Source of the DNA: an uncultured bacterium
GTDB lineage: Bacteria > Oederibacteriota > JAAXVQ01
Length of the DNA stretch: 64,000 nt
NCBI GenBank assembly: GCA_964604705.1
Contig: CAZSAP010000001.1
Span: 363,500 to 427,499 of the forward strand
Reading direction: 5' to 3'
Part shown: one piece after another, positions 1 through 64,000 of the stretch
Position numbering within the stretch: position 1 is the first letter of the stretch
Layout: the number at the start of each line of letters is the position of its first letter
The notes under the pieces: model-generated
Told to the model about the DNA's origin: nothing
What the model saw: only the letters and a program-made list of their open reading frames with translations
Database searches by the model: none
Program-made: the position numbers and the translations under genes

Positions 1-1728
1 TGTGACGGTTGCGGTTGGGGAGCATGTGGCCGAGGCCGTCAATGTCGCGGATACTGTGCGCGTGGGTGTGACCGAGGGGGTGAACGTAACCGTGGCCGAT
101 TGCGTTCTCGTGGGTGTAGCGGTCGAGGAAACAGAGGCGGTGGGTGTGGCCGTCACGGTCGGCGAGACCGTAGACGTCATGGTTCGTGTTGGCGTAGCCG
201 TGATCGTACCGGTCGGGGTAGGTGTTCGGGTTACGGTGGCCGTCACAGTGCCCGTCGCAGACACGGTCGACGTAGCCGTAGGCGCCCCGCTTTGGACCGT
301 GACATTGTAGGAAAACATGGAGGAATTGTTATCGGAGGTAGACGCCTGCGCACAAACAAAATCGCCAGCCACCAAACCCGACGTGGGCCAGGTCCAGTTC
401 CCACTGCCATCGGCCATGACCGCGCCTAAATACCCTACACTTCCCCCTCTAAATCCCTCGCCTTGTTCAGCACGAAAAAGTTCAATCCGATCTCCGGCTC
501 CGGCCGTTCCCCAGACAGCAGATAGATTGGCAAACGAAATCACAGGTGCGGTTTTGCTGTTGTTGGCACCCAGGAGGAGTTCAATACCCGAAGCTGCAAA
601 CCCACAGATGGTATTGCCGTAGATGCCGTTGTTATCCACCCCAGACCCATTAACCATTATGCCGTAATTGGCGCCTACAATAAGATTGCCCTGCCCGGTT
701 CCAGGCAAACCCAGCAAGTTGTGATGGGAGGAGATATAGATCTTGTTGTTCTGCCCTGCAACCACAAAAGGAGCCGTCCCAGCCACATTGGTGCCAATAT
801 AATTTCCCACCACAGTGTTCCCGCTGCACGCCAAGGAAACATCCGTGCTCGCATGTCCGGAAATGACATTGCGCTCAAGTGTACTGCTACTTCCGCCGAT
901 TAACCCCGGACCATTAAATATGATGCCCCCTCCGGTGTTTTGCCGTATAAGACTGGAGCTGTTTATTCCAATAAGATTGTTTTGTACATAGGTAAAACTG
1001 CTGTTGTAGTGTGTGTACACGCCGACGCCGAGATTTCCACCGATGAGGTTGCCCATGCCCGCAACCGGCAAGCCAATATGGTTGAGTGTACCCGCAGAGA
1101 TATACACCCCGTGACTTTGATTGACGCAGAGATTTTCATTGGCGGTCATGCCGATTATGTTTCCGCATACACTGTTGCCGGAAGAACTCAGGTAGAGACC
1201 ATACGAATTGCTGTTGGCAATGATATTCCCTTCACCGGCATTTCGATCACCGCCAATTTGATTGTATCCCGTACTGGTTACCACCACTCCATAAAAGTTA
1301 CGATTGGTAGGTGCGGTGTTATTCCAATAGACTCCGAAGGTATTCCCCATAATTTTATTCCAGCCGCTTTGCACTGAAATCGCCGCCGAACCCGTGGCAC
1401 CAATAAGACAAAAACCGCGTACCGTGCTCCCATCGCTGCCGGGGCTGAGCTGAATGATGCAAGGACCCACGGAACCAAGCGTGGTACCCATGCCTTCCAT
1501 CACCACCGGGTCTGTAACCGCAAGCGTGGTATAGACCGTAATGGAATTGGTCAGGGCAAAGGCAATGGTCTGAACGCCCGTGGTGGAGTTGGAGGCGGCC
1601 ACGGCCTCGCGCAGTGTGCCCACACCTGAATCCTGCCTACTGGTGACGAGAAACGTTTCAGCCCAGACACTGGACAAAGAAAAAACCAAACACATTCCGA
1701 ACATTAAAATCCGAAGACTTTTTTTCAT
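1..1728 (-). CDS. Secreted CSLREA-motif / parallel beta-helix (PbH1) repeat protein, paralog of 16082..18202. The N-terminus is in the window; the C-terminal part runs off the window edge.
   Basis: Manual minus-strand translation from ATG (rc of cat at 1726-1728) is stop-free for 576 codons down to position 1. N-terminus is MKKSLRILMFGMCLVFSLSSVWA (signal peptide) followed by ETFLVTSRQDSGVGTLREAVAAS. Repeated G-N-x-I-x-G-N beta-helix repeats follow, and a Thr/Pro-rich linker begins at the window edge. It is absent from the ORF track only because it runs off the window. Confidence 0.72.
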   Translation of the reverse strand, partial: MKKSLRILMFGMCLVFSLSSVWAETFLVTSRQDSGVGTLREAVAASNSTTGVQTIAFALTNSITVYTTLAVTDPVVMEGMGTTLGSVGPCIIQLSPGSDGSTVRGFCLIGATGSAAISVQSGWNKIMGNTFGVYWNNTAPTNRNFYGVVVTSTGYNQIGGDRNAGEGNIIANSNSYGLYLSSSGNSVCGNIIGMTANENLCVNQSHGVYISAGTLNHIGLPVAGMGNLIGGNLGVGVYTHYNSSFTYVQNNLIGINSSSLIRQNTGGGIIFNGPGLIGGSSSTLERNVISGHASTDVSLACSGNTVVGNYIGTNVAGTAPFVVAGQNNKIYISSHHNLLGLPGTGQGNLIVGANYGIMVNGSGVDNNGIYGNTICGFAASGIELLLGANNSKTAPVISFANLSAVWGTAGAGDRIELFRAEQGEGFRGGSVGYLGAVMADGSGNWTWPTSGLVAGDFVCAQASTSDNNSSMFSYNVTVQSGAPTATSTVSATGTVTATVTRTPTPTGTITATPTRTMTSTVSPTVTATPTASVSSTATPTRTQSATVTFTPSVTPTRTVSATLTASATCSPTATVT

Positions 1729-1920
1729 GCATCCCCCTTGAATGAAAAAACACCCTCAAATCAAATCGCAGATTGTAGGTTAACATGTTAAGTAGATCAG
1801 ACTAAGATTTACTGTGCATACCCGGTGACCTGTCCTAAACCCCCACATACCGCTTGGACCTTCACCGCATAGCTTGTAGGTATAACGAGATTATATAGTG
1901 AAACAGTAGAGTTCACCTAA

Positions 1921-1969
1921 CAAAAAAAGCCTGTCTCCGCATCTCATTCCGAGCTACAGAGACAGGCTT
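1921..1969 (-). terminator. Rho-independent terminator downstream of the aminotransferase gene (minus strand)
   Basis: Stem aagcctgtctc (1927-1937) pairs with gagacaggctt (1959-1969). On the minus strand it is followed by TTTTTTT (rc of caaaaaaa at 1921-1928). Confidence 0.6.
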
Positions 1970-1997
1970 GAATCAACACACCACTACGCGCCTTCGG

Positions 1998-3296
1998 TTA
2001 TTTTTTCTGCAGTCCAGCTATGGCTGCATGCAAGTTTTGAAACAGCGTCTCCAAATCTTTGAGCGCTACGGCTGAGAACGCGAGGCGAATCAAACCCGCC
2101 AGCATGATCACGCCCGTACTGTAGGTTTTGATCAATTCTTTGCGCACCTCTTCGGCATCCACGCCCACGGGCTTCACGCACATGAAGTAACCGGAGTTGA
2201 ACGGCATGGGCTCGAAGCTGGTCTTATACTCCGGATGCTTGGCAAAAATCTCCTTGATGGCCTCATACCGCTTGCGCAAGATGGTGTACTTGACTTCCTT
2301 TTGCTTGGCATAGTCCGGGTGCTTGTAGGCTTCTAAAAGCATCTTCTGACCAATGCTTGAGCTGTTGGAGATGGCGCCGCGCACCACGCCGCCGGCTTTG
2401 TTTTCCATGGCCTTGAGTTGATCCGCCGTAGCGCCCTTGATGCCGAAGGTGATGAACCCAACCCGGAAGCCCCAGACGTAATCCTCTTTGGTGGGACCGT
2501 CCAACTTGACGGCCAACACGTTCTTATGCAGATCCGCCAAGGGCGCAAAAATCGACTCAAGGAAAATCCCCTGCTCGTACACCAAACCAAAATACGCATC
2601 GTCAATCAGCGCCACGATCTTCTTCCCGGCCTGAGCCGCCTTCTCAATCACCGCCACAATGGCTTTGGCCTCGGCTTCCGTCACAGTGTAGCCGGTCGGA
2701 TTGTTGGGGAAGTTTAGGAGCACCAGTTTCTTTTCACCCGGCTCATTGAGCTTCTGTTCCAACCCCGCCACATTGAACCCGCCATTGACGAACGTGGCAA
2801 ACGTGCTGAACTTGGCGCCGTAGGCTTCGCCAAAAATAAGTTCATAGTTGTCCCAATTCATATCCGGCAAGATGATAGTGTCCCCGGGATTGACAAACAA
2901 ATAGCCGGCCACACTTAGCCCGTGGGTCAGGGCGTTGGTGACCACCGGTAGGCTGGTTTCTTTGCCCTTGAGCGAAGGATTCTTCACACTCAGCATTTCT
3001 TTCCACTTGGTGCGCAGATCCGGCATACCAAAGCTGGGCATGTACAGGAATGACTGCGAGGGCAAGGTGGTCATGGCTTCCAGACACTCCAGGCAGAGCG
3101 GCGATCCGTCCTCTTCAAAGGCCGTGCCAATGGTGGCGTTCAGCTTCACATCCTTGGCTTCGGCCGATTGTCCGAGAATACCCTTGGATGGGAAATAAAT
3201 GGTTTTCCCACGTTCTGACAACACACTCATCGCGGCATTGTCCACCGCGCTGATTTTTTGGTTCAAGTCCTGTGCCAATGCGTTCAAATCTGCCAT
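1998..3296 (-). CDS. PLP-dependent aminotransferase, class I/II fold (LNFPNNPTG motif; DapL/aspartate-aminotransferase-like)
   Basis: 432-aa ORF with a GGAGG RBS 5 nt before the ATG. It has the aminotransferase class I/II hallmarks NPTG, GLVYE and KLDGPTKEDY. Confidence 0.75.
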   Translation of the reverse strand: MADLNALAQDLNQKISAVDNAAMSVLSERGKTIYFPSKGILGQSAEAKDVKLNATIGTAFEEDGSPLCLECLEAMTTLPSQSFLYMPSFGMPDLRTKWKEMLSVKNPSLKGKETSLPVVTNALTHGLSVAGYLFVNPGDTIILPDMNWDNYELIFGEAYGAKFSTFATFVNGGFNVAGLEQKLNEPGEKKLVLLNFPNNPTGYTVTEAEAKAIVAVIEKAAQAGKKIVALIDDAYFGLVYEQGIFLESIFAPLADLHKNVLAVKLDGPTKEDYVWGFRVGFITFGIKGATADQLKAMENKAGGVVRGAISNSSSIGQKMLLEAYKHPDYAKQKEVKYTILRKRYEAIKEIFAKHPEYKTSFEPMPFNSGYFMCVKPVGVDAEEVRKELIKTYSTGVIMLAGLIRLAFSAVALKDLETLFQNLHAAIAGLQKK

Positions 3297-3329
3297 AGGG
3301 CCTCCACGGAGTATTTCCGTTCATAGTAA

Positions 3330-3381
3330 AGGCGCCTCCTGGACCCCGGGGCAAAAACACCCCGGATACCAACAGGCGCCT
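3330..3381 (-). promoter_or_regulatory. Nested GC-rich hairpin in the 5' leader of the aminotransferase gene
   Basis: Outer stem aggcgcctcctgg (3330-3342) pairs with ccaacaggcgcct (3369-3381), 13 bp with 1 mismatch. Inner hairpin ccgggg-caaaaaca-ccccgg is at 3346-3365. A putative sigma-70-like promoter TTGACG-17-TATTTT lies just upstream on the minus strand. Confidence 0.35.
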
Positions 3382-3590
3382 ATAAAATTCGATGAATAAA
3401 ATATGGGTTTTTGGGCGATTCGTCAAGTATGTTTGAAACTTTTTCTCAGTGAGATAACTTCAGTATTTCAAGCCGAGTAATAATTAGTAGATGTACATTG
3501 TAATAAAACGGAATTATATTGCCTCTAACCAATATTGCAACCTTCTTTCGTCTGTGTCCAACTAATACTTCTATTGCTGAAAGGAATGAC

Positions 3591-4715
3591 ATGTCCTTTA
3601 AACTAAACCACTCCAGCCTATTTTGCTTAGCGCTACTGACCACGGCGCTGCTTGCATCTACTGCAACCTCAGGCGCCTTGGCTGCAGATAATGGAGGGGG
3701 TACAGGAAATACTTCACTAGCGCAAGCACTCCCTGCGACAAGACCGACCCCGGTTTCGGTGATCTTGCGCGACATAGCTATTACCAAAACCAGTGCACGC
3801 ACGGACTGGTTATGTGGAACGCTGGTCAACGAAAGCGAATCCTTTGTAGACACTGTGTTGGCTCGAATCGTGTACTGCGATAGTGAAGGAAACACCCTGG
3901 CCTATGAATACAAAAAACTTCTAGACTCCGCGGTGTTCACCTACCATGTGCCGCTCCAGCCCGGATACGCTCGTGAATTCAAAGTACCTTTAAAAAACGC
4001 ACCTAATTTATACAACGAAACTGTCGTGGACATCGCACGCGTAAAAAGCAAAGGATATGATGAATATTTTGTGCCCCTTGAGCCCAAGCTCGGCGCAGGT
4101 GTAGGCTGGGCCTACGGCAGCTGTGGAACCAACCTCGAATTGCTCATTGCCAATTTCTATGCTATCAGTCTAGGTGTAGGTAATGCTGCCTGGTTTGCGA
4201 CCGAACACTGGTCGGATGACGCTTCTGTCTACTCCTCTTCAACTATCACACTTCCTGTTTGCTACCTGCCGGGCACGCGCCTGTATATCGGTGATCCAGC
4301 CTCGTCTATACGCGGACGAATCGGATTCTTTTACGGTCCAACCCACTTATACGCAAAGCCCTACACTACCAAATATGAATGGATCATGGGATACCATCCC
4401 AGCCTTGGATTCCAATGGCGAATCTTCGAAAACGTGAGCTTGGACGTGGATGCGGAATGGGTGATTCCGCAGGAACACAGCAGAGACTACACCTACACAG
4501 AGACCCATACAGGTTGGGATTGGCACTACTGGCCGAACCCACCGCGCTCCTACACCTATACGGACAACCATACCCTACACACGGATTTTAAAAACTATTT
4601 CTCGCCATCGGTGGGCATCACCGTGCATTTTGGGGACCACGGAAAAATTTACGACGACATCAAGACTTCGCGTACCATTCACGTGCGCCAGTCAGAACCC
4701 TCAACCCAGCGCTGA
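3591..4715 (+). CDS. Hypothetical secreted protein (signal peptide; Trp/Tyr-rich C-terminal region)
   Basis: ATG at 3591 preceded by aaagga. N-terminus MSFKLNHSSLFCLALLTTALLASTATSGALA is signal-peptide-like. No motif recognised. Confidence 0.55.
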   Translation: MSFKLNHSSLFCLALLTTALLASTATSGALAADNGGGTGNTSLAQALPATRPTPVSVILRDIAITKTSARTDWLCGTLVNESESFVDTVLARIVYCDSEGNTLAYEYKKLLDSAVFTYHVPLQPGYAREFKVPLKNAPNLYNETVVDIARVKSKGYDEYFVPLEPKLGAGVGWAYGSCGTNLELLIANFYAISLGVGNAAWFATEHWSDDASVYSSSTITLPVCYLPGTRLYIGDPASSIRGRIGFFYGPTHLYAKPYTTKYEWIMGYHPSLGFQWRIFENVSLDVDAEWVIPQEHSRDYTYTETHTGWDWHYWPNPPRSYTYTDNHTLHTDFKNYFSPSVGITVHFGDHGKIYDDIKTSRTIHVRQSEPSTQR

Positions 4716-4737
4716 AAGCCTTACCCAGCGCTGGGTT
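4703..4737. terminator. Hairpin between convergent genes (3591..4715 + and 4746..7421 -)
   Basis: aacccagcgctg (4703-4714) pairs with cagcgctgggtt (4726-4737), a 12-bp stem. It overlaps the perfect palindrome cccagcgctggg (4724-4735). Confidence 0.45.
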
Positions 4738-4745
4738 TCATCCCT

Positions 4746-7421
4746 TTATCGCACCACCGCCACCTTGCTTTTCCCAATCTCTTTCCCGTCTTGCAAGACA
4801 CGCGCCACATAAATGCCTGGGGCGGTTGCGCGACAATTCCAAGCAACCAGGGTAATCTCGCCTTCGGCACCTTGGGCACTAAGCAGCGCCACGCGTTCGC
4901 CATGGACATTGTACAGCTGCACTTTCAGTTCCCCCGCCCCCTTACTCTGAATGGCAAAGGTCATTTGGTCGCGACCCGGATTGGGATATGCCAAAAATGC
5001 GCGTCCATGCAGATCTACGTTTATGCACGTGGGCGTGGTGGTGGTTGTCGGTGTCGTGGTGGCCGTGGCCGAGAGCGTCGGCGTCACGGTCACGGTGGGG
5101 GAAGGGGTCACGGTTTGCGTAATGGTGGGTGTCGCTGAAACGGTCGGGGTTACGGTCGGGGTCGGTGCCGGAACCAAGACATTCGCTGAAAACTCTGACG
5201 TGTTGCGCAGCGCATTCGTACTCAGTGCCGTAATCGATTCGCCGGGGTTCACGCCCGAAAAATTCAAAGTCCAGTTCGTACCCGTGGCTGTGGTGTTCCC
5301 CAGATACCGCAAACTACCACCGTTCAAGCCAGCGCTACGGCTCGCCGTAAAAAGTTCAATCGCATCTCCACTCTCACATGTCCCAGAAGCCTGATTCCAA
5401 ATCACCGAAGTGATTACCGGAGCAGACTTGTTTTGATTCCCACTGCTGTTTAAATTAATCCCTTTGAAGCTAAAGGCCGTGATGGTATTTCCCCACACAC
5501 CATTACCATCCACCGTCGCCCCTTCAATTCGAATTCCTGAAAATCCGCCTACAATCAAATTTCCAACGCCCGTATTTTTTAATCCCACATCATTTCCAAA
5601 AGCATTAGAGAGTAGGTGAATCCCAGATAAGCTCATGTTGGCGGTAGAGGGGCGACCGTCTGCGTGCACACCCATCCAATTGCCTACAATGGTGTTTCCG
5701 GTGCTATCCGTAATGATGATACCCGTGCCTTCGCCACAAATGATATTTTTCTCACTTGGCAATATCCCTCCAAACCGAGTGTACTGAGTGCGCGTCATCT
5801 GAACAACACTGTTTGTCCCATTGAGCACAGCAGGAATGGTATTTCCCGTGGCATCGGTCTGAAAATAATTGCCGCAAACCGTATGCCGAGTACCCATAAT
5901 AATCATGCCCGTTTGTGCACCATAAATCACATTGCGATACGCCGCCACCGCACCGCCGACCAGGGTTTGACTGGAATTCAGGTTTAAATAAATTCCGACA
6001 TTGTTGGTCATGGGAACCGTTCCCGTAGCATCCAGCCCAATCGTATTGCCGGTGATGGAATTGCCCGTCCCCGCATTGAGCATAATGCCAAAGGCTCCGT
6101 TCCCGGAAATGAGATTGCCATAGACATGGCTGCTATCTGTATTGGCTCCCCCAAATAAATTGCCATTTGAGCTAGAATATATACCGTAGTTAGAATTGGC
6201 CATAATGGCTGTTCCCGTGAGATTAACGCCAATTAAATTCCCGGCAATGGTGTTGCCACTGGCGCCAGAATCCATGCTAAAACCAAACCCGTTATTGCCA
6301 GAAATCACATTCCCTTCCAGTGCGCCCGGCGCGCGATTCCCCCCAATCAGGTTGGAACAAGCCGGACCCATGAGCAAGATACCCCGGTCATTGGGCATAG
6401 CCGTGTTTAGATCCGTCACACCAATGCGATTGTTTTGAACGCGGTTAAAATTAGCAGATGATCCGGCCTGAAACAAAATTCCAAGACCGTTTGATCCATT
6501 GCTATTCCCTGCGATGACGTTTCCAAATCCAGCCTGCGGCAAGCCGATATAATTCCCATCAGCCCAATTTCCCAGCACCACACCATAGTGATTTGGAAGT
6601 GCCGCTGTCTGTGTGATGTTTGGGCCCAAGAGGTTCCCACAGATAGTATTGCCTTGAGTCCCGGCTCCATTGAGGTAAACGGCCATAGACACATTTCCCG
6701 AAATGAGGTTACCCTCATCTAGCCCACTGCTGCCACGGTGCCCGCCAATCAAACATTGCGAGCTGCCGGACAAATACACGCCCGTGTTGTTGGCCATAGC
6801 TACCGTTCCTGTGGGGTCAGTGCCAATATAATTATTTTGAACGATCATGCGGGTTGAACTCAACGCATAAATGCCATAGTTGATATTTCCGGATATAACA
6901 TTGCCACCTGCAGGGGTTCCCACCACTACGTCTGATGCTGAATTTGTATAAACGCCGGTGTTGTTCCCTTTGCCTGTAGCGCCAGCCCAATTGGTGCCGA
7001 TGTGGCAGTTTTGAATGCGTACCGCGGTCTGGGCAACAATCGCTTGATTGCCGTCAATTAGTGCCACACCGTCGAGCACCGATCCTTCTGACCCTGGCAG
7101 GAAACCAATCAGATCTCTGCGCACAGCACCACTGCCAATCACCACTGTGCCACCGCCATTGATGGCGACTTGCTCTGAAACCGTGAGCGTGCTGCCAATC
7201 ACGGTAATGGAGTTGCCACCGGCGAGGGCAAACGTGATGTTGTGCGGGCCGGTGAGCGTATTGGCTTCATCCAGCGCGCCCCGCAAGGTGTTTATGGACC
7301 CACTCGGATCGACCACACTGGTTACGACATAGTCTTTGGAAAAGCACGGAACCGTCAGCAAACCTAGACCCACACCCATTATACAAAGCACACGATAAAA
7401 CCCAAACTTAGTCATCAACAT
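4746..7421 (-). CDS. Secreted parallel beta-helix repeat protein with Thr/Pro linker and T9SS-type C-terminal sorting domain (cargo paralog B)
   Basis: 891 aa. Signal peptide, then KDYVVTSVVDPSGSINTLRGALDEAN motif and many GN.I.GN beta-helix repeats. Linker [24 protein letters not shown]-terminal domain ends ...[30 protein letters not shown] lies 6 nt before the second in-frame ATG, so the true start may be at 7415. Confidence 0.8.
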   Translation of the reverse strand: MLMTKFGFYRVLCIMGVGLGLLTVPCFSKDYVVTSVVDPSGSINTLRGALDEANTLTGPHNITFALAGGNSITVIGSTLTVSEQVAINGGGTVVIGSGAVRRDLIGFLPGSEGSVLDGVALIDGNQAIVAQTAVRIQNCHIGTNWAGATGKGNNTGVYTNSASDVVVGTPAGGNVISGNINYGIYALSSTRMIVQNNYIGTDPTGTVAMANNTGVYLSGSSQCLIGGHRGSSGLDEGNLISGNVSMAVYLNGAGTQGNTICGNLLGPNITQTAALPNHYGVVLGNWADGNYIGLPQAGFGNVIAGNSNGSNGLGILFQAGSSANFNRVQNNRIGVTDLNTAMPNDRGILLMGPACSNLIGGNRAPGALEGNVISGNNGFGFSMDSGASGNTIAGNLIGVNLTGTAIMANSNYGIYSSSNGNLFGGANTDSSHVYGNLISGNGAFGIMLNAGTGNSITGNTIGLDATGTVPMTNNVGIYLNLNSSQTLVGGAVAAYRNVIYGAQTGMIIMGTRHTVCGNYFQTDATGNTIPAVLNGTNSVVQMTRTQYTRFGGILPSEKNIICGEGTGIIITDSTGNTIVGNWMGVHADGRPSTANMSLSGIHLLSNAFGNDVGLKNTGVGNLIVGGFSGIRIEGATVDGNGVWGNTITAFSFKGINLNSSGNQNKSAPVITSVIWNQASGTCESGDAIELFTASRSAGLNGGSLRYLGNTTATGTNWTLNFSGVNPGESITALSTNALRNTSEFSANVLVPAPTPTVTPTVSATPTITQTVTPSPTVTVTPTLSATATTTPTTTTTPTCINVDLHGRAFLAYPNPGRDQMTFAIQSKGAGELKVQLYNVHGERVALLSAQGAEGEITLVAWNCRATAPGIYVARVLQDGKEIGKSKVAVVR

Positions 7422-7494
7422 CCTCCGGTAAAAGTAACAATCATGCTAAACGTGAGTTCAATTCTGAACTTCTCGCTATTATTTCGTGTCCACG

Positions 7495-7573
7495 TTTGTC
7501 ATTTCGAGAGGCGTGAGCCTCGAGAAACCTTGTTTTAAAAGCGAGATCTCTCGCTTCACTCGAGATGACAAAC
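7495..7573 (-). promoter_or_regulatory. Conserved structured element (copy 1) upstream of cargo gene B
   Basis: On the minus strand, TTTGTCATCTCGAG...CTCGAAATGACAAA forms a 13-bp closing helix. It encloses the gcgaga-tc-tctcgc hairpin and the GAGGC-UCAC-GCCUC hairpin. It shares the 12-mer TTGTCATCTCGA and helix geometry with 9601..9671. Confidence 0.4.
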
Positions 7574-7658
7574 ATGGTTATCAATTCCAAGAGAACCGCT
7601 AGGCATGCCCTTACGGATTTTCTTTTGCATTTTTTATTCACTTTCCTTTTATAATTGT

Positions 7659-9578
7659 CTATCTCACCACTGCAACTTTGGTCTTACCAACTTCCTTGCC
7701 ATCGAGACTTATGCGCGCGATATATAGCCCGGGTGCCACGCTAGAGCAATCCCAGACAACCACCCCACGCCCCGCAGGCAACGAGTCTGTCACCACACCC
7801 ACCGGCTCCCCGTTTAAATTGGTCATTTGGATTTTCACCTGTACGGCCCGATCCGGATCTACCAAAAACTTCACCTGTTCGCGACCCGGGTTGGGGTACG
7901 CTAGGAAAAGTTTGCCGGTTAAATCTACGTCAGAAAAAGCATTGCGCGGTGTCGGGGTTAAAGTCATAGTTGGCATCACAGTTGGTGTGATCGTGGCCGA
8001 GGGTGAAACCGTGCTTGTCGGGGTTACCGTGGGTGTGCCGTAACGGCCGCCATCGGTGATGGTCCAGTGGCTGCCGCTGGTTAATATCGCGCGGTGCATT
8101 TCCGCTGCCACTGAGTTAAAACGGCTGTGCCCGCCGTCAAACACAACATTGGGTTGTACGCTCTGGTCGGCCCAGCCGGTGAGCAGCGCATCGTAGTTGG
8201 CACTTGTCAGTGTTATTCCGCTGAACATCCCGGAGGCAGACGTCAACGCCCCCACATTCCAACTTCCCAAATTCTGATTAAACGCCACTGCTCCGTTGAA
8301 CATGGTTAACATATACAAGACCTTGCTTGTGTCCCAGGCAGCGATATCCTGATTGAAGGCCACGGCATTGGAGAACATGCTCGACATGTTCGTCACCTTG
8401 CTTGTATTCCAGGCGGCGAGATTTTGATTGAACGCCGCAGCACCGAAAAACATGCTGCTCATGTTCGTTACATTCGCCGTGTCCCAAGTTCCAATCGGCT
8501 GGTTAAACGCACTCGCATTATAAAACATCGAGTCAAACCTTGTTACCGCCCCCGTGTTCCAACCTCCAATCGGCTGGTTGAACGCAGTGGCGCCGGAAAA
8601 CATCGTATTCATGTTCGTCGCATTCACGGTATTCCAAGTTCCAATGAGCTGGTTAAACGCTGTCGCGTTGCGAAACATCGAGTCAAACCTAGTGACCGCC
8701 CCTGTGTTCCAAGCCCCAATCGGCTGGTTGAACGCACTCGCACCATAAAACATCGTACTCATGTCGGTCACCTTCGCCGTGTTCCACCCTGAGATATTCT
8801 GATTGAAAGCCGCAGCGTTTTGGAACATTCTCTGCATACTCGTCACATTGGCTGTGTTCCATCCACTGATATTTTGGTTAAATGCGCTGGCACCGGAAAA
8901 CATGGACGTCATGTATTTAACTGCACCCGTATTCCAGGCTCCAATTGGCTGGTTGAATGCAGCAGCACCGGAAAACATGCTGCTCATATTTTCCACACTT
9001 GCAGTATTCCATCCGCTGATATCCTGATTAAATGCACTGGCATTAGAAAACATCCCTTGCATGTTTATCACATGGCTGGTATCCCACCCAGTCATACTCT
9101 GATTGAGTGAACTGGCGTTCCAAAACATATAGCCCATATAGGTAACATTGGATAAATTGGGCGCGTCACTGGCCGCAAGGGTCAGGTTGGAACAGCCGGC
9201 AAACGCATTGAACATGGTGATCCAGGCTCCGGTGCCCCATTGTTCTATCGTAAGCAGCTTTTGCCGGTCCCCGTCGCCGTTAAAATATATTTGCGGGAAC
9301 GTATTGCGAATTCGCACGGTGTAAGTGCCGGGCGTTGCATAGACGCACGTGGTGTTTCCAGTAATGCCGGTGTATTCCCAGGTATCCAACCCCTGCAAAT
9401 CCACGTCGTAATTGTACCCACTGCCTGCGGTCGGGATGGTGAATTGGTTGGAAGCCGAGGACCCGGGGTTGTCGGTCTTCACCGTGATGATGAAGTAATC
9501 CGTGGTTGCAGCCTGAGTTGCAGCAGCAAGCAAGAGCCCCGCAAGACTTAAAAACAATTTCCTAAAAACATTTTTCAT
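7659..9578 (-). CDS. Secreted DUF285/BspA-type repeat protein with Thr/Pro linker and T9SS-type C-terminal sorting domain (cargo C)
   Basis: 639 aa. Signal peptide MKNVFRKLFLSLAGLLLAAATQA, then about 12 tandem ~22-aa repeats of the form SMF..A.AFNQ.I..WNT..VT.M. Linker TPTVTPTSTVSPSATITPT. The C-terminal domain is ~93% identical to that of gene D. Confidence 0.8.
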   Translation of the reverse strand: MKNVFRKLFLSLAGLLLAAATQAATTDYFIITVKTDNPGSSASNQFTIPTAGSGYNYDVDLQGLDTWEYTGITGNTTCVYATPGTYTVRIRNTFPQIYFNGDGDRQKLLTIEQWGTGAWITMFNAFAGCSNLTLAASDAPNLSNVTYMGYMFWNASSLNQSMTGWDTSHVINMQGMFSNASAFNQDISGWNTASVENMSSMFSGAAAFNQPIGAWNTGAVKYMTSMFSGASAFNQNISGWNTANVTSMQRMFQNAAAFNQNISGWNTAKVTDMSTMFYGASAFNQPIGAWNTGAVTRFDSMFRNATAFNQLIGTWNTVNATNMNTMFSGATAFNQPIGGWNTGAVTRFDSMFYNASAFNQPIGTWDTANVTNMSSMFFGAAAFNQNLAAWNTSKVTNMSSMFSNAVAFNQDIAAWDTSKVLYMLTMFNGAVAFNQNLGSWNVGALTSASGMFSGITLTSANYDALLTGWADQSVQPNVVFDGGHSRFNSVAAEMHRAILTSGSHWTITDGGRYGTPTVTPTSTVSPSATITPTVMPTMTLTPTPRNAFSDVDLTGKLFLAYPNPGREQVKFLVDPDRAVQVKIQMTNLNGEPVGVVTDSLPAGRGVVVWDCSSVAPGLYIARISLDGKEVGKTKVAVVR

Positions 9579-9600
9579 TTACATGCTCCTTATAATTGAC

Positions 9601-9671
9601 TGCCATGTCGAACAAAGTGAGAAATCTTGTTTGTCAAAGACAGCTCTCTCACCAGCGTTCGAGATGACAAC
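9601..9671 (-). promoter_or_regulatory. Conserved structured element (copy 2) upstream of cargo gene C
   Basis: On the minus strand, GTTGTCATCTCGAAC...GTTCGACATGGCAG forms a 13-bp closing helix with the bulge at the same position as copy 1. It has compensatory differences (GAG/CUC becomes AAC/GUU) and an internal GUGAGA...UCUCAC helix. Confidence 0.4.
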
Positions 9672-9708
9672 TCATTTTTTAAAAAACAACATAGCTGATA
9701 TTTTATCA

Positions 9709-9740
9709 TCGTAGGGGCGACCCGGTGGTCGCCCCTACGA
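9709..9740. terminator. Perfect 14-bp stem hairpin between cargo genes D and C
   Basis: tcgtaggggcgacc-cggt-ggtcgcccctacga, followed on the plus strand by attttcttttgtaattttt. On the minus strand it lies 57 nt after the D stop codon. Confidence 0.5.
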
Positions 9741-9796
9741 ATTTTCTTTTGTAATTTTTAATCACTTTCCATTTTCAATTTTCAATTCTCGATTTT

Positions 9797-11665
9797 CTAT
9801 TTAACCACCGCAACTTTACTCTTCCCAACCTCTTTGCCATCCAACAGAATACGTGCGATGTAAAGTCCGGGTGCCACGCTAGAGCAATCCCAGACAACCA
9901 CCCCACGCCCCGCAGGCAGTGAGTCTGTGACCACACCCACCCGCTCCCCGTTTAAATTGGTCATTTGGATTTTCACCTGTACGGCCCGATCCGGGTTCAG
10001 GAGAAACTTCACCTGCTCGCGCCCCGGGTTAGGATACGCTAGGAAAAGCTTACCCGTTAAATCGACGTCCTCCAAAGCACTGCGCGGTGTTGCGGTTAAG
10101 GTCGCGGCGGCTGCACCCGAGGTGGGTGTCGGAGTGGCTGTGGGTGTGCTGGTATGGGTCAGTGTCGCTGTCAAGGTAGGTGTAACTGTAGGCGAAGCTG
10201 TGCTTGTAGGTGTGACTGTACTTGTGGGCGTATACGCCAAGCTGCAGCCCATGGTGTTTGAGTGCCAGGTCTGGTACACACCGTTGCGGGCGCGTACGCG
10301 GTAATAATACGTCCCTTGACTGGTCAACCCCGTGACCGACCACGAGGTAGCGTTCCCCACCAGGCTATTTCCCCAGCCGCTGACCAGATTGATAAACATG
10401 TTATCCGTAGCCACGTCCAGGGCATAATCCGTGGCGCCAGCAACGGATTGCCAGTTGGCGGTAAACGCGGTTGGGCTTTGCACAGTAGGCGCCAGCGCCA
10501 CAGGCAAGGTGCCGTTATATTCCACGCTGCCTTTGTCTGCCGTGTTCACCCGCAGAAACCCGCGCGCATCCACAAAGGGTACACTTCCGCCGGTGACTGG
10601 ATCGACGGCGAAGCTGCTGCTTGCAGGCAAACATGTCTGCACATACCCGCCGTAATCAGCCAACGGTGCTAAATTCGCAGGCACCTTGCTCGCTTCCGTG
10701 CCCACCACGTCTCCGGAGGTCCAGGTGTACGTATATGCCCCAGTAGAACCCACCAGATTATTTCCCAAAGACGTAAAGACTCCGCTAATTAATAAAATGT
10801 CGGAATTGCCTCCGGTTTGCACTTGATTGCCAGCCACGATGCAAGATTGCATACTGGTTGTACACGTATCGAAAGCAATCCCCCCAATACCATTGGTCGT
10901 GTTGTTGCCGGTAATGGTACAGTGATTCATCGTCGCTGTACTAATCCCGAAAAGAATGGCGCCGTTACTCTGCGAGTTATTTCCATAGATCGTAACATTG
11001 CTGCAGATGATGCTCCCCATGCTTGTACAGATCGCGCCGTTATTTTGAGCAGAATTATTGCTGATCAAAGAATTGTAAAGCTCTGTTTGCGCATTGTAGG
11101 CAAACAGACCTCCTCCAGAGGTGTTCGAACTGCCACTTCGCGTGGCGTTGTTGTTTACCACCTGGCAGCGGTTTAGGGTCAACGTGCCTTGGTCATTGTA
11201 AATACCGGCCCCCGAAGCACTCACAATGCTGGCCACCGCGTTGTTATTGGCCACGCTACACTGATCCAGTGAAAGCGCCGCACCTGAGTTGATGCGGATG
11301 CCCGCGCCATTGCTGTCTGTGATTTTGCCATTGCAAACCGTCATTCCTGAAAGTACGCTCGCGCCCGAAGTAACATCGAATACCCGGAACAAATTGCCGC
11401 CACTCACATAGAGCCTGGATACACCAGGACCCACGATGGTCAAACTTTTGTTGATCGTCAGCGTGGACCCTAAGGTAATGGTAGCGCCGGCGGGTAGGTT
11501 AAAATCGATGGTTCCTCCGTTCGCAGAATCCGCTATGGCCTGACGCAATGTCCCAGCGCCGGAATTCGCATTGCTGGTAACCGTAATGGTCGCCGCCTGG
11601 GTAGAGACCACCGACAACACCCACACCCCTAAAAACCATCCTAATCCCACATGTCGCTTAATCAC
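9797..11665 (-). CDS. Secreted CSLREA-motif beta-helix protein with FN3-like domain, Thr/Pro linker and T9SS-type C-terminal domain (cargo D; tandem duplicate of E)
   Basis: 622 aa with a GTG start preceded by AAAAGGAG and a 6-nt spacer. The N-terminal ~90 aa are almost identical to E ([31 protein letters not shown]). Motif YALDVATDNMF...YYYRVRARNG is FN3-like. C-terminus ends ...KVAVVK. Confidence 0.8.
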   Translation of the reverse strand: MIKRHVGLGWFLGVWVLSVVSTQAATITVTSNANSGAGTLRQAIADSANGGTIDFNLPAGATITLGSTLTINKSLTIVGPGVSRLYVSGGNLFRVFDVTSGASVLSGMTVCNGKITDSNGAGIRINSGAALSLDQCSVANNNAVASIVSASGAGIYNDQGTLTLNRCQVVNNNATRSGSSNTSGGGLFAYNAQTELYNSLISNNSAQNNGAICTSMGSIICSNVTIYGNNSQSNGAILFGISTATMNHCTITGNNTTNGIGGIAFDTCTTSMQSCIVAGNQVQTGGNSDILLISGVFTSLGNNLVGSTGAYTYTWTSGDVVGTEASKVPANLAPLADYGGYVQTCLPASSSFAVDPVTGGSVPFVDARGFLRVNTADKGSVEYNGTLPVALAPTVQSPTAFTANWQSVAGATDYALDVATDNMFINLVSGWGNSLVGNATSWSVTGLTSQGTYYYRVRARNGVYQTWHSNTMGCSLAYTPTSTVTPTSTASPTVTPTLTATLTHTSTPTATPTPTSGAAAATLTATPRSALEDVDLTGKLFLAYPNPGREQVKFLLNPDRAVQVKIQMTNLNGERVGVVTDSLPAGRGVVVWDCSSVAPGLYIARILLDGKEVGKSKVAVVK

Positions 11666-11725
11666 TCGCTACTCCTTTTGGCTATGCCGATTTTCTATTC
11701 TCTTTTTTCTATTGTCTTTTAATGT

Positions 11726-13630
11726 CTAGCGTACGACCGCCACCTTGCTCTTCCCGATCTCTTTGCCGTCCATGGAGATGCGAGCCAGATAAAGTCCGGG
11801 TGCCACGCTACGGCAATCCCAGGTTATTGTCCCTTTGCCGGCTGGAATGTCACCCATAACCACGGCTACCTGTTCCCCATTTAGATTGAATAAAACAATT
11901 TGAATCTGCACCGCATGCTCTGGGTTAAACATAAACCGAATCTGCTCGCGCCCCGGGTTAGGATACGCTAGGAAAAGCTTACCCGTTAAATCGACGTCTT
12001 CCAAAGCACTGCGCGGTGTTGCGGTTAAGGTCGCGGTTGGCACCGGGGTCTGTGTGCTCGTAAACGTCGCAGCGGCTGCACCTGAGGTGGGTGTTGGAGT
12101 TGCTGAGGGTGTACAGGTTTGGGTCAGTATCGCGGTCAATGTCGATGTAACTGTAGGCGTCGCCGTGCTTGTGGGTGTCACGGTGCTCGTAGGCGTGTAG
12201 GCTAGGCTGCATCCCGTCGTGTTCGAGTGCCAGGTCTGGTACGCACCGTTGCGGGCGCGAACGCGGTAATAATACGTCCCTTGACTGGTCAACCCCGTGA
12301 CTGACCACGAGGTGGCATTGCCCACCAGGCTATTGCCCCAGCCACTGACCAGATTGATGAACATATTATCCGTGGCCACGTCCAGAGCATAATCCGTGGC
12401 CCCAGTCACCGCCTGCCAGTTGGCCGTAAACGCGGTTGGGTTTTGCACCGTGGCAGGTAGAGCCACGGGTAATGTGCCGTTGTATTCCACGCTGCCTTTG
12501 TCCGCGGTGTTCACCCGCAGAAACCCGCGCGCATCCACAAAGGGTACACTTCCACCGGTGACTGGATCGACGGCCAAACTACTGCTCGCGGGCATGCATG
12601 TCTGCACATACCCGCCGTAATCAGCCAACGGTGCTAAATTCGCAGGCACCTTGCTCGTTTCCGAGCCCACCACGTCTCCGGTGGTCCAGGTGTATGTATT
12701 TGCCCCAGTAGAACCCACCAAATTGTTTCCCAAGGACGTGAATGTTCCGTCAAAAAAAATGTCGGAATTGGCACCGGACTGCACTAGATTGCCGGCCACA
12801 CTGCAAGACTGCAGGGTGGTTGTGCAATTAAAGCAAGCAATTCCCCCAACACCATTTGCCGTATTGTTGCAAGTAATGGTGCTATGATCCAAGGTCACTG
12901 TGCTGCCCGCGCAATACACGGGGCTGTTAGTCTGCGAATTATTTCCGTAGATCGTGACATTGCTGAAGGTTAATGTCCCCGAATAACCATTAATCGCACC
13001 GCCAATTCGGGCAGAATTATTGATGATCGTAGAATTGTAAAGCGCTGTTTGCGCAAAATATGCAGACAGTCCTCCCCCAAACGTATTCGGACCGGAAGTG
13101 GTGCGCGTGACGTTGTTGTTCGCCACCTGGCAGCGGTTTAGGGTCAGCGTGCCTTGGTCATTATAAATGCCACCTGCTTCAGCGTCCATACCGCTGGCAA
13201 CCGTGTTGTTATTGGCAATCGTGCACTGGTCCAGGGAAAGCGCCGCGCCTGAATTGATACGGATGCCTGCACCATTGGTGTCAGTGACCTTGCCATTGCA
13301 CACTGTCATTCCGGAAATAAAGCTCGTACCCGAAGTAACGTCGAACACCCGGTACAAATCGTTTCCACTCACATAGAGCCTGGACACACCTGGGCCCACG
13401 ATCGTCAAACTTTTGTTGATGGTCAGTGTGGACCCTAAGGTAATGGTAGCGCCGGCGGGTAGGTTAAAATCGATGGTTCCTCCGTTCGCAGAATCCGCTA
13501 TGGCCTGACGCAATGTCCCAGCGCCGGAATTCGCATTGCTGGTAACCGTAATGGTGGCCGCCTGGGTAGAGACCACCGACAACACCCACACCCCTAAAAA
13601 CCACCCTAATCCCGCATGTCGCTTATTCAC
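11726..13630 (-). CDS. Secreted CSLREA-motif beta-helix protein with FN3-like domain, Thr/Pro linker and T9SS-type C-terminal domain (cargo E)
   Basis: 634 aa with a GTG start. The same AAAAGGAGTAGCGA-GTG upstream context as D. The C-terminal domain has diverged from D's. Confidence 0.8.
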   Translation of the reverse strand: MNKRHAGLGWFLGVWVLSVVSTQAATITVTSNANSGAGTLRQAIADSANGGTIDFNLPAGATITLGSTLTINKSLTIVGPGVSRLYVSGNDLYRVFDVTSGTSFISGMTVCNGKVTDTNGAGIRINSGAALSLDQCTIANNNTVASGMDAEAGGIYNDQGTLTLNRCQVANNNVTRTTSGPNTFGGGLSAYFAQTALYNSTIINNSARIGGAINGYSGTLTFSNVTIYGNNSQTNSPVYCAGSTVTLDHSTITCNNTANGVGGIACFNCTTTLQSCSVAGNLVQSGANSDIFFDGTFTSLGNNLVGSTGANTYTWTTGDVVGSETSKVPANLAPLADYGGYVQTCMPASSSLAVDPVTGGSVPFVDARGFLRVNTADKGSVEYNGTLPVALPATVQNPTAFTANWQAVTGATDYALDVATDNMFINLVSGWGNSLVGNATSWSVTGLTSQGTYYYRVRARNGAYQTWHSNTTGCSLAYTPTSTVTPTSTATPTVTSTLTAILTQTCTPSATPTPTSGAAAATFTSTQTPVPTATLTATPRSALEDVDLTGKLFLAYPNPGREQIRFMFNPEHAVQIQIVLFNLNGEQVAVVMGDIPAGKGTITWDCRSVAPGLYLARISMDGKEIGKSKVAVVR

Positions 13631-13681
13631 TCGCTACTCCTTTTGGCTACGCCGATTTTCTATTCTCTATTTTCTATTGTT

Positions 13682-15850
13682 CTAGCGAACAACCGCCACC
13701 TTACTCTTCCCAATCTCTTTCCCATCTTGCAGCACGCGCACCAGATACAAGCCTGGTGCAACTGTGGTACAGTTCCATATCACGCTGTTAACATTATCTC
13801 CCGTGACTTGAGCGCTTAAGGTGGCCACGCGTTCGCCGCTCATGTTGTATATCTGAATCTTCGCCTCACCCTCGCCTGTGGGCTGAAACGCCAAGGTTAT
13901 CTTGCCTTTACCCGGATTCGGATACGCCACAAGGGTTTTGCCTTTCAGATCAAGTCCACTGCGTTCCAAGGTCGCTGTCAGCGTGGGCGTGTTGGTGGGC
14001 GTCAGCGTTACAGTTGACGTAAGGGTAATGGTCGCCGAAACCGTCTGCGTGGCGGAGATCGTCGAAGTCGCTGAAATGGTCGGGGTAGATGTGAAGGTCA
14101 TCGTGGGCAAGACCGGCGAAACAGTCGAGCTGGGTGTCGCGGTCGGTGTGACCGAGGCCGTGGCCGACTGGGTCCGAGTAGGTGTGGCCGTAGAGGTCGG
14201 AGTGGCCGTAACCGAGGGTGTGGCCGTAGTGCTCGACGAGGGCGAGGTGGCCGTGGCGGTCGGTGTGGCCGTTATGGTCGCAGTCCGCGTGGCCGTATAG
14301 GTAGATGTGCTCGTGCGTGTCGGTGTGGAGGTACGGGTAGGGGTTTGTGTAATCGTGGGCGTAGCCGTAGGTGTATAGGTTACCGTTGACGTCAACGTCG
14401 GAGTCGCCGTGGTGGTGGGCGGCGTTCCGGTGGTTAAGCAAGAAATCGTGTTGGAGTGATAGGTCTGTTCCGTTCCATTGAGGGCGCGCACCCGGTAGTA
14501 ATAGGTCGTGCCGGAAAGTAAACCGGTCACGCTCCATGAGGTGGCATTGCCTACCAGACTGTTCCCCCAGCCACTGACCGGGCTGGTAAATCCACTGTCT
14601 CTGGCCACGTCCAAGGCATACCCTTGCGCGCCGATGACCGCGTTCCAGTTGGCCGTGAAGCCGTTGTCCCCCGTGCCCGTTGCCGCTGTGGCTACTGGCA
14701 GCGTGCCGCTGTATTCTGCCGAGCCCTTGTCCGCAGTGTTTACGCGGAGGTATCCGCGGGCATCCACCCACGAGGCGCTGCTGCTGGCTGGGTCAATGGT
14801 GGAACTACCAACGTTGGGCAGACACACGGGGACATACCCACCGTTGTCCGCGAGACTACCCAGCTGGGCATCCTGTGGGCTGCCCGAAGTACCGATTAGG
14901 TCACTGGCGTCCCAGGTGTAGAGATACGTTGCATTCCTGATCCCCACGATATTATTTCCCAGAGACGTGAGACTGCAGGACATAAATAAAGTGTCTTCGT
15001 TCCAACCGCCACCATTGAGGTGCAGATTTTGAGCCACCACTGTATTCTGGAGGAAAAGCATCGAACCAATCATGACCATTTCCGTCGAGTCGGCCCGGTT
15101 CCCGGTGATGGTGCAATTGATCGCCGCCAAGGTACACGACGAGTAGCCCAGCAAAGAACCGTATCCAGTGGCTGTATTGTTGGAGGCTGTTACATTGACC
15201 AGCGTAGCGGAACTGCCCGATTGGGCAATCCCCGACCCCCAAGACCCGGCATTCTCGGAGATAGTGCTGTTGTATACATACAAGGGGCCGGTGCTGTAAA
15301 TGGCACCGCCATAGGAATTGCCCGAACTAAACGGAATAGCATTGCTCCGTACCGTACAATGGTTCAAGGTCAATGTCCCACCCCGGTTGGCAATACCGCC
15401 TCCACATATCCCTGAAACCAGATCCACCGCGCGATTGTATTGGATCGAGCACTGTTCCAATGTCAGCGTGGCTGCACTGCTCATATAAATACCTGCACCG
15501 CCGTTGGTTGTGTCCGTGGTCCGCCCATGGGCAATGGCGAGTCCGACAAGGGTATTACTGCCACCGGTAACCGCCAAAACACGTACTGTGTCCTGCCCGC
15601 TGAGAATGAGCTGCGTTGCCCCCGGTCCGACCACGGTCACACTCTTGGTCAAGGCCAGTGTCGAACTCAGGTTAATGGTGGCAGGATATGAAAGACTAAA
15701 GGTAATGACATCACCATTGCTCGCATCAGCCAACGCTTGCCGCAGCGTGCCCGCCCCGCTGTCCGCCGAACTGGTAACCGTGATGGTGACCGCCTGGGCC
15801 GATGCTGTTAAATACAATCCCAAACTCAGACTTACCAGAATACGTTTCAT
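13682..15850 (-). CDS. Secreted CSLREA-motif beta-helix protein with long Thr/Pro/Ser linker and T9SS-type C-terminal domain (cargo F)
   Basis: 722 aa. Signal peptide [20 protein letters not shown], then [27 protein letters not shown] ~130-aa T/P/S linker follows. C-terminus ...[25 protein letters not shown]. Confidence 0.8.
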
Positions 15851-15954
15851 GATTACTCGCCTTTGTGTGAATTTCCCTGCAGAAGGGTGCCAGAGACGGC
15901 AGAGATCTTACCAAATCAACCTTCAGGGTACAACCTTTTGGTTCAATGACAATT

Positions 15955-15997
15955 GTAAAAAAAAAAACGCCCTTTTTGGAAATCCCAACGGGGCGTT
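15955..15997 (-). terminator. Rho-independent terminator downstream of cargo gene G
   Basis: aacgccc (15966-72) pairs with gggcgtt (15991-97). On the minus strand it is followed by an 11-T run (rc of the a-run at 15950-15965). Confidence 0.6.
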
Positions 15998-16081
15998 TTC
16001 CGAACGTTAAAACACTAGGCCGACCGCCGGTCGCCTCTACGTTTTTTTAAACTTCACTTTCCATTTTCGATTCTCGATTTT

Positions 16082-18202
16082 CTATCTTACCACCGCGACT
16101 TTGGTCTTCCCAATCTCTTTCCCATCCTGCACAACGCGCACCATGTACAAGCCCGGTGCGATGGACCCACAGTTCCATATCACACTGGCTGTGGTTTCAC
16201 CGCTTACCTGCGCGTTTAAGGTTGCCACACGTTCGCCGCTCATGTTGTATATCTGTATCTTCGCCTCGCCATTACTTGTAGGCAAAAAGGCGATGGTGAT
16301 TTTTTCTTTACCTGGATTGGGATACGCTAAAAGTTTTTTACCAAAAAGATTTAAGCTTGATCGCTCAGGTGATGCTGTGGGCGTGGGGGTCACAGTTGAA
16401 GTCGTTGTGGTAGTAGCAGTCTGAGTAATGGTTGCCGATACTGTGAGTGTGGGCGTGACTGTAGCAGTTATTGTGTGCGTAGCGGAATGAGTGTAGGTCG
16501 CTGACACAGTCAGCGTGGGCGTAACGGTTGCTGAGGCTGTGGCTGTAGGCGTACCCGTAGGTGTCATGGTCGTGGTACTGGTACGCGTGGCGGTTGGACT
16601 TGAGGTCCGGGTTGGTGTAGCAGTAGGCGTGGCCGTGGCACTGGGCGTGGGTGTGAATGTTGGCGTCACGACCATGACATTGGTCGAATAACACGATGTG
16701 CCATACTGGGATTGATTCGTGGAGAGCGCACACACATTGTTCCCAGCAGAAAGCCCGCCTGCCACATTTACCGCCCAGGTATAAGGCCCGGTTCCACTAC
16801 TTGAGGTGGTGTATCCAAGTAACCTCAATGCACCGCCTTGATCGCCCCCAGTGCGATTGGCTTCTGCTGCATACACTTCCACATACTCTCCAGGATAATA
16901 CGACGTCCCCTCCACCCGAGTCGGTTGTGCAAGCGTGATCACCGGACGCATGGATGAAGGACGGATATTTTCATTATAGACATAGGGGTTGGTGTTGCTG
17001 CCCGCAAACCCGCATTGCGTGTTGCCGTAAAACTGATACAACCCCGTGCTCGGCGGTGCATACAATTGGGTGTTGTAAAGCAAATTGCCCACACCGCCGT
17101 TGGGTGTTCCGATGATGTTGCCGGTCGTGGTATTGTAAAAAGTAATATAACTAAAATCGCCAATCCCTTGTGTCCCGGCTACGTTGGTGCCAAAGCAATT
17201 GCCAACAACTGTATTACTGCTCGCTCCCGTATAAAAAATGACATGAGTCATATTGCCGGTAAATATATTTTTATCAAGCACCGGGTTGCTTCCGCCCACC
17301 AAATTCCCGGTTCCCTTGTCGAAAACAACGCCGTATTGGAACGGATGGATACCATTCGTACTGCTGATGCCTATCAAATTGTTTTGGATATAATTGTTGT
17401 TGCTGGGGTTGTAGCCCCCGATTCGAATGGCAGTTCCACCAGTGTTGTCCGAGTGGCCAAAAACATTACCCCACCCAGAGAGCGCAATACCCACCCGGTT
17501 GTTCCCGGTTCCGTCCACCATAAGATCAGCGCTAGCCATGCTAAACGTGCCATTGTTGATGGCAACAGACTGGTCAGAACTTAATCCGAATATATTTCCC
17601 GCAATCACATGATTGCTTCCATAGGCCATTACACCATAATTGGAATTGCCTGAAATGACATTACCCTCGCCTGCCAAGCGATCGCCGCCAATGAAAATGC
17701 GGTTGCCATTACCAATGTTGATTCCAATATAATTGCCCTGCCCACTGGAGTTATTCCAATCGGTTCCAATGGCGCAACGCATGATGCGGACATCACTTAC
17801 TTCATTTTCGATATCTATGGCATATAAAGAATGCACCAAGGCCATACCCGTCAGCGTGCTGCCCGAAGAATCATAACCTCCAGATCCAGTGTATTTGTCC
17901 ATGAAAAATATCGCAACGCTCGAAGCGCTGCGGGAGCCTATGGTTACTCCATTGCCTTCAATAATGACTGTATTTGTAATGACGATTTGGCTATAAACCG
18001 TGATGGAGTTGGGCACCTGGCAGACAATGGTCTGCACGCCCGTGGTGGTGTTCGAGGCGGCAATGGCCTGACGCAATGTTCCTGGACCGCTGTTTTCCCG
18101 GCTGGTGACCACGAACGTCTCTCCCCAGGCAGCCTGAGTACATATCAACAGTACGAGCATGGCAATCCAACTCAAATTCATTTTCGCCTTCATCATCTTC
18201 AA
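16082..18202 (-). CDS. Secreted CSLREA-motif beta-helix protein with Thr/Pro linker and T9SS-type C-terminal domain (cargo G; paralog of the edge gene at 1..1728)
   Basis: 706 aa. MNLSWIAMLVLLICTQAAWGETFVVTSRENSGPGTLRQAIAASNTTTGVQTI. C-terminus ...[59 protein letters not shown]. Confidence 0.8.
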   Translation of the reverse strand: MKMMKAKMNLSWIAMLVLLICTQAAWGETFVVTSRENSGPGTLRQAIAASNTTTGVQTIVCQVPNSITVYSQIVITNTVIIEGNGVTIGSRSASSVAIFFMDKYTGSGGYDSSGSTLTGMALVHSLYAIDIENEVSDVRIMRCAIGTDWNNSSGQGNYIGINIGNGNRIFIGGDRLAGEGNVISGNSNYGVMAYGSNHVIAGNIFGLSSDQSVAINNGTFSMASADLMVDGTGNNRVGIALSGWGNVFGHSDNTGGTAIRIGGYNPSNNNYIQNNLIGISSTNGIHPFQYGVVFDKGTGNLVGGSNPVLDKNIFTGNMTHVIFYTGASSNTVVGNCFGTNVAGTQGIGDFSYITFYNTTTGNIIGTPNGGVGNLLYNTQLYAPPSTGLYQFYGNTQCGFAGSNTNPYVYNENIRPSSMRPVITLAQPTRVEGTSYYPGEYVEVYAAEANRTGGDQGGALRLLGYTTSSSGTGPYTWAVNVAGGLSAGNNVCALSTNQSQYGTSCYSTNVMVVTPTFTPTPSATATPTATPTRTSSPTATRTSTTTMTPTGTPTATASATVTPTLTVSATYTHSATHTITATVTPTLTVSATITQTATTTTTSTVTPTPTASPERSSLNLFGKKLLAYPNPGKEKITIAFLPTSNGEAKIQIYNMSGERVATLNAQVSGETTASVIWNCGSIAPGLYMVRVVQDGKEIGKTKVAVVR

Positions 18203-18336
18203 CTCTCCATGGTTTAGAAAATTAGGGTGTTACGGGCATGATTGCTACGCAAAAAACGTAGGCAAGCCTAATGCTCTTAAGTTTATCAAATGAACCATGA
18301 GTATGCAATCTCCACACCGTGGAATCGTTCCTTTTG

Positions 18337-18378
18337 TAAAAAAAAAAAGCGCCTCCGGCGTTACCACCAGAGGCGCTT
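18337..18378 (-). terminator. Rho-independent terminator of glnA
   Basis: agcgcctc (18348-55) pairs with gaggcgct (18370-77). On the minus strand it is followed by T10 (rc of the a-run at 18338-18347). Confidence 0.65.
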
Positions 18379-18397
18379 AATTCACTAACTTTACGGT

Positions 18398-19819
18398 TTA
18401 GATGTCGTAGTACATCTTGAATTCGTACGGATGCGGACGCAAGTCAATGGCTTCGACTTCGTTCTCCATCTTGTAATCAATCCAGGTATCGATAACATCC
18501 TTGGTGAACACGTCGCCTTTCAGCAAGAACGCGTGATCGGCCTTCAAGGCGTTCAAGGCTTCGCGCAAGGAACCCGGAGTCTTGGCAACCTTGGACGCTT
18601 CTTCGGCCGGCAAGTCATAGATGTTCTTATCCAGCGGCTTGCCTGGATCGATCTTGTTCTGGATACCATCGGCAGCAGCCATGGTCAAGGCCGAGAATGC
18701 CAAGTACGGATTGCAGGACGGATCGGGGCAGCGGAACTCGATGCGCTTGGCCTTGGGGCTGTTGCTGTACATCGGGATGCGCACCGCGGCGCTGCGGTTG
18801 CGGCTGGAGTACGCCAAGTTAACCGGAGCTTCGTAACCCGGGACCAAACGCTTGTAGCTGTTGGTGGTCGGGCTGGTCAAGGCCAACAAGGCCGGAGCAT
18901 GCTTCAGGATACCGCCAATGGCCCACAAGGCTGTCTGGGACAAGCCTGCATAACCGTCGCCGGCGAACAAATTCTTGCCGTCTTTCCACAATGAGAAGTG
19001 GCAGTGCATGCCGCTGCCGTTATCGCCGAAGAGCGGCTTGGGCATGAAGGTCACGGTCTTGCCGGCCTTGTGAGCGGTGTTGCGCACCACGTACTTGAAC
19101 ATCAACAGCTGATCGGCCATCTTCACCAGCGGATTAAACTTGATACCGATTTCGCACTGTCCGGCAGTCGCCACTTCGTGGTGGTGAACTTCCACTTCAA
19201 TGCCCATATCCTGCAGGTTCAGGGTCATCTGGCTGCGCAAATCAACCAAGGTATCGGTTGGGGGGACCGGGAAATATCCTTCTTTATGACGGATCTTGTA
19301 GCCCAAGTTCGGCTTCTCGTCGCGCCCGGTATTCCAAACACCTTCACTGCTGTCAATGTGGTGATACGATTCATGCGAGTTCGTGTCGTAGCGAATCTCG
19401 TCGAAAATGAAGAATTCGGCTTCCGGACCGAGATACGCGGTATCGGCCACACCCGAGCTCTTCAAGTAGTTCTCAGCCTTAATGGCAATGTGCCGGGGAT
19501 CGCGGTCATAATCCTTGCGGGTCACGGGATCCAGGATGTTGCAGATCATGACCAAGGTCTTGACGGTCATGAACGGATCAATGAACGCCGTTTCCGCAAC
19601 CGGTACAATCAACATGTCGGATTCGTTGATGGCCTGCCAGCCGCGAATCGAGGAGCCGTCAAACCCCTTCCCGTTGACAAACGTATCTTCATCAATTGCA
19701 GATACCGGAAAGGTCGTGTGCTGCCAAATCCCCGGAAAATCCATAAAGCGCAAATCCACCATCTGTACATTTTCTTTCTTGATCAGTTCGAGTACATCTT
19801 TGGGCGACTTAATATCCAT
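18398..19819 (-). CDS. glnA: Glutamine synthetase, type I
   Basis: 473 aa. [38 protein letters not shown] matches the GSI N-terminus. AGGAGG RBS. Confidence 0.9.
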
Positions 19820-19898
19820 TGCATTCCTCCTGGTAATGTTCAGCCGATGCGCCTAAACATCGGTGACTATATCTACAGCCAACGTCCAGCCCTTATAT

Positions 19899-19915
19899 AG
19901 CAACACCTATGCCAA
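19899..19915 (-). promoter_or_regulatory. Sigma-54 (-24/-12) promoter of glnA
   Basis: Minus-strand TTGGCAT-AGGTG-TTGCT, with GG-N10-GC spacing, about 85 nt upstream of the glnA ATG. Confidence 0.6.
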
Positions 19916-20037
19916 TTTATTTAGCGTCCTTGTTTTTTTTTATCCTTTAAAAACAAGCACTTTTACTCACTCTCAATCCAAGCCCAGTTTCTCAATCTTA
20001 CAAAAATACAAATGTGTATTAATGCTTTTAAAAATTA

Positions 20038-21612
20038 CTACTCATTTGTAGCCAGATTCTTTTTACTGGTCTTATACAGTTTGGGATCAATGTTGTATTT
20101 CTGAAGTCGATAATTGAAAATACGCTCAGTGAGACCGAGTTCGGCTGCGGCTCGTTTCTGAAACCCCCGATTTTTCTTGAGTGCATCAATAATCAACTCA
20201 CGCTCTTTATTACTGACAATCTCACTCAACGAACCGGCTTGTGTCACGGCTTCGTTGCTGGTAACCATCCGCAAAGAAGGCGGCAAATGCTCCGAACGAA
20301 TGACATCCCCATCGCAGAGCAACACGGCCCGTTCTAAGCAATTTTCCAATTCACGTACATTCCCCGGCCAATGATAGCTGGTCAACATTTCTATGGCCGG
20401 TGTGGAAATTCGCAAGATGTTTTTGTGGTTCCGCTTCCCATAGGTCTCCAGGAAAAAGTCCGCCATCAACATAATGTCATCCTTGCGATCACGCAAAGCC
20501 GGCAAATAGATGGGAAAAACATTAATCCGGTAGTACAAATCCTCACGGAAAGAACCGTGCTTAATGGCTTCTTCCAAGTTTTTATGCGTGGCCGCAACAA
20601 TACGCACATCCACCTTAATGGTTTCACGTCCGCCCAACCGCTCAAACTCGCGGGTTTGGAGCACGCGCAACAGCTTCACCTGTAAATTCGGTGGAAAGTC
20701 GCCGATTTCATCCAAGAATAAAGTACCACCGTCCGCCCATTCAAATCGTCCTATTTTGCGTTCCAGAGCACCGGTAAATGCACCCTTTTCATGGCCAAAA
20801 AGTTCACTCTCCAACAATGTCTCCGGGAACGCATTGCAATTTACTTTGATCAAGGGTTTGGAGGCGCGCGGACTGGCGTAGTGAATGGCGTTGGCCACCA
20901 ATTCCTTACCCGTACCACTCTCCCCGCGGATTAATACCGTAGAAGGGCTGTCTGCGACTTGCTCAATTAATTTATAGACTTCTTGCATGGCATTGGAATT
21001 CCCCACCATGTTTTGAATGCTAAACTTGCCTTTCAAGTCTTGCTTCAAGCGTAAATTTTCATCACGCAAGATTTGTCGATCCTGTTCAACCCTGCGGTTA
21101 AGCCGAATGGCTTGAGCAATCATAGGGGTCATGATTTTTAAAATCTTCAAATCGTCTTCCAGATCATGCGCGCCATCGTATTCCTTATCCACACTCAAGG
21201 CCCCGATGGTGTTCCCCTCAATCTTGATCGGGACACACAGAAACGCGATCTGGCGTGTGCTCTTTATGTCGCGTGCACCCGTACGGTTCAAAAAGCGGCT
21301 GTCTTTGCGAATATCCGGAATGGTCACCGAACGTCCGGTTTGCACCACCTTTCCGGTAATCCCTTCGCCCACACGATAGCGCCCTAGTTCCTGAGCTTTG
21401 GCAGATAAACCGTGGGCTATGGAAATATTCAACATGCTGGTCTTCTCGTCCAAAAGCGTGATGGTTCCGCGATCCAACTTGCGCTTGTCTGAGAGCAGCT
21501 GCAAAATCCCGCGCAACATGGCATTGAGATCAATGGTGTCGGCCACAATCCCTGCTGTTGCCAACAAGAGTTCTATTTGTTCTTCATTTACATTTTTGAC
21601 AGTTGAAGGCAT
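20038..21612 (-). CDS. Sigma-54-dependent transcriptional activator (GAF sensor + AAA+ GAFTGA domain + Fis-type HTH; NifA/NtrC-like, no receiver domain)
   Basis: 524 aa. ESGTGKELVANAIHYAS, GAFTGA, and C-terminal AAAELGLTERIFNYRLQKYNI. The N-terminal ~170 aa are GAF-like. Confidence 0.85.
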   Translation of the reverse strand: MPSTVKNVNEEQIELLLATAGIVADTIDLNAMLRGILQLLSDKRKLDRGTITLLDEKTSMLNISIAHGLSAKAQELGRYRVGEGITGKVVQTGRSVTIPDIRKDSRFLNRTGARDIKSTRQIAFLCVPIKIEGNTIGALSVDKEYDGAHDLEDDLKILKIMTPMIAQAIRLNRRVEQDRQILRDENLRLKQDLKGKFSIQNMVGNSNAMQEVYKLIEQVADSPSTVLIRGESGTGKELVANAIHYASPRASKPLIKVNCNAFPETLLESELFGHEKGAFTGALERKIGRFEWADGGTLFLDEIGDFPPNLQVKLLRVLQTREFERLGGRETIKVDVRIVAATHKNLEEAIKHGSFREDLYYRINVFPIYLPALRDRKDDIMLMADFFLETYGKRNHKNILRISTPAIEMLTSYHWPGNVRELENCLERAVLLCDGDVIRSEHLPPSLRMVTSNEAVTQAGSLSEIVSNKERELIIDALKKNRGFQKRAAAELGLTERIFNYRLQKYNIDPKLYKTSKKNLATNE

Positions 21613-21848
21613 ATCTCACTCTTCTATATTGAATTGACAAAATTCAGCGCGGGCCAATTTATAACATTTTTGTATTTATGTAAAGAATTTAAACTACTTT
21701 TTTGAAAAAAAACCATACTTCCAGACATACACTTCCCTAAACCCTGAACATCCGGATAAATTTTTCTTCGCAATAAAACACACATAAAAGAAGCTTTTCC
21801 AGAAATCACAACTACCAAAATGTAGTTAAAATACAAATTCCTACACCT

Positions 21849-21865
21849 TCGGCATATTAATTGCT
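21849..21865 (+). promoter_or_regulatory. Sigma-54 (-24/-12) promoter of amtB1-glnK1
   Basis: cGGCATattaaTTGCt: GG at 21851-52 and GC at 21863-64 (N10 spacing), about 60 nt upstream of the ATG at 21926. Confidence 0.55.
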
Positions 21866-21925
21866 TTTAACTACAACTTCGAAATTATGATAAAAATCAT
21901 TACGCGAATCAAAGGAGCTACACAA

Positions 21926-23248
21926 ATGAAGCGTTATTTTTCACGATGGCTTAAACACCCCAGCTGGGCATTCGTCATTCTAGGCGTATTGGGTTTACCT
22001 GCGTTGGCCGCCGCCGAAGGATTGGCCATCAGCGCTGGAGACACTGCCTTTATTTTCTTGACGACCGCCTTAGTCATGCTCATGACTCCGGGATTAGGCT
22101 TGTTTTACGGAGGCATGGTCCGTCAAAAAAACGTGCTCGGCACCATCATGCAAAGTTTTGTGGCCGTGGGCTTCATCAGTTTGCAATGGGCGCTGATTGG
22201 CTATTCCCTCTCGTTTGGCCATTCCCAGCACGGGCTCATTGGCGGTTTGGACTTTTTAGGCTTGCATAACGTCGGACAAGGGCCCAACGCCGATTACGCA
22301 GCCACCATTCCTCACATGTTGTTTATGCTCTTTCAATGTATGTTTGCCGTGATCACCCCCGCGCTCATCAGCGGTGCGTTTGCTGAGCGCTTTAAATTTT
22401 CGACCTTTGTCGTGTTTATCCTGCTTTGGGCCACCGTCGTCTACGATCCCATTGCCCATTGGATTTGGGGGAACGGAGGGTGGTTACGCCAATTGGGGGT
22501 GCTTGATTTTGCCGGAGGCATGGTTGTACATATTTCCGCAGGCATGGCCGCCTTGGTGGCCGCACTCCTGGTAGGCAAACGCAAAATGACCGCCAACGCC
22601 ACCATCCTGCCCCACAACATGACCATGGTTTTGCTCGGAACCGCCTTGCTTTGGTTCGGGTGGTTTGGGTTTAACGCCGGGTCCGCCCTGGCGGCCAATG
22701 GTGTGGCCATCTCGGCTTTTGTCTGCACCAATTTCGCCGGTGCCTCCGCCATGGTGGTCTGGATGCTGATTGAATGGTTGGTTCGCGGTAAAGCTACGGC
22801 CTTAGGTGCGGCTTCAGGCGCCATTGCCGGTTTGGCGGCCATTACCCCAGGGTCCGGATTTGTAAAACCGCATGACGCCATCATTATAGGCGCCATCGCC
22901 TCCCCACTTTGTTTTTACGCAATCCAATTAAAGAACAAGTACAACTACGACGATACGCTCGATGCGTTCGGCGTACACGGCATCAGCGGCATATGGGGTA
23001 CATTGGCCACCGGACTCTTCGCCACCACCTCGGTGAATCCGGCGGGAGCCAACGGATGGTTCTACGGCAACCCCAAACTTTTTTGGATTCAGAGCTTCGG
23101 CGCCTTGGTCGTCGCAGCTTTTGCGTTCGCAGCCACATTTATCATTATCAAAGTACTCGATCTAACCATGGGCATGCGCTTAAAGGATCACGAAGAAATG
23201 ATTGGAATGGATTTGACGCAACATGGCGAGGCAGGATATCATATGTAA
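21926..23248 (+). CDS. amtB: Ammonium transporter (Amt family), copy 1
   Basis: ATG at 21926 with AAGGAG 8 nt upstream (the track ORF starts at 21887). Signal-like N-terminus. Amt motifs DFAGG.VVHI and GAAS/GAIAG. Confidence 0.88.
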   Translation: MKRYFSRWLKHPSWAFVILGVLGLPALAAAEGLAISAGDTAFIFLTTALVMLMTPGLGLFYGGMVRQKNVLGTIMQSFVAVGFISLQWALIGYSLSFGHSQHGLIGGLDFLGLHNVGQGPNADYAATIPHMLFMLFQCMFAVITPALISGAFAERFKFSTFVVFILLWATVVYDPIAHWIWGNGGWLRQLGVLDFAGGMVVHISAGMAALVAALLVGKRKMTANATILPHNMTMVLLGTALLWFGWFGFNAGSALAANGVAISAFVCTNFAGASAMVVWMLIEWLVRGKATALGAASGAIAGLAAITPGSGFVKPHDAIIIGAIASPLCFYAIQLKNKYNYDDTLDAFGVHGISGIWGTLATGLFATTSVNPAGANGWFYGNPKLFWIQSFGALVVAAFAFAATFIIIKVLDLTMGMRLKDHEEMIGMDLTQHGEAGYHM

Positions 23249-23321
23249 CAACTCCCCCTCACTCCCCCTCTTTACCAAAAAGGGGGGACGGGGGGCGTTA
23301 TTCCACGAAAGGAATATTTCC

Positions 23322-23663
23322 ATGAAAAAGATTGAAGCCTTTATTCAACCCGAACAATTCGAGAGTGTTAAGAAAGAGCTTTTTGCCGCTCAGGTCTTTA
23401 AAATGAGCGTTTCCCAAGTGCGCGGATGTGGCCAACAAAAAGGCTATACCGAAAGTTTTCGGGGACAAATCGTAGAGATAAATCTCTTGCCCAAAACCAA
23501 GATCGAAATTGCCGTTAATGAAGATTTCGTACAACCCACCATTGACGCCATTATCCGAGGGGCGCGGACCGGTAATATCGGCGATGGCAAAATTTTCGTG
23601 ACGGAATTGCTGCAATGCATTCGCGTCCGCACCGGAGAGACCGGTCACGACGCCATTGGTTAA
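23322..23663 (+). CDS. glnK: Nitrogen regulatory protein P-II, copy 1
   Basis: MKKIEAFIQPEQFESVKKELF...RTGETGHDAIG. 113 aa, AAGGA RBS, immediately downstream of amtB1. Confidence 0.88.
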   Translation: MKKIEAFIQPEQFESVKKELFAAQVFKMSVSQVRGCGQQKGYTESFRGQIVEINLLPKTKIEIAVNEDFVQPTIDAIIRGARTGNIGDGKIFVTELLQCIRVRTGETGHDAIG

Positions 23664-23933
23664 TTGCTCCCCAAGAAAATCGCATCAACCTCCAACCTTC
23701 AAACAACAATGTCGCGATTCCCTTCTGAGGGATCGCCTAATTTAAAAAATACATTTATGAATTAATTATATAATTCGATACACAATTGAAATAATAACAA
23801 ATATGATTTTTGGTCTTTTTTAAAAAAAAAATTTCATCCCACAAAAAAACTCCCCGTGTCTATCCTTTAATTTCAAGACTTTACATCAAGATCCTTTACC
23901 CCGGCTTGTAATAAACACTACCATCCTTTTCCA

Positions 23934-23951
23934 TTGGCATCCATCTTGCAT
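23934..23951 (+). promoter_or_regulatory. Sigma-54 (-24/-12) promoter upstream of the porin gene
   Basis: TTGGCAT-CCATC-TTGCA: GG at 23936-37 and GC at 23948-49, about 140 nt upstream of the ATG at 24094. Confidence 0.55.
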
Positions 23952-24093
23952 TAGTCCTAGGCAAATGGAAATAACCCACGGTTAATGACTATTGGGTAGG
24001 AAAGGAGCTGGCTCGCTATGAAACCCACTAAGGCAAAGATTTAACGACAGATCTACCGAGTGCGTTCAAATAAAAAAACACAAGGAGAATATC

Positions 24094-25170
24094 ATGAAAA
24101 AAATCACGATTTTGAGTTTACTGAGCTTGAGTCTAATCGGAACTATGGCAGGAGCGGAAGAAGCAAAAAGCTTGAAGTGGTACGACAAAATTGCTGTAAG
24201 CGGTTACTTGGATGCCTATTACCAAGCTAATTTCAATGGTTTAAGCGGTAGCATCACCGGTCGGGCGTTCGACAGCCGGCAGAATGAATTTTCGTTCTCT
24301 GGTGCGAAGGTCTCCATGTCCACAACGGATCCTTCCACCGGTGTCGGTGGTGTGCTCGATTTGCTGTACGGCCCCACGTCCATGTTGGTAACAGGCGGAC
24401 CTGTCGAGCAGGCGTTCGCGACCTTCTCCTTAGGCCCCATCGGATTCAAGGCCGGTAAGTTCACCACGCATGTCGGCTACGAAGTTATTGAAACACCCCT
24501 AAACTTGAACTACAGCCGTTCGATTTTGTTCAACCAAGTTCCCTTCTACCATGTCGGCGCCCTGGCCACTTACACCCCGCTGGAAGGTGTTGCCATGATG
24601 GCTGGAGTGGTTAACTCGAATTCAGCTGAACAAGCCAATGACGAAGCCAAGGATTATGCAGCCCAAGTAACTTTCAGCAAGATTGCCGGACTTAGCTTGA
24701 TTGCCAATTATTATCTCGAATCCAATCGTGCGGCCACAGCCGATGCCCCTTTTGAAAACACCCACTATATGGAAGTCGTGGGCAATTACCAAGCCTTGCC
24801 TGTACTTGGATTAGGTTTGGACTATCTGTACAAAACCACGCTGCCATCTCCGGCCAAAGATGCTGACGGCAATCCGCTCGGCAGCGCCTCCAGCACCAAG
24901 TCGCAAGGGTATGCACTCTATGCAAACTACGTCACACCGATCAGCGGACTTTCGGTGCTTCCGCGCTTTGAACAGTGGTACGCCCCGGACGTGTACGCCT
25001 TGGCCTTCGACTATACGCTGACGCTTAAATACGCCATGGGGGCTCTTACCCATGCCCTCGAACTCCGCAAAGATATCGCCTACCCAGGCGTATACGCCCC
25101 CAAGGCCGGAGAAACTGAATTGCTTAGCGATCAAATGACTTTAACGTACGGAGTTATGTACAGTTTCTAG
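24094..25170 (+). CDS. Outer-membrane beta-barrel porin (signal peptide, C-terminal Phe)
   Basis: MKKITILSLLSLSLIGTMAGA signal peptide. Alternating amphipathic strands. Ends ...TLTYGVMYSF. Confidence 0.65.
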   Translation: MKKITILSLLSLSLIGTMAGAEEAKSLKWYDKIAVSGYLDAYYQANFNGLSGSITGRAFDSRQNEFSFSGAKVSMSTTDPSTGVGGVLDLLYGPTSMLVTGGPVEQAFATFSLGPIGFKAGKFTTHVGYEVIETPLNLNYSRSILFNQVPFYHVGALATYTPLEGVAMMAGVVNSNSAEQANDEAKDYAAQVTFSKIAGLSLIANYYLESNRAATADAPFENTHYMEVVGNYQALPVLGLGLDYLYKTTLPSPAKDADGNPLGSASSTKSQGYALYANYVTPISGLSVLPRFEQWYAPDVYALAFDYTLTLKYAMGALTHALELRKDIAYPGVYAPKAGETELLSDQMTLTYGVMYSF

Positions 25171-25245
25171 CAAACCGTTTCTTCGATTTAAGCACGAAAA
25201 CCACTTGAACGAATGGGCGTTTAAGCATACAATTATCCCTTCAAA

Positions 25246-25285
25246 CCCCTGTCCGTGATTGCTGCGGACAGGGGTTTAATTTTAA
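25246..25285 (+). terminator. Rho-independent terminator of the porin gene
   Basis: cccctgtccg-tgattgctg-cggacagggg, a perfect 10-bp stem, followed by tttaatttt. Confidence 0.7.
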
Positions 25286-25313
25286 ATCCGTAAAAGAAGG
25301 ATAGTAAACGTCC

Positions 25314-27287
25314 ATGTTTAAAAAGCTTAAACAATTGTTTCTCGGTAAAGCCATCAACCCCACCCAAGCCGGCATCTTTCATCAGCTCAGTCTGGTCGCC
25401 TTTATGGCTTGGGTCGGTTTGGGTGCCGACGGGCTTTCCTCGTCAAGTTACGGTCCCGAAGAACTCTTTCGGGCCTTAGGACCCGAACACACCCATTTGG
25501 CCTTATATTTGGCTGTGGCTACGGCCATTACCGTGTTTATCATTGCCGCCAGCTACATGCAAATCATTAAGCTCTTCCCAGCCGGTGGCGGCGGTTATGT
25601 GGTTGCCAGCAAGTTCCTGGGATCCAAAGCCGGGGTGGTTTCAGGTACCGCCCTTATCGTCGATTACATCTTAACCATCTCCCTATCTATTGCCGCCGGT
25701 GTGGACGCGATATTCAGCTTTTTGCCTCCGGAATGGATCGGCGCCAAAGTGACTACCGAGGCCGCACTATTGTTGATCCTTATTTGGATGAACATGCGCG
25801 GACTAAAAGAAAGCATCAAAGTATTAATGCCTATTTTTATTGCTTTTTTAGTCACCCATGTCATCTTACTCTCGGCCGGCATTTTCGGACACGCCCACGG
25901 TCTCCCCAACGCGGTACAGGCCACGTTCAGCGAAACGCAACAAACCATTTCCCAAATCGGCTGGTTTGGCCTGTTGGCGCTCCTCTTACGCGCCTACAGC
26001 TTGGGCGCCGGTACCTATACTGGAATCGAAGCCGTTTCCAATGGTATGTCCACCTTGCGTGAACCCCGGGTTCAAACCGGACATAGAACCATGTTGTACA
26101 TGGCGATTTCCTTGGCCATCACCGCCGGCGGCATCTTGCTCAGCTACATGTTGTGGGATGTTCGAATACTTCCCGGAAACACCCAAACGCTCAATGCCGT
26201 ACTCACAGAAAAAGTAATGGGTGGTTGGCAATGGGGGAACATCCCCATCGGTCAATGGCTTATCTACCTCACATTAATTTCCGAGGCGCTCCTTTTGTTC
26301 ATCGCTGCCCAAACTGGGTTCGTGGGAGGTCCCACCGTCCTGGCCAACATGGCAGTGGACTCCTGGGTCCCCCACCGTTTTGGCGATCTCTCCGATCGAC
26401 TGGTTCGTACCAACGGAATTATATTCATGGGCATCACATCCTTGGCCATCCTGATACTGGCCAAAGGAAGTGTGCATATTATGGTGGTGCTATACTCCAT
26501 TAACGTCTTCATCACCTTCTCCCTTTCCCAATTGGGTACCTGTCTGCACTGGTGGAAAATACGCAAGACCGACAAACAATGGTTTTCCGGATTTATGATC
26601 AACGGCATCGGACTCATTTTAACCACACTTATTTTAGTAGTGACCACCGTGCTCAAATTCACTCAAGGCGGTTGGATGACGTTGGTCATCACCGGCGGGT
26701 TGGTAATTCTGTGCGCGGTTATTAAGTTCCATTATTCCAACATACGCAAAGCCTTAGGTCGTTTGGATGAACTTTTGACCAACCTCACGGTTACTAATCC
26801 CCATCCGGTTACTGCCGAGTGCGATCCAACACTCCCGACCGCGATTCTGCTGGTCAGTGGCTACAACGGACTCGGGATTCACTCCATCTTCTCGATCCGA
26901 AAGCTTTTCCAAGATAAGTTCAAGAATTTCGTCTTCATTTCCGTGGGACGCGTGGATTCCAGTCGGTTTAAGGGGATTGAGGAAATCGAAAACTTAAAGC
27001 TCGCAACTGAAAAAAGCCTACAGCAATATGTAACCATGGCTCAGCATATGGGATACGCAGCCGAGTACCGATATGTGCTGGGTACCGACGTTATCGAAGA
27101 AATCGAAAAAATGTGTGATGAATTGGCTCGCAACTTCAGCGAACCGATTTTCTTTGCCGGGAAATTGATCTTTGCCAAGGAAAACTTTTTCTCGAAAATA
27201 TTGCACAATCAGACGGCCTTGGAAATCCAACGCCGCCTGCTTTTCAAAGGTAACAACATGGTCATCGTACCCATACGCGTTTTATAG
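25314..27287 (+). CDS. APC-superfamily permease with ~200-aa C-terminal cytoplasmic domain
   Basis: 657 aa. Twelve predicted TM segments with an APC-like GxG-rich TM1, plus a soluble C-terminal domain. Confidence 0.65.
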   Translation: MFKKLKQLFLGKAINPTQAGIFHQLSLVAFMAWVGLGADGLSSSSYGPEELFRALGPEHTHLALYLAVATAITVFIIAASYMQIIKLFPAGGGGYVVASKFLGSKAGVVSGTALIVDYILTISLSIAAGVDAIFSFLPPEWIGAKVTTEAALLLILIWMNMRGLKESIKVLMPIFIAFLVTHVILLSAGIFGHAHGLPNAVQATFSETQQTISQIGWFGLLALLLRAYSLGAGTYTGIEAVSNGMSTLREPRVQTGHRTMLYMAISLAITAGGILLSYMLWDVRILPGNTQTLNAVLTEKVMGGWQWGNIPIGQWLIYLTLISEALLLFIAAQTGFVGGPTVLANMAVDSWVPHRFGDLSDRLVRTNGIIFMGITSLAILILAKGSVHIMVVLYSINVFITFSLSQLGTCLHWWKIRKTDKQWFSGFMINGIGLILTTLILVVTTVLKFTQGGWMTLVITGGLVILCAVIKFHYSNIRKALGRLDELLTNLTVTNPHPVTAECDPTLPTAILLVSGYNGLGIHSIFSIRKLFQDKFKNFVFISVGRVDSSRFKGIEEIENLKLATEKSLQQYVTMAQHMGYAAEYRYVLGTDVIEEIEKMCDELARNFSEPIFFAGKLIFAKENFFSKILHNQTALEIQRRLLFKGNNMVIVPIRVL

Positions 27288-27353
27288 CATACCTTGGGGA
27301 CAAGGCATTCCTTGCCCTACCATTAACTAACGGTTTTCGCGGAGCTATACACC

Positions 27354-28724
27354 ATGACGTCCATAGCCGAGTATTGGTCCAGTTTAAGCGCCGGCAAGGT
27401 GCTATTAAACATTTTTCCCTTCGCCTTGTTGTTACTGCTTATCGCCGTTATGCCACTGTGGAACTCGGTCGCCCATTGGTGGGAAAAAAACACCAACAAA
27501 TTAATCGTCGCACTTGTTTGTGGAAGCGCCGGGGTTCTTTTGTATGTAATCCCAACCCACGACGGCGCCCATCTTCTAAATACCGTTTTGGAGTATGCGG
27601 CGTTTATCAGCCTCTTGGCCGCACTTTTCATTGTCAGCAGCGGCATCGTTATTTCCGGTGCGTTTGCAGGTTTCCCCTGGATCAATACACTGTTTCTAGG
27701 CATCGGCGCCTTGTTGGCCAGTTTACTGGGCACAACCGGCGCCAGCATGCTCTTGATTCGCCCCCTTATCCGAGCCAATCGCCTGCGCAAACATAAAACC
27801 CACATTATCGTTTTCTTTATTTTTATCGTTAGCAATTGCGGCGGACTCTTAACCCCCCTCGGCGACCCCCCTTTATATCTCGGTTTTTTGCGCGGAGTTC
27901 CTTTTTTCTGGACCCTCCAACTCTTCCCCGAGTGGTTGGTAACCAACTTTCTGTTGCTGGTGGTTTTCCATTTCCTGGATGAACGGTATTTTTTCAAGGA
28001 AGAACTCGCCACTAAAAACGAATTGGCTCAAGAAATCGCCAATGCTGAAAAACCACTGCATATTCGCGGAAAACGCAATTTCATTTATCTCGCCGCGGTT
28101 CTCGCCACTGTGCTTTTATCCGGTTCGGTGTTACCCTCTGTCTTGCACGCGTGGCTGACTCCCGAACACGCCGAACATTGGGCCAAGGTCGCCCAAATCA
28201 TCCTTTTGGGTAGCATTGCCTGGTTTTCTTTCCGCAACACACCGTCCTCCATTCATGAACACAATCATTTTAGTTCTGCCCCGATTGTCGAAGTCGCAGT
28301 CTTGTTCTTGGGTATTTTCGGAGCCATGCTCCCAGCCTTGGCCGTGTTGGAACATTCCGCCCCGCGACTTCCCATTGACCAAGCTTGGCACTATTTTTGG
28401 CTTACCGGACTCCTGAGCAGCTTTTTGGATAATGCCCCGACATATATGTCTTTTGCAGCCTTGGCTGCCGGTAAATCGAACCTCAATGCTGAGCACCTTG
28501 GAGCCTTGGCGGCCCAGGCACCCAATTTGTTAAAAGCCATTGCCACAGGCGCTGTGTTTATGGGCGCCAACACCTACATTGGCAACGGCCCCAATTTCAT
28601 GGTCAAATCCATTGCCGAACATGCGCACATTAAAATGCCCTCTTTTGGCGGTTACATGCTCTGGTCCTTCGCTGTACTTATTCCTATTTTCTTCATTAAC
28701 ACGCTTATTTTTTTCAAACCTTAA
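27354..28724 (+). CDS. ArsB/NhaD-superfamily ion transporter (NhaD/arsenite-permease-like)
   Basis: 456 aa polytopic membrane protein. Motifs GGLLTPLGDPPL and FLDNAPTYMSF are typical of the ArsB/NhaD/CitMHS permease fold. Confidence 0.6.
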   Translation: MTSIAEYWSSLSAGKVLLNIFPFALLLLLIAVMPLWNSVAHWWEKNTNKLIVALVCGSAGVLLYVIPTHDGAHLLNTVLEYAAFISLLAALFIVSSGIVISGAFAGFPWINTLFLGIGALLASLLGTTGASMLLIRPLIRANRLRKHKTHIIVFFIFIVSNCGGLLTPLGDPPLYLGFLRGVPFFWTLQLFPEWLVTNFLLLVVFHFLDERYFFKEELATKNELAQEIANAEKPLHIRGKRNFIYLAAVLATVLLSGSVLPSVLHAWLTPEHAEHWAKVAQIILLGSIAWFSFRNTPSSIHEHNHFSSAPIVEVAVLFLGIFGAMLPALAVLEHSAPRLPIDQAWHYFWLTGLLSSFLDNAPTYMSFAALAAGKSNLNAEHLGALAAQAPNLLKAIATGAVFMGANTYIGNGPNFMVKSIAEHAHIKMPSFGGYMLWSFAVLIPIFFINTLIFFKP

Positions 28725-28875
28725 TCCCCCGACCCTTCTTACTTTCGTTTACAAATTATAACCAAATTGTATTTATTTATATTTTTACTTCTTATTTGTA
28801 TTTTATTTCATAATTACAACTAAAATGTCATACCGCTTTTTCCTGTATTTAAAGGTTTTTCAGCCTTCTTGTGAC

Positions 28876-28893
28876 TTGGCACAGCCTTTGCTT
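28876..28893 (+). promoter_or_regulatory. Sigma-54 (-24/-12) promoter of amtB2-glnK2
   Basis: cTTGGCAC-AGCCT-TTGCTt: TGGCAC at 28877-82 and TTGC at 28888-91. This is a perfect consensus, about 85 nt upstream of the ATG at 28978. Confidence 0.7.
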
Positions 28894-28977
28894 TATATGG
28901 AGCAGTTGAATAGGCAAGGGTGTCAACCGTCAACGATGAGACGACACATCATCGTAAATACGAAAGGAGTGGTTCTC

Positions 28978-30306
28978 ATGTTTAAAGACATACTGGTACG
29001 TTGGTTCAAGAAGTGGGGATTGCAAGCAGGTGCACTAACGCTTTTGGGATTGCCTTCGGTGGTCTCAGCCGCCGAAGGGGTTCCGCTTAACACAGGGGAT
29101 ACAGCCTTTGTTATGGCGTCCTCGGGTTTGGTCATGCTCATGACGCCGGCCTTGGGATTGTTTTACGGAGGCATGGTGCGCCAAAAAAACGTCCTTGCCA
29201 CCATCATGCAAAGTTTCATTGTACTCGGCTTGATCAGTGTCCAATGGGCACTCTTTGGCTACTCGCTGGCTTTCGGTCCTGACCACGGACATCTCATTGG
29301 CGGACTCGACTTTCTCGGACTTAACGGAGTAGGTCAAACACCCAACGCCGACTATGCGGCGACCATACCCCATCAAGTATTCATGGTATTCCAAGCTATG
29401 TTCGCGGTTATCACGCCGGCGCTCATCAGCGGAGCCTTTGCCGAACGCGTTAAGTTTTCCAGTTTTCTAGTCTTTATTCTGCTTTGGTCAACGTTCATCT
29501 ACGACCCCTTGGCACATTGGGTATGGGGTGTGGGTGGCTGGTTGCGCAACTTAGGTGCCTTGGATTTTGCCGGCGGTACGGTAGTGCACATCGCCTCCGG
29601 GTCGGCAGCTTTGGTGATGGCATTGTATCTCGGCAAGCGTCGGGGTTACCCCAAAGCCTCGATCATGCCACATAACATGACCATGGTCTTGATCGGAACA
29701 GCCTTGCTTTGGTTTGGTTGGTTCGGTTTCAATGCGGGTTCCGCCCTCTCGGCCAATGGTTTGGCGGGTACGGCGTTTATTGTGACGAACTTAGCCGCGG
29801 CCGCAGCAATGCTGTCCTGGGCGTTTGTGGAGTGGATTGTGCGCAAGAAACCCACCGCATTGGGCGCCGCTTCAGGTGCCGTCGCCGGTTTGGTTGCCAT
29901 CACACCGGCATCGGGTTTTGTTGGTCCCATGGATGCCATTATCATCGGTTTGCTGGTATCCCCCATCTGTTTTGGGGCCATTCAGATCAAGAACAAGCTC
30001 GGGTACGATGATTCATTGGATGCCTTCGGCGTGCACGGCGTAGGTGGAACCTGGGGCGCCATTGCCACCGGATTGTTTGCCAATGTTTCAATCAACTCAG
30101 CAGGCGCCAACGGTTTGTTCTACGGCAACCCCAAGCTTCTTGGGATTCAAGCGGTTGCGGTTGTGGCCACCGCCGTCTTCTCGATGTTGGGAACATACAT
30201 TTTGGTGTTCTTGGTGGATAAGGTCATGGGCATGCGGGTAGCAGAACACGAGGAACAAATCGGTCTGGATTTAACCCAACACGGTGAAGCCGGATATCAC
30301 ATGTAA
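28978..30306 (+). CDS. amtB: Ammonium transporter (Amt family), copy 2
   Basis: ATG at 28978 with AAGGAG 8 nt upstream (the track ORF starts at 28825). Paralog of 21926..23248 with the same C-terminal ...[12 protein letters not shown]. Confidence 0.88.
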
Positions 30307-30377
30307 GACTGTTGGATCACAATTATCGTAGGGACGGACGAAAATACGTACCCTACATTAAAAGGAGGATTAACATC

Positions 30378-30719
30378 ATGAAAAAAATCGAAGCGTACAT
30401 TCAACCCGAGCAATTTGAAAATGTAAAAAAAGAATTATTTGCAGCCGAGGTATTTAAAATGACCGTCTCCCATGTTCGTGGCTGCGGACAGCAAATGGGC
30501 TACACCGAAAGTTTCCGGGGACAAGTGGTCGAAATCAATTTGTTGCCCAAGATCAAGCTCGAGATCGCCGTGAACGACAACTTTGTGCAACCCACCATCG
30601 ACGCCATCATCAAAGGAGCGCGTACCGGGAACATAGGTGATGGGAAAATTTTCGTATTGGATTTGCCGCAGTGCATTCGTGTGCGCACGGGTGAAACCGG
30701 AAAAGACGCCATCGGCTGA
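30378..30719 (+). CDS. glnK: Nitrogen regulatory protein P-II, copy 2
   Basis: [21 protein letters not shown]...[22 protein letters not shown]. Confidence 0.88.
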
Positions 30720-30739
30720 TTCAAGCCGTAGGCACACCA

Positions 30740-30780
30740 CGCGAGGGCGGCCCTCCCCCGGCTGCTCTCGCGTTTTTTTT
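30740..30780 (+). terminator. Rho-independent terminator after glnK2 (also faces the convergent GNAT gene)
   Basis: GC-rich hairpin cgcgagggcggccctcccccggctgctctcgcg followed by T8. Confidence 0.65.
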
Positions 30781-31270
30781 AGGTATTTAATTTCAGGGCC
30801 AGAAAAATCCCCGCATGCTGATGTTCGTTGTAACGGGCCACGGGTTTGAAGCCATAGCGTTCAAACATAACAAGCGCGGATTTCTGTTCGTGGTGGAGCG
30901 CCACCAAAACTTCAAAATACTCCGCCTTACGGGCAAAGGTCAGAGCTTGATCAACCAACGCTTTCCCCCACTTACGTTTGCGAAATTCCGGCATGACGTA
31001 AAGCCTGCGTAACTCACATGTTTTTTTGGCCAAGGGCATGACCCCAACCATCCCAACCGCATGCGGTTGGCCCAAGGTTCGCACCAACCAGATCGATCCT
31101 CGCGGCGGCGCATAGATGTTCAGGGGCTGGGTGATGTCCTGATCCAGGGCATGAAACTCCGGAACCATATCCAATTCCTGAAAATACGTTTTCGTGAGTT
31201 TTATAAATTCCGACAGATTCTCGGGCGAAAGCACTTCCAATTTAAATTCCGGATTTTGCATGTTAGGCAT
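30779..31270 (-). CDS. GNAT-family N-acetyltransferase
   Basis: 163 aa. Acetyl-CoA-binding motif RRLYVMPEFRKRKWGKALV (the R/Q-x-x-G-x-G/A region). Confidence 0.75.
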   Translation of the reverse strand: MPNMQNPEFKLEVLSPENLSEFIKLTKTYFQELDMVPEFHALDQDITQPLNIYAPPRGSIWLVRTLGQPHAVGMVGVMPLAKKTCELRRLYVMPEFRKRKWGKALVDQALTFARKAEYFEVLVALHHEQKSALVMFERYGFKPVARYNEHQHAGIFLALKLNT

Positions 31271-32531
31271 TTCCCTTCTGTCGTGACATAAATGTGCGTA
31301 GGGTGCGAATCCGTTCCACCAGGGGTGGATGCGAGTAATGAAAGGCCGCGTACCAGGGATGTGGGTGCAAATTACTGAGGTTGTCTTTAAACAAACGAAT
31401 CAGCGCATCGGCCAGGGCGTCCGGGTCCCGGGTTATCTCTGCGGCAAACGCATCGGCTTCCCGTTCGTGCTTCCGGCTAAAATAGCAGCTTATGGGTTCG
31501 AAAAAAAAGGCGAGCACCGACCCGATGAAGAGCAGCCCCACCACATGGGCATAAAACGATCCGTGGTGCAGATGAAAGATGTCCGAGATCCAAGATGCAC
31601 GCAAGCCCCAGAAAGCGGCGTAGCACACACCCAAGGCTACGATTTCAGTAATCACCAAACGCTGCAAAATATGTTTCTTTTTCCAATGCCCCACTTCGTG
31701 CGCCAAGACTGCCAAGAGTTCGCGGGGAGCGGTTTGTTGGAGCAAGGTATCGAATAAGACAATGCGTTTCACCGGGCCAATGCCCGTAAAATAGGCATTG
31801 GTATGCTTGCTACGTTTGGAGGCATCGCTTTCAAACACACGGCTGACGCGCAAACCCGCCTTGGCCATCAAATCACGAATCGCCTCCACCAGTTCCGGTT
31901 GTTCCACAGGTTTAAATTTATTAAACAGCGGCTCAATAACATACGGTGATAGCAGCAGCATAATCAGCGAAAAAACAAAGAAGAAAACCCACACCCAGAG
32001 CCACCAGGTCTCAGGGAAACGTTGGATCAGGATCAAGCCGCCACCCAGCAGCACACCCATCAGTACCGAAGACAACACCAATGACTTTATGGTATCGGTT
32101 ACCCAAAGCCACGGTGTCATGGTGTTGAAACCAAAGCGTTGTTCAAGCCGGAAGGTCTGATACCACCCCAACGGAAGCCCAATCATGGTTGTCAAGATCA
32201 CCAGCCCCAGAAAATAAAAGATCCCTTGAACGACAAACGGCAACGCAGGAAAAGACATCCAGACATTGTACGCATCCCAAAGTCCACTGTAAAAAAAGAC
32301 GACGACACTGGCTGCGTTGAAAAGCGCAACCACGTTGGCAAACTTCATTTTGGCCAGAGTATAGGCTTGTGTCTTGGCCAAAAGCTCTGTCTGAACCACG
32401 GCCTCAAACCCTTCTGGAACGACCATCCCATAGCGTTCAAGATGCTTCCGGTTGAGATATTCCAGGACATACTCCACGGCCACCGTCAGAAGAAAGAACC
32501 CAAGTATCCACCACCGCCACGTTTCCAGCAT
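31263..32531 (-). CDS. M48-family zinc metalloprotease (Ste24/HtpX-like), membrane-embedded
   Basis: 422 aa. N-terminal TM helices. HEXXH in LAHEVGHWKKKH. Confidence 0.8.
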   Translation of the reverse strand: MLETWRWWILGFFLLTVAVEYVLEYLNRKHLERYGMVVPEGFEAVVQTELLAKTQAYTLAKMKFANVVALFNAASVVVFFYSGLWDAYNVWMSFPALPFVVQGIFYFLGLVILTTMIGLPLGWYQTFRLEQRFGFNTMTPWLWVTDTIKSLVLSSVLMGVLLGGGLILIQRFPETWWLWVWVFFFVFSLIMLLLSPYVIEPLFNKFKPVEQPELVEAIRDLMAKAGLRVSRVFESDASKRSKHTNAYFTGIGPVKRIVLFDTLLQQTAPRELLAVLAHEVGHWKKKHILQRLVITEIVALGVCYAAFWGLRASWISDIFHLHHGSFYAHVVGLLFIGSVLAFFFEPISCYFSRKHEREADAFAAEITRDPDALADALIRLFKDNLSNLHPHPWYAAFHYSHPPLVERIRTLRTFMSRQKGNA

Positions 32532-32616
32532 ACCACCTCAGAATCGAATCGTTTGCACGGGGTGGATCTCACCCACATGTTTCAGACTTATGTTTACGCT
32601 TGCCTAGGATCAAACG

Positions 32617-33399
32617 CTACCGGTCCTTTTTGGTCGGAGCCGGCGGAATGCTCTCACGCCCCAACTTCCTAAACCCTAAGTACCAATCCAAATTATAGTA
32701 GTCCTTCCCAGCGTTGTCTTGACGTTCTTTGGCAGACGAAAGCGTGTTCGGTACGGGAACAATCACATCTTCGCCCGGTTGCCAATCCGAAGGGGTGGAT
32801 ACCGAGTACGCATCGGCGGTTTGCAGCGCCACAATCATACGTTTTATTTCCATGAAATTCCTGCCCATGGAGGCCGGGTAAAACAACATGCTCCGGATAC
32901 GGCCTTTGGGATCCACAATAAAGAGCGCACTGTAAGTTCGCCCCTCGTCGGCCACACTGGGAAACAGGCCGTATTTTTTCAGAATCTCTATTTTGGGATC
33001 GGCCACCAACGGCATGGCGACATTGACCCCCTTCATGTTCTTATACACGATTTTCTCTTGCAAGGAACGCAGCCACGAGATGTGACTGGTCAAGCTGTCT
33101 CCGGAAATGCCCACCCAATCACAGTTAATGGATTTGAATTCCGGAGCCATGGCCGCAATGGTCAGCACTTCCGTGGTCGCCACCGGAGTAAAATCCGCCG
33201 AGTAGCTGAACAGAACGACCCATTTATTTTTGTAATCCTTAGGAAATGTAATCTTACCCTGTGTGGTATCGGCCGTAAACGCCGGGGCATCTTCCCCAAT
33301 CATCGGTGCGCGCAGCAGTTCTTCAGCCCAAAGACTCGAAGCGCCAAGGCCTAAAAACACACTCGCCAAGATTAAACGTCGGATACTTAATTTCAGCAT
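32617..33399 (-). CDS. Secreted peroxiredoxin-6-like (1-Cys Prx fold) protein with Ala in place of the peroxidatic Cys
   Basis: Start ATG at 33399 (GGGGGAG RBS). Signal peptide MLKLSIRRLILASVFLGLGASSLWA. Motif WVVLFSYSADFTPVATTEVLTIAAMAPEF corresponds to Prx6 DFTPVCTTE. The Ala codon is GCG at 33178-33180. Confidence 0.7.
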   Translation of the reverse strand: MLKLSIRRLILASVFLGLGASSLWAEELLRAPMIGEDAPAFTADTTQGKITFPKDYKNKWVVLFSYSADFTPVATTEVLTIAAMAPEFKSINCDWVGISGDSLTSHISWLRSLQEKIVYKNMKGVNVAMPLVADPKIEILKKYGLFPSVADEGRTYSALFIVDPKGRIRSMLFYPASMGRNFMEIKRMIVALQTADAYSVSTPSDWQPGEDVIVPVPNTLSSAKERQDNAGKDYYNLDWYLGFRKLGRESIPPAPTKKDR

Positions 33400-33518
33400 A
33401 CTCCCCCCCAAAAAGCCCTTTCGCACAAATGCGATGATTAGTTTAATTATCGGCACAGGTTTTGTCAAGCTGTGCTACAAAAACGATTTTACTGTTGCTT
33501 TGACCAAATACCACTCCT

Positions 33519-34724
33519 TTATTCCTCCAGCCGTGCTTCTTGGCATTTGGCATCCAAACACCGAACCACCTGGGGAATAAAAACCACAATCCCAACCAAC
33601 GAAAGCGCCGCCGAGGCCGCAAACGCCATGGAGAGCCCGTAATGCTTCCCCAGCCAGCCAATGCCCGGCCCTACAATAAAATACGCAAGGCGGAAGAGCC
33701 AGCTTTGGATGGACATAACCGTGGCGCGTTTGTCGCTGAAGGTTTCTTCATGAATATGCTTTCCCAAAATGGGAAAGGTTAAGCCTCTTAGCAAAGTGAC
33801 GCTGTAGGCACCCGCCAAGGCCCAGAACCCCGGCGCCCAGGCCAAAAAGAGATACCCCAACACCACGGGAATCGGCAACAGCCAGAGTATCCGGGTAGGT
33901 CCCACTTTGGCTTCCCATTTGTAGGCATAATGGCTGCCCAGCGCGGCGGGCAACGACAATGCGGCCCACAAGGCTCCGAAGAGCCAAACGGGCACATGTT
34001 TTTCTTGCCACAGGGGCTGGTACAGCCACACCCCCAACATGGTGCTTAGGCCACAGGCCGCCATGAGGGGAATCACCCAGCGCACAACCTTGCTTTTCAC
34101 AAACACAAACCGGGCGATTTTATACAAGCCGTACCAGGTCCCGCGCGGGTGACCGTTAAATACGCGATGCGGCTCATGAATGTTTAAGCATAAAACAAAG
34201 GCCACAAGCGCAGCCACTCCCGTGAGAAAAAAGGTCACCTCCAGCGGCAGCCACCCGGCCAGGAACCCTCCTGCCAGGGCCGAGACGCCTTCCCCCCAAT
34301 GATTGCCGGCGTATTGTTTGCCCTCCACCTGGGTGAACCGTTCGGTTTCCTTAAGTTCAATGAGGCTTTCGTACACCAAGGCCGTATCGGTTCCCGAGAG
34401 AAACCCAAAGGCCAAACCCAAATAAATTTCAGCAAAGACAAACTGGCCAAATGTATGCGCAAACGTGTAGAACATCCAGCCCGTGGCCGCAATGCCCGTA
34501 CTTAGCAACAGGGTTTTCTTCCGACCCAAACGGTCGCCAATGAACCCGGTGGGAACTTCAAACAGGAGCACCGAAACCGAAAAGATGGCCTGCAACCAAA
34601 AAACATCCAAAAGATCCAAGCCGTATTTGTTCCAATACAGCGTGATGATCGGAATGCAAAACATCATGGCAAAGAGAATGCGCACCCAGGCGATGATGGT
34701 TATGTTTTTTCGGTATAAATTCAT
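33519..34724 (-). CDS. MFS transporter
   Basis: 401 aa, 12 TM segments. MFS motif GDRLGRKKTLL after TM2. Confidence 0.8.
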   Translation of the reverse strand: MNLYRKNITIIAWVRILFAMMFCIPIITLYWNKYGLDLLDVFWLQAIFSVSVLLFEVPTGFIGDRLGRKKTLLLSTGIAATGWMFYTFAHTFGQFVFAEIYLGLAFGFLSGTDTALVYESLIELKETERFTQVEGKQYAGNHWGEGVSALAGGFLAGWLPLEVTFFLTGVAALVAFVLCLNIHEPHRVFNGHPRGTWYGLYKIARFVFVKSKVVRWVIPLMAACGLSTMLGVWLYQPLWQEKHVPVWLFGALWAALSLPAALGSHYAYKWEAKVGPTRILWLLPIPVVLGYLFLAWAPGFWALAGAYSVTLLRGLTFPILGKHIHEETFSDKRATVMSIQSWLFRLAYFIVGPGIGWLGKHYGLSMAFAASAALSLVGIVVFIPQVVRCLDAKCQEARLEE

Positions 34725-34785
34725 GTTATCACTCCTTCCTGACTGATTTGAGTATAGACGTACTGTGTCTCCTCGTGTGTACGGC

Positions 34786-35003
34786 CTCGGGCGGGCAAAT
34801 CTTTTCTTTTTTTACAAAATGCGTCGCTTATGCTTCGTCCCCGAAGGTCATCAACAATTTGACGCGTAACGTCCTCAAACGCGTTTTCGAACCAGGATGC
34901 GTCGGTAAAACGCTTTATGGTTATTATGGGTGGCCCTGGCATAGCCGCTGTCAGCGAGACATGAAGACGCATTTTGTAAAAAAAGAAAAGATTTGCCCGC
35001 CCG
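34786..35003. repeat. 39-bp perfect terminal inverted repeat flanking a 140-bp core (MITE-like or giant hairpin)
   Basis: Left arm tcgggcgggcaaatcttttctttttttacaaaatgcgtc (34786-34824) is the exact reverse complement of the right arm 34965-35003. It lies between the MFS and GH130 genes. Confidence 0.6.
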
Positions 35004-35129
35004 AAACCTCATTGCCGAATTCACCAGGTCTTACTCCAAGTCATCGGTCGTAAAAATAAAGAAGCGGAGCCCCGCTTACGCGAAACTCCGCCTGCCCCAC
35101 TGTTTCAGGTCCGCTGTGATTACCGCATG

Positions 35130-36353
35130 CTAGCGTTTCTGTCCTTGGGCATCAAAGGTCCGCACAAAATCAATCAGCGCCTGGTACCGCATGCGCGCCA
35201 CACCTACGCGTTCATCGGCGGCACCGTAACTGATCAACAAATCATCCCCGACTTTAATCAAGCCCGTGACAAAGACACACGGGGTTTTAAACTTGTTGGG
35301 CATCTCCCAGGGGTCCTGGGCAAACATCACACGTTCCGAGCAGCGGTGGGTGATTTTTGGGAAACCCTTCGCTTGTTCTTCCAAAATCATAAACGACTGG
35401 GTATACCCGACCACTGCATCTTGCTTGCCGTGGTAACACAAGAGCCATTCCTTCGCCGAGATCCGGATGGGCGGAGTGGAGGCCCCAATGCGGTCCCCTT
35501 CCCAAGGAAAGACCGGCGAGGCCACCAAGGTTTGGCTCTTGGTCTCGCTCCAAAGGGTCTTGAGACTCTCCGAGGCACAGATAAACATCGAGGGCAATTT
35601 TTCCGTAACCCCGGGATAGTTCGTGGGCACAAACGGACGGTGGAGGCTGACGTACTGCGGGCGTCCGTTGATCGTCAATTTTTCCGGAAACAACACCACA
35701 TCGCGGTCCTCACCGTATTGCGGATCGGTCAGGTGAATCACATATTGAAAGGCACGTTCGTATTCGCCCTTGGCCAAGAGCGCCAAATCCACTTTGTACA
35801 AGACATTAACCGTGACATTCTCCGAAGCGGCTTTGCCAAAGGGATTTTCCGCGGTCTTGATCCACAGCGGCGCACACTGCGAGGGTTCGTCATGAATCCA
35901 GTACGGACCCGGAGGCATCAAACGGCAGGCCACAATGACGTAGCACTGACCTTCCAAGAAAAACAAACGCGGGTCCTCAATGCAGCCGTTGGCATGATTG
36001 GTAACCGCTTCCCCGTCGCAGTTGCGAATGGTGACATCCTTGATCTCATACGCCAAGGCCGGGGCCAAGGCCGGTCGGGAAAAATCCGGAGTCCAGGTCC
36101 GGCCTTTATCCTCACTGTAGGCGTAGCCCAGGAAGATAGGATACGGCAGCGGCCGTCCGGGAATTTGCTTCTGCGGCCATGGACCTGTGGCGCGAAACAA
36201 CATATGGATGCGTCCGGTGTTCGGATCTTCGATCACCGCGGGGTTAAGCACCATCTCATCGGCCCAAGGTGAGCCTTTTTGCGGTTCCAACACCAGGGTG
36301 CGTGAGTGAATAAAGTCAATGGTCATGGGATTAAAGCTCCTTGAAAAAGTCAA
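35130..36353 (-). CDS. Glycoside hydrolase family 130-like (beta-mannoside phosphorylase/glycosidase family)
   Basis: 407 aa. VLNPAVIEDPNTGRIHMLFRATG, EDPRLFFLEGQCY and LFPEKLTINGRPQYVSLHRP match GH130 conserved blocks from memory. Confidence 0.6.
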   Translation of the reverse strand: MTFSRSFNPMTIDFIHSRTLVLEPQKGSPWADEMVLNPAVIEDPNTGRIHMLFRATGPWPQKQIPGRPLPYPIFLGYAYSEDKGRTWTPDFSRPALAPALAYEIKDVTIRNCDGEAVTNHANGCIEDPRLFFLEGQCYVIVACRLMPPGPYWIHDEPSQCAPLWIKTAENPFGKAASENVTVNVLYKVDLALLAKGEYERAFQYVIHLTDPQYGEDRDVVLFPEKLTINGRPQYVSLHRPFVPTNYPGVTEKLPSMFICASESLKTLWSETKSQTLVASPVFPWEGDRIGASTPPIRISAKEWLLCYHGKQDAVVGYTQSFMILEEQAKGFPKITHRCSERVMFAQDPWEMPNKFKTPCVFVTGLIKVGDDLLISYGAADERVGVARMRYQALIDFVRTFDAQGQKR

Positions 36354-36553
36354 AAGAATTGAGACAGATTAAGGGATTTGTCGGGTTTCGTCAAGCCTGG
36401 TTTTAGGCACCGCCTTTTTGCTTTGAAAACCTGTGCTTAGGGGCACCGATCGCATCCATGTATTCTAATAAAAGCATTCACTTCTGCCTTCTTAAGCCGA
36501 GACTTAAAGTATATCTTCACACACCCTGACTTTATTACCACCGGAGGCCATCC

Positions 36554-39493
36554 ATGTTTCACTTCGTACATAAAATCCTGCGTCTGTTTTCCCTTTTATG
36601 TCTGCTCGTCTTCACATCCGCCGTATCTCAGGCGACGACTTATACGGTCACCTCCGATGCCGACAGCGGCGCCGGTTCCTTACGTGATCAGTTGACCTTG
36701 GCCAACACCAACCCCGGAGCGGATATCATTGATTTTTCCGGTCCCATGTACATTACCGTAACCAGCGGGGCCTTGGCCGTCACCGACCGGGTCCGCCTCG
36801 ACGGCGGTGGCCAGGTGGTGCTTGCCAGTAACGGAAGCCTCATTGCACTGCGTCTGGTGGGAAGCAGCCAAGGCAGCACGATTACCGGCATGGCGTTTGT
36901 CAAGGCCACGGCCATGTACACGCCGGCGTTGGAAATCGCCACCAACAACAACCGTCTTTACGGCTGCCGCATCGGCACCGACTGGAACGACTCCCCAGGC
37001 TTGGGCAGCTATTATGGCTGCAGCGTCTATGGGTCGTTCAATGACATCGGCGGCTCCACTCCGGCCGAACGCAATGTTTTTGCGAACAACAGCATTGGCC
37101 TGCAAACCATGAACACCTGGTGTTGCCGCGTTCGCGGGAATTATTTCGGCCTAAATTCCTCAGGCACAGGTGCCCTGGCCAACATCTATGGGATTGTCGC
37201 CGATTACAATACCCGAGCAACATTGTTTGGAGGCGATCGCCTGGCCGGTGAGGGCAACGTGATAAGCGGCAACAGCGCCTACGGTGTTTATATGGACTCC
37301 ACGGCGTTTGGAAACACACTGTGCGGAAACATTGTTGGACTTACACCTGCCATGGACGCCCGCATAGCCAACCAGTTCGGCATTAGCGTCTACGGAGCCC
37401 GGGGCAACGCCTTCGGTTTGCCGGGCAGCGGTTATGAAAACATTATTTGCGGGAGCTCGGCAAATGGGTTGGAGCTCACGGGAAATGTAGGTTCCGAACC
37501 CGTTCCGCGCTACAACACCATCCGCAACAACTATATCGGTATCACCCCCAACGGAACCGTTTTCGCCAACGATCGCGGAATCTATTTAAACCACGTGGAA
37601 TACACCCTGATCGGAGGCGATTACCTGCTGCAACAGGGCAACCTTATCTCCGGCAATTACAACGAGGGGATTTACTTGTGCGACGGCAACAACAATTCCG
37701 TATGCGGCAATTCCATTGGCACCGATCCTACGGGCAACAACAGCGTACCCAATTCCTACGGGATCTATCTGGGCGGAGGCAGCGGCAACATCCTGGGCAA
37801 CACCTCCACCGGCAGCAGCGTGCTCGGCAACTTAATCTCAGGCAACAATTATCATGGTATATATCTGGATAAATACGTTTTCTCAGCGCCGTTGGTCAAC
37901 AACAGCATAGCCGGCAACCTCATAGGCATCAACCTGGCCAACAACGCGGCCCTGCCCAACGGACGTTCGGGCATCTATGTCAACAATGCAAGTTTTACCC
38001 GTATCGGTGGTCCGGGTGGAGATTTGCAAAACACCATTGCCGGCAATACCCATTACGGCATTGCCGTGGCCAACAGTTCGGATACAACCATCCAAAGCAA
38101 CTACCTTGGAACCGACACTACCGGCACACTGCAAATCAGCAACCAGTTAAACGCAATTCAAATCTCATCGTCCCCACGCACCTTGATCGGCGGCGTGGGC
38201 GGCAACCTCGGGAATCTCATTTGCGGTACCGGAGCCGCAGGCGTGGCCGGCATTTCCCTCAACAACAGCAGCGGCAACACCCTTGCAGGCAATGCCATCG
38301 GCGTGCTTTCCACGGGCGTTCCGGCCTCGCCCAGTTTTACCCATGCTGTTTTTCTGACCAACACCTGCACCGACTCCCTGATCGGCCAACCCACAGGCGG
38401 CCTCGGCAACCTGATGGCCGGCACCACGTACGGCATCACCCTTGGCAACCATACCTGCATTCGAAACTCGTTTTACTCCAACACCGTTTGTGCCTTCGGC
38501 ACCCAGGGTATCCAACTGCTCAGCGGAGCCAATGCCAGTAAAACCGCACCTGTGATTTCCACGGTCGGATTAAGCCTCGCGCAAGGCACGTCCGGCGCCA
38601 ACGACCACATCCAATTGTTCCTCTCCGATCGTGGCGCTGGGGTCAACGGAGGCAGCTTGCGCCTGGTGGGTGAAGGCTCGGCAGACGGCAGCGGCAATTG
38701 GTCCATTGGCGTTTCGGGCCTTCAATACGGCGACTATGTTTCAGCCCTAGCCACGAATGCATCCGGCAGCACTTCCGGCTTTAGCCTGAATTCGGTGGTC
38801 GCCTTGCCTCCGTCTCCCACGCCAAGCCGGACAACCACTTCCACAACCACCCCCACCCCCACGCTCACGGCGACGGTCACACCAACGCCCACAGCCTCCG
38901 CCAGTGCCTCTCCGTCTCCCACAGAAACCCTTACGGCCACAGCCACACCTACGGGCACAGCATCCCCCACGATCACCCCAACCCAAACCCCAACGTCCAC
39001 AGCGACCTTGACCCCAACCATTACCACCACCTACACGGTTTCCTGCACAGCCACGCCCACAAGCACCGTAACCTTCACCTGCACTCCCTCCTCCACCTTC
39101 ACGATCACCCTTACGCTCCCGCCAAGTTTCACGGCCACACATACAACAACACCTTATCCGACTGAAACGGCAACCCCTACGTCTTCCCTCACACCCACCA
39201 TCACCTCCACGCTCACGGCGCAAACTGTAGTACTCTCTCCCTGGGTAGGTACTGCTTTCCCCAATCCCGCACGAGGGCAAGTTAAATTTATTTTACCCGC
39301 GGCCTTGGCCAGCGAAATAACGGTTTACAATCTTTCCGGCGAGCGGATTGCAAGCGTGCGTGAAAACCAAGCTTATACCGAACCCCATATCATCGTCTGG
39401 GATTGTACCGGCATAGCCCCAGGCATCTATGTGGCTGAAGTGAAGGTGGATGGAAAATGCGTCAAACGCATTAAATTTGCATTAGTCAAATAG
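36554..39493 (+). CDS. Secreted CSLREA-motif beta-helix protein with long Thr/Pro linker and T9SS-type C-terminal domain (cargo H; the only plus-strand member)
   Basis: 979 aa. MFHFVHKILRLFSLLCLLVFTSAVSQATTYTVTSDADSGAGSLRDQLTLAN. More than 25 GN..G beta-helix turns. A ~180-aa T/P/S linker. C-terminus ...GIAPGIYVAEVKVDGKCVKRIKFALVK. Confidence 0.8.
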   Translation: MFHFVHKILRLFSLLCLLVFTSAVSQATTYTVTSDADSGAGSLRDQLTLANTNPGADIIDFSGPMYITVTSGALAVTDRVRLDGGGQVVLASNGSLIALRLVGSSQGSTITGMAFVKATAMYTPALEIATNNNRLYGCRIGTDWNDSPGLGSYYGCSVYGSFNDIGGSTPAERNVFANNSIGLQTMNTWCCRVRGNYFGLNSSGTGALANIYGIVADYNTRATLFGGDRLAGEGNVISGNSAYGVYMDSTAFGNTLCGNIVGLTPAMDARIANQFGISVYGARGNAFGLPGSGYENIICGSSANGLELTGNVGSEPVPRYNTIRNNYIGITPNGTVFANDRGIYLNHVEYTLIGGDYLLQQGNLISGNYNEGIYLCDGNNNSVCGNSIGTDPTGNNSVPNSYGIYLGGGSGNILGNTSTGSSVLGNLISGNNYHGIYLDKYVFSAPLVNNSIAGNLIGINLANNAALPNGRSGIYVNNASFTRIGGPGGDLQNTIAGNTHYGIAVANSSDTTIQSNYLGTDTTGTLQISNQLNAIQISSSPRTLIGGVGGNLGNLICGTGAAGVAGISLNNSSGNTLAGNAIGVLSTGVPASPSFTHAVFLTNTCTDSLIGQPTGGLGNLMAGTTYGITLGNHTCIRNSFYSNTVCAFGTQGIQLLSGANASKTAPVISTVGLSLAQGTSGANDHIQLFLSDRGAGVNGGSLRLVGEGSADGSGNWSIGVSGLQYGDYVSALATNASGSTSGFSLNSVVALPPSPTPSRTTTSTTTPTPTLTATVTPTPTASASASPSPTETLTATATPTGTASPTITPTQTPTSTATLTPTITTTYTVSCTATPTSTVTFTCTPSSTFTITLTLPPSFTATHTTTPYPTETATPTSSLTPTITSTLTAQTVVLSPWVGTAFPNPARGQVKFILPAALASEITVYNLSGERIASVRENQAYTEPHIIVWDCTGIAPGIYVAEVKVDGKCVKRIKFALVK

Positions 39494-39569
39494 CAAAATA
39501 CAAATGCAGCCGACGTCTCCAAGCTTTGCTTTACCAATGGCCTAAACCCGGTTACAATGGGCGCACGTA

Positions 39570-41432
39570 TTGCCCATCTTTGCATCTGGCGGGTTCATGC
39601 TCATCCCTTGGTTCGGCTTGGCCATCTTCGTCCTGGAATTGTTGGTTCGCGTCTTTCAATTCCTTTGGTTGCATCAACACCATCAACTGCCCCAAGGGGT
39701 CTGGGCCCAACTCCCATGGATCCTAGGCGCCGACCTCGGTGCCGCCCTGCTGGTCAGCTTGGTGCTCGATACCCTGCTTCCCTGGCTGCGCCAAAAAACC
39801 GCCCCCGTGTTTCAACGAGTATGGACCTTTCTCCAGTGGAGTGGCTTTGTTCTGCTCTTGATCTTTCTCGGTTTCACCTTTAAGTTCTACGCCTTATTTG
39901 AACGTTTTTTTAATTACGGGCATTGGACCCAAGTGGATCGTCTGTCCGCCTATTGGCGCAACATCTTATCCGAGGCCGATGTTTGGGCGCTGGTGGGAGC
40001 CGTTTTCCTCCTGGGCCTGATGGGACTGACGCACGTGTGCCGGAAGCATATCCCAAAACTCGCTGTCACTCAGCGTACCCGCATCTTGCTGGTGACCGGT
40101 CTCGGCACGTGCCTTTTGCTCACGAACCTTCCTGGGCACCACTGGCCGCAACACCAAGACTGGCGCTCCTTGGACGAAAATCCACTCCTTATTTTAAGCA
40201 CCTTTCTTCGTCCCGACACCGCACCGCAAGCCCCTATCCGGCACTGGACCAAAGCGCCAGCCGCTCCGGGGGTGGCATCAAAACACCTTGCCCCACTTCC
40301 CATGGCGCAGCGCCAAAACCTCAATGTCGTGATCCTCTTGCTCGAATCCATGACACCGGAATACGCCGGACTCACACGCCCCGAGAACCGCGCGTATTTG
40401 CCCAACCTCACACAATTGGCAAGTGAATCCTTGGTCTTCCCCAATCACTATTGCCAAGAGCCGGCGTCTCTAAAAAGCTTGTACACCCTCCTTACCGGGC
40501 GGTATTCGTATCAAACCCGGAACTGGAAAGCCTTCATTGCCCAGGCACAATCGGATCCATCTTTGGCCGAACGCCTTAAAACCCATGGCTACGCCACCGC
40601 CTTTTTGACCTCGGCCAATGGGCGCACTTATTCCCAAAACAATTTCCTGCGCCCGCGTTTCGATGTGCTCCAAGACATGACCGTACTCAAGCAACAGCAA
40701 CCCAAGCTCCAGCTCTTCTCCGATTGTGTGGATGATCGCGCCCTGATCGGGGCTTTGGATCAATACGTAAAGGACCAGGCCGGCCGAAAATTCTTTGTCC
40801 TGCTCAGCCCCTACTTCCCCCACCACCCCTATCCCATTCCCGACCTGAAATTCAAAGTCACTCCGGGTAAAACACCGTATCAACGATACCAAAATTCCCT
40901 GCATTTCACCGACGATCTCGTTGGAAAACTCATCGCGGTTTTAAACCGGCAAGGCGTCTTGGACAATACTTTGTTGGTGGTGGTTTCGGATCATGGAGAA
41001 GCGTTTCATCAACATCCCGGAAATTATCTGCATTCTATCTTTTTATATGAAGAAAACGTGCGGACGGTTTTCATGGTACGCCAACCAAGATTGCTTCGAC
41101 CCGGAATTGACCCAAGGCTCACGTCGCATACTGACATAGCCCCCACCCTTCTTGATCTGCTGGGTTTTCCGGATTCGGATTTTGATGGTATGAGTCTTTT
41201 GGACTCTGCGACTGCACTTCGTCCGGTCTTTTTTTATACGGCGTTTAACGACACCCGCTTGGGATTGCGCGAGCAAGCCTGGAAATACATCCTCACCCGG
41301 GAGCACGGTTTGGAAGAACTCTACGACCTTAGCACCGATCCGGGTGAACGCACCAACCTGGCGCCTCGTTATCCTGAGCGTTGCGCGCGTTACCGTAAAG
41401 AACTGGATGCACTCGAGGAAAAAATCCGCTAA
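39570..41432 (+). CDS. Membrane-anchored sulfatase-family protein (LTA-synthase/phosphoglycerol-transferase-like)
   Basis: 620 aa. N-terminal multi-TM region and a C-terminal alkaline-phosphatase-superfamily domain with VVVSDHGEAF. Confidence 0.7.
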   Translation: MPIFASGGFMLIPWFGLAIFVLELLVRVFQFLWLHQHHQLPQGVWAQLPWILGADLGAALLVSLVLDTLLPWLRQKTAPVFQRVWTFLQWSGFVLLLIFLGFTFKFYALFERFFNYGHWTQVDRLSAYWRNILSEADVWALVGAVFLLGLMGLTHVCRKHIPKLAVTQRTRILLVTGLGTCLLLTNLPGHHWPQHQDWRSLDENPLLILSTFLRPDTAPQAPIRHWTKAPAAPGVASKHLAPLPMAQRQNLNVVILLLESMTPEYAGLTRPENRAYLPNLTQLASESLVFPNHYCQEPASLKSLYTLLTGRYSYQTRNWKAFIAQAQSDPSLAERLKTHGYATAFLTSANGRTYSQNNFLRPRFDVLQDMTVLKQQQPKLQLFSDCVDDRALIGALDQYVKDQAGRKFFVLLSPYFPHHPYPIPDLKFKVTPGKTPYQRYQNSLHFTDDLVGKLIAVLNRQGVLDNTLLVVVSDHGEAFHQHPGNYLHSIFLYEENVRTVFMVRQPRLLRPGIDPRLTSHTDIAPTLLDLLGFPDSDFDGMSLLDSATALRPVFFYTAFNDTRLGLREQAWKYILTREHGLEELYDLSTDPGERTNLAPRYPERCARYRKELDALEEKIR

Positions 41433-41515
41433 CAACCTCACCATTTTCTTATGCTTTTCAAATCCGAATTGGCTTATTGCTAACACAATCCTAACACTTC
41501 CTGCGATATGTGGGA

Positions 41516-41544
41516 TTGACGCCCGGTTTTAAACGGAGTATAAT
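41516..41544 (+). promoter_or_regulatory. Consensus sigma-70-type promoter for the DUF47-pitA operon
   Basis: TTGACG (41516-21), then a 17-nt spacer, then TATAAT (41539-44). It predicts a ~160-nt leader. Confidence 0.5.
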
Positions 41545-41712
41545 CCGCCCCATGCTTTTCTAGGACACAATCATTAACTCTCGAAAATTAAAGCTTAGTA
41601 CGAAGGTTAGATCGCAGGGTTTGTTGTGTCTTGTTTATTTCGTTTTCATTCTAAATAGTAACCGCGAGTGCACCCTTCCCGGGTGACGTTCCGGAAGGTC
41701 AGGGAGGATGAC

Positions 41713-42345
41713 ATGTTCGAAAAATTCTTTAAGCCCGAGAACAATTTCCAAAATTTTATGCTGTGCTACGCCGACAACATTGAAAAATCCGGAGAACAAT
41801 TCGCGGCCTTTTTCCGAGCCTTCGACCCTAAAAAAGTAGATGAATGGATCAAACAGATAAAGGATTTGGAACACACCTGCGACATCAACACCCACCAGAC
41901 CATGAACTGGCTGGAAAGCACCTTCATCGTCAACTACGACCGCGAGGACATTCACCGCTTGGCTTCGGACCTGGACGACATTGTGGATTTCATGGATGCC
42001 GCAGCCACGCGTATTTCGCTCTACAACCTCACTGAAGTTCTACCCGACATTGCCAAATTGGCCGAAGTCCTAAATCTGGCCTGCAAGGAAACCGCCAAGG
42101 CCATCCGTGCGATTTCCGGTCCCAAGCTCAACCGTAAGATACTCGACATTTGCAAAAACATTAAAAACTACGAAGAAGAAGGCGACACCATCTATCACCG
42201 CGTCTTGGCTTCGTTGTTCAAGGGCGATAAAGCACCCCTGGACGTCATCAAGTTTAAAGAGATCATTGAAGAAATCGAACGTTCCTTGGATAAGTGCAAC
42301 CAAACCGCTATGAACGTGGAATCCATTATTTTCAAATACTGTTAA
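41713..42345 (+). CDS. DUF47/TIGR00153-family protein (PhoU-like; Pit accessory protein)
   Basis: ATG at 41713 with GGGAGG upstream. MFEKFFKPENNFQNFMLCYADNIEKSGEQ is typical of the DUF47 N-terminus. It directly precedes pitA. Confidence 0.75.
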   Translation: MFEKFFKPENNFQNFMLCYADNIEKSGEQFAAFFRAFDPKKVDEWIKQIKDLEHTCDINTHQTMNWLESTFIVNYDREDIHRLASDLDDIVDFMDAAATRISLYNLTEVLPDIAKLAEVLNLACKETAKAIRAISGPKLNRKILDICKNIKNYEEEGDTIYHRVLASLFKGDKAPLDVIKFKEIIEEIERSLDKCNQTAMNVESIIFKYC

Positions 42346-42357
42346 TGAGGGCGGATC

Positions 42358-43392
42358 ATGTTTGAACAGATCGCACACATTCCTTTGTATTTTTGGGTCG
42401 TCATCTTCGCAGCTTTGGCCTTTGATTTTGCCAACGGCTGGCACGACACGGCCAATGCCGTGGCCACGGCTATCTCCACCCGCGTCTTGCGTCCTTCCAC
42501 CGCCATTATCCTCTCAGCGGTTCTAAACTTCGCCGGCGCCATGCTTTCCACCAAGGTCGCCAAAACCATCGGTGGCGGTATTATTAACCCCGCCGTGGTG
42601 AGCAATGTCAACGGGGCTCATGTTATCTTGGCAGCCATGCTCGCAGCTATTGGCTGGGAAATCTATACGGTGTTCAAAGGGCTGCCTGTCTCGGGTTCAC
42701 ACGCGCTCATCGGCGGTTTGATCGGCGCCGCCATGGCCCTATACGGTCCCAGCGTGGTCATTCTTTCAGGTATTGTGAAAATACTGCTCGCCATGCTCAT
42801 CTCCCCCATCCTAGGATTTGGCCTGGGGTTTGTCATTCTTAAGATCAGCTACTTTTTCGCGTCACGCTCCAAACCCTTGCGTGTGAATAAATTTTTTGCT
42901 GGGTTGCAGATACTTACCGCTTCCGCCATGTCCCTTATGCACGGCCAAAACGACGCCCAAAAAGTCATGGGCGTGATCACCTTGCTCCTCTTTACCGGCG
43001 GCTATTTTGGGCCGGGTGAATTCAAAAACGTACAGGTACCGGTCTGGGTTATGCTTGCCTGCGCCACCTCCATGGCGTTGGGTACCGCAGTGGGTGGGCG
43101 GGCTGTCATTAAAACCCTCGGACGGGGTTTATCGCACCTTCGCCCTATCGAAGGCGCTTCGGCCGAAGCTTCCGCCTCCTTGGTCTTAGAAGGAGCGGCG
43201 GCCCTGGGTGTCCCGGTTTCCACCACGCACACCATCACGGGTTGCATCGTGGGTGTCGGCAGCGCCAAGCGCATGAAAGCCGTCAAATGGTCTGTAGGCG
43301 TACGCATTCTCTACGCGTGGGTACTGACCCTGCCCGTTACGGCAATAGCGGGTGCGTTGTTGGCGTTTTTGGCAGCCAAGCTCTTCAGCTAA
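42358..43392 (+). CDS. pitA: Inorganic phosphate transporter, PiT family
   Basis: 344 aa. GWHDTANAVATAISTRVL and GQNDAQKVMGVI are PiT signature motifs. Confidence 0.88.
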   Translation: MFEQIAHIPLYFWVVIFAALAFDFANGWHDTANAVATAISTRVLRPSTAIILSAVLNFAGAMLSTKVAKTIGGGIINPAVVSNVNGAHVILAAMLAAIGWEIYTVFKGLPVSGSHALIGGLIGAAMALYGPSVVILSGIVKILLAMLISPILGFGLGFVILKISYFFASRSKPLRVNKFFAGLQILTASAMSLMHGQNDAQKVMGVITLLLFTGGYFGPGEFKNVQVPVWVMLACATSMALGTAVGGRAVIKTLGRGLSHLRPIEGASAEASASLVLEGAAALGVPVSTTHTITGCIVGVGSAKRMKAVKWSVGVRILYAWVLTLPVTAIAGALLAFLAAKLFS

Positions 43393-43444
43393 CCTGTCGC
43401 CCTATGTGGGTCTGGCATTCATTTTCCACTGAGGTCCTGCGTCC

Positions 43445-43933
43445 ATGACGTTGTCCGATCCACTTGAGGCCCCTATTCGTCATGCGCTCGCCCCACTTCC
43501 GTCCGGTGTGACCTTGCTGGTAACCGTAGGCAATTCCCTGCGTTCCGACGATGCGGTGGGGCCTTACCTTGCCGATCGTCTAGCACTGCGTCATCCGGGA
43601 TACCGCCTGCTCCATGTCGGCCATCAACCCGAATCCATGCTCGAAGATGCACCCCCACTCAACCCTAAAAAAATCATTATTCTGGATGCGGCCGAATTCC
43701 AGGGGGTGCCTGGCGAGATCCGCCTCCTCCCGCCCGAAGCGATTCCCCAAAACGCACTTGGCACCCATTCACTTTCCTTAAGCACCCTGGCGCTTACGCT
43801 GCGCCAAACGCTCGGCGCCGAGGTCCACTTTGTAGGCATTCAACCCGTATGTTTTGCTTGGGGTGAAACGCTTTCCCCAGCCGTCCAAGCCAGTGCCGAT
43901 CGCTTGTTGCGCTTTTTCAACGACCTTGTCTAA
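43445..43933 (+). CDS. Hydrogenase maturation endopeptidase (HyaD/HybD/HycI family)
   Basis: 162 aa. LLVTVGNSLRSDDAVGPYLADRL matches the GN-x-L-x-x-DDG-x-G family motif. No hydrogenase gene is in the window. Confidence 0.7.
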   Translation: MTLSDPLEAPIRHALAPLPSGVTLLVTVGNSLRSDDAVGPYLADRLALRHPGYRLLHVGHQPESMLEDAPPLNPKKIIILDAAEFQGVPGEIRLLPPEAIPQNALGTHSLSLSTLALTLRQTLGAEVHFVGIQPVCFAWGETLSPAVQASADRLLRFFNDLV

Positions 43934-43969
43934 CACCCCACTTCCCCGCCCTGTCCGGATGTTTAAATG

Positions 43970-43998
43970 CTTGACAGGCAGCCGACTTCTACGCTAGA
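43970..43998 (+). promoter_or_regulatory. Sigma-70-type promoter for the ilv leader
   Basis: TTGACA (43970-75), then an 18-nt spacer, then TAGACT (43994-99). The leader ATG is 30 nt downstream. Confidence 0.45.
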
Positions 43999-44030
43999 CT
44001 ACGTCCAATTCTTTGGATCGAGGATCCCTA

Positions 44031-44117
44031 ATGCAGCGCAAACTTACGGCGACAACTCAAGTAGTATCCTGCTTACTGGTAGTAGTAAGCGTAGCCGTAG
44101 TAGCGTACGCGCCATAG
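44031..44117 (+). CDS. ilvBN leader peptide (28 aa, Val/Leu-rich) for transcription attenuation
   Basis: AGGAT RBS then ATG. MQRKLTATTQVVSCLLVVVSVAVVAYAP with 9 Val among 17 consecutive residues. It is followed by a terminator hairpin and ilvB. Confidence 0.7.
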   Translation: MQRKLTATTQVVSCLLVVVSVAVVAYAP

Positions 44118-44148
44118 GGGATACTGAAGAGACCAAAATTTCTCAAAA

Positions 44149-44185
44149 CCCCTGCTGGTGCGAACCGGCGGGGGTTTTGCTTTTT
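44149..44185 (+). terminator. Attenuator terminator between the ilv leader and ilvB
   Basis: cccctgctgg-tgcgaa-ccggcggggg (10-bp stem with 2 G-U pairs) then ttttgcttttt. Alternative pairing of gccatagggg (44111-20, overlapping the leader stop) with the 5' arm gives a plausible antiterminator. Confidence 0.65.
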
Positions 44186-44237
44186 CCACCCCTTTTCCGG
44201 TTCCAGTGGTTTAGGGGTATCTGAAAGGAGTTTGACC

Positions 44238-45917
44238 ATGTTTCAAGAAACAGGTGCCAATCTTATTGTCCGTCTGCTCGAACGCCAAGGAATCCGGATC
44301 GTCACCGGCATTCCCGGCGGCATGAACCTTCCGCTTTATGACGCGTTTTCCAAAAGTACGGTCATCAAACATGTCTTGGCCCGGCATGAACAAGGGGCGG
44401 GATTCATGGCCCAAGGCATGACCCGTTCCACGGGCAAACCCGCAGTCTGCCTGGCCACTTCCGGCCCTGGGGCTACGAACATTCTCACGGCCATTGCCGA
44501 TGCCAAATTGGATTCCATTCCGATCATCTGCATCACCGGCCAAGTGCCAGTGCCTTTGATCGGTACGGACGCGTTTCAAGAAGTCGACACCTACGGCATG
44601 ACGCTTCCCATTACCAAACACAATTTCCTGGTGCGCAATGCCTCCGAGTTGCTCACGGTCATTCCCGACGCCTTCCGCATCGCCCTCTCCGGCCGTCCGG
44701 GACCTGTGCTTATCGATGTGCCGAAGGATGTACAGAATCAAACGGTCTCCTTTGACGCCTGGCCTGAACCCGGGGTTGCGGTCCCCACACCCCAAACCAC
44801 GACCAATGATTTGGCCTTGGCCGCCAAACTGATCAACGAAGCGCAACGCCCCATGTTCTACTTGGGCGGCGGCGTGGTGCATGCCGAAGCCTGGGAGCTG
44901 ATGCGCACCATCGTGGACAAAACCAACATCCCCTCGGTCATGTCGTTGTTGGGTTTGGGCATCTTGCCTTCGGATCACCCGCGTTCGCTGGGCATGCTGG
45001 GCATGCACGGCGCCCGCTACGCCAACTGGGCGTTGGAAGAATGCGACGTGCTGGTGGCCATCGGCAGCCGCTTTGGCGACCGTGCCACGGGCAAAGTCGC
45101 CCAATTTTGTCCTCAGGCCAAAATCATCCACTTTGACATTGACCCGAGCGAGATGGACAAGATCAAGAAAGTCGACCTCTCGATCCTCGGCGATGTGCGC
45201 GACACGTTGAGTGCGTTGCTCCCCAAACTGGAGGCCAATGACCGCACAGCTTGGCTGGCGCGGGTGGCGGCTTTGAAAAAAGAACATCCTTTGTATCCTG
45301 AGGCTGAGAATCTGGATCCGGCAGGCTTGATCCGCACCGTAGGACGTCTGCTCCCGGAAAACGCCATTATCTCCACCGACGTGGGGCAGCATCAAATGTG
45401 GACCGCCCAAAATTATCCCCACCGCCAACCGCGCTGCTGGATGACCTCCGCCGGTTTGGGAACCATGGGGTTCGGCGTGCCCGCGGCCATTGGGGCGGCT
45501 TTGGCTCATCCCGATCGTACGGTGGTAAGCTTTTCAGGGGATGGAAGCTTGTTGATGAACATTCAGGAAATGGCCACCATGGTGGAGGAAGACTTGAATG
45601 TGAAAATCATTCTTTTCGACAATCAAGCCTTAGGCTTGGTCCACCAACAGCAGGACTTGTTTTTTGGCAAACGGTACTTCGCGTCCAACTTTAAATTTAA
45701 GACCGATTTCATTCGCATTGCGCAAGGATTTGGACTGCGCGCCTTGACCTTGAACGGTTCAACCGAACCCGAATTCCTGCTGGAAGAAGCCTTGCGCATG
45801 AAAGGCCCCTTCTTGATTCACGTGCCCATGGATGTGCACGACAAGGTTTTCCCCATGGTTCCACCCGGGGCTGCGAATAAAGACATGATGGGAGGTGACA
45901 CCCATGACCGCGCCTAA
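44238..45917 (+). CDS. ilvB: Acetolactate synthase large subunit
   Basis: ATG at 44238 with AAAGGAG 7 nt upstream. TPP enzyme motifs GIPGG, GPGATN and GSRFGDRATG. Confidence 0.9.
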   Translation: MFQETGANLIVRLLERQGIRIVTGIPGGMNLPLYDAFSKSTVIKHVLARHEQGAGFMAQGMTRSTGKPAVCLATSGPGATNILTAIADAKLDSIPIICITGQVPVPLIGTDAFQEVDTYGMTLPITKHNFLVRNASELLTVIPDAFRIALSGRPGPVLIDVPKDVQNQTVSFDAWPEPGVAVPTPQTTTNDLALAAKLINEAQRPMFYLGGGVVHAEAWELMRTIVDKTNIPSVMSLLGLGILPSDHPRSLGMLGMHGARYANWALEECDVLVAIGSRFGDRATGKVAQFCPQAKIIHFDIDPSEMDKIKKVDLSILGDVRDTLSALLPKLEANDRTAWLARVAALKKEHPLYPEAENLDPAGLIRTVGRLLPENAIISTDVGQHQMWTAQNYPHRQPRCWMTSAGLGTMGFGVPAAIGAALAHPDRTVVSFSGDGSLLMNIQEMATMVEEDLNVKIILFDNQALGLVHQQQDLFFGKRYFASNFKFKTDFIRIAQGFGLRALTLNGSTEPEFLLEEALRMKGPFLIHVPMDVHDKVFPMVPPGAANKDMMGGDTHDRA

Positions 45918-46197
45918 ATCCCAACAAACGGTTTTGGAACTCACAGTCAACAATCATCCGGGCGTTATGTCCCACGTGGTTGGCCTGTTTTCGCGGCGGG
46001 CGTTTAATGTCGAAGGAATCTTATGCATGCCGGTTACGGACACCGACACCAGCCGGATTTGGCTGCTGGTAAACAACGACGAGCGCTTGGAACAATTGAT
46101 CAAGCAATTGGAAAAACTACAGGATGTCAAAGAGGTACGCCCCAGCGGCGCCTCGCATGATGTCTTTGTACGCTTAGAAAACTTGTTTAACCCTTAA
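45895..46197 (+). CDS. ilvN: Acetolactate synthase small (regulatory) subunit, short ACT-domain form
   Basis: QQTVLELTVNNHPGVMSHVVGLFSRRAFNVEGI ACT domain. It overlaps the ilvB stop. The start is GTG at 45895 or ATG at 45904. Confidence 0.8.
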   Translation: MTPMTAPKSQQTVLELTVNNHPGVMSHVVGLFSRRAFNVEGILCMPVTDTDTSRIWLLVNNDERLEQLIKQLEKLQDVKEVRPSGASHDVFVRLENLFNP

Positions 46198-46214
46198 GAC
46201 AAGATCACACGTTT

Positions 46215-46350
46215 GCGTGGAGGTAGGACTGTGTGGTTGGAAAAGCCTCAGAGGAAATCCTTATCAACAGAGGATTTCCGATGCGGAACGAACCTCTCCG
46301 AGGTGAGTACCTTTTCCAACCACACAGTCCTACCTCCACGCATTTTTTCA
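46215..46350 (+). terminator. Giant palindromic hairpin (31-bp perfect stem) plus T-tract downstream of ilvN
   Basis: gcgtggaggtaggactgtgtggttggaaaag (46215-45) is the exact reverse complement of 46311-41. A nested 9-bp hairpin ggaaatcct/aggatttcc sits at 46253-79. It is followed by cattttttc. Confidence 0.6.
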
Positions 46351-46467
46351 ACAAACCTGTTAGACAGCCCCCTTTTTTTCAGCTACAATTCATGAGTTTT
46401 TTAAAATTTCAACCACTGCCTTACGCCGGCTGCACGCGCCTGGCGTAGGCCCGGAGAGGATTCGATC

Positions 46468-48372
46468 ATGAGCCTGTTAAAGAAAATCGGTTGGGGGTTA
46501 CTTTGCCTACTGGGCGCGGGTGCGTTTGCCATGGTCGCCGGGTGGCTCCATCCGGCCGAGAAAGTCAATGCCCTCTGGATCGTCACAGCCGCCGCTTGTT
46601 TTTATGTCATTTCCTACCGATTTTACGCAGCGTTTGTAATGTCCAAGGTGCTTTCCATAGACGACACCCGCATCACTCCGGCCTATCGACTCAACGACGG
46701 CATCGACTACCATCCCACCAACCGCTGGGTCCTTTTCGGACACCACTTCGCGGCCATCGCCGGTGCCGGTCCGTTGATCGGCCCCATGTTGGCGGCCCAA
46801 TTTGGCTATCTTCCCGGCTTCCTCTGGATCCTCATCGGTTCGGTCTTTGCCGGGGCCGTGCACGACACGGTCATCCTGGCCGCGTCGGTTAAGCGCGATG
46901 GGCAGTCACTGGCCCAAATCGCCAAAGCCGAGATCGGCCCGATTGGGGGCGCGGCTGCCTCCCTGGCGGTTATTTTCATCATCATCGTGGCCTTGGCGGG
47001 TTTAGGTCTGGCCGTGGTCAACGCTCTTTCTGAAAGCCCCTGGGGTACGTTCACCATCGCCATCACCATCCCGATTGCTTTTTGCATGGGCATCTATCTA
47101 AAATACCTGCGCCCCGGAAAAGTAGGCGAAGTAAGTGTGATCGGAGTCTTCCTACTTACGGGTGCCGTCATTGCCGGCCATTGGATCCCCGGATCGCCGC
47201 TCGAACCCTACTTCACGCTCTCCCGCAACAGCATGGTCTTGGCCATGGCACTCTATGGACTTTTGGCTTCCATTCTTCCCGTCTGGATGCTGCTCTGCCC
47301 TCGCGACTATCTCTCCACCTATATGAAAATAGGCACGATTGTCCTCTTGGCCATCGGCATTGTGTTCATGGCCCCCCAGGTGCAGATGCCGGCCTTCACA
47401 ACGTTCATTCATGGCGGAGGACCCATCATCCCCGGAAAGCTCTTTCCGTTTATGTTTATCACCATCGCCTGTGGCGCCATATCCGGATTTCACTCACTCA
47501 TCTCTTCAGGCACCACACCCAAGATGATCATGCATGAACGCGAAATTAAGATGATCGGGTTTGGCGCCATGCTGACCGAAGGGTTCGTGGGCATGATGGC
47601 GTTGATCGCAGCCACGATCCTTATTCCCGGCGATTACTTTGCCATCAACACCAAGCTGACGTTCGAACAATTGGCGGCCATGGGATTCCCGGTCAAAGAG
47701 ATCATGCAGCTCTCACAAGAAATCGGAGTCAATGTCGTAGGACGCCCGGGCGGGGCGGTCTCGCTGGCGGTGGGCATGGCCACCATCTTGGACGACATCC
47801 CCGGCATGAAAGGACTCATCGCCTACTGGTACAATTTCGCCCTTATGTTTGAAGCCCTGTTTATTCTAACCACCGTGGACACCGGCACCCGGGTCGCACG
47901 GTTTCTACTCCAGGATATGGGTGGTTATGTATTCAAACCTTTGCGCCAACGTTCCTGGATGCCAGGCATCATTGTCACCAGTCTCATGGTCGTAGTTTCT
48001 TGGGCGTATCTTATTTATTCTGGCAGTGTATCAACCATATGGCCCATGTTTGGAGTAAGCAACCAACTTTTGGCGGCGGTCGCGCTGGGAATCGGCTCGG
48101 TGATCATCATTAAGGAAGGCAAAGGCAAGTATGTCTGGGTCACGTTGCTGCCCATGGCATTTATGTTCGTGACGACCCTTACGGCGTCTTGGGAACTATG
48201 GGGTTTGTTCTTAGGCAAAGCAGCGGCCGCCACGGATCCGAGCGCCGCCCGAACCTTTAAAATCGATGCAGGCTTGGTTGCCCTGATGGCGCTTTTGGCC
48301 ATTGTGGTGCTCATTGATTTGCTGATCAAAGGCATACAAGCATGGAAGACCAAACCCGCCATGCAAGCGTAA
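46468..48372 (+). CDS. cstA: Carbon starvation protein A (peptide/pyruvate transporter family)
   Basis: 634 aa. MSLLKKIGWGLLCLLGAGAFAM...YRFYAAFV is a CstA-typical N-terminus. Confidence 0.88.
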   Translation: MSLLKKIGWGLLCLLGAGAFAMVAGWLHPAEKVNALWIVTAAACFYVISYRFYAAFVMSKVLSIDDTRITPAYRLNDGIDYHPTNRWVLFGHHFAAIAGAGPLIGPMLAAQFGYLPGFLWILIGSVFAGAVHDTVILAASVKRDGQSLAQIAKAEIGPIGGAAASLAVIFIIIVALAGLGLAVVNALSESPWGTFTIAITIPIAFCMGIYLKYLRPGKVGEVSVIGVFLLTGAVIAGHWIPGSPLEPYFTLSRNSMVLAMALYGLLASILPVWMLLCPRDYLSTYMKIGTIVLLAIGIVFMAPQVQMPAFTTFIHGGGPIIPGKLFPFMFITIACGAISGFHSLISSGTTPKMIMHEREIKMIGFGAMLTEGFVGMMALIAATILIPGDYFAINTKLTFEQLAAMGFPVKEIMQLSQEIGVNVVGRPGGAVSLAVGMATILDDIPGMKGLIAYWYNFALMFEALFILTTVDTGTRVARFLLQDMGGYVFKPLRQRSWMPGIIVTSLMVVVSWAYLIYSGSVSTIWPMFGVSNQLLAAVALGIGSVIIIKEGKGKYVWVTLLPMAFMFVTTLTASWELWGLFLGKAAAATDPSAARTFKIDAGLVALMALLAIVVLIDLLIKGIQAWKTKPAMQA

Positions 48373-48412
48373 CGTGACATCAACCGTGGGTTAGCCTCCC
48401 TCTTGAAACCAG

Positions 48413-48820
48413 TCAGTGCAATCCGTTTTGGTTAAAAAACGCGACATACTCCTGATCGGTTTTCAGTATATGGTTCTGCAACCAGTCTCGGAGAAACGTC
48501 AAGATCTCAAACGAAAGCACAAACCCGGCTTTCGCCACGCGTTTTTTTAAATCCAAGGCCTTGGCCTCAAAACGGCGGTGTTCTTCCTTATGCGTCGAAT
48601 ATCCCGAATAGTTGAATTGTTTCATGTATTTTTCTTCGGTCGCAAAATGCACCATGGCGTAACTCACCATGCCGTCAATAATAAACTTCTGAACTTCCCG
48701 CCCCCGGTTATTCTTCATGGCTTCATCCAACAAGTTTATCCGTTCAATTAAAATTTTATGCTGACTATCCAATTCCTCCACCTTTACACTGAACGACTCA
48801 GTCCACTCAATGATTGACAT
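48413..48820 (-). CDS. Hemerythrin-like (bacteriohemerythrin) protein
   Basis: 135 aa. H...HF..EE...H...H...D metal-ligand pattern (HFATEE, HKEEHRRF). Confidence 0.75.
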   Translation of the reverse strand: MSIIEWTESFSVKVEELDSQHKILIERINLLDEAMKNNRGREVQKFIIDGMVSYAMVHFATEEKYMKQFNYSGYSTHKEEHRRFEAKALDLKKRVAKAGFVLSFEILTFLRDWLQNHILKTDQEYVAFFNQNGLH

Positions 48821-48890
48821 GTCCCCTCCCCCTAGTCGTAATAACCACGCCGTCTTCCTTTTAACACTGCCCCATCCTATTTCGTAACCA

Positions 48891-49424
48891 CTATTGAAAC
48901 ACCTTGATCACCGTGTTCCAATTCCGCGTGGTGCCCCAGGTACCGCATTCGCGTTCCACCAGCGTATTGGGAAATCCAAATCGCCCATGTTTATCCGGCA
49001 GCCCTAAGCTGAAGACCTGCATACCTTCCAAGGCCAAGAGGTGCAGGTCTTGATTGGGTGTGACCAAAGGGAAGGTGGGTTGAAAACGTGCAGGTTCGGT
49101 TAAAAACGTGACATACCGTTTGGCCTTGGGCGGAACCTTAAATCGAGCAAACGGATCACGCTGCACCAACGCGTCCAACTCGGCCCGTGCGCATACAGCC
49201 ACCATGGTCTCACTGCCAAAGGTTTCACTTAAACGTTTCTCAATCTTGGCTTTTAGTTTTCCAGCATCTTGAAGGGCTGAAGCAAAGGTTACATTCCCGG
49301 ATTGTATTGTGGTTTGTACCTGTTCCAATCCCATGGATGCAAATAATTGTGTCAGTTCCTCCATGGTGATGATCCGGTGCCCGCCAACGTTAATGCCCCG
49401 CAACCAAACCACCCACTGCTTCAT
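48891..49424 (-). CDS. DUF1697-family protein
   Basis: Start ATG at 49424 with a GGGGAG RBS. The track's upstream extension overlaps the neighbouring gene. MKQWVVWLRGINVGGHRIITMEEL matches the DUF1697 N-terminus. Confidence 0.65.
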   Translation of the reverse strand: MKQWVVWLRGINVGGHRIITMEELTQLFASMGLEQVQTTIQSGNVTFASALQDAGKLKAKIEKRLSETFGSETMVAVCARAELDALVQRDPFARFKVPPKAKRYVTFLTEPARFQPTFPLVTPNQDLHLLALEGMQVFSLGLPDKHGRFGFPNTLVERECGTWGTTRNWNTVIKVFQ

Positions 49425-49443
49425 CCGCGACTCCCCGGGCCAC

Positions 49444-51012
49444 TTACCCTTGCCGTTTGTGCAGCTCGCTGTTGCGGAAGCTGTAAAGAAAATAAACCAC
49501 CAAGCCGATCCCCATCCAAACATAAAACCGCACCCAGGTGATGCGAGGCAACCCACTCATAAGAAAGATGCAGCTCCCAGCGCCAATCAACGGTACGATG
49601 GGATTAAACGGCACTTTGAAGGCGCGCGGCTTGTTCGGCTCTTTGATACGCAGGATAACCACCCCCAGACAAACCAGCACAAACGCAAAGAGCGTTCCAA
49701 TATTGGTCAGGTCGGCCATTTCATCAATATTGGAGAAACCGGCCAAGAGCGCGGCAAAGCCTCCGCAGAGGATGGTGTTGATGTGGGGTGTCTTGAATTT
49801 GGCGTGCACTTTCGAAAAAACTTTGGGCAAGAGCCCGTCGCGGGACATGGCGTAAAAAATGCGCGGTTGTCCCAATTGCAGGACTAATAAAACTGCGGTT
49901 TGAGCCACGATCGCGCCAAAGGCAATAATCCCGGCGGCCCAATCCAAATGATTGTACTGCATGGCCATGGCCAAGGGTTCGGCCTTTTGATGGGCCAACG
50001 AGGTTTTCATCAGTTCCACCGGAACCATGCCGGTAAATACAGCGGTAACCGCCATGTAAATCAAGGTGCATACAACCAGGGACCCTATGATTCCCATCGG
50101 CAAATCCCGTTTGGGTTGTTTGGTTTCCTCGGCCATGGTGGATACGACATCGAAACCAATGAAGGCAAAAAACGCAATCGCCGCGCCGGCTTTGATCCCG
50201 GCAAACCCATTGGGTGCAAACGGCACCCAGTTCTGAGGCTTCACGTAAAACGCCCCCAGCACCACAAAGAACATCACCACCAACAGTTTCACAGCGACGA
50301 TCACCGTGTTAAAACGCGAACTCTCCTTGATTCCGATCACCAGAATCACCGTCAGCAGCATGATGATCAGTGAAGCCGCCAGATTGAACACAATGGGCAT
50401 GCCCAAGAAATGGGGTGCTTGTGAGATCGCGAGCATGGCATGTTGCAGGGGGGCGGTGAGTTGTTCGAAGGATGTGCCGTGCTGCATCAAGGAGGTGGCT
50501 TGTTGAAAGCCGTGCAGGGCGGAGCGGTAATCCATGGAGGCCCAGGGTGGAAGCGCGAGACCAAATCCGCCGAGGAAGTTGTTGAAATAGCCGGACCAAC
50601 TGACCGCTACGGCGATGGTCCCCACCCCGTATTCCAAAATCAAATCCCAGCCTATGATCCAGGCGATTAACTCCCCAAAGGAAGCATAGGCATAGGTGTA
50701 GGCACTTCCGGCAATAGGTACCAAGGTGGCCAATTCCGCATAGCATAAAGCCGCAAACCCGCAGACCACCGCGGTAATGGCAAACGAGACCATCAGGGCC
50801 GGGCCTGCACCGGGACGTAAGGCATCTCCCGCCGCCGCGGTTCCCACCGTAGCAAAAATGCCGGCACCGATAATGACGCCAATGCCAAAAAGGATCAGAT
50901 CAAAGGATCCCAAAGCCTTTTTGAGCTTTGCGCCTACTTCTTGCGGTTCCGACAAGATACTGCCCAAATCTTTTAAGCGAAACAACTGTTTGGTGAGTTT
51001 GTTTTCCGCCAC
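49444..51012 (-). CDS. APC-family amino acid permease (cationic amino acid transporter-like)
   Basis: 522 aa, 12-14 TM segments. N-terminal GAGIF and the FAFIGFD motif. Confidence 0.8.
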   Translation of the reverse strand: MAENKLTKQLFRLKDLGSILSEPQEVGAKLKKALGSFDLILFGIGVIIGAGIFATVGTAAAGDALRPGAGPALMVSFAITAVVCGFAALCYAELATLVPIAGSAYTYAYASFGELIAWIIGWDLILEYGVGTIAVAVSWSGYFNNFLGGFGLALPPWASMDYRSALHGFQQATSLMQHGTSFEQLTAPLQHAMLAISQAPHFLGMPIVFNLAASLIIMLLTVILVIGIKESSRFNTVIVAVKLLVVMFFVVLGAFYVKPQNWVPFAPNGFAGIKAGAAIAFFAFIGFDVVSTMAEETKQPKRDLPMGIIGSLVVCTLIYMAVTAVFTGMVPVELMKTSLAHQKAEPLAMAMQYNHLDWAAGIIAFGAIVAQTAVLLVLQLGQPRIFYAMSRDGLLPKVFSKVHAKFKTPHINTILCGGFAALLAGFSNIDEMADLTNIGTLFAFVLVCLGVVILRIKEPNKPRAFKVPFNPIVPLIGAGSCIFLMSGLPRITWVRFYVWMGIGLVVYFLYSFRNSELHKRQG

Positions 51013-51136
51013 GCGTCTCTCCCCCTTGAGGCTTCGTGACCGAGGGGTGCACCGCGTCCCCCTCCGGTTCTTTAGTTTTTAGCACATCTGGTTTCCCGGG
51101 TCAACCAGATGAAATCCAGGCAGAGGTTAGGGTGGA

Positions 51137-52045
51137 TTAAGTCTTCGGCTTAGTATCCTTATCCAAAACCACATTCAAACTGCCGGAACGAAAACCCGCC
51201 AAGTCAATGGTCACAAAATGGAAGCCAAACTCTTTAAACGCTTTTACTATGGCTTCACGTTGTTTGGGTTCAACCAGTTTGGGAATATCGGGCTCCGGCA
51301 CCTCAAGTCGGGCCACATCCCCATGATGCCGAACCCGGCACTGGGACAACCCAAGTTCATGCAAATACCGTTCACCTCGCTCAACCTGTTTCAACTTTTC
51401 CCGTGTCACGGTTTCACCGTAAGGGATTCGGCTGGCCAAGCATGGGGACGAAGGACGATCCCAGGTTTCCAAACCCAACGCCTCAGAAAATTCACGAATC
51501 TCAGCCTTGTACAAGTCCGCTTCCAGCAAAGGTGAAAGTGCATTGCTCTCAGCCACGGCCCTGCGTCCCGGACGATAGTCCTCCACATCATCGGCGGTGG
51601 TGCCTTCCAAAAGGTAAGGGATGCTTTCGGCAATGGCGCGTTGTCGGAGCTTCTTAAACAAATCAAGTTTGCAATGGTAGCAGCGGTCAGCGGGGTTGCT
51701 GACGAATTCCGGGATATCCAACTCCGAGCGTTCCAGCACCCAATGCCGAAACCCGTAGGTTTCAGCCACCCGCAGCGCCCGTTCCCGTTCCCAAGGTGCA
51801 TAAGTCTCTGAAAACGCTGTAACCATCAAGGCCTGGGTACCCAAAACCAAGTGTGCCACAGCGGCCAAAAAAGAACTGTCCACTCCACCCGAAAAGGCCA
51901 CCACCACACGCCCCAACGAGCGCAACCGCATTTCCAACTGGCGATATTTTTTTTGTGTACTCTCCGGCATGCGCTGCAGGACGTCGTTCAGCTGTTTTTC
52001 GTTTAAGGCTTTCCCAGGTTCTGGCTGTACTGCTTTTTCCTTCAT
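51137..52045 (-). CDS. PP-loop ATP pyrophosphatase (TIGR00268 / LarE-like sulfur-insertion family)
   Basis: 302 aa. SGGVDSS PP-loop after ~45 aa. CYHCK motif. Confidence 0.65.
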   Translation of the reverse strand: MKEKAVQPEPGKALNEKQLNDVLQRMPESTQKKYRQLEMRLRSLGRVVVAFSGGVDSSFLAAVAHLVLGTQALMVTAFSETYAPWERERALRVAETYGFRHWVLERSELDIPEFVSNPADRCYHCKLDLFKKLRQRAIAESIPYLLEGTTADDVEDYRPGRRAVAESNALSPLLEADLYKAEIREFSEALGLETWDRPSSPCLASRIPYGETVTREKLKQVERGERYLHELGLSQCRVRHHGDVARLEVPEPDIPKLVEPKQREAIVKAFKEFGFHFVTIDLAGFRSGSLNVVLDKDTKPKT

Positions 52046-52074
52046 GTCAAAACTCCTTCAGGCCTCGAACTGTG

Positions 52075-53037
52075 TTAGGCCACTATACCATCGTATAAAA
52101 TACTGGATAAATAGCGTTCGCCGGAATCCGGCAGTATAACCACAATGGACTTTCCTGAATTTTCCGGCTGGGCAGCCAGACGCAAGGCGGCAACCATGGC
52201 GGCGCCACTGGAAATGCCACAGGAAATACCTTCTTCCAGATGCAACCGCCTCGCCATTTCAACGGATTCATCGGTGCTGACCGTGGCAATTTCATCCACC
52301 AGGCTCAAATCCAATACCTCCGGCTTAAACCCGGCTCCGATGCCTAAAATTTTATGCGGGCCCGACTGTGGTTTTTCGCCTCGGCGTAGTGCGGTTAGCA
52401 CGGCCGATTGAGTGGGCTCAACCGCCACGGACCAAACATTCTTTTTCCCTTTAAGGTATCGGGATATACCAGTAATGGTTCCTCCGGTCCCCACACCTGC
52501 CACGATCATATCCACTTTGCCGTCGGTGTCATCCCAAATCTCAGGTCCTGTGGTGTTGAAATGAATCTCCGGATTGGCGGGATTTTTAAATTGCTGCGGC
52601 ATGAAATATTTGTCAGGGGCACTCGCAACCAGTTCTTCGGCTTTTTCGATGGCTCCTGCCATGCCCTTCTCATCTTCGGTTAGAATCAGCTTCGCCCCAA
52701 ACGCAGCCAACAACTTCCTACGTTCATTGGACATGGTGTCGGGCATGGTCAGGATCAAGGGATACTTACGTGCCGCGGCCACAAACGCCAGAGCAATACC
52801 CGTATTCCCACTGGTGGGTTCAATGATGGTGACATCGTGTCGGCCCGGCGTTACTTTCCCTTCTCGCTCCGCAGCCCAAATCATGGCCGCACCAATGCGG
52901 CACTTAACCGAATACGCAGGATTGCGCCCCTCAATTTTTGCCAATACCACTCCGGGCAAGCCTTGCGTCAATCGATTGATTTTCACCAAAGGGGTGTGGC
53001 CAATACTCAAGCTGTTGTCTTCGTAGATACGTCCCAT
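52075..53037 (-). CDS. cysK: Cysteine synthase (O-acetylserine sulfhydrylase)
   Basis: Start ATG at 53037 ([23 protein letters not shown]). PLP fold-II motifs [10 protein letters not shown] and GTGGTITG. Confidence 0.88.
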
Positions 53038-53201
53038 ATTGCTTCCCGCCTTTTGAGAAGTTCTCTTGCGCAAGCATTTTATCTTAAGCCTTTTTATGCA
53101 TAATTCAAGTGCAAATGCAAGTGTTACCCCTGTGTGCAACCATACACGCTTCACCCCAACCGTAGCGTCTTTCTCATGTATGAATTGAAATCCGACTCGG
53201 A

Positions 53202-54194
53202 TTATTTAAAATCTTCCGACTTGAGTTCCAGATGTTCCACCACTTCCGGGGATTGATCCAAAAACCGATTGACTGTACTGTGATAGTCATCCATGGACGT
53301 CAACTTTTTCAAACGCCGGTATACATCCGATCCATCGATAAAGAAATGGTGTGCATAAAACCAAAACTCTTTTAATTTATCGAGCAGATGTCTCGGTCCG
53401 AACAAAACGACTTCGTACTGCCTTACATACTCGGCATGGAAGTGTCTAAACACGCTTACTTTATCCCGCGGTATTGAGTTCAACTGTTTAATCTGGGCAG
53501 GTAAAAATGGATTCACCAAAACTCCCCGCCCCAGCATCCAGTGCTGCACCTGAGGAAATTGAGTTTGCAGCCGGGTCCAGGTCTGGGCGTTAAACACATC
53601 ACCGTTGTACACCACCGGGATGCGACTGAGCTGCACGCACTTGGCAAAGGCTGCCAGATCCACGTGCCCGGCATACATCTGTCGCCCCAGGCGCGGATGA
53701 ATGATTAGTTCATGAATCGGATATTGGTTCAATATGGGCATCAAGGCCAGCAATTCATCGGGTGAGGATAAGCCCAAGCGGGTTTTAATGGACAGGCGGC
53801 ACTTGAGTTTGCCCATGACCTGCTCCAAAATGCGCTGAATTCTTTCCGAATCGGGCAACAAACCCGATCCGCGCTTCTTGGTGGTAACCATGGGTACCGG
53901 GCAGCCTAAATTCCAATTAAACTCCTGGTACCCCAACGACTGGACATACTCATCAAACACAAAAAATTCATCGCCTTCATTGGAAAGAATTTGCGGAACC
54001 AGCGGAATTTTCGGATCCCAGGTAGGAAGAATGGAACGCGTGCGCTTCCGGGTCAAATCGCCCTTCAACTGCACTTTGATAAACGGAGCAAAATATTTGT
54101 CAATTCCAGGAAAGAGCGTATGGTACGTAGTGCGATACAGCTCATTGGTCACACCTTGGAAAGGGGCCAAATACAATTGCGGTTTGGATGGCAT
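53202..54194 (-). CDS. tRNA-dihydrouridine synthase
   Basis: Likely start ATG at 54194 ([21 protein letters not shown] matches Dus M..L..APMAG.TD). The track ORF extends to the GTG at 54341. Confidence 0.7.
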
Positions 54195-54352
54195 ACCGAC
54201 GCACGTCTCCGACACATAAAGATGGAACCGCTGAGCACTATAAGTCATTTCGCCCGAAGGAGCAAGCGCCTTTGTCTTTGGACCAAAAATCCATTGATCC
54301 GAGGCAGTGGCCATTGTATAGTATCCCGACTTAATCAACACTTACCACGACC

Positions 54353-54817
54353 ATGTTCAACGCTCCTGGAGCCGCCATGACCTTGCACAAACATCAGGGA
54401 CAATTCACCTGGGACCAAGTAAGCGTACTCAAATATAAAGAAGAAGGCACTCACTTCAAGGACATTACGCGGCAGATTCTTTTCCAAGGCATGCCGGACC
54501 TGCCTTGCCAATGGCGCTATTTTGAGATCGCCCCGGGTGGGCACTCCACCTTGGAACGACACCACCACCTGCATGTCGTCATGCCCATTCGCGGTGCCGG
54601 GCATGCTTTGGTCGGAGATGCAATTTTCGATTTAAACCTGTTTGACGTTGTGCACATCCCGGCTTTAACGTGGCATCAGTTCCAAGCCACCGGGACGGAA
54701 CCTTTTGGTTTTTTATGTTTGGTCAATATCGACCGCGACCGACCTGAGCGCCCCAGTGGCGAACAGCTCGAGGCTTTGCGCTCAAACCCGACGGTGGCTG
54801 ATTTTATTCGAACGTAA
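54353..54817 (+). CDS. Cupin-domain protein
   Basis: 154 aa. G.HSTLERHHHLHVVMPIRGAGHALVGD is a cupin motif pair. Confidence 0.65.
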   Translation: MFNAPGAAMTLHKHQGQFTWDQVSVLKYKEEGTHFKDITRQILFQGMPDLPCQWRYFEIAPGGHSTLERHHHLHVVMPIRGAGHALVGDAIFDLNLFDVVHIPALTWHQFQATGTEPFGFLCLVNIDRDRPERPSGEQLEALRSNPTVADFIRT

Positions 54818-54854
54818 TTTTTACCTACAGTGCAAACAAAGTGATGCATGCATT

Positions 54855-54968
54855 GGGCGCAAATGTAAAGATGTGAAAGCATAGAGGCCATCCGTCTCGT
54901 AAAAAGGATGGCCGATCTGAGCGAGGCTCTCTGAACCGAGCGTCTTTCACAGTTTTACATCTGCGCCC
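54855..54968 (+). promoter_or_regulatory. Long imperfect inverted repeat with internal hairpins in the metY leader (candidate riboswitch/attenuator or IR element)
   Basis: gggcgcaaatgtaaagatgtgaaag (54855-79) pairs with ctttcacagttttacatctgcgccc (54944-68), 25 bp with 2 mismatches. It encloses the GGCCAUCC...GGAUGGCC hairpin. It ends 45 nt before the metY ATG. Confidence 0.4.
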
Positions 54969-55013
54969 ACTCAAACATTACTCTACTACTACGCTGTTGA
55001 AAGGGCTATTTCC

Positions 55014-56303
55014 ATGACAGAAAAACGTTCTTTTGGTTTTGATACCCGCATGCTCCACGCCGGGCACATACCGGACTCAGTGGTGGGGGCGCGTGCCGTA
55101 CCCATTTACCAGACCACGTCGTACGTGTTTAACGACGCCGACCAAGCCGCCCAGCTCTTCGAACTCAAGCAATACGGAAACATATATACCCGCATCAGCA
55201 ATCCCACGACCGCGGTCTTCGAGGAACGCATGGCGTCTCTGGAAAACGGGACCGGGGCCGTGGCCGTGGCCAGTGGCATGGCGGCCCAGTTCTCGGTCAT
55301 CATGACCCTGCTTGCTCCGGGTGATGAAATCGTGGCCTCGGCGCACTTGTACGGTGGAACCATGACCCAGCTGGTGCATACATTAAAAAAACTTTCCATC
55401 ACCGTTCATTTTGTGGATCCAGGCAACTTAGAGGCATGGGAAAAAGCCATTACCCCTAAAACTCGCGCCCTCTACGGCGAAATTATCGGCAATCCCGGGG
55501 GGACCATCTTGGACCTGGAAGCCTTGGCGGCGCTGGCCAAGAGCCGCTGCATCCCGCTGATCGTGGACAGCACCTTTGCCACGCCTTATTTGTGCCGCCC
55601 CATTGACTGGGGCGCCACCATCGTCGTGCACTCGGCCACAAAATTCATCGGTGGGCACGGCAGCAGCATCGGCGGTGTGGTGGTGGAATCCGGAACCTTC
55701 AACTACGCGCGTTATCCCACCATTGCTGACCCCTCGCCGTCGTACCATGGACTGCGTTTCTTTGATACCTTTGGGCATTACGGTTTTCTCATGAAACTGC
55801 GCTGCGAGACTGTCCGCGATACCGGAGCGTGCATCTCACCCATGAACTCGTTCTTGCTTATCCAGGGTCTGGAAACGCTCTCCTTGCGTATGGATCGTCA
55901 TGTGGCCAACGCACAAGCTGTGGCTGAGTTTCTCGCCCAGCATCCACGTGTCTCCGAAGTCCGTTATGCCGGGCTGCCTTCGCATCCCCATCATGCCCGC
56001 GCTAAAAAATATTTGCCCAAAGGCCCAGGTGCTGTATTTTCCTTCAACATCAAGCCCACCTCCGGCGACGCACGCGCGGCAGGCAAAAAATTTATAGAAT
56101 CGCTCCAACTCTTCTCGCATCTGGCCAACATCGGCGATGCACGCAGTTTGGTGATTCACCCCGCGTCCACCACGCATCAACAACTCTCGGACGCAGAACT
56201 GATCATGGGCGGCATTGGCCCTGACACGATTCGTTTGTCCATCGGACTCGAAACTTTGGAGGACTTGTTATGGGATCTGGATCAAGCACTGCGTGCAGTT
56301 TAA
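55014..56303 (+). CDS. metY: O-acetylhomoserine aminocarboxypropyltransferase (sulfhydrylase)
   Basis: 429 aa. [42 protein letters not shown]-lysine region [10 protein letters not shown]. Confidence 0.88.
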
Positions 56304-56803
56304 GCCTCAACACCGTACTCACGGCCGATGAACAGGCACGCTATCAAAACGAAGAGATCATTTGCGACCTTCTGGCGACGGCAAAAACCATTGCCATAGT
56401 CGGGCTCTCGAGCGAGAAACAAAAAGCCAGTAACTTTGTGGCCTCGTATCTTTTATACGAAGGGTATCGCGTGATTCCCGTTACCCCGCGCGGCGGAGAG
56501 ATACTGGGGCAACGTGCCTATCCGGATCTTAAAAGCATCCCGGAAAAGGTGGATATTGTAGATGTCTTCCGCCCTTCCTCAGAGGTCATGGGGTTGGTGG
56601 ACGAGGCCATTGCCATTGGCGCCAAGGCCATCTGGACCCAACTGCGCATCATTGACTTTGCCGCTGCCGACAAGGCCCTGGCCTCAGGGCTGCAGGTGGT
56701 TATGGACAAATGCGTGAAAATGGAACACGGACGCTACCACGGCAGCCTGCACTGGGCCGGCATGAACACGCAGATCGTCACCGCTCGTCGCGCCCGGCGC
56801 TAG
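56270..56803 (+). CDS. CoA-binding domain protein (YccU-like)
   Basis: KTIAIVGLSSEKQKASNFVASYLLYEGYRVIPVTP. It overlaps the metY 3' end by 34 nt. Confidence 0.7.
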   Translation: MGSGSSTACSLSLNTVLTADEQARYQNEEIICDLLATAKTIAIVGLSSEKQKASNFVASYLLYEGYRVIPVTPRGGEILGQRAYPDLKSIPEKVDIVDVFRPSSEVMGLVDEAIAIGAKAIWTQLRIIDFAAADKALASGLQVVMDKCVKMEHGRYHGSLHWAGMNTQIVTARRARR

Positions 56804-56842
56804 CCAAAGCTTGCGCCGAACGACGGCAGAACAGGACCGCTT

Positions 56843-57631
56843 ATGTCAGCCTTGGCCGATGCTCACTGCCATCTCCAATCCCCATCCCTTTTTGAACGCA
56901 CGGTGGAAATCCTGGAGCGCGCACACGTAAACCACGTACGCCGTTTTCTCTGTTGCGGGACCTCCCCAGACGATTGGTCCCGTGTAAAGGAATTGGCCGA
57001 GGCGCATGCTGAAATCATCCCGTTTTTCGGTGTCCACCCCTGGTATCTGGATCAAGCCGGACCGAACTGGCAGCTTGAACTTGCAACCCTGTTGGAAACC
57101 CTGCCTTCCGGGGTCGGTGAAATAGGCTTGGACCACGCGGTTGATCCGAGAGACGATGCCCGCCAAGAAGAGACTTTCCTGGTGCAACTCAACCTTGCAC
57201 GTGAACGCGCACTTCCGCTCAACCTGCATTGCCGCAAAGCCTTCGACCGACTAAGCTTTTTCTTAGAGTCGTATCCGCTCACGGCTCCTGCCATAGTGCA
57301 TTCCTATTCGGGTCCTGCTGAACTCATTTCGCGTCTGGCTTCGTCCGGCGTGTACTTTTCGTTTTCGGGTAGTGTCACTCGTTCTGGTAACAAACGTGTA
57401 CACCGGGCACTGGCCGCCACGCCTTTGGAGCGCTTGCTGATCGAAACCGATTCTCCGGACATCCCACCGGTCATCAACCACACCCTGAATTACAACCACC
57501 CCAATGAACCGGCCAACCTTACGCATGTGCTCCAAGCCGTCGCAGAGATCAAGGGAGTCTCGGTTGAACGCCTGGCCGAGATCACATGGGAAAACACCAA
57601 GACTGTGGTGCAATCATTGCACCCTCGTTAG
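56843..57631 (+). CDS. tatD: TatD-family metal-dependent hydrolase
   Basis: MSALADAHCHLQSP. Conserved His/Glu/Asp positions. Confidence 0.85.
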   Translation: MSALADAHCHLQSPSLFERTVEILERAHVNHVRRFLCCGTSPDDWSRVKELAEAHAEIIPFFGVHPWYLDQAGPNWQLELATLLETLPSGVGEIGLDHAVDPRDDARQEETFLVQLNLARERALPLNLHCRKAFDRLSFFLESYPLTAPAIVHSYSGPAELISRLASSGVYFSFSGSVTRSGNKRVHRALAATPLERLLIETDSPDIPPVINHTLNYNHPNEPANLTHVLQAVAEIKGVSVERLAEITWENTKTVVQSLHPR

Positions 57632-58413
57632 AAAGGAATAAACTGTTGGACTCCGAACGATTTCAGCGAACCGAACTCTTTATTGGCCCTGAGGGCATGC
57701 AAAAGCTCACTCAGGCGCATGTCACCATCGTCGGCCTGGGTGCCGTAGGGTCGTATGCGTTGGAAGCCATTGCGCGGTTGGGTGTAGGACATTTACGCTT
57801 GGTGGATTTCGACGTGGTCAAGCCCAGCAACTTTAACCGTCAGCTCCTGGCCATCGAGCCAAATTTGGATAGAAAAAAAATCGACGTGGCCCGCGAACGC
57901 GTGCTCTCAATCAATCCCAACTGTCGGGTGGAAACCTTTGAACGGTTTATGGCCGAAGATACATTCGGAGAGGTTTTTGCATCACCCACCGATATCGTTG
58001 TCGATGCCGTTGACAGCCTCAACGCCAAGGTTAATTTTTTGGTGGAATTGCATAAGCATAAACTACCGGTTGTATCGAGCATGGGCGCGGGCTGGAAACA
58101 GGATCCTATGCTAATCCGCAGTCGCGATATTTCCCATACGGAAATGTGTCCTCTGGCTTGCCGCATTCGCCGACGTTTACGCAAGCGTGGGATCCAAAGT
58201 GGGGTTCAATGCATCTTCTCGCTTGAAGCTCCGCACACGCCAAAAACAGAAATCCCGGAGGAACCCAACTTTTTACCTCGCGGACGTGACCGCAAACCCC
58301 TCGGCAGCCTTTCCTTTCTTACAGGCATGTTTGGTCTCTGGGTTGCTCGCGAAGTTTTCACGCACCTAATAAGCGGACAATTCTCAACAGGTTTACAGAA
58401 AACCCAAGAATAA
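57586..58413 (+). CDS. tcdA: tRNA threonylcarbamoyladenosine dehydratase (ThiF/E1-like)
   Basis: VTIVGLGAVGSYALEAIARLGVGHLRLVDFDVVKPSNFNRQ. The real start may be TTG at 57646 (AAAGGA 8 nt upstream) rather than the ATG at 57586, which overlaps tatD. Confidence 0.75.
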   Translation: MGKHQDCGAIIAPSLERNKLLDSERFQRTELFIGPEGMQKLTQAHVTIVGLGAVGSYALEAIARLGVGHLRLVDFDVVKPSNFNRQLLAIEPNLDRKKIDVARERVLSINPNCRVETFERFMAEDTFGEVFASPTDIVVDAVDSLNAKVNFLVELHKHKLPVVSSMGAGWKQDPMLIRSRDISHTEMCPLACRIRRRLRKRGIQSGVQCIFSLEAPHTPKTEIPEEPNFLPRGRDRKPLGSLSFLTGMFGLWVAREVFTHLISGQFSTGLQKTQE

Positions 58414-58480
58414 AATCGGCCGTTTCTTCTCTCTTTGAGCGTTCAAGAGAAAAACGGCCGATCGACATTCAACTACTTAT

Positions 58481-58891
58481 TTATGCATTTGAACTTAGTT
58501 CGGTTTTATCTTCCACGCCCTGTTGTTTAAACCGCTTACTGCGAACCACACGTTCAAACATTTTAACTTGTTCCGGCATAAACACATCGCTGGCATGTAG
58601 ATTGGCCGCCTGAATTTCCTCAAAGAGCGCTTCTTTATTTTTCAAAATCATATAACCGTGCAAAACCAACCCACCAAACGATCCATCTCCATAAAGATAA
58701 TATACTTTCGGTTTCTTGACCCGAACAACTTTGGTACTGGCAATCGCTTTTTTTCTAGCCCGCTTCTTGGCTTTTGCCTCCACCGCTGCGCTCCCAAACT
58801 CAAATAGAGTTGGAAGACGGATCGTGAGTTTCTTAATATAATGCTGAATGAAGCGTTTGTGGTCTTTGGTAAGCATAACAAGTGTGACCAT
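58481..58891 (-). CDS. Hypothetical basic protein
   Basis: 136 aa, Lys/Arg-rich centre (KAKKRARKKAIASTKVVRVKKPK). No motif recognised. Confidence 0.4.
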   Translation of the reverse strand: MVTLVMLTKDHKRFIQHYIKKLTIRLPTLFEFGSAAVEAKAKKRARKKAIASTKVVRVKKPKVYYLYGDGSFGGLVLHGYMILKNKEALFEEIQAANLHASDVFMPEQVKMFERVVRSKRFKQQGVEDKTELSSNA

Positions 58892-59325
58892 GATGTTTTA
58901 GCCTCCCAATCCGTCAGAATAGTGTTCGCTCACTCTATATGCCTTGCATATATCGTGCCTCTTTTCGCAACCTTACTTTTCAAGCCTTTTCTATATCATC
59001 GGCACGTTTAAGCGTTTCATTAAAACACAAGTATGTTTCATTTTGACCCCAAACAAGAAAACCACTCTATGATTCAAGTATTCTGTTACACAGATGTAAT
59101 CTTCGCATCGTGGTTTTCTGTCACTTGTGTATCTTTTTTCTTATCGAGTTAATTTTCATTAGGCTGGCAACCGAAAAATGGTTACAATAATCAATAATGT
59201 ATGATTCGAAGGTTTGACTACCCTTAGGTGTTAATAGTTCTTATTTATTTAAACGTGGGCTTTGTTTTAAAGCAGCTTTCTCGTTCTGCTCCAGCCACGC
59301 TACCTACATCTTAAAAGGAACCCCG

Positions 59326-60003
59326 ATGGACAATGATTCCGCACATTCAGCACAAGACTACGATGCCCAGATACGAAAAACCATTCCGTTTTATGACCGT
59401 TTCCATTTCGAGACTCTGGATTTGATTGAAACCTATTCACCGCAATGCACCTCTTGGCTGGACACAGGTTGTGGAACCGGCCATTTTTTGGATCTGGCGC
59501 ATGATGTTTTTCCCCAATGCCGCTTTTTTGCCGCCGACCCATCGGCCGCAATGCTGGAATGCGCAAAAAAACGTTTGCACGACTATCCCGAAATTACGTT
59601 TCTACCGCCGTCTCCCACTGAGTCTTTGCCCGAAGGAATACTGCCCCAACTTCAAGTCATTACCGCCATTCAATCTCATCATTATTTGCAACCCGATGGG
59701 CGACGTTTGGCCACCCAGCGCTGCTATGATCTTTTACAAGCCGGTGGCATCTTGGTTGCCTTTGAAAACTCACATCCTGAGACAGACGCCGGTACCCAAC
59801 TGGGCTTAAAACGCTGGGGCCGCTTCCAGAAAGCCCACGGGCATGATACCGATGCTGTAAGCCAACATGCCGAGCGCTTTGGAACGCATTACTTCCCCAT
59901 TGGCTTGGATGAACAGCGGATTAATTTAACTGCCGCAGGATTTAAAACCGTGGAATTATTTTGGCATTCCTATATGCAAACCGGTTGGTACGCGATTAAG
60001 TAG
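59326..60003 (+). CDS. Class I SAM-dependent methyltransferase, CmoA-like
   Basis: WLDTGCGTGHFLDL SAM motif I. N- and C-terminal blocks resemble carboxy-SAM synthase CmoA from memory. Confidence 0.55.
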   Translation: MDNDSAHSAQDYDAQIRKTIPFYDRFHFETLDLIETYSPQCTSWLDTGCGTGHFLDLAHDVFPQCRFFAADPSAAMLECAKKRLHDYPEITFLPPSPTESLPEGILPQLQVITAIQSHHYLQPDGRRLATQRCYDLLQAGGILVAFENSHPETDAGTQLGLKRWGRFQKAHGHDTDAVSQHAERFGTHYFPIGLDEQRINLTAAGFKTVELFWHSYMQTGWYAIK

Positions 60004-60015
60004 CCAGGAATGATT

Positions 60016-61200
60016 TTAGCCTGCCAGAATGCGCAGCAGAGGCAGCGAAGGTGAAATTCGTTCTACCTTCGATCCGGAACTCAATTCAATCCGATCATGA
60101 CTTGCAAGTTGGGATGGTACGCGAAGGATCTCGCCTGGTTTTACTTTAAACAAAAACCGTTGTTCTTCTGTGGCTTCCCGGGGTGAAAGGGCCAATTCAA
60201 TTCGCCCTTGTGCTCCGCAAACAGACACTGCAATTTTCTTGGTCTTCTCGCGGCGTGGTTCATCCACCACCAACACCTCCAGCAAATCCTGCCGGACTGC
60301 TTTCGAGGCCCGCTTCATCACCAAGGTCGTCATCTTCAACCACGTTTTATGCAAACCCGCCCTGCGTAAAAGATCGTGCACCAATTCAGGTGGTTGCCAC
60401 AGACCTTCTGCATGGCAGCTGTCATCGGCCTTCAAAGCAGGGCATGGTTGGGCATGGGTGCAAGGGTAAACGGGAATCATCCCAGAGGTGATGAGCGCAT
60501 CCCGCAAAGCCAAGGTCGCTTGCGAAGTTGCTTTCAACGCAGGTTCAAGCATCAAGAGCTGACCTTCGGGCTCCAAACAGGCTGATGCGTTCTGCAACAG
60601 CGTCAAGCGCCGCGCATGCGCTTCAGGCTGGTCTTGCCAAAGCTCATTGAGCACATGTTGAAACGAAATCAAGGAATACGTACTTCCACCGGCAGGTATG
60701 TCCGACTGGCGAATCGGGTCCCATGGCATGCTGGTAAGCCTAACCGGCATTCCCTTGAATAAATCCTCAGCCCATTGCAACGCTTTGCGGCTTCGATCCG
60801 CAAGGCGCAATTCCCGAATTCCACAGTCGCAAGCAGCTGCAACCAAGGGACCGGCACCTCCACCCAGATCCAACACGGACGTGGGTCGGTTCGGCAATGC
60901 CGCGAATGCCAACCTGGCCTGCACATACGAAACGGGCCAAAAATATAAAAGATACGCTCCAAACATGACCGGATCAGAAAAATAAAACTCCCCCGCCAAT
61001 TCGCGTCCCCGCGTGAGCCCGTGCGAGAGGCGTTGAATCCCGGCCGCCACACTTTTGGCTTCCGCGGGTGCCAAACGCCCATCCGGCGCATCTTGCCACT
61101 GGCTTTTCGCCTGCTTCCGCCAAAGTTGAATCAAGCGCGGAAGCCAGACTTCCAAATCCCCTGAAATACTTGCGTGATCTACAATCCCTGAACAGGTCAC
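60016..61200 (-). CDS. SAM-dependent methyltransferase with C-terminal Cys cluster (Rsm22-like, putative)
   Basis: VLDLGGGAGPLVAAA motif I. CTHAQPCPALKADDSCHAEG Cys cluster. It overlaps the HD gene by 4 nt. Confidence 0.45.
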   Translation of the reverse strand: MTCSGIVDHASISGDLEVWLPRLIQLWRKQAKSQWQDAPDGRLAPAEAKSVAAGIQRLSHGLTRGRELAGEFYFSDPVMFGAYLLYFWPVSYVQARLAFAALPNRPTSVLDLGGGAGPLVAAACDCGIRELRLADRSRKALQWAEDLFKGMPVRLTSMPWDPIRQSDIPAGGSTYSLISFQHVLNELWQDQPEAHARRLTLLQNASACLEPEGQLLMLEPALKATSQATLALRDALITSGMIPVYPCTHAQPCPALKADDSCHAEGLWQPPELVHDLLRRAGLHKTWLKMTTLVMKRASKAVRQDLLEVLVVDEPRREKTKKIAVSVCGAQGRIELALSPREATEEQRFLFKVKPGEILRVPSQLASHDRIELSSGSKVERISPSLPLLRILAG

Positions 61201-61835
61201 AGCACCCCTTCGGTTTCACGAGTCAAGCGTTCAAAAAAAGCGACCATAAAATCATGACGCTCTTGGGCCAAGCGTTTTCCTTCCGGCGTTAGAATCCGGT
61301 CCTTTACGTTTCGTAGTTTAACCATATATTCGCGATAGGCCGTATCTTCGCTGGTATAGGGTTGCGTTTGCTCAATATCGACTTTCGGATTATGCAACTT
61401 GGCTCCGACTTCCCCAGCAAATAAAAAAGCCCGCCCAATGCCCACCGCGCCAATGGAATCAAGCTTGTCCGCATCGAACAACACTTTGGCTTCAAGGGTC
61501 TGAGGCTCCAATTGGTTACGAAACCGGTGTGTTTCAATGCAATGCGCAATTTGGGAAATCAAGGTTTCTGAAACCTGCATTTCCCGCAACAACACCTGTG
61601 CTTTTTTGGCACCCAGCAGGGCATGATCAAATTTCCCGCTGTTTTGATCCTCTTCACTTCGGGCAATGTCATGCAAAACCGCCGCACACTTCACCAATTC
61701 AACATCCGCACCTTCGACACGAGCAAGATGCTCCGCCATAGCCAAAACCCGTTCGGTGTGCTCCCAGTCATGGGAGCCCCGCGAATCATGAAAAAAGGAC
61801 CTGGCCCGTTCTTGAATGCATTTGAAATCAAGCAT
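61197..61835 (-). CDS. HD-domain phosphohydrolase
   Basis: H..HTERV...A, AAVLHDIAR and DADKLD are the HD motif set. Confidence 0.75.
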   Translation of the reverse strand: MLDFKCIQERARSFFHDSRGSHDWEHTERVLAMAEHLARVEGADVELVKCAAVLHDIARSEEDQNSGKFDHALLGAKKAQVLLREMQVSETLISQIAHCIETHRFRNQLEPQTLEAKVLFDADKLDSIGAVGIGRAFLFAGEVGAKLHNPKVDIEQTQPYTSEDTAYREYMVKLRNVKDRILTPEGKRLAQERHDFMVAFFERLTRETEGVL

Positions 61836-62044
61836 GCATCACCTTCAATAAAACGTATTTTGCCGTACTCTTCCGCATTGTTTTTTACACAGACCCACTC
61901 ATTTGTCAACGTACATGTGCGCCCTTTCACAAGCAATTTTGTGTTTACACTTTTTTAACAACTTCAGCCTGCATTTTAATTATGCACACTCGCCCTTACG
62001 TTCTAGACTCTGAAAGGTTACTGAACACTCAGGAGGTAGCGGCT

Positions 62045-63733
62045 ATGCGTTCGCACGATTTACTTCAATTCGCCATTTATTTCGGAAGCCTGTTGTTGCT
62101 CACGCCGTTGTTGGGACACTTTATGGCTAAGGTCTACGCGAACCAAAAGCACCCATTGCACTTCCTAAAACCATTTGAGAATCTAACCTACACCTTCAGC
62201 GGGATTGATCCGAAACAGGAAATGCGCTGGACTCAGTATCTATCCGGGCTGCTGATTTTCAATGTACTGGGTGTTTTCGCCTTGTTGGGGGTGCAATTGC
62301 TTCAGGCCTATTTGCCGTTCAATCCCCAGAAGCTGCCCAACGTCCCCTTCTGGCTGGCGTTGAACACAGCGGTAAGCTTTGTCACCAATACCAATTGGCA
62401 AAACTATACAGGCGAAACCACGATGAGCTATCTCACACAAATGCTTGGTCTGACAACACAAAACTTCCTGAGTGCGGCTACCGGCATGAGCGTCCTCCTG
62501 GCCCTTGTGCGCGGCATCACCCGTCGCACCTCGGACACCTTGGGAAATGTCTGGGTGGACATCACACGCACCACACTTTACATACTTTTGCCGCTCTCCG
62601 TGCTCTGGGCGTTCTTATTAACCAGCCAAGGGGTGATACAAAACCTCAAACCAAATGTTCATGTGCACACCTTGGAAAAACAAGAACAACTGATTCCCAT
62701 GGGACCCGTGGCCTCGCAAATGGCAATCAAGCACTTGGGTACCAACGGGGGCGGATTCATGAGCCAAAACGCGGCGCACCCGTTTGAGAACCCGACGCCG
62801 TTCTCCAATTATTTGCTCCTATTGGGGCAGATGCTGATTGCCGCAGCCTCCACCTACATGTTCGGGGTCATGGTCAAGGACACCAAACACGCCTGGAGTC
62901 TTTTTGCAGCTATGGCCCTCATATTTATTGTCGCTGTGAGCCTGGCCTGGTTTGCCGAGACACGCTTCAATCCGGTTCTCGGCTCCTCATCCTGGATGGA
63001 AGGTAAAGAAGTGCGCTTCGGAGTGTTTAACAGTATCTACTTCGCCATATCAACCACAGTCACGTCATGCGGTGCGGTCAACGCCATGCACAGCAGCTTC
63101 TCACCCTTGGCCGGGTTGGTGACCTTGGTCAACATACACCTTGGTGAAGTTATTTTTGGTGGCGTGGGTTCAGGGCTGGCGGGCATGATCTTATTTGTTA
63201 TTTTAACCGTCTTTCTGGCCGGGCTCATGGTGGGGCGAACCCCGGAATATTTGGGTAAGAAAATCGAGGCCCAGGAAATGATCTGGACCATCACCGGGTT
63301 ATTGCTCCCGGGATTTGTCATTCTGATTGGAACCGGAGTCGCCTCTGTCACGCCGGCGGCCTTGTCCAGTCTCAGTCATGCCGGCCCCCATGGCCTCTCC
63401 GAATTGCTCTATGCGTACAGTTCGGCTGCCGGCAACAACGGCAGTGCCTTTGCCGGTCTGAGCGGCAATACTTTTTTTTACAATACCACACTGGCCCTGG
63501 CCATGCTCTTGGGGCGGTTTGGCGTCATTATCCCAGCACTGGCCGTGGCCGGCAGCTTGGTGAAGAAAAAATTGGCTCCACCGAACCCCGGCACCTTTCC
63601 GACGAACAACCTTACGTTTGTATTCACGCTTATGGCGGTCATCATCATTGTGGGTGCTTTGACATTTTTTCCAGTCCTGACGTTAGGACCGGTGGTTGAA
63701 CATTTTTTAATGTTGCAAGGCCGAACATTTTAA
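62045..63733 (+). CDS. kdpA: Potassium-transporting ATPase subunit A
   Basis: ATG at 62045 with AGGAGG 8 nt upstream (the track ORF starts at 61982). KdpA selectivity-filter-like G-rich loops. Followed by kdpB. Confidence 0.85.
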   Translation: MRSHDLLQFAIYFGSLLLLTPLLGHFMAKVYANQKHPLHFLKPFENLTYTFSGIDPKQEMRWTQYLSGLLIFNVLGVFALLGVQLLQAYLPFNPQKLPNVPFWLALNTAVSFVTNTNWQNYTGETTMSYLTQMLGLTTQNFLSAATGMSVLLALVRGITRRTSDTLGNVWVDITRTTLYILLPLSVLWAFLLTSQGVIQNLKPNVHVHTLEKQEQLIPMGPVASQMAIKHLGTNGGGFMSQNAAHPFENPTPFSNYLLLLGQMLIAAASTYMFGVMVKDTKHAWSLFAAMALIFIVAVSLAWFAETRFNPVLGSSSWMEGKEVRFGVFNSIYFAISTTVTSCGAVNAMHSSFSPLAGLVTLVNIHLGEVIFGGVGSGLAGMILFVILTVFLAGLMVGRTPEYLGKKIEAQEMIWTITGLLLPGFVILIGTGVASVTPAALSSLSHAGPHGLSELLYAYSSAAGNNGSAFAGLSGNTFFYNTTLALAMLLGRFGVIIPALAVAGSLVKKKLAPPNPGTFPTNNLTFVFTLMAVIIIVGALTFFPVLTLGPVVEHFLMLQGRTF

Positions 63734-63745
63734 TATCTTTTTGTA

Positions 63746-63766
63746 GGGGCGTATTGCATACGCCCC
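63746..63766 (+). other. Perfect 9-bp stem hairpin in the kdpA-kdpB spacer
   Basis: ggggcgtat-tgc-atacgcccc. No U-tract. It lies 5 nt upstream of the GGAGG RBS of kdpB. Confidence 0.4.
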
Positions 63767-63785
63767 ATCCGGAGGTAAATAATTC

Positions 63786-64000
63786 ATGACATCCTTATCC
63801 CCCGCTAAACCAAGCGCCATCTTGGGTGACCCCGTGCTGCTGAAACAAGCGGCTTGGGATGCCTTGATCAAATTTGATCCGCGTGAACAATGGAAAAATC
63901 CGGTTATGTTTGTGGTTTTGCTAGGCGCTCTCTGGGTAACTGGACTGATTTGTTTTGGGAGCTTTTCTTCATTCAATATCCAAATCGCACTGTGGCTTTT
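63786..64000 (+). CDS. kdpB: Potassium-transporting ATPase subunit B (N-terminal fragment; continues beyond the window)
   Basis: ATG at 63786. MTSLSPAKPSAILGDPVLLKQAAWDALIKFDPREQWKNPVMFVV matches the KdpB N-terminus. The ORF is open to the window end. Confidence 0.8.
   Translation, partial: MTSLSPAKPSAILGDPVLLKQAAWDALIKFDPREQWKNPVMFVVLLGALWVTGLICFGSFSSFNIQIALWL

Follow-up and report, generated by a model that had tools for sequence, protein, structure and literature searches.

The T9SS has been described as restricted to Bacteroidota or to the FCB superphylum (PMC10202324, PMC7463736, PMC11205867). In RgpB, the C-terminal domain (CTD) has seven antiparallel strands (PMC4804311), and the SprA-PorV translocon of 8GLJ contains a trapped substrate CTD (PMC10994853); the binding partner of type B CTD proteins is PorP/SprF (PMC11205867). 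The locus described here lies in a 64-kb window (the whole stretch of DNA analysed) from Candidatus Goldiibacteriota (Goldbacteria), an uncultured phylum that is not part of the FCB group in NCBI taxonomy; its glnA is 93% identical to that of a Goldiibacteriota MAG, and Firestonebacteria and Elusimicrobia are the reported neighbours of the phylum (PMC7031533). The locus is probably, though far from certainly, a variable gene array for modular, Sec-exported surface proteins that are exported via a T9SS-type apparatus.

Gene content and layout of the array

Seven minus-strand ORFs (g1-g7) fall within positions 1..18202 and one plus-strand gene, g8, is separated from them by 18 kb, an arrangement given in the initial annotation and borne out by the ORF coordinates (Table 1). 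The array is not contiguous, as g1 is split from g2 by an aminotransferase gene and an outer-membrane protein ORF. The database entry for g7 starts at ATG 18196 and is 704 aa long.

Table 1. Positions of the array genes and of the two genes between g1 and g2
Feature	Position	Strand	Remarks
g1, class A beta-helix surface protein	1..1725	-	translation; 3' end cut by window edge
Aminotransferase gene	1998-3296	-	between g1 and g2
Outer-membrane protein ORF, 374 aa, function unassigned	3591..4715	+	between g1 and g2
g2, class A, 891 aa	4746..7421	-	CTD 4749-5012
g3, DUF285/PARCEL-repeat protein, 639 aa	7659..9578	-	Thr/Pro linker; CTD 7662-7925
g4, class B, 622 aa	9797..11665	-	CTD 9800-10063
g5, class B, 634 aa	11726..13630	-	CTD 11729-11992
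g6, class B, 722 aa	13682..15850	-	CTD 13685-13948
g7, class A, 706 aa from TTG 18202	16082..18202	-	CTD 16085-16348
g8, class A, 979 aa	36554..39493	+	CTD 39227-39490

The single architecture originally ascribed to these genes holds for the signal peptide, linker, and CTD, but the N-terminal motif and beta-helix are missing in g3. All eight genes encode a signal-peptide-like N-terminus (basic n-region, hydrophobic core, and AxA-like site, read by eye) and a Thr/Pro/Ser-rich segment of 43-170 aa, and a ~88-aa 'AYPNPG...KVAVVR' domain forms the C-terminal end of all seven complete genes (g2-g8); the 3' end of g1, the expected CTD site, is outside the window, and CTD counts therefore cover g2-g8. 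The window contains 473 stop-to-stop ORFs of >=60 aa; of these, exactly these seven genes matched a CTD regex, and seven of the eight array genes (all but g3) and no other ORF matched one for the N-terminal motif. A CTD HMM returned the same set as the CTD regex.

Passenger classes

The passengers are of three types: class A, class B, and that of g3. The reading of all eight as paralogous beta-helix proteins stands for seven, which belong to the right-handed parallel beta-helix group (PF13229/PF05048, pectin-lyase-like fold), yet these form two divergent classes that have in common a cap at the N-terminus (31-42% identical over ~80-110 aa), the linker, the CTD, and little else. In class A (g1, g2, g7, and g8), an Ig-like domain comes after a long beta-helix of NosD-like type, and mutual identities are 33-37% (g1 vs. 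g7, 36%; g1 vs. g2 and g8, 33-34%; g2 vs. g8, 37% across 749 aa). Within it, g1 has a signal peptide and the motif 'LVTSRQDSGVGTLREAVAASN', and its Thr/Pro linker extends to the window edge; g2 matches PF05048 NosD at 47.9 bits and has a degenerate N-terminal motif and a Thr/Pro linker; and g8 matches PF05048 at 38.5 bits and TIGR03804 weakly.

Class B (g4, g5, and g6) combines a shorter beta-helix with choice-of-anchor Q and fn3 domains, ordered in g4 as cap motif, beta-helix, choice-of-anchor Q (331-384), fn3 (~391-466), linker, and CTD. The choice-of-anchor Q model NF041518 (cut-off 25) scored 35.9, 36.5, and 32.6 bits in g4, g5, and g6, respectively, and had no match in class A or g3; g6 also matches PF13229 (36.2 bits) and has a Thr/Pro linker of 170 aa. 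The NCBIfam 'choice-of-anchor' families co-occur with varied C-terminal sorting signals and mark surface proteins, and class B is placed in a surface-protein context because it carries choice-of-anchor Q.

The product of g3 was rejected as a beta-helix protein: it lacks the 'VTS..DSG.GTLRQAI' motif and consists of DUF285/PARCEL repeats (PF03382, 434.6 bits; TIGR02167, 179.2 bits), with the unit 'FNQ.I..WNT..V..M..MF' occurring about 15 times and 75/150-bp repeats at 8320-8819 (TRF). It scored under the Mbov_0838 cut-off (362.6 vs. 500). The CSLREA family label given earlier to the array had to be dropped, as TIGR04214 (CSLREA_Nterm) matched neither the full proteins at E<=0.01 nor six isolated N-terminal segments even at E<=10; the array motif is G-[ST]-L-R-x-A, without Cys.

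The beta-helices may bind or cut glycans outside the cell. Whether by a T9SS-type or another export route, they could be secreted carbohydrate-active enzymes (of lyase, epimerase, hydrolase, or dehydratase type) and not adhesins or coat proteins, a reading that we regard as a substantial possibility without leaning toward it. Their nearest solved profile relatives are enzymes, namely VexL, a capsule depolymerase, and 8wm1, '3-dehydroshikimate dehydratase' (E 4.8e-23, the match extending from the cap through the helix into the C-terminal Ig-like domain), and a capture of cellulose-binding polysaccharide degraders recovered Goldbacteria (PMC7031533). However, the helix columns conserved in 59 class A homologues are almost exclusively Gly, Asn, and Ile; conservation of polar residues is confined to R42, C141, and D146 ('GCxIGTDW') and includes no acidic or basic cluster; 8wm1 does not have this motif; and CAZy-type family models match none of the genes.

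C-terminal domain and export

The domains initially called T9SS-type were confirmed by the curated models (cut-offs of 23 bits for TIGR04183 and 27 bits for PF18962): TIGR04183 scored 28.5, 31.5, 36.3, 39.1, 40.8, and 30.9 bits in g3 through g8, and the g2 CTD passed PF18962 only (28.1 bits). By sequence, the CTDs of g2-g8 are thus assigned to the T9SS type A sorting domain family, that of g8 being the most divergent (31-42% identity to the others). Searched against the PDB, the CTD profile matched the translocon-trapped F. johnsoniae substrate CTD 8glj_D (E 0.005, or 7.5e-5 with the full-length profile) as well as 8glk_D and the 9whd tail, and the AF2 model of g7, the sole protein modelled, places seven strands at residues 622-702 with pLDDT >90 and a helix at 7-19 at the N-terminus.

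Each protein is built from a signal peptide, a passenger, a disordered Thr/Pro stalk of 43-170 aa, and a seven-stranded beta-sandwich type A CTD. After Sec export it would fold in the periplasm, where its CTD would be recognised by an outer-membrane T9SS-type apparatus including PorV/PorQ-family barrels, and the passenger, at the end of its stalk, would be shown on or set free from the cell surface. It is improbable, in our estimation, that the CTD is merely a generic Ig-like module for envelope attachment or oligomerisation that carries no export signal, the proteins reaching the surface otherwise or staying periplasmic like NosD. Weak cross-matches of the CTD to FlgD_ig and to Ig-like domains of the S-layer protein Sap are consistent with such a module, as is a 64-kb window with no T9SS core gene. 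Nevertheless, the T9SS sorting-domain models score best and above curated cut-offs; the CTD is strictly C-terminal in every complete gene, after a disordered linker; it is common to unrelated passengers and strongly constrained by purifying selection (dN/dS 0.08-0.24); and PorV/PorQ-family genes adjoin CTD cargo on contigs that probably belong to a relative.

None of the genes in the window belongs to a T9SS core family (SprA/Sov, PorK/L/M/N, PorU, PorV, PorT, and others); this and a phylum outside the FCB group are evidence against T9SS-type export. The earlier statement that the window holds no secretion machinery is correct for these core genes but needs qualifying for ORF 3591-4715, whose rare family is tied to PorV/PorQ by fusion and neighbourhood. 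This ORF starts with ATG at 3591 in a frame that opens at TTG 3519, is convergent with g2 (31 bp stop-to-stop), and encodes a signal peptide, a beta-sandwich (57-154), and an 8-stranded OmpA/OprF-like barrel (163-346), with no NCBIfam or Pfam match. It was rejected as a member of the PorV/PorQ family, as the ~326-position NF033709 barrel model is not matched and its homology to PorV/PorQ-family proteins is limited to their C-terminal extensions. Its own family has 12 representatives, of which at least six are linked to PorV-like barrels: four by fusion, one as the adjacent gene, and one as a fragment of a fusion.

PorV/PorQ-family barrels with this module are encoded immediately downstream of CTD-bearing cargo, an order seen in four independent loci, with the module fused to the barrel gene in L090, L093, and L176 and present as the next gene in L175; a fifth, L172, has cargo and barrel without the module. 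Two of the cargo-barrel loci come from a metagenome containing a close relative, and their barrels scored 114-135 bits with NF033709, above the subfamily cut-off (90) but below the equivalog cut-offs for PorV (250) and PorQ (220). With this relative, the contigs share sample and composition (r 0.87-0.93); their assignment to this Goldbacteria relative is by sample, composition, and one class A homologue, not by a binned genome. The pairing recurs in unrelated metagenome contigs. These observations make ORF 3591-4715 a candidate accessory component with a putative link to the array.

They also bear on the idea that a full T9SS is absent and that an outer-membrane pathway of a reduced or different kind serves the CTD proteins, based on PorV/PorQ-family barrels and the ORF 3591-4715-type module, with cargo and barrel often encoded as a gene pair. 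The five loci, the ties of the module family to PorV-like barrels, and the position of the phylum outside the FCB group all fit this idea, as does the finding that ~150 kb of related contigs with Pfam labels contained no core T9SS family besides PorV/PorQ. We nonetheless consider it unlikely. PorV acts in known T9SS as a shuttle and not as a translocon (PMC10994853); the sequence sampled amounts to ~5% of a genome, too little to show that SprA or PorKLMN is absent; the paired cargo has a 'KIFNN...KIAVTK' CTD that differs from the 'AYPNPG' variant of the window; P0158, the closest homologue of ORF 3591-4715, has no CTD gene visible alongside; and ORF 3591-4715, convergent with g2, is not co-transcribed with it. 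Export by a T9SS-type apparatus is kept as the preferred reading.

Array history and comparison with known systems

The array has a mosaic history, in which genes were duplicated in tandem and CTD modules at their 3' ends were swapped while purifying selection acted. The tandem duplicate g5 is 80% identical to g4 at the amino acid level and 81% at the nucleotide level, and the duplication unit is evident as a match of 9804-11806 to 11733-13762; their passengers have a dS of 0.45, yet their CTDs are only 69% identical with a dS of 1.0. Conversely, the CTDs of g3 and g4 are 93% identical (dS 0.58) despite unrelated passengers, and exchange of linker-CTD modules between neighbours is invoked for this reason; the array grew by the g4/g5 duplication together with such exchange between adjacent genes. 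The locus lies at a synteny break and is variable: around glnA in three relatives, the nitrogen-regulation genes of one side are syntenic and the array side differs, and a g6 orthologue (72% identical) is located close to glnA in a relative (L084). The initial description of the locus as accessory agrees with this variation, but fast-evolving was an overstatement, given dN/dS values of 0.06-0.34.

The cargo-barrel pairs of the five loci have their nearest analogue in the type B pairs of Flavobacteria (such as SprB-SprF), in which a cargo gene is likewise followed by a dedicated T9SS-associated outer-membrane barrel gene; unlike in SprB-SprF, the barrel belongs to the PorV/PorQ rather than the PorP/SprF family and bears extra OmpA-like modules, and the CTDs resemble type A. 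Of this pairing, the window holds only the stand-alone module ORF. The repeats of g3 resemble the PARCEL/DUF285 surface proteins of Mycoplasma and Listeria, although g3 is no lipoprotein and has a Thr/Pro stalk and a T9SS-type CTD. Like the beta-helix proteins of the array, PDB 8WM1 and VexL (6FI2) have a beta-helix and a cap motif at the N-terminus (in 8wm1, 'GSLRWAIEQANANPG'), and 8WM1 also has the C-terminal Ig-like domain, but both are 16-19% identical to the array proteins and lack the stalk and CTD, and their function cannot be transferred to the array beta-helices.

The entire class A architecture is found in homologues from the sister lineages FCPU426, Firestonebacteria, and KSB1 (P0057, P0069, P0075, and P0080). 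In these, a 'SGAGTLRQA' cap and beta-helix are followed by an Ig-like domain with 'K.APVI', a Thr/Pro linker, and a CTD; they are named in databases 'T9SS type A sorting domain-containing protein' or 'right-handed parallel beta-helix repeat-containing protein'; class A is just 28-37% identical to them, and we know of no experimental study of these proteins. Among choice-of-anchor Q proteins, g4-g6 are cases in which the T9SS-type CTD serves as the anchor throughout. Like Bacteroidota type A cargo (RgpB and the 8GLJ/8GLK substrates), the array proteins combine a Sec signal, passenger, linker, and ~80-aa seven-strand CTD, and class A shares with RgpB an Ig-like domain ahead of the CTD; unlike that cargo, they have very long Thr/Pro stalks, and a host outside the FCB group. 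Compared with Bacteroidota T9SS, the array is known from its cargo genes, with no core genes in the 64-kb window. The locus is a new member of a familiar kind, here with T9SS sorting tags in a phylum from which no T9SS is known.

Architecture and passenger classes of the array

The first 18.2 kb of the window contained seven minus-strand open reading frames (g1-g7) encoding predicted surface proteins of the kind described in the initial annotation, and an eighth (g8) was located downstream on the plus strand. A signal-peptide-like start and a Thr/Pro/Ser-rich stretch of 43-170 aa were present in all eight genes, and the seven complete genes all ended in a C-terminal domain (CTD) of ∼88 aa with the pattern ‘AYPNPG...KVAVVR’. 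Among the 473 ORFs of the window, matches to regular expressions for the N-terminal motif segment (‘VTS..DSG.GTLRQAI’, hereafter the cap) and for the CTD were confined to the array genes, and a CTD HMM recovered the same set. The array is not contiguous: an aminotransferase gene and a plus-strand ORF (ORF 3591-4715) separate g1 from g2.

All-against-all BLASTP divided the array genes into three groups: class A (g1, g2, g7, and g8), with 33-37% identity over 450-750 aa; class B, in which g4 and g5 shared 80% identity and g6 48-49%; and g3, separate from both. Outside the linker, the CTD, and the cap, which covers ∼80-110 aa at 31-42% identity, classes A and B had little in common. Pfam identified NosD in g2 and g8 and Beta_helix in g6, and NCBIfam identified a choice-of-anchor Q domain in g4-g6, where an fn3 domain follows it; g3 instead consisted of DUF285/PARCEL repeats (434.6 bits) and contained neither a beta-helix nor the ‘GTLRQAI’ cap. 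Thus, the genes initially annotated as eight paralogous beta-helix proteins are real, but g3 is of a different kind and the others split into two classes; the ‘CSLREA’ label was also abandoned, since the CSLREA_Nterm model had no match to the isolated caps, even at E ≤ 10. When the array was scanned for Rfam families, promoters/terminators, and tandem repeats, only the g3 PARCEL repeats were returned.

A class A profile matched PDB 8wm1, deposited as 3-dehydroshikimate dehydratase (E = 4.8e-23), with homology spanning the whole passenger (g7 ∼10-500), from the cap (‘GSLRWAIEQANANPG’) through the helix to the C-terminal Ig-like domain; a literature search found no publication on 8WM1. VexL also matched the class A profile (E = 8.9e-9) and was matched by the class B cap. 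In the helix, the columns conserved among 59 class A homologues were nearly all G, N, or I, with R42, C141, and D146 as the only conserved polar positions; therefore, both an enzyme and an adhesin were retained as readings of this fold.

Features of the window and of related loci (L-numbers)
Sequence	Feature	Coordinates	Strand	Remark
Window	g1	1-1725	minus	Cut by window edge ahead of its C-terminus
Window	Aminotransferase gene	1998-3296		Between g1 and g2; NF006388, 526 bits
Window	ORF 3591-4715	3591-4715	plus	Between g1 and g2; no assigned family
Window	glnA	18398-19819		Adjoins g7
Window	Nitrogen-assimilation cluster	18398-30721		
Window	Amt copies with downstream sequence	21989-23665; 29044-30721		70% nt identity
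Window	Inverted-repeat arms	34787-34825; 34966-35004		39 nt, perfect, 140 nt apart
Window	g8	36554-39493	plus	
Window	620-aa membrane protein	39570-41432	plus	Starts 77 bp past g8
L084	Phage-tail-collar genes	11639-13273		Three in tandem (PF07484)
L090	Variant-tail cargo	7292-9910		
L090	Fused/adjacent locus	10001-12022		
L093	Variant-tail cargo	6852-9992		
L093	Fused/adjacent locus	10001-11959		
L093	Gene called as 8,692 aa	20705-21959 onward		Start of gene
L175	Variant-tail cargo	163-1602		
L175	Fused/adjacent locus	1599-4024		
L176	Variant-tail cargo	263-1303		346 aa
L176	Fused/adjacent locus	1367-3727		

Genomic context and history of the locus

The glnA product was 93% identical to that of a Candidatus Goldiibacteriota (Goldbacteria) MAG and 78% identical to that of a candidate division FCPU426 MAG. 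The NCBI contig from which the window's proteins come (523,349 bp) also encodes a ninth class A paralogue (P0052), beyond the window. Records from FCPU426, Firestonebacteria, and KSB1 showed the full class A architecture as well, and some were already labelled ‘T9SS type A sorting domain-containing protein’. A metagenome, JGI sample 3300047643, contained a close relative of the organism: the two glnA genes fell into one 90% cluster, and g3, g5, and g6 each had an orthologue there at 56-72% identity.

Among the relatives, the nitrogen-regulation flank of glnA was syntenic and the opposite flank differed, which bears out the description of the array as an accessory locus. One relative (L082) had no CTD genes within 10 kb; in a close relative (L084), the glnA-adjacent position held by g7 in the window was occupied by three phage-tail-collar genes, followed by a g6 orthologue, and orthologues of g3 and g5 formed a separate array in L088. 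The contig of the closest MAG (L001) stopped 280 bp beyond glnA. The same sequence was also present in an independent assembly from short reads (L081; Logan ERR3839026, 3.8 kb), which corresponds to ∼1970-5786 of the window and broke within g2 and just ahead of g1. Evidently, the paralogues break assemblies, and arrays of such genes are therefore probably under-represented in MAGs.

Within the array, g4 and g5 are tandem copies of each other, with 81% nucleotide identity over 2 kb. CTD similarity tracked adjacency rather than passenger class, with identities of 93% for g3/g4, 77% for g6/g7, and only 69% for g4/g5. The g4/g5 pair had a dS of 0.45 in the passengers and 1.0 in the CTDs, and the CTDs of g3 and g4 had a dS of 0.58; the 3′ modules have therefore been exchanged. 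The locus thus exemplifies diversification of a surface repertoire, in which one sorting cassette has moved among unrelated passengers. It had also been called fast-evolving, but dN/dS was 0.06-0.34 throughout, highest in the beta-helix; the pattern is one of purifying selection in which the helix evolves faster, as opposed to rapid adaptation, and positive selection on the passengers was rejected (dN/dS ≤ 0.34). Separately, the 346-aa protein of L176 passed directly from a class A cap (‘ETFVVTSSEDSGPGTF’) into a Thr/Pro linker, which is followed by a PPC domain and a CTD; it resembles a class A gene whose beta-helix has been lost, which would be a further sign of module shuffling.

The nitrogen-assimilation cluster beside the array, also syntenic in the relatives, comprised glnA, a GAF-sigma-54 activator just over the NifA equivalog cut-off (532.4 vs. 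528.85), two Amt genes, a BBP2 porin, and an amino-acid permease. The intergenic region that separates an MFS transporter gene from a GH130-like gene contained a perfect inverted repeat; Rfam had no match to it or anywhere else in the window. The membrane protein that follows g8 belongs to the sulfatase/LtaS/phosphoethanolamine-transferase family, and the idea that it modifies the envelope or attaches cargo is purely speculative.

A rare ORF family linked to PorV/PorQ-family barrels

ORF 3591-4715 encodes a 374-aa protein, predicted as a beta-sandwich followed by an 8-stranded OmpA-like barrel, that matched no family model. An ordinary homologue search recovered one protein, and an exhaustive search of 1.84 billion representatives recovered 12 relatives. 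A three-sequence profile of the family matched the C-terminal extensions of four database proteins (P0160, P0161, P0164, and P0165; E = 1e-17 to 1e-41), whose N-terminal ∼320 residues matched the PorV/PorQ family model NF033709 at 114-135 bits (cut-off 90) and fell under the PorV and PorQ equivalog cut-offs. P0164 and P0165 originated from JGI sample 3300047643, and the tetranucleotide composition of their contigs correlated with that of the close relative (r = 0.87 and 0.93).

Immediately upstream of each of the P0164 and P0165 genes was a gene for a large secreted protein whose tail is CTD-like; this cargo was a class A homologue in L090 and an LVIVD-repeat protein in L093. The order cargo, PorV/PorQ-like gene, ORF-like module recurred in L176 as a fusion and in L175 as adjacent separate genes, with the PorV-like gene present as two ORFs; a cargo-PorV/PorQ pair without the module (L172) emerged as a by-product of a metagenome scan with the CTD alignment. 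Thus, members of the ORF family are free-standing, fused, or adjacent to PorV/PorQ-family barrels, and the fused or adjacent cases were always just downstream of CTD cargo; it is fusion and neighborhood that tie the family to these barrels. The tail of the paired cargo was not ‘AYPNPG’ but a variant, ‘MKIFNN.I...IYDxNG...GxY...KIAVTK’, which often follows a PPC domain and had weak or marginal TIGR04183 scores (16-25 bits); this tail may represent a separate CTD subclass. On the 217-kb contig with the P0165 fusion (L093), the gene called as 8,692 aa had no family match in its first 418 aa.

In the window, ORF 3591-4715 is convergent with g2 and not co-transcribed with it. A conserved adjacency of the ORF to CTD genes was rejected, as the contig of its closest homologue had no visible CTD gene. 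A role of the ORF for the array is only a lead. It would be a rather unlikely scenario that Goldbacteria and their neighbors display CTD proteins through a pathway other than the Bacteroidota T9SS, in which cargo genes are paired with PorV/PorQ barrels carrying or adjoining the sandwich-barrel module and ORF 3591-4715 is a free-standing module serving the array.

The C-terminal domain and the predicted secretion route

In published descriptions, T9SS and its CTD signal are a trait restricted to Bacteroidota or to the wider FCB superphylum (PMC10202324, PMC7463736, PMC11205867). NCBI taxonomy places Goldiibacteriota outside the FCB group, and Firestonebacteria and Elusimicrobia are their reported neighbors (PMC7031533); no literature was found on T9SS in Goldbacteria, FCPU426, Firestonebacteria, or Elusimicrobia. 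As initially annotated, the window contained no secretion machinery, in so far as core T9SS genes are concerned: the sizeable genes at 18-64 kb all had housekeeping assignments, including glnA, the NifA-type sigma-54 activator, two Amt, the BBP2 porin, permeases, the LtaS/sulfatase-family protein, CstA, and KdpA, and none belonged to a T9SS family. A CTD array in Goldbacteria therefore raises the question of its secretion route. With at least nine CTD-type surface proteins on one contig, and PorV/PorQ-family genes adjoining CTD cargo in relatives, either T9SS is spread wider over the bacterial tree than stated or a simpler machinery uses the sorting domain. On the best reading, this Goldbacteria genome carries an accessory array for modular surface proteins that are tagged with the CTD and exported by a predicted T9SS-type route; the proteins themselves are ordinary, and the interest lies in the lineage and in the PorV/PorQ-linked ORF family.

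The assignment of the C-terminal domains to the T9SS type was upheld by TIGR04183 in g3-g8 (28.5-40.8 bits, cut-off 23) and by PF18962 in g2 (28.1, cut-off 27). A homologue search with the CTD alone returned 25 short gene fragments and nothing else, and the metagenome scan with the CTD alignment returned generic T9SS CTDs of other organisms at ≤38% identity. A profile of the seven CTDs matched the PDB entries 8glj_D and 8glk_D as well as the 9whd tail; in 8GLJ and 8GLK, a substrate CTD is caught in the SprA-PorV translocon of F. johnsoniae (PMC10994853). An AlphaFold model of g7 (59 homologues as input, pLDDT 84.6) predicted that residues 27-410 fold as a beta-helix and 419-500 as an Ig-like sandwich, and that a disordered stalk at 520-610 leads to a terminal sandwich (620-704) of seven strands, the same number as in the CTD of RgpB, which folds as seven antiparallel strands (PMC4804311).

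Follow-up and report, generated by a model that had tools for sequence, protein, structure and literature searches.

REPs that lie inside operons serve as stabilisers of mRNA 3' ends or as attenuators, as in E. coli malE-malF, and the Correia, ERIC and BIME-type composites are MITE-like or nested palindromic extragenic elements. Repeats with a heptanucleotide unit include the cyanobacterial STRR heptamers and the 'long simple sequence repeats', and gene-conversion arrays are exemplified by adhesin-domain exchange among Porphyromonas gingivalis rgpA/kgp/hagA and by Neisseria opa/pil. Segment exchange among surface-protein genes has also been described for the yeast FLO genes (PMC3512402). GTAG-tagged palindromes located downstream of ORFs constitute the REPs surveyed by Di Nocera et al. 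(2013, PMC3733652). Intergenic TAACTGA heptamer repeats occur in Beggiatoaceae, Cyanobacteria and Bacteroidetes (MacGregor 2015, PMC4679880), and a role in binding a regulator (S1, cold-shock-protein or CsrA-type) has been proposed for them (PMC4679880).

We analysed a window of 64 kb (the whole stretch of DNA) in which the minus-strand genes C to G (7659-18202) form an array. All of these genes scored above the cut-off for Por_Secre_tail/TIGR04183 in a profile search, identifying them as cargo with a T9SS type A sorting domain. Gene C encodes a DUF285/PARCEL-repeat protein, a cargo unrelated to the other array members. The stop codon is TAG in 5 of 5 array genes, versus 9 of the 36 remaining long ORFs of the window. 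Neither gene B, which ends in TAA, nor the other sorting-domain gene of the window (36554-39493) carries the junction module found within the array.

At the D, E, F and G junctions a degenerate heptamer tract, (NGARAAT)3-5, starts with the TAG. Rereading of the minus strand agreed with the first-pass annotation that the stops of D (TAG at 9799-9797, then AAAATCGAGAATTGAAAATTGAAAATGGAAAGTGA) and G (TAG at 16084-16082, then AAAATCGAGAATCGAAAATGGAAAGTGA) run straight into this tract. The G tract is identical to that of D at 30 of 31 positions (one substitution) and has one TGAAAAT unit fewer. The C junction reads TAGACAATTATAAAAGGAAAGTGAATAAAAAATGCAAAAGAAAATCCGTAAGGGCATGCC, the heptamer tract being mostly lost.

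9762-9799, minus strand: stop TAG of D and tract [AGAAAAT][CGAGAAT][TGAAAAT][TGAAAAT][GGAAAGT]GA
16054-16084, minus strand: stop TAG of G and tract [AGAAAAT][CGAGAAT][CGAAAAT][GGAAAGT]GA
7638-7661, minus strand: stop TAG of C, reduced tract (ACAATTATAAAA) and GGAAAGTGA

We observed eight matches to GARAATNGARAAT in 64 kb, every one on the minus strand and at a D, E, F or G junction (0.07 expected from shuffles). Other motifs of the window also fell at junctions: TAGAAAATCG in 4 of 4 occurrences, ATAGAAAAT in 5 of 5 and GGAAAGTGA in 3 of 4. Within the 64-kb window the motif is thus confined to the array and does not recur in unrelated intergenic regions. Nevertheless, ATAGAAAAT is not private to the array, since the heptamer-repeat class that includes it is present in many phyla.

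Genes C, D and G are followed by a further block: GGAAAGTGA comes first, then a run rich in A, then a GC palindrome headed by GTAG. Of the three palindromes, only that of D is intact. The annotated palindromes, ggcatgcc at 7602-7609 (C), the 14-bp stem at 9709-9740 (D) and cgaccgccggtcg at 16021-16033 (G), are all correctly placed. The second block itself was recovered after C and D, but after G the AAAAGAAAAT(T/C) part is missing, with AAAAAAACGTAGAGGC and a degenerate hairpin present.

9741-9761, minus strand: A-rich block 2 of D (TTAAAAATTACAAAAGAAAAT), the spacer from tract to hairpin; its plus-strand complement forms the hairpin's T-rich tail
9709-9740, minus strand: D hairpin TCGTAGGGGCGACC-ACCG-GGTCGCCCCTACGA, GTAG-headed and REP-like, perfect 14-bp stem, 4-nt loop, ~-26 kcal/mol
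7596-7637, minus strand: block 2 of C (ATAAAAAATGCAAAAGAAAAT) and collapsed hairpin CCGTAAGGGCATGCCTAGCGG, 82% identical to D
16015-16040, minus strand: degenerate GTAG-headed hairpin of G, GTAGAGGCGACCGGCGGTCGGCCTAG, homologous to the D hairpin, ~-10.5 kcal/mol
15957-15999, minus strand: canonical intrinsic terminator after G, AAAACGCCCC...GGGCG then T11; context, outside the shared module

The fold of the D-to-C region gave z = -7.3. The palindrome class of the D hairpin is also found in 24 viral contigs. More GTAG-headed intergenic hairpins lie in the window at 63743, 30328 and 27320, and one such family recurs in a related contig, L395.

The junctions had been annotated as carrying both a terminator and a promoter, and neither was upheld. 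We considered the D hairpin as a canonical terminator and rejected it because the sense strand continues with GAUGAUAAAAUAUC and has no U tract; a terminator score was returned on the opposite strand only. The genome does use canonical terminators, given that T11-tailed examples follow G and H. The one after G sits 40 nt beyond the module hairpin, separate from the module, which shows that termination at this site does not fall to the module hairpin. The promoter scan yielded no convincing sigma-70 candidate in D-to-C. We read the D hairpin as a REP-like RNA element that may act at the 3' end or as an attenuator.

On the plus strand, the hairpin and its T-rich tail have the form of a textbook terminator, which a sense-strand model leaves unexplained. 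In the terminator scan, 9709-9740 (+) followed by ATTTTCTTTT was the best site in 15 kb (14 pairs, 10 GC), and the scan also flagged, again on the plus strand, the small GGCTAYGCC hairpin in each of the short junctions (F-to-E and E-to-D). Taken with a plus-strand gene at 3519-4715 that converges on the array, these results could mean that the hairpin and the T-rich complement of the tract keep antisense transcripts out of the cargo genes, or mark where a small antisense RNA facing the 5' portion of C terminates. We consider this very improbable, as the array contains no plus-strand genes or predicted promoters. Moreover, in most other genomes the tract is purine-rich in the sense direction after same-strand genes, which favours the gene strand as the one that matters, and the hairpin, being a palindrome, is uninformative about strand on its own.

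The C-to-B and D-to-C junctions carry an additional palindromic element of ~70 nt (TGTCATCTCGA...TCGAAATGACA; also GTCATCTCGAG...CTCGAAATGAC), which the first-pass annotation had missed and which we call element 3.

9601-9669, minus strand: element 3, D-to-C copy, TGTCATCTCGAACGCTGGTGAGAGAG...TTCGACATGGCA, ending ~22 nt before the C start codon
7497-7570, minus strand: element 3, C-to-B copy, TGTCATCTCGAGTGAAGCGAGAGATC...CTCGAAATGACA, 92% identical to the copy in L395

Members of this class are intergenic, 70-100 nt long, bounded by terminal inverted repeats GTCAT...ATGAC and provided with a conserved internal hairpin, and they occur in many unrelated contigs. The left-arm hairpin shows complete covariation over 45 copies elsewhere, indicating that the family is under structural constraint. 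This arm has a GCGNAGC mini-hairpin core between tandem G-A, which suggests a structure formed in single-stranded DNA or RNA. No Rfam family matched element 3, and no target-site duplication was seen. Each of the three building blocks is a member of a widespread and apparently undescribed class of extragenic repeat.

The F-to-E and E-to-D junctions are short and share the layout (A)CAATAGAAAA(T/A)AGAGAATAGAAAATCGGC(G/A)TAGCCAAAAGGAGTAGCGA-GTG.

13631-13684, minus strand: F-to-E junction, with TAG, ACAATAGAAAATAGAGAATAGAAAATCGG tract, GCGTAGCC, Shine-Dalgarno AAGGAG and start codon GTG of E; terminator and promoter both absent
11666-11728, minus strand: E-to-D junction, layout as in F-to-E, tract variant AATAGAAAAAAGAGAATAGAAAATCGG

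Their common motif is present as annotated, but not 25 nt before the start codon: AATAGAAAATCGGCRTAGCC begins 34 nt and ends 14 nt ahead of GTG. Because both junctions were scanned and lack a terminator and a promoter, at least F, E and D look co-transcribed. We infer that the short junctions are deletion derivatives in which the tract was joined to the downstream gene's ribosome-binding site, which would have created an F-E-D operon.

Comparison of the paralogues revealed a mosaic. Between C and D the homology spans ~520 nt: it begins where the Thr/Pro linker ends, takes in the sorting domain and its stop codon, and then includes tract, hairpin and element 3. In gene C, the sorting-signal domain and its 3' flank have been placed on an unrelated cargo. 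D and E are 93-100% identical over the junction and the first ~300 nt, whereas their sorting domains are just 55-73% identical, and this 5' block probably marks a recent conversion tract.

7662-7980, minus strand: coding block for the sorting domain of C, with 72-100% identity to D 9800-10116 from the Thr/Pro linker end onward and into the junction
11440-11665, minus strand: 5' coding part of D; taken with the E-to-D junction, it shows 90-100% identity to E 13405-13630 and the F-to-E junction

Between D and G, a near-identical tract adjoins sorting domains that are 44% identical in protein, and therefore the type of post-stop tract does not track the type of sorting domain. Since homology crosses the stop codons into coding sequence, the junctions were copied along with the gene ends. 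The pattern suggests that tandem duplication came first and gene conversion afterwards. The earlier proposal that the array expanded together with its intergenic cassette was right about homologous junctions copied with gene ends, but what we see is a mosaic of conversion patches and not a single expanding cassette.

A different route would be site-specific recombination, with the junctions as integron attC-like or similar sites, the cargo genes mobile as cassettes and ATAGAAAAT, as once suggested, a recombination motif. The module does recur where genes meet and includes an imperfect palindrome, and in the related contig L123 an orphan sorting-domain tail and junction ahead of a gene have the look of a cassette insertion. 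We give this a next to negligible chance. A survey of the 41 large ORFs in the 64-kb window turned up no integrase, recombinase or transposase, leaving such a role unsupported, and the related contig L396 has an IS nearby but no module. In addition, the palindrome is missing from the short junctions, and homology fades gradually into coding DNA in patches of different age with no fixed crossover point, as in homologous recombination.

Related metagenome contigs also contain the module. In L395 its complete long form sits at a syntenic site adjoining the gene A orthologue, and L394 has a hybrid tract. In L123 a short junction lies ahead of a 53%-identical paralogue and is preceded only by an orphan sorting-domain tail of ~50 nt. 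Relative to a synonymous-site identity of 74%, a yardstick taken from gene A alone, two organisms are identical at 76 of 83 positions of element 3 (P = 7e-5), 39 of 43 of block 2 plus hairpin arm (P = 0.007) and 33 of 38 of the tract (P = 0.05). Judged from these alignments, two of the three module parts, element 3 and block 2, are conserved above the synonymous level. Such conservation could have a source other than function, namely concerted evolution or mobile copies that resemble a family consensus.

It is conceivable, though rather unlikely, that the module has no function of its own and hitch-hikes neutrally in duplication and conversion, together with chance selfish repeats (a simple-sequence tract, a REP-like hairpin and a MITE-like element) in tolerant intergenic DNA. 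Junction identity is indeed close to that of the adjoining converted coding DNA (C/D block 2 and flank 75-82% versus sorting domain 80-100%; D/E junction 93% versus 5' coding sequence 96-100%). Decay is also evident: C has a collapsed hairpin and no longer has the tract, and the hairpin of G is degenerate. All three building blocks are, moreover, widespread generic repeats. However, neutrality does not account well for the excess of element 3 and block 2 over the synonymous level, the perfect 14-bp hairpin, retention of the module at the syntenic L395 site, or the structural constraint implied by covariation in 45 copies of element 3.

The tract itself might be a specific cis-element, i.e., a binding-site array for a single-strand RNA/DNA-binding regulator (S1, cold-shock-protein or CsrA-type) that marks gene ends and intercistronic junctions and controls translation or decay of the cargo mRNA, with selection keeping the copies similar. 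TAACTGA repeats provide a precedent (PMC4679880). The tract of the short junctions stops 14 nt ahead of GTG, directly 5' of the ribosome-binding site, and the L123 and window tracts are identical at 26 of 27 positions even though, along most of the adjoining genes, synonymous sites are close to saturation. The heptamer class is over-represented (88 matches versus 24 and 16 for composition-matched periodic controls). Across phyla the purine-rich strand is found preferentially at the 3' ends of same-strand ORFs (50 versus 14 in genomes, 29 versus 9 in viral contigs), a bias that is partly built in because units containing TGA or TAG close reading frames. This 3'-side preference hints at a role more specific than that of a spacer. 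Nevertheless, we judge the cis-element unlikely. The next start codon lies 150-200 nt away from the tract in the long junctions, and the tract has disappeared from C while the rest of the module is kept. None of 77 distant sorting-domain genes is followed by the module or its tract (0/77), and the tract is also missing from five more distant homologue loci. Unit number differs among the tracts of D, G and L395, and the spacer base varies freely (C, T, G, A), as slippage would give. Finally, conservation is unusually high in the first 40 codons beside the tract as well (72% at third positions), which means that a block of conversion or concerted evolution explains the L123 tract identity equally well.

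We favor, at a probability of roughly 60%, the module as the shared flank of a tandem, recombining T9SS-cargo family, spread by duplication and conversion and having a REP-like hairpin role in the mRNA. This non-coding flank, on a Firestonebacteria-like chromosome, comprises the heptamer tract starting from TAG, the A-rich spacer with its GTAG-headed GC palindrome and, in two junctions, element 3. Tandem duplication would have been followed by patchy gene conversion or unequal crossing-over among paralogues, such that pieces of the junction could travel with the upstream sorting domain (C/D), with the downstream 5' end (D/E) or alone (D/G tract), while slippage may have changed the number of heptamer units. 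If the module is transcribed within the mRNA, as seems probable, the stable hairpin could act like an E. coli REP in an operon, as a barrier to 3'-end exonuclease or a partial attenuator, and set the relative expression of upstream versus downstream cargo genes. The C-poor, unstructured tract would hold the terminating ribosome away from the hairpin; in the short junctions it would provide an A/U-rich leader immediately 5' of the ribosome-binding site.

The junction module is real and conserved in relatives, and it represents a new instance of extragenic repeats whose kinds are already known, not a new system. As in GTAG-tagged REPs, there is a GC-rich palindrome of 20-40 nt that starts with GTAG, is plausibly transcribed and is located 3' of coding regions, where neighbouring genes run in the same direction. 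Several distinct GTAG-headed hairpins likewise coexist in one genome, and the palindrome class is also found in unrelated contigs. Unlike REPs, the palindrome is represented by only one intact and two decayed copies in 64 kb, where no RAYT gene was seen, and the GTAG of the D hairpin is paired with CTAC rather than being an unpaired tag. Its copies also share flanking sequence, which indicates spread by locus duplication and not by independent insertion. REP membership of the hairpin is thus incomplete.

Like TAACTGA repeats, the tract consists of tandem 7-nt units in sets of 2-6 copies, intergenic and strand-biased, often over a stop codon or just upstream of a start codon, with stop-containing units and a scattered multi-phylum distribution. 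It differs in its unit, the purine-rich, C-poor GARAAT-N, which no paper found in our literature search names, and in its preference for the site directly after stop codons rather than before starts. It differs also in that ~1/5 of GARAAT-N copies elsewhere have an inverted partner tract beside them, a pair that would form a long hairpin. Element 3 resembles MITE-like elements in its terminal inverted repeats, intergenic location, internal hairpin and presence in many unrelated contigs, but it has no sequence relation to the named families. Lastly, as in the surface-protein arrays, paralogues encoding secreted proteins swap segments, with mosaic identity and homogenised ends as the result; unlike in those arrays, the exchanged unit here demonstrably includes the non-coding junction.

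Six genes, designated B to G, lie in a row from 4.7 to 18.2 kb, all on the minus strand:

4746-7421, minus strand, gene B, NosD-like cargo
7659-9578, minus strand, gene C, DUF285 (PARCEL-repeat) cargo
9797-11665, minus strand, gene D, beta-helix / choice-of-anchor-Q / fn3 cargo
11726-13630, minus strand, gene E, beta-helix / choice-of-anchor-Q / fn3 cargo
13682-15850, minus strand, gene F, beta-helix / choice-of-anchor-Q / fn3 cargo
16082-18202, minus strand, gene G, no cargo domain recognised

All six match PF18962, the C-terminal T9SS sorting domain, with gene B scoring 28.1 against a cut-off of 27. TIGR04183 is matched at 28.5-40.8 bits (cut-off 23) by C, D, E, F and G and by a seventh gene at 36554-39493. 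By these profile matches, C to G, B and the seventh gene are predicted cargo of the T9SS type A sorting-domain class (TIGR04183 / PF18962). The nearest named homologues belong to Candidatus Firestonebacteria. Outside the array the window is unremarkable chromosomal DNA (glnA, a sigma-54 activator, ammonium and other transporters, kdpA, biosynthetic enzymes), and none of the 41 large ORFs of the window encodes a transposase, integrase or recombinase.

Genes C to G all end in TAG (5/5), compared to 9 of the 36 other ORFs. Stop usage over the 41 long ORFs of the window, in sequence of 52% GC, is TAA 24, TAG 14 and TGA 3; rare as TGA is, this is not a recoding, since the standard code leaves the ORFs uninterrupted. 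Neither Pfam nor NCBIfam matches three large ORFs: 3519-4715 (plus), 35127-36272 (plus) / 35130-36353 (minus), and 44211-45509 (minus). The first of these has a signal-peptide-like N-terminus and converges on gene B, and the syntenic region of a related metagenome contig (L395; JGI 3300044477) lacks both that ORF and gene B. Within gene C, 75-nt tandem DNA repeats occupy 8271-9099. Outside the array, a structured leader on the minus strand at ~3297-3430, 5' of an aminotransferase gene (1998-3296), contains ATAGGCGCCTGTTGGTATCCGGGG...CCCCGGGGTCCAGGAGGCGCCTTTA followed by a second hairpin ahead of the ribosome-binding site. It is 86% conserved relative to L395, compared to 74% at the synonymous sites of the gene, has no Rfam match at E <= 1, and is possibly a cis-regulatory RNA.

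The likeness among the junctions of the array is real and exceeds chance. As the first-pass annotation had reported, on the minus strand D ends TAG-AAAATCGAGAATTGAAAATTGAAAATGGAAAGTGA and G ends TAG-AAAATCGAGAATCGAAAATGGAAAGTGA, and its palindrome coordinates were correct when we re-read the sequence. The features of the junctions are:

9762-9799, minus strand, heptamer tract
11690-11716, minus strand, heptamer tract
13655-13680, minus strand, heptamer tract
16054-16084, minus strand, heptamer tract
16015-16040, minus strand, decayed copy of the D hairpin
7596-7616, minus strand, decayed copy of the D hairpin
7497-7570, minus strand, element 3 (~70 nt, palindromic), C->B junction
9601-9669, minus strand, element 3 (~70 nt, palindromic), D->C junction

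The degenerate heptamer tract starts with the stop codon itself. In register, the D tract reads [T-AGAAAAT][CGAGAAT][TGAAAAT][TGAAAAT][GGAAAGT]GA, and the G tract is the same minus one unit. The short junctions, F->E (54 nt) and E->D (63 nt), have the form TAG-(A)CAATAGAAAA(T/A)AGAGAATAGAAAATCGGC(G/A)TAGCC-AAAAGGAG-TAGCGA-GTG, while the junction after C is a reduced version, TAGACAATTATAAAAGGAAAGTGA. Unit number is 3-5 at four junctions and differs among D, G and L395. The window holds 8 matches to GARAATNGARAAT, counted as overlapping double units (0.07 expected), all of them at the junctions after D, E, F and G and on the gene strand. At two of five junctions the tract is 14 nt before the GTG, and at the other three it is 150-200 nt from the next start.

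Common to C, D and G are an A-rich block (block 2) and a GC palindrome. After D the palindrome is perfect, with 14 bp and about -26 kcal/mol; the G copy is degenerate and the C copy has collapsed. The D palindrome, GTAGGGGCGACC-ACCG-GGTCGCCCCTAC at 9710-9739, has its GTAG paired, and all copies of this family are 40-60 nt past a stop codon, between same-strand genes. Element 3, which the first-pass annotation had overlooked, reads TGTCATCTCGA...TCGA(A/C)ATG(A/G)CA in both of its junctions and dominates the predicted fold of each. Stop-codon read-through into an extended frame was rejected, as the frame re-closes within 5-14 codons and is not conserved as protein. Phase variation by slippage is unlikely because the tract is past the stop and upstream of the ribosome-binding site, so that unit changes affect neither the frame nor the spacing between that site and the start.

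Sliding identity between paralogue pairs gave a different profile for each pair. D and E are 93-100% identical over the junction and the first ~300 nt; the figure is 63-96% for the mid-section and only 55-73% for the sorting domain. C and D are unrelated up to the end of the Thr/Pro linker. From there across the sorting domain they are 72-100% identical, with one stretch of 40 nt at 100%, and the likeness crosses the stop into block 2 (75-82%), with element 3 recognisable beyond. D and G have nearly identical tracts and sorting domains of different subtypes (44% protein identity). From this patchwork, D is a three-way mosaic. The simplest reading of these profiles is that the genes were duplicated in tandem and then underwent gene conversion or unequal crossing-over more than once, the junction DNA moving with the exchanged segments. 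The earlier proposal that the junctions were copied with their genes was thus broadly right, in that homology runs across the stops, but the mosaic profiles do not fit a single duplicated cassette. The alternative that the junctions are integron-like recombination sites (attC) flanking cassettes has essentially no support: the window encodes no integrase or recombinase, and the homology boundaries are graded and differ by gene pair.

Short and long junctions align up to AGAAAAT-CGGCGTAGCC versus AGAAAATTCGTAGGGGC, and we infer that the short ones are deletion derivatives that have lost the hairpin and the downstream spacer. By the same kind of comparison, gene C is a domain graft: its sorting domain and 3' flank match those of D, an unrelated beta-helix protein, at 72-100%, and the 5' boundary of the graft is at the Thr/Pro-linker DNA repeats. 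The array illustrates how a candidate-phylum bacterium diversifies its secreted proteins: paralogues trade the sorting signal in one piece with the non-coding 3' flank, and even an unrelated cargo has received it.

The sorting-domain genes in JGI metagenomes were distant ones only; no heptamer tract lies 90 nt or less from the stop in any of these 77 genes, five more distant homologue loci (L001, L124, L321, L323 and L324) lack it too, and the tract was therefore rejected as a general feature of T9SS sorting-domain genes. On a further related metagenome contig (L396), a sorting-domain gene at 369-677 lacks the module and is 1.2 kb from a DDE_Tnp_1 insertion sequence (1917-2855). In L123 (Logan SRR19603255), the short junction precedes a 53%-identical paralogue (the P0003 gene), and a similar tract follows that gene's own stop. 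Upstream of this junction there is no sorting-domain gene but only an orphan ~50-nt sorting-domain tail (tail and junction together, 265-375). This tail is either the footprint of a recombination breakpoint or the remnant of a deleted neighbour. Another contig, L394, has a hybrid tract bridging the short and long types.

In L395 the long module is complete, with the tract, block 2, element 3 and the GTAGGGGCGACC stem, whose loop carries a 30-nt insertion. Beyond it come the counterpart of the leader of gene A in the window and the gene A orthologue. That orthologue, 99% identical as protein and 74% identical at synonymous third positions, was taken as the yardstick. Against 74%, identity between the window and L395 is 76/83 for element 3 (P = 7e-5), 39/43 for block 2 plus hairpin arm (P = 0.007) and 33/38 for the tract (P = 0.05), although these figures could be inflated by concerted evolution or by mobile repeats that resemble their family consensus. 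The module has therefore been kept in the lineage, and conservation exceeds the synonymous level in two of its three parts. The less likely rival reading, that the module is purely hitch-hiking, has against it the excess of element 3 and block 2 over the yardstick.

The first-pass annotation had proposed that the junctions formed a terminator/promoter cassette. This was not borne out. What comes after the D hairpin on the gene strand is GAUGAUAAAAUAUC, not a U tail, and we rejected it as a gene-strand intrinsic terminator. Prediction gave no convincing promoter in D->C and neither a promoter nor a terminator in the short junctions. Canonical terminators are in use in this genome: those after G and H have T11 tails, and the one after G lies 40 nt past the module hairpin. 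A consensus scan called the D hairpin a terminator on the plus strand only, with the T run supplied by the complement of the tract; that it is an antisense-strand terminator is an unlikely rival reading. Further GTAG-headed GC hairpins are found just past the stops of unrelated genes:

63743-63766, plus strand, GTAG-headed GC hairpin
30328-30356, GTAG-headed GC hairpin
27294-27320, minus strand, GTAG-headed GC hairpin

Their hosts are the kdpA/kdpB junction and the regions after amt and after an amino-acid permease gene. Besides these three, the window holds one intact and two decayed copies of the D family. The GTAGGGCAAGG...CCTTGTCCCC type (the 27320 family) recurs in L395 at ~700-725 and the GGGGCGA...TCGCCCCTACGA hairpin in L123 at ~150-185, which suggests that the GTAG hairpins form REP-like families in this lineage. 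Annotators should not take the GC hairpin after these genes for a gene-strand terminator.

Because the D hairpin has no U tail, D->C has no convincing predicted promoter and the short junctions have neither signal, F, E and D are probably co-transcribed, possibly with C and B. The hairpins would then act as REP-like barriers at 3' ends or as attenuators, grading expression from gene to gene in the array. The tract, C-poor and unstructured, would be a spacer past the stop; where the junction is short, it would be an A/U-rich leader beside the ribosome-binding site. These putative roles are drawn from the anatomy of the junctions and from the behaviour of REPs in E. coli, the model for a hairpin as barrier or attenuator.

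The heptamer repeats had been put forward as a private regulatory motif of this array. However, when one genome per species was scanned, GAAAATNGAGAATNGAAAAT turned up at at least 120 loci, and the matches listed, which come from Bacteroidota, Verrucomicrobiota, Chloroflexota, Patescibacteria, Planctomycetota, Cyanobacteria, Firmicutes and others, nearly always lie within a longer intergenic (GARAATN)n tract. Such tracts, usually of at least 4 units, are 3-5 times commoner than composition-matched periodic controls (loci L003-L122 and L125-L200); in viral contigs there were 88 pattern matches, compared to 24 and 16 for two such controls. About 21% of tracts have an inverted partner nearby. A rough analysis of ORFs found tracts in the purine-rich orientation beside the 3' end of a long ORF on their own strand in 50 cases versus 14 antisense in genomes, and in 29 versus 9 in viral contigs. 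A specific binding-site role for the tract, a less likely rival reading, is favoured by this strand preference; the variable unit number, as expected of slippage, speaks against it.

In Parabacteroides faecalis (L084, ~100-210 and ~850-950) and in a viral contig (L147, 11377-11461 and 11563-11640), locally repeated composites of tract and GTAG-headed hairpin resemble the long junction of the window and were the source of the idea of a composite element. As one cross-phylum composite this was rejected: GT[AG]G-headed hairpins are near 7/123 tracts versus 84/1023 control ORF ends, and the exact GTAGGGGCGAC hairpin is absent from all heptamer-selected loci. We regard as a long shot the wider idea that (GARAAT-N)n is a cross-phylum, strand-specific post-stop cis-element read by a conserved single-strand-binding factor or the terminating ribosome, which in this Firestonebacteria lineage would combine with a REP-like hairpin into a portable 3' 'finishing module' travelling with the T9SS sorting domain and graftable onto new cargo by recombination between the Thr/Pro-linker repeats and the tract.

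Element 3 likewise belongs to a family, of 73-99-nt palindromic elements with the form GTCAT-YY-CGA-GCGNAGC-GAG-RR-ATC...RRATGAC, present in 44 viral-collection contigs (L350-L393) and in L395 at ~605-685. Both Y-R pairs are kept in 45/45 distinct viral-collection copies, in four combinations (TC/GA 22, CC/GG 14, TT/AA 8, CT/GG 1). Its core, GCGNAGC, is the known hyper-stable DNA mini-hairpin motif. Rfam gave no match in the window at the gathering threshold and none at E <= 1 over 3200-16300.

Taken as sequence, the module is made of known kinds of DNA, a simple-sequence repeat, a REP-like palindrome and a MITE-like element, apparently homogenised by gene conversion in an array of secreted-protein genes. 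The more interesting by-product of the work is three widespread extragenic repeat classes: the (GARAATN)n tracts, the GTAGGGGCGAC-type palindromes, and the GTCATTCCGAG-GCGNAGC element with perfect covariation across copies. Literature searches by sequence for tract, hairpin and element 3 returned primer coincidences only and nothing relevant, and the three classes seem to be undescribed by sequence. They also yield many spurious small ORFs in metagenome annotation.

Among known systems, the hairpin is closest to the GTAG-tagged REPs, whose signature is a GTAG start and a GC-rich palindrome downstream of an ORF (PMC3733652). The D hairpin is such a short (20-40 nt), GC-rich, GTAG-ended palindrome, though its GTAG is paired, and the copies are extragenic, downstream of ORFs between same-strand genes. 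GTAGGGGCGAC-N3-12-GTCGCCCCTAC was found in 24 viral-collection contigs, and no RAYT (Y1_Tnp) is encoded among the 41 large ORFs of the 64-kb window. The tract, with at least three tandem 7-nt intergenic units beyond chance, is of the kind of the intergenic heptanucleotide direct repeats. The TAACTGA heptamer repeats of Beggiatoaceae, Cyanobacteria and Bacteroidetes, for which S1, Csp or CsrA-type proteins have been proposed as binders (PMC4679880), differ in that the unit here is NGARAAT and is mostly not just upstream of a start. By its sequence and placement, the tract is thus best classed as an analogue of the TAACTGA family, the nearest one published, rather than as a member of it.

Follow-up and report, generated by a model that had tools for sequence, protein, structure and literature searches.

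A short gene-conversion tract as the probable source of a shared patch in the sorting domains of two adjacent cargo genes

How do two neighboring genes with unrelated passengers come to end in almost the same C-terminal domain? The question is raised by genes C and D, which adjoin each other in an array of six same-strand genes within the window (i.e., the whole 64-kb stretch of DNA that was analyzed). In each array gene, a signal peptide is followed by a passenger, a Pro/Thr linker, and, at the end, a T9SS type A C-terminal sorting domain (CTD). The passenger of C is unrelated to the others (0 BLASTP hits against any other passenger), and C and D have only the C-terminal signal domain in common. 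The original prediction spoke of eight paralogs; the CTD-bearing genes in the window number seven, and no RNA families were found there by an Rfam search. The seven genes are as follows.

Gene B, 4746..7421, minus strand: NosD-like beta-helix with a CTD of the B/F/G class.
Gene C, 7659..9578, minus strand: signal peptide, DUF285/PARCEL repeats, 30-aa PT linker, and T9SS type A CTD; 639 aa (Pfam matches PF03382, 434 bits, and PF18962, 26 bits).
Gene D, 9797..11665, minus strand: signal peptide, beta-helix with a choice-of-anchor Q domain, fn3, 50-aa PT linker, and T9SS type A CTD; 622 aa.
Gene E, 11726..13630, minus strand: tandem paralogue of D (passengers 82% identical in amino acids) with a different, E-type CTD core.
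Gene F, 13682..15850, minus strand: D/E-like passenger (48-49% identity); CTD 79% identical to that of G.
Gene G, 16082..18202, minus strand: NosD-like beta-helix and CTD.
Gene H, 36554..39493, plus strand: lies apart from the array and completes the seven; its CTD is the most divergent.

By profile scores and a structural model, the CTDs belong to the T9SS type A sorting domain family; their export and cleavage are only predicted. All six TIGR04183 scores exceed the cutoff of 23 bits (C 28.5, D 31.5, E 36.3, F 39.1, G 40.8, and H 30.9), and PF18962 scores range from 26 to 41 bits against a cutoff of 27, with C slightly under the cutoff and B at 28.1. The HMM matches stop 2-6 residues short of the stop codon, which places the CTD at the extreme C-terminus, while hydrophobic N-termini with A-x-A-like sites, read directly from the sequence, are the predicted signal peptides. 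The AF2 model of the D CTD contains seven strands (pLDDT 89.8), and its Foldseek matches include the CTD of PorU (6za2; TMq 0.66, rmsd 3.2), although with weak E-values of about 2e-3. The structure of the RgpB CTD is likewise a seven-strand Ig-like beta-sandwich (de Diego et al. 2016, PMC4804311). In location, scores, and fold the domains thus resemble the known family; the difference lies in the host, which falls outside the characterized Bacteroidota, and in the machinery, since a scan of ten large ORFs of the window outside the array revealed no SprA/Sov, PorV, PorU, or PorK-N.

The C-terminal parts of C and D are identical at 79 of 85 residues (92.9%), in agreement with the predicted value of about 93%, and the 50-nt string quoted as an exact match occurs just twice, at 7731 and 9869; there are two exact runs of 52 nt each (7729/9867 and 7805/9943). 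The C-D pair is the most similar CTD pair in the window (92% in amino acids and 86% in nucleotides), followed by F-G (79 and 77%), C-E and D-E (66 and 64-68%), and the remaining pairs (33-63% in amino acids), so its identity is higher than that of the other pairs. The predicted 250 bp or so of near-identical DNA was, however, an overstatement: over 240-300 nt the nucleotide identity is 85-86%. The similarity is concentrated in an internal segment, and the region can be divided into three zones.

Zone 1 of D, 10013..10093, minus strand: from the pre-CTD segment to YPNPGREQ; differs by one base from 11942-12022 in E (D-E dS 0.05).
Zone 2 of C, 7731..7874, minus strand: the putatively converted tract, 48 codons from VKF to VAP, with a clean core at 7731-7853.
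Zone 2 of D, 9869..10012, minus strand: the matching tract, with its core at 9869-9991; encodes CTD beta-strands 2-5 in the AF2 model.
Zone 3 of D, 9800..9868, minus strand: the last 23 codons, strands 6-7, equivalent to 7662-7730 in C; no recent exchange.

Across the 144 nt of zone 2, C and D differ at 10 positions (93.1% identity, dS 0.19), and across its 123-nt core at only four (96.7%, dS 0.10). Synonymous divergence is far higher on both sides: the C-D dS is 0.74 in the 27 codons directly upstream (zone 1), while in zone 3 the synonymous sites are saturated in all comparisons among C, D, and E (pS 0.78-0.98; C-D 0.79). Adjacent segments also favor different relationships. All 15 informative sites of zone 1 unite D with E, 49 of 51 in zone 2 unite D with C, and those of zone 3 are mixed; the breakpoints are significant (max-chi-square permutation, p <= 2e-4 for the order of the sites), so chance is excluded. 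The differences cluster near the 5' edge of zone 2, with six in 9 nt at about 9995-10003 of D, and the 5' boundary of the tract is therefore either 10012 or 9991.

Short-tract ectopic gene conversion between C and D explains this patch best, with a probability of roughly 0.8. Some 125-145 bp inside the CTD coding region would have been copied recently from one gene to the other by non-reciprocal homologous recombination between copies 2138 bp apart. On either side the tract is bounded by DNA for conserved CTD motifs (AYPNPGREQ on the upstream and WDC..VAPG on the downstream side), and such motif-coding stretches, alike across the family members, may act as homology anchors. As the patch corresponds to strands 2-5 of the seven-strand beta-sandwich, the event would be a homogenization within the domain rather than a replacement of the whole domain; the pre-CTD/YPNPG segment and the last two strands were left unconverted. 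Of the two processes originally proposed, gene conversion between neighboring cargo genes is thus supported by the low-dS tract and its significant breakpoints, whereas cassette exchange of sorting domains does not fit a tract lying inside the domain. In characterized T9SS the CTD signal is cleaved off after export, and for this reason the change is probably close to neutral.

A recent exchange of the entire CTD between C and D, with or without the 3' flank, would account for the high protein identity throughout the 85 residues and for a similarity that runs about 70 nt past the stop codon. The flanks concerned are the following.

D 3' flank, 9709..9796, minus strand: A/G-rich motif followed by a GC-rich palindrome.
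Flanks similar to that of D, minus strand: 16007-16081 after G and 7584-7658 after C.

The flank of D is at least as similar to that of G (87%) as to that of C (83%), so the likeness extends beyond the C-D pair, and an extension of the tract into the flank was ruled out. CTD classes do cross passenger classes (F groups with G and B, and C with D and E), which indicates that whole domains were shuffled sometime in the past. This older shuffling across passenger families is real and ancient: the F-G CTD likeness was considered as a second recent event and discarded on its dS of 1.13. Between C and D, the old flanking parts of the CTD confine the young portion to the internal 123-144 bp, and a whole-domain exchange is accordingly improbable.

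Selection alone, purifying or convergent, might also keep the two secretion signals alike without any recombination, as the CTD works as a signal and carries conserved motifs, and the last 23 codons retain 87% protein identity despite saturated synonymous sites. Selection on the protein, however, leaves synonymous sites free, and those of the core stand at a dS of 0.10 against at least 0.74 in the flanks and 1.4-1.5 in comparison with E (1.5 for D-E over the zone 2 codons), with an abrupt switch between zones. The synonymous pattern refutes selection for zone 2, and as a general account it is very improbable; it remains the explanation of zone 3. The donor of the tract to C, D, or both could instead have been a third CTD gene from another part of the genome, considering that the source contig, of which 64 kb were examined, measures 523 kb or more and that an exhaustive representative search found this CTD type on many different passenger types in relatives (with no closer relative among them). 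Such a donor is unlikely: no third copy of the tract occurs in the 64-kb window, the flanks and the core of D are both of the type found on D-like genes in L014 and L015, which fits a native D tract, and physical proximity favors C and D as exchange partners. Finally, the patch might be a chimeric consensus across repeats, as the source appears to be an assembly from an uncultured organism whose nearest named relatives are metagenome-assembled genomes (MAGs). An artefact is nevertheless scarcely credible, given that the copies differ at those 10 of 144 positions, the flanks are unique and in-frame, the exact runs reach just 52 nt, and a repeat-mediated join would delete or rearrange the intervening 2.1 kb rather than yield an in-frame patch.

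Gene conversion between C and D does not by itself produce the contrast between the CTDs of D and E; tracts exchanged between these two paralogues contribute as well. D and E are old duplicates (dS about 0.5-0.9), and, as predicted, E diverges in the CTD core yet matches D just upstream, with one mismatch in 81 nt. This near-identity of zone 1 points to a D-E conversion tract that abuts the C-D tract. A further tract is located at the opposite end of the genes.

5' D-E conversion tract, 11486..11710, minus strand: codons 1-60 and roughly 45 nt of the leader before them; the equivalent in E is at about 13451-13675.

Within it, identity reaches 93-100% in 60-nt windows and dS, which is 0.5-0.9 in the body of the gene, drops to 0-0.09; the leaders of D and E are 96% identical. 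Over the same background, low D-E dS recurs at codons 1-60, 302-331, and 512-541. At least three D-E tracts in the array suggest that patchy concerted evolution is the general regime at this locus. Both E-type and D-type CTD cores are found on D/E-like passengers in other organisms.

Given the event, D was somewhat more probably the donor and C the recipient, a tentative assignment drawn from short segments of a handful of distant relatives. The zone 2 core of C and D matches L014 and L015 at 30-32 of 41 residues and P0005 and P0006 at 26-29 of 41, all on beta-helix/fn3 passengers, and the DUF285 orthologues P0140, P0166, and P0213 at only 17-21 of 41. At the edge of the patch, C retains FLV like the DUF285 orthologues, whereas D has FLLNPDR like L014. 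The opposite direction was considered on the assumption that E, like P0003, preserves the ancestral CTD of the D/E pair (the E-type core is 69% identical to the core of P0003, an outgroup homologue); L014 and L015 together with the DUF285 orthologues reversed it.

No sister-strain genome was found: a search of genome contigs with D returned only distant fn3 matches, and a metagenome search with the D CTD gave a single distant match. A word-indexed search with the CTD alone recovered seven fragments only, of which the P0248 and P0250 contigs were informative. In relatives whose glutamine synthetase is at least 90% identical, the array is absent at the glutamine synthetase position. In an FCPU426 MAG, the CTD of the C orthologue is just about 37-48% identical to nearby CTDs, which indicates that adjacency alone does not homogenize these domains.

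Comparable exchanges are known from Porphyromonas gingivalis, whose T9SS cargo genes rgpA, kgp, and hagA have modules in common, among them a conserved CTD of about 80 aa, and in which homologous recombination and gene conversion have been invoked for mosaic surface proteins (Dashper et al. 2017, PMC5266723). The present array resembles these genes in being composed of paralogous T9SS cargo genes with shared modules and probable gene conversion. In P. gingivalis, a cultured pathogen of the Bacteroidota, however, it is entire adhesin modules and alleles that move between strains, whereas here a sub-domain CTD patch of about 125-145 bp would have passed between neighboring genes whose passengers are unrelated, and the lineage is an uncultured one with relatives among FCPU426/Firestonebacteria MAGs. 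In bacteria generally, tandem paralogues evolve in concert via short-tract ectopic gene conversion, and the locus shows its usual traits: low-dS tracts of tens to hundreds of bp in older duplicates, breakpoints in conserved sequence, and several tracts per gene pair. Nothing essential differs; the only particularity is that donor and recipient share just the C-terminal signal domain. The event is a new example of an already known process, with no new mechanism or system. Silent cassettes of the pilE/pilS type and shufflons likewise involve copying between repeated segments of genes for surface or secreted proteins, but silent cassettes are lacking here: all copies in the array are full-length ORFs with their own signal peptides and in the same orientation. 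No recombinase was found among the window proteins scanned, and nothing suggests a programmed cassette or shufflon system. As the exchanged part is the signal that characterized T9SS remove, the exposed surface would not vary, unlike in those systems.

It is conceivable, if rather improbable, that the two CTD classes of the array, C/D/E-type and B/F/G-type, route cargo to different fates (e.g., anchored versus released). In that case selection might favor conversion between neighbors, either because it redirects cargo or because it keeps cargo signals co-adapted with a T9SS-like translocon, and this in a candidate phylum that lies outside the characterized Bacteroidota. The case illustrates, for a poorly known lineage, how concerted evolution can act patchily on a tandem cargo array, and it shows at nucleotide resolution that short tracts can homogenize part of the secretion-signal domain in otherwise unrelated cargo genes. 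Because one CTD can mix several histories, CTD phylogenies and a CTD-based classification of cargo can mislead.

Seven genes, B to H, encode proteins ending in a C-terminal sorting domain (CTD) of about 80-95 aa, preceded in 7/7 by a Pro/Thr-rich linker of 30-161 aa. The original prediction had counted eight paralogues, whereas scanning the window with HMMs in all six frames finds seven:

4746-18202, minus strand: six-gene array (B, C, D, E, F, and G)
36554-39493, plus strand: seventh CTD gene (H)

Judged by profile scores, these CTDs match the type A sorting domain of the T9SS (TIGR04183, 28.5-40.8 bits for C to H at a cutoff of 23 bits; PF18962, 26-41 bits at a cutoff of 27 bits, with C slightly under it). 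The AlphaFold model of the last 97 residues of D (pLDDT 89.8) contains seven β-strands, as does the solved structure of the RgpB CTD (PMC4804311); compared with solved structures, it resembles the PorU CTD (TMq 0.66, with weak E-values). The window ORFs scanned include no T9SS machinery gene, and T9SS secretion of the array proteins is putative, as suggested by the CTD. The Pro/Thr linker is shortest in C (30 aa) and longest in F (161 aa). An A/G-rich motif (TAGAAAATCGAGAATYGAAAAT..GGAAAGTGA) lies immediately after the stops of D (9709-9796), G (16007-16081), and C (7584-7658) on the minus strand, followed in D and G by a GC-rich palindrome (in D, a 14-bp stem at 9709-9740). The motif 21-mer is confined to these flanks within the 64 kb (0 expected by chance), the flanks have no Rfam match, and a similar post-stop motif occurs in an unrelated metagenome contig (L014, about 590-647).

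The likeness of the C and D CTDs is real and non-random, and its young part spans about 125-145 bp. As predicted (~93%), the two proteins are identical at 79 of the 85 C-terminal residues (92.9%), and C-D is the most similar of the CTD pairs compared (92% aa / 86% nt), ahead of F-G (79% aa / 77% nt) and the remaining pairs (≤66% aa). The predicted ~250 bp of near-identical DNA proved too long, as C-D identity is just 85-86% over 240-300 nt and non-uniform; the 50-mer quoted in its support occurs only at 7731 and 9869, and two exact C-D runs measure 52 nt each. For comparison, the last 98 codons of C, D, and E (a tandem paralogue of D) were split into three zones, all on the minus strand:

Zone 1, D 10093-10013, C 7955-7875: 27 codons, pre-CTD to YPNPGREQ; D-E one base different (dS 0.05), C-D dS 0.74
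Zone 2, D 10012-9869, C 7874-7731: 48 codons, VKF..VAP; C-D 93.1% identical (dS 0.19), D-E dS 1.5
Zone 2 core, D 9991-9869, C 7853-7731: 41 codons; C-D 4 differences in 123 nt (dS 0.10)
Zone 3, D 9868-9800, C 7730-7662: 23 codons, GLY.. to stop; synonymous sites saturated in all three pairs (pS 0.78-0.98)

Taken in order, the first 15 informative sites all group D with E, 49 of the next 51 group D with C, and those thereafter are mixed (max-chi-square permutation test, p ≤ 2e-4).

D and E themselves are old duplicates rather than recent ones, with dS 0.5-0.9 across most of the gene; a linker indel of ~12 codons separates them. Their dS drops at D codons 302-331 (0.14), at codons 512-541 (0.18, zone 1 included), and in a 5' tract:

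11486-11710 (D) and about 13451-13675 (E), minus strand: codons 1-60 plus leader; dS 0-0.09, leaders 96% identical

By these three drops, D and E carry several short tracts of mutual conversion and have been patched repeatedly. The abrupt switch at D 10013/10012 is the junction of a D-E tract and the C-D tract.

Protein-level selection cannot produce synonymous-site identity inside sharp boundaries; a recent copying event leaves this signature, and zone 2 bears it. Selection as the only cause is thereby refuted for zone 2, while it explains zone 3. A recent swap of the whole domain as a cassette is contradicted by the old flanks of the tract. The similarity after the stops extends beyond the C-D pair (flanks D-G 87%, C-D 83% identical), and an unrelated contig has the same A/G-rich motif directly after a stop codon. 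Nor is there any indication of a programmed cassette system: every CTD copy is a full gene, all are on one strand, and none of the window proteins scanned is a recombinase. An assembly chimera is unlikely, given that 10 of 144 sites differ between the copies, that exact runs reach just 52 nt, and that each copy is in frame with unique flanks.

Of the two processes originally proposed, the sharp low-dS tract supports gene conversion, and cassette exchange is disfavored by the old flanks. We infer a short-tract, non-reciprocal recombination between copies 2138 bp apart. On the D model, the tract covers strands 2-5, inside the domain, leaving out strand 1 (YPNP motif) and strands 6-7 (GLY...KVAVV). 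Its upstream edge (..CCTAGCGTAYCCNAACCCGGG..) and downstream edge (..TGGGATTGC..AGCGTGGCACCCGG..) lie in DNA that encodes conserved motifs and hence hardly differs among C, D, and E; these stretches probably supplied the homology for recombination.

Donation from C to D was the first reading, because P0003, which is the closest full-length homologue of D/E elsewhere, has a core more like that of E (69% identity) than that of D (49%); E and the P0003 contig also have DNA stretches in common. Further relatives reversed it. Two short metagenome contigs (L014, L015) carry D/E-like fn3-linker sequences that are nearer to D/E than those of P0003, followed by a CTD of the C/D type. The zone 2 core of C/D matches them at 30-32 of 41 residues and P0005 and P0006 at 26-29, all four CTDs being on beta-helix/fn3 passengers, vs only 17-21 of 41 for the three C orthologues with DUF285 passengers (P0140, P0166, P0213). 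At the 5' patch edge, C reads FLV, like the DUF285 orthologues, and D reads FLLNPDR, like L014. Core matches and edge residues favor the view that the sequence is native to D and that C received a clean tract of ~123 bp (a probability of about 60%, from the few relatives sampled); a donor elsewhere in the genome is conceivable.

Three unrelated passenger groups occur in the array and H: DUF285/PARCEL repeats in C, a beta-helix with choice-of-anchor Q domain and fn3 in D, E, and F (D-E 82%, D/E-F 48-49% identical), and NosD-like beta-helices in B, G, and H. In C, at least eight head-to-tail PARCEL/DUF285 units of 75 nt (25 aa) lie within 8350-9099, with mutual identity of 61-81%. CTD classes and passenger classes do not coincide: the CTD of C falls in one group with the D and E CTDs, and F combines a D/E-like passenger with a CTD that shares 79% identity with that of its neighbour G, whose passenger is NosD-like (13682-18202). 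The F-G CTD dS of 1.13 makes this shuffling ancient, not recent. In an exhaustive representative search, this CTD type was found on many passenger types in many metagenomes. Gene adjacency by itself does not homogenise CTDs; the C orthologue of a related MAG has a CTD with only ~37-48% identity to those nearby.

The nearest named relatives of the array proteins are in MAGs labelled candidate division FCPU426 and Candidatus Firestonebacteria; a 52%-identical orthologue of C comes from an FCPU426 MAG, which carries two reverse-transcriptase (RVT_1) genes within a few kb of it (L009, 1441-4832). Relatives with a glutamine synthetase at least 90% identical are without the array beside that gene, and the array is therefore a variable region. 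In two contigs of relatives (L005, L007; window 16082-19819), the regulator/AmtB side is syntenic and the CTD array downstream is missing; in L007, its position is taken by three Collar-domain (PF07484) genes and one 742-aa CTD protein. An ORF of 398 aa (3519-4715, plus strand) adjoins the array, convergent with B; no Pfam-independent NCBIfam model matches it.

Gene conversion over short tracts occurs generally among tandem paralogues. For paralogous T9SS cargo genes, recombination has been documented in Porphyromonas gingivalis, among its gingipain and haemagglutinin genes (PMC5266723). Particular here is a sub-domain patch within a signal domain, in an uncultured lineage, exchanged by genes that share nothing else. 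The C-D patch is a fresh example of an already known process.

Follow-up and report, generated by a model that had tools for sequence, protein, structure and literature searches.

A predicted compact σ54 nitrogen regulon with a receiver-less GAF activator of the NifA family in an uncultured bacterium

Introduction

A window of 64 kb of DNA from an uncultured bacterium holds glnA and two amtB-glnK pairs around a gene for an enhancer-binding activator with no receiver domain, which raises the question of what kind of regulator controls ammonium assimilation at this locus. Activator dimers use paired dyad sites about three helical turns apart, as NtrC does at glnAp2, where the two dyads of the enteric enhancer lie roughly 100-140 bp upstream. 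A preliminary description of the window, made from its sequence, proposed four σ54 promoters and a NifA-like rather than NtrBC-like activator. The analysis given here supports the reading of the locus as a putative compact nitrogen regulon of σ54 promoters and a receiver-less GAF activator; the product of 20038-21612(-) probably belongs to the NifA family of enhancer-binding proteins and, as a one-component regulator, controls ammonium assimilation, not nitrogenase. No experimental study of this arrangement was found in the literature.

Organization of the locus

The genes and regulatory elements are collected in Table 1. The glnA product carries the NIYDLP adenylylation-site motif (motif search). 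The amtB1 reading frame opens at 21887, its likely true start being the ATG that follows an AAGGAG ribosome-binding site; contig L091, an exact match, likewise calls a product of 440 aa.

Table 1. Genes and predicted regulatory elements of the locus, in window coordinates
Feature	Position	Strand	Remarks
Intrinsic terminator 3' of glnA	18347..18378	(-)	14-bp stem, then T run
glnA, type I glutamine synthetase	18398..19819	(-)	Pfam and TIGR00653, 683 bits
Predicted σ54 promoter of glnA	19899..19914	(-)	TGGCATAGGTGTTGCT; exact consensus match, 15.4 bits; same place in L081, L082, L084, L086, L089, L090, L002
glnA upstream site 1	20006..20019		ATACACATTTGTAT; exact TACA-N4-TGTA dyad
glnA upstream site 2	20038..20051		CTACTCATTTGTAG; 32 bp from site 1; overlaps activator stop codon; counterpart in L081
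Activator, GAF + AAA+ (GAFTGA) + Fis-HTH, NifA family, 524 aa	20038..21612	(-)	Pfam, NCBIfam
Candidate σ70-like promoter of activator gene	21684-21656	(-)	TTTACA-17-TAAATT (promoter scan)
amtB1 upstream site 1	21662..21675		TAACATTTTTGTAT; 14.8 bits; matrix training excluded the window and L081
amtB1 upstream site 2	21694..21707		CTACTTTTTTGAAA; 32 bp from site 1
Third dyad	21812..21825		CTACCAAAATGTAG; 13.1 bits; 25 bp upstream of amtB1 -24 element; TACGTAAATGTA at same place in L081
Predicted σ54 promoter of amtB1-glnK1	21850..21865	(+)	CGGCATATTAATTGCT; one consensus mismatch, 13.7 bits; same place in L081, L082 (TGGCACATATTTTGCT), L084, L086, L089
amtB1, ammonium transporter, 440 aa	21926..23248	(+)	Pfam, NCBIfam; ATG with AAGGAG ribosome-binding site
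glnK1, P-II protein	23322..23663	(+)	Pfam, NCBIfam
Porin upstream pair	23750..23790		TACATTTATGAA and TACACAATTGAA, 29 bp apart, each 7/8 matches; L081: 8/8 and 7/8, also 29 bp apart
Predicted σ54 promoter of porin gene	23935..23950	(+)	TGGCATCCATCTTGCA; exact match, 15.5 bits; identical 16-mer in L081
BBP2 (OmpL-like) outer-membrane beta-barrel porin	24094..25170	(+)	Pfam PF07642, E = 4.7e-44
APC permease	25314-27287		Pfam/NCBIfam
CitMHS_2 transporter	27354-28724		Pfam/NCBIfam; no NhaD call by Pfam
amtB2 upstream pair	28759..28801		TAACCAAATTGTAT and CTTCTTATTTGTAT, 29 bp apart, left half-sites degenerate; L081: 7/8 and 7/8, 29 bp apart
Predicted σ54 promoter of amtB2-glnK2	28877..28892	(+)	TGGCACAGCCTTTGCT; 18.3 bits, window's best match; same place in related loci
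amtB2, ammonium transporter, 442 aa	28978..30306	(+)	Pfam, NCBIfam; true start 28978
glnK2, P-II protein	30378..30719	(+)	Pfam, NCBIfam; Val51
Intrinsic terminator 3' of glnK2	30739..30773	(+)	

The same activator clade, with its synteny, promoters and dyad pairs, occurs in FCPU426/Firestonebacteria-like, Phycisphaerae-like and Spirochaetota loci, lineage labels that are names carried by the sequences or resemblances; since several are closely related, these loci do not form a set of independent samples. Six of them have the order amtB-glnK followed by divergent activator and glnA genes. Phycisphaerae-like loci contain activator, outer-membrane-protein gene, amtB, glnK, glnA and gltBD; in Spirochaete loci the activator gene is followed by glnA, or by a gene of about 1.4 kb and glnK. 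That activator, targets and promoters are kept together in several lineages supports the reading as a compact nitrogen regulon.

The two permease genes between the porin gene and amtB2 were considered as σ54 targets and set aside. They have their own conserved σ70-like promoter plus a leader hairpin, and their membership in the regulon, with which the preliminary description had noted them as co-located under the names APC and NhaD-like, is not demonstrable.

Domain architecture of the activator

The activator consists of a GAF domain (residues 28-169), a Sigma54_activat domain (202-368), an AAA_lid (374-455) and an HTH_8 DNA-binding domain (470-506), as assigned with Pfam and NCBIfam. The N-terminus is the GAF domain and Pfam gives no Response_reg match, so the receiver-less architecture first described from the sequence stands. 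The AAA+ domain (PF00158, E = 3e-75) has an intact GAFTGA loop at 277-282, the Walker A motif GESGTGKE at 230-237 and the Walker B residues DE at 301-302. In the structure model a confident GAF domain is followed by a single helix (151-196) that leads into the AAA+ domain.

The affinity to NifA rather than NtrC likewise holds. The protein scores 532.4 bits on the NCBI NifA model TIGR01817, a marginal pass of 3.5 bits over the cut-off of 528.85, and 356 bits on the NtrC model TIGR01818, below its cut-off of 558.6. It is homologous to Azotobacter vinelandii NifA (PDB 9qq6 chain C) over its full length (residues 12-509, E = 2e-120), sharing the GAF, AAA+ and Fis-type helix-turn-helix domains and the lack of a receiver. 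Neither ntrB, ntrC, glnD nor any histidine kinase that might be its partner was found within the 64-kb window.

σ54 promoters

glnA, amtB1-glnK1, the porin gene and amtB2-glnK2 each have a correctly oriented upstream element that carries the GG (-24) and GC (-12) doublets at a distance of 10 bp (consensus TGGCAC-N5-TTGCW; 13.7-18.3 bits). Three are exact TGGCAY-N5-TTGC sequences and one, CGGCAT-N5-TTGC, has a single mismatch; all are conserved, and their coordinates in the preliminary description, which had also placed the porin under σ54 control, are right to within 1 bp. In a scan with an approximate σ54 matrix, the top three scores of the whole window belong to the sites of amtB2, the porin gene and glnA (18.3, 15.5 and 15.4 bits); the amtB1 site does not stand out, its 13.7 bits being at chance level by score, since 4.4 sites reach 13 bits or more in shuffled windows. 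The median best score of shuffled windows is about 15.3 bits, so the score of a single site is not decisive, and it is position, orientation and conservation that place all four sites beyond chance. The predicted amtB1 promoter, which fails a score threshold alone, is rescued by conservation.

Elements are found upstream of orthologues in L081-L090, L002, L008 and L015, and at matching places in eight related loci, with all four positions represented. The exact sequence TGGCAY-N5-TTGC occurs four times in the window against 0.63 expected, a count reached in none of 100 shuffles; the remaining one, at 59745, falls within the reading frame of a methyltransferase and is regarded as a chance match.

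It is very improbable that the elements upstream of the four targets are likewise chance matches and that the genes are transcribed from σ70 promoters. Scores of 13.7-15.5 bits do lie within the range of the best scores of shuffled windows, but this explanation would leave unaccounted for the excess of exact matches, the location of the window's three best matches, all correctly oriented in front of nitrogen genes, the intact GAFTGA activator encoded alongside, and the persistence of elements at the same places in aligned regions of related loci where the surrounding intergenic DNA has otherwise diverged. Neither an RpoN box nor an rpoN domain was found within the 64-kb window.

Paired upstream sites

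Between 80 and 195 bp upstream of each of the four promoters lie two TACA-N4-TGTA dyads, separated by 29-32 bp. A motif search on the upstream regions converges to AAATACATTTTTGTATTT, with two sites per promoter, and yields no second conserved motif. When neither the window nor L081 contributes to its training set, a matrix scores 12 positions of the 64 kb at 9 bits or more, and 8 of these fall within 20006-28801; just two pairs are spaced 27-34 bp, those of glnA and amtB1, and 20 shuffles gave none. A count that needs no training places the two best dyad matches at a spacing of 28-33 bp in 21 of 27 promoter regions, against a mean of 1.9 and a maximum of 6 in shuffles. The amtB2 and porin dyads of the window are degenerate (6-7/8 matches), and AT-rich regions inflate such weak matches. 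The same pairs accompany activators 52-54% identical to the present one in Spirochaete loci and one deltaproteobacterial locus.

The conserved paired site links the four promoters to one regulator. Together with the HTH_8 domain, candidate paired sites at -80 to -195 are as expected of an enhancer-binding protein, and the protein that would bind them is most likely the neighbouring receiver-less activator of the NifA family, the product of 20038-21612. The dyads might instead belong to another DNA-binding protein, a repressor or a nucleoid-bending protein, the activator having different sites; the AT-rich motif in AT-rich intergenic DNA and the repressor-like position of the third dyad, just upstream of the amtB1 -24 element, would suit such a protein. 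This alternative is unlikely: activator dimers typically use symmetrical dyads, paired at about three turns, at such a distance from the promoter; the motif is found together with the activator clade and differs where the helix-turn-helix differs; and the motif search gives no second conserved motif.

Dyads in the amtB1-activator intergenic region overlap the σ70-like promoter candidate of the activator gene, amtB1 upstream site 1 sitting inside its spacer, which suggests negative autoregulation; with only 9 of 12 positions matched, that promoter does not rise above the chance level of the scan.

Comparison with nif-specific regulators

A different reading is that the activator is a true nif-specific NifA with targets elsewhere, its neighbourhood with glnA and amtB being mere synteny and the promoters being served by a different activator, such as an NtrC whose gene lies beyond the window. 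The score above the TIGR01817 equivalog cut-off and the name "Nif-specific regulatory protein" that homologues often carry in their sources speak for it, as does the view of the genome, confined to 64 kb; the cut-off is cleared by only 3.5 bits, however, and no nif gene, nifHDK included, was found in the window or among the called genes of ten related loci. A nifH probe matched only the more distant L016, L018, L027 and L039, and nifH-adjacent homologues are 39-46% identical to the present activator. The two homologues examined more closely, from the alphaproteobacterial nifH neighbour L027 and Gallionella L020 (39-42% identity), have TGT-N10-ACA sites instead of the dyads, and their helix-turn-helix reads TPRQ(I/V)(A/G)Y where the present clade has L(T/S)ER (LTERIFNY in the recognition helix here, against TPRQIAY in NifA). 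The classical TGT-N10-ACA is absent from the window's four upstream regions, and the paired 12-bp TACA-N4-TGTA dyads accompany this activator clade across several lineages. An exclusively nif-specific role is accordingly judged improbable, although, given the equivalog pass, the assimilation regulator favoured here may also act on nif genes in other parts of the genome. Unlike NifA, it has glnA, amtB-glnK and porin genes as its predicted targets, and its system lacks both nifL, of which none was found in the window or related loci, and a Cys-rich interdomain linker.

Signal sensing

The T-loop of GlnK1 has Val51 and Gln49; Val51 takes the place of Tyr51, the residue expected of the GlnD-modified P-II proteins (GlnB/GlnK) of Proteobacteria, in GlnK1, GlnK2 and the orthologues of L081-L089. 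The absence of Tyr51, and of ntrBC and glnD from the window, would fit a GAF domain that senses 2-oxoglutarate or P-II, the most likely signals and those suggested in the preliminary description. Phe107 aligns with Phe119 of A. vinelandii NifA, and the F119S substitution abolishes 2-oxoglutarate binding there (PMC9866876). This phenylalanine is conserved across many homologues, nifH-adjacent ones included, and therefore does not identify the ligand.

Proposed mechanism and closest known systems

In the proposed mechanism, activator dimers would bind the TACA-N4-TGTA pairs, about three helical turns apart, upstream of the four promoters. Under nitrogen limitation the GAF domain would release the AAA+ domain via the 46-residue helix, allowing the activator to assemble an active ATPase ring, reach σ54 RNA polymerase by DNA looping and open all four promoters. 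The signal would most likely be GAF-bound 2-oxoglutarate, binding of the regulon's own non-uridylylatable GlnK proteins, or both, and the activator might repress its own gene.

The predicted system resembles enteric NtrB/NtrC (glnAp2, glnK-amtB) in its target genes, its σ54 promoters, what appears to be a two-dyad enhancer layout and possible negative autoregulation by an enhancer that overlaps a σ70 promoter; it differs in its predicted sensor, a GAF domain, in the lack of a receiver, in its DNA motif and in its P-II proteins. The GAF domain and signalling helix (residues 12-185) are also homologous to those of Aquifex aeolicus Nlh1 (E = 4e-23; GAF structure 4g3k), which with Nlh2 forms a set of NifA-like homologues. 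Nlh1 has been "speculated" to regulate nitrogen assimilation, not fixation, and is said to become active once its GAF pocket takes up a ligand and the AAA+ domains are thereby freed (PMC9866876, citing Batchelor et al. 2013). The accessible parts of the literature hold no description of an Nlh1 regulon, DNA site or ligand; compared with what they report, the present clade has explicit predicted targets, promoters and an upstream motif.

A broader interpretation, towards which the evidence leans slightly, is that an uncharacterised family of NifA-related one-component regulators replaces NtrBC in ammonium assimilation in several lineages (FCPU426/Firestonebacteria, Phycisphaerae, Spirochaetota and one deltaproteobacterial genome, by name or resemblance). 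Such regulators would use a code of their own, two TACA-N4-TGTA dyads about 30 bp apart, and read 2-oxoglutarate directly through the GAF domain or by way of non-uridylylatable P-II. If this is true, the name "Nif-specific regulatory protein" would be wrong for many of the database entries that carry it in these lineages.

Gene content of the nitrogen locus

Domain searches confirmed the gene map drawn in the preliminary description, comprising glnA, a σ54-dependent activator gene, amtB1-glnK1, a porin gene, two permease genes, and amtB2-glnK2. Several gene starts (amtB1, glnK1, amtB2, and glnK2) are internal to the mechanical ORFs. The same searches bore out the GAF/AAA+/Fis-HTH architecture claimed for the activator and detected no receiver domain in it. 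No rpoN, ntrB, ntrC, glnD, or nif genes are found in the rest of the 64-kb window. A search of positions 16000-32000 against Rfam at E values up to 1 gave zero matches, so the untranslated regions contain no known riboswitch or leader.

Features of the nitrogen locus (window coordinates)
Feature	Position	Strand	Remarks
Terminator 3' of glnA	18347-18378		strong
glnA, type I	18398-19819	-	domain searches
σ54 promoter, glnA	19899-19914	-	
Activator, 524 residues	20038-21612	-	GAF 28-169, σ54 AAA+ 202-368, GAFTGA 277-282, AAA lid, then Fis-type HTH 470-506; domain searches
σ54 promoter, amtB1-glnK1	21850-21865	+	
amtB1	start 21926	+	ATG behind AAGGAG
glnK1	23322-23663	+	
σ54 promoter, porin	23935-23950	+	
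BBP2 (OmpL-like) porin	24094-25170	+	domain searches
APC permease	25314-27287		domain searches
CitMHS_2 transporter	27354-28724		domain searches
σ54 promoter, amtB2-glnK2	28877-28892	+	
amtB2	start 28978	+	
glnK2	30378-30719	+	
Terminator 3' of glnK2	30739-30773		strong

GlnA carries the adenylylation-site motif NIYDLP at residues 399-404. Among related loci, glnE adjoins glnA in L082, L083, and L086 and is nearby in L084 and L089; the window has no glnE, and its glnA is followed by a gene for a type IX secretion cargo protein. Seven large proteins with a C-terminal Por_Secre_tail (type IX secretion system) are encoded at 4746-18202 and 36554-39493, six of them consecutively beside the nitrogen locus; these proteins also bear β-helix/NosD, fibronectin type III, or DUF285 repeats.

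The activator family and its relatives

The activator scores 532.4 bits against TIGR01817, the NCBIfam equivalog model for NifA (cut-off 528.85), and far under the cut-off of the NtrC model. Its alignment to Azotobacter vinelandii NifA covers residues 12-509 (E = 2e-120); in the GAF region it also resembles Nlh1, a NifA-like homologue from Aquifex aeolicus (E = 4e-23). A contig scan with the activator was dominated by the generic FGHEKGAF pattern, returning mostly unrelated activators of at most 54% identity and no close relatives; close relatives were obtained by exact-protein look-ups. The closest (70-90% identity) belong to uncultured bacteria that carry the label Firestonebacteria or candidate division FCPU426, and a large group at ~65% identity is labelled Phycisphaerae/Sedimentisphaerales. 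The name often given to these relatives in the source is "Nif-specific regulatory protein".

Genes keep a characteristic order in the related loci, some of which are close relatives of one another. In six loci of the Firestonebacteria/FCPU426 group, amtB-glnK is divergent from the activator gene and glnA follows it, with glnE also nearby in four. Two Phycisphaerae-like loci have, in this order, the activator gene, a gene for a 256-258-residue protein, amtB, glnK, glnA, and gltB, the glt genes being co-oriented with glnA; a second amtB-glnK pair is present after glnK in one and gltD was seen in one. Spirochaete homologues (48-54% identity) are followed by a σ54 promoter and then by either glnA or a ~1.4-kb gene and glnK. 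Distant homologues (39-46% identity) in acidobacterial, Cyclobacteriaceae, and alphaproteobacterial loci have nifH within 10 kb, directly adjacent in three of four, and are presumably true NifA proteins.

One 75% relative, L090, carries 3' of glnA the gene of a further activator, one that has a PAS domain (13509-20815). It is followed by a σ54 promoter at 15267, TGGCATATTTATTGCT, and behind this promoter lie genes for small Nitro_FeMo-Co (NifX/NifB-like) proteins, ferredoxins, and CbiA/MinD-type Fe-S ATPases; nifHDK were not seen.

σ54 promoters

The four σ54 elements were found where the preliminary description had placed them, and their position, orientation, and conservation support the assignment. 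All lie between genes in the correct orientation, 50-145 nt 5' of real start codons. Elements occupy equivalent positions in related loci retrieved by exact-protein look-up: L082 has TGGCACATATTTTGCT 5' of amtB1, and the 16-mer 5' of the porin gene is identical in L081, the locus of the 90% relative. Where 0.63 exact copies of TGGCAY-N5-TTGC would be expected in 64 kb, four are present, a number reached in none of 100 shuffles. They comprise the glnA, porin, and amtB2 sites plus a copy at 59745, which is within a methyltransferase ORF and was taken as a chance match.

In a scan with an approximate σ54 matrix based on the published consensus, the amtB2, porin, and glnA sites have the top three scores in the window (18.3, 15.5, and 15.4 bits), and the amtB1 site (CGGCAT-N5-TTGC) ranks eighth at 13.7 bits, within the range of shuffled sequence. 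Since shuffled windows have a median best score of ~15.3 bits and each contain ~4.4 sites scoring 13 bits or more, the matrix score by itself is unconvincing; for these predicted promoters it is position together with conservation that settles all four.

Paired dyads upstream of the σ54 promoters

Alignment of the regions 5' of 22 such σ54 promoters revealed a dyad that recurs among them, which an iterative matrix search resolved as AAATACATTTTTGTATTT, with the core TACA-N4-TGTA and two sites per promoter. A control matrix trained solely on loci outside the window and its 90% relative gave 12 window positions of at least 9 bits, eight of which are within 20006-28801; with this matrix the only pairs spaced 27-34 bp in the window are those of glnA (20006, 20038) and amtB1 (21662, 21694), and 20 shuffles gave no such pair. 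In an untrained count of matches to TACA-N4-TGTA, in which spacing played no part in site choice, 21 of the 27 promoter regions had their two best matches at a distance of 28-33 bp (shuffles: mean 1.9, maximum 6). The pairs in the window are strong at glnA and amtB1 and moderate at the porin gene (7/8 and 7/8 matches, 29 bp apart); at amtB2 the left half-sites are degenerate, and the orthologous pair in L081 is better kept.

Four Spirochaete loci and a deltaproteobacterial one likewise have dyad pairs 5' of their σ54 promoters. The classical TGT-N10-ACA site takes their place in the nifH-adjacent alphaproteobacterial locus and in a Gallionella locus, and is found in none of the four window promoter regions. 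This change of upstream site is paralleled in the recognition helix of the HTH, which reads L(T/S)ER(I/M) in the activator clade versus TPRQ(I/V)(A/G)Y in proteobacterial NifA. A link of the dyad with the NtcA site (GTA-N8-TAC) or the TnrA/GlnR site (TGTNA-N7-TNACA) was considered and rejected because half-site orientation and spacing differ.

A third dyad, CTACCAAAATGTAG (21812-21825), lies just 25 bp 5' of the amtB1 -24 element; its equivalent in L081 is TACGTAAATGTA, and it is absent from more distant relatives. This may be a low-affinity site limiting expression at high activator levels. Elsewhere in the window, a 136-residue ORF (58481-58891, minus strand) with a GGGAGG ribosome-binding site and no Pfam match is preceded by the σ54-like sequence AGGCACGATATATGCA (58960-58945, 14.0 bits). 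The sole other exact TACA-N4-TGTA in the window (59087-59098) lies ~130 bp 5' of that element and has a 6/8 partner 33 bp away. The ORF may be a fifth member of the regulon, or the combination a product of chance.

Proposed mechanism and signal

By analogy with other enhancer-binding proteins, and given the layout here, activator dimers would fill the paired dyads on one helix face and, when the regulatory domain permits, form an ATPase ring; the ring would contact σ54 polymerase via DNA looping, opening the promoter. In the structure model the GAF domain is confident, and a single 46-residue helix (151-196) connects it to the AAA+ domain; pLDDT for the AAA+ domain, modelled from a shallow alignment, is <50. 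Because the model is good solely for the GAF domain and linker helix, a Foldseek search of the PDB returned only high-rmsd AAA+ matches, no gain over sequence comparison. In GAF activators of Aquifex, the GAF dimer and signalling helix are reported to keep the ATPase domains inactive until ligand binding (PMC9866876). The modelled GAF-helix-AAA+ layout is consistent with this mechanism.

Replacement of F119 in A. vinelandii NifA abolishes 2-oxoglutarate binding (PMC9866876). The equivalent residue is kept in the activator as F107, and most homologues have it too, which makes it no more than permissive evidence for 2-oxoglutarate; the structure paper on NifL-NifA does not describe the 2-oxoglutarate pocket residue by residue, since the GAF domain is unresolved there. 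GlnK1 and GlnK2 have Val51 and Gln49 in a T-loop that includes (I/V)VEINLLPK and thus have neither Tyr51, the uridylylation site, nor the phosphorylation site on which other systems rely. This T-loop is kept in L081-L089, and one Spirochaete orthologue has Thr51. Given F107, the Val51/Gln49 of GlnK, and the absence of GlnD, NtrB, and NtrC from view, we favour, with low confidence, direct 2-oxoglutarate sensing by the activator, possibly together with effector-dependent GlnK binding. The upstream sites of amtB1 overlap a σ70-like promoter of the activator gene, TTTACA-17-TAAATT, a match at chance level in a promoter scan; this overlap suggests negative autoregulation.

Porin and permease genes

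The APC and CitMHS_2 permease genes are co-located with the regulon, as had been described, but are probably outside the set of σ54 targets: the matrix scan of the window gave no σ54-like site 5' of either. Their inclusion in the σ54 operon of the porin gene was rejected because a promoter-like element of their own and a hairpin lie in between. The porin-APC gap (25205-25277, plus strand) contains a σ70-like TTGAAC-17-TACAAT and then, close to the APC ribosome-binding site on its 5' side, a hairpin with a perfect 15-bp stem (-28.8 kcal/mol, z = -5.7) and no match to an Rfam family. Both elements are kept in L081, with a diverged loop, and lie there 3' of a glnK gene. The hairpin could terminate the upstream operon, act as an attenuator, or serve as a 5' stabiliser.

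In L081 (4315-7278) the porin gene is the first of an operon that also includes a third amtB-glnK pair, whose GlnK keeps Tyr51; this pair is missing from the window, where the APC promoter and hairpin are directly 3' of the porin gene (24094-25313). In the porin leader of ~145 nt, a ribosome-binding site, GGAAAGGAGCTG (~23999-24007), is perfectly conserved and precedes an 8-codon upstream ORF, MKPTKAKI* (24018-24044, plus strand). An 8-codon ORF, MQPSKAQD*, is at the equivalent position in L081, in a leader otherwise diverged, and the upstream ORF may encode a regulatory leader peptide. In the Phycisphaerae-like loci L087 (11751-12527) and L088 (11769-12539), the 256-258-residue protein is encoded by the first gene of a σ54-driven amtB operon. 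Its homology to the BBP2 porin is undetectable; from its hydrophobic signal-peptide-like N-terminus, C-terminal Phe, and weak MipA match, it is probably an outer-membrane barrel. An outer-membrane channel gene heading amtB operons may be a recurring theme.

Comparison with known systems and significance

At glnAp2, NtrC binds 100-140 bp upstream, at two sites separated by about three helical turns. The paired dyads are analogous in layout, and the system would work as NtrC does there, yet it is built from a NifA-family protein. The activator differs from NtrC in having no receiver domain, and from NifA in two defining features, nif linkage and the TGT-N10-ACA site, neither of which is found here. 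The σ54 regulon surveys and NifA reviews covered, a part of the literature, contain no characterised NifA-type regulator of glnA/amtB and no description of the TACA-N4-TGTA dyad. The nearest precedent found is Aquifex Nlh1, "speculated" to control nitrogen assimilation (PMC9866876). The parts and logic of the regulon are classical; what appears to be undescribed so far is the proposed role of the clade in ammonium assimilation, along with its predicted enhancer code and the distribution over several lineages.

Control of nitrogen assimilation is understood mainly in Proteobacteria (NtrBC, GlnD), Firmicutes (TnrA, GlnR), Actinobacteria, and cyanobacteria (NtcA), and the literature searched gave no characterised regulator of this process for the lineages with this locus. 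The locus and its relatives provide a concrete, testable model of one regulator, a 12-bp dyad with a pairing rule, and defined targets, among them an outer-membrane channel gene heading amtB operons. Members of the activator clade fall at the margin of the NifA equivalog model and are being labelled nif regulators, a label that can wrongly imply nitrogen fixation in metagenome-assembled genomes.
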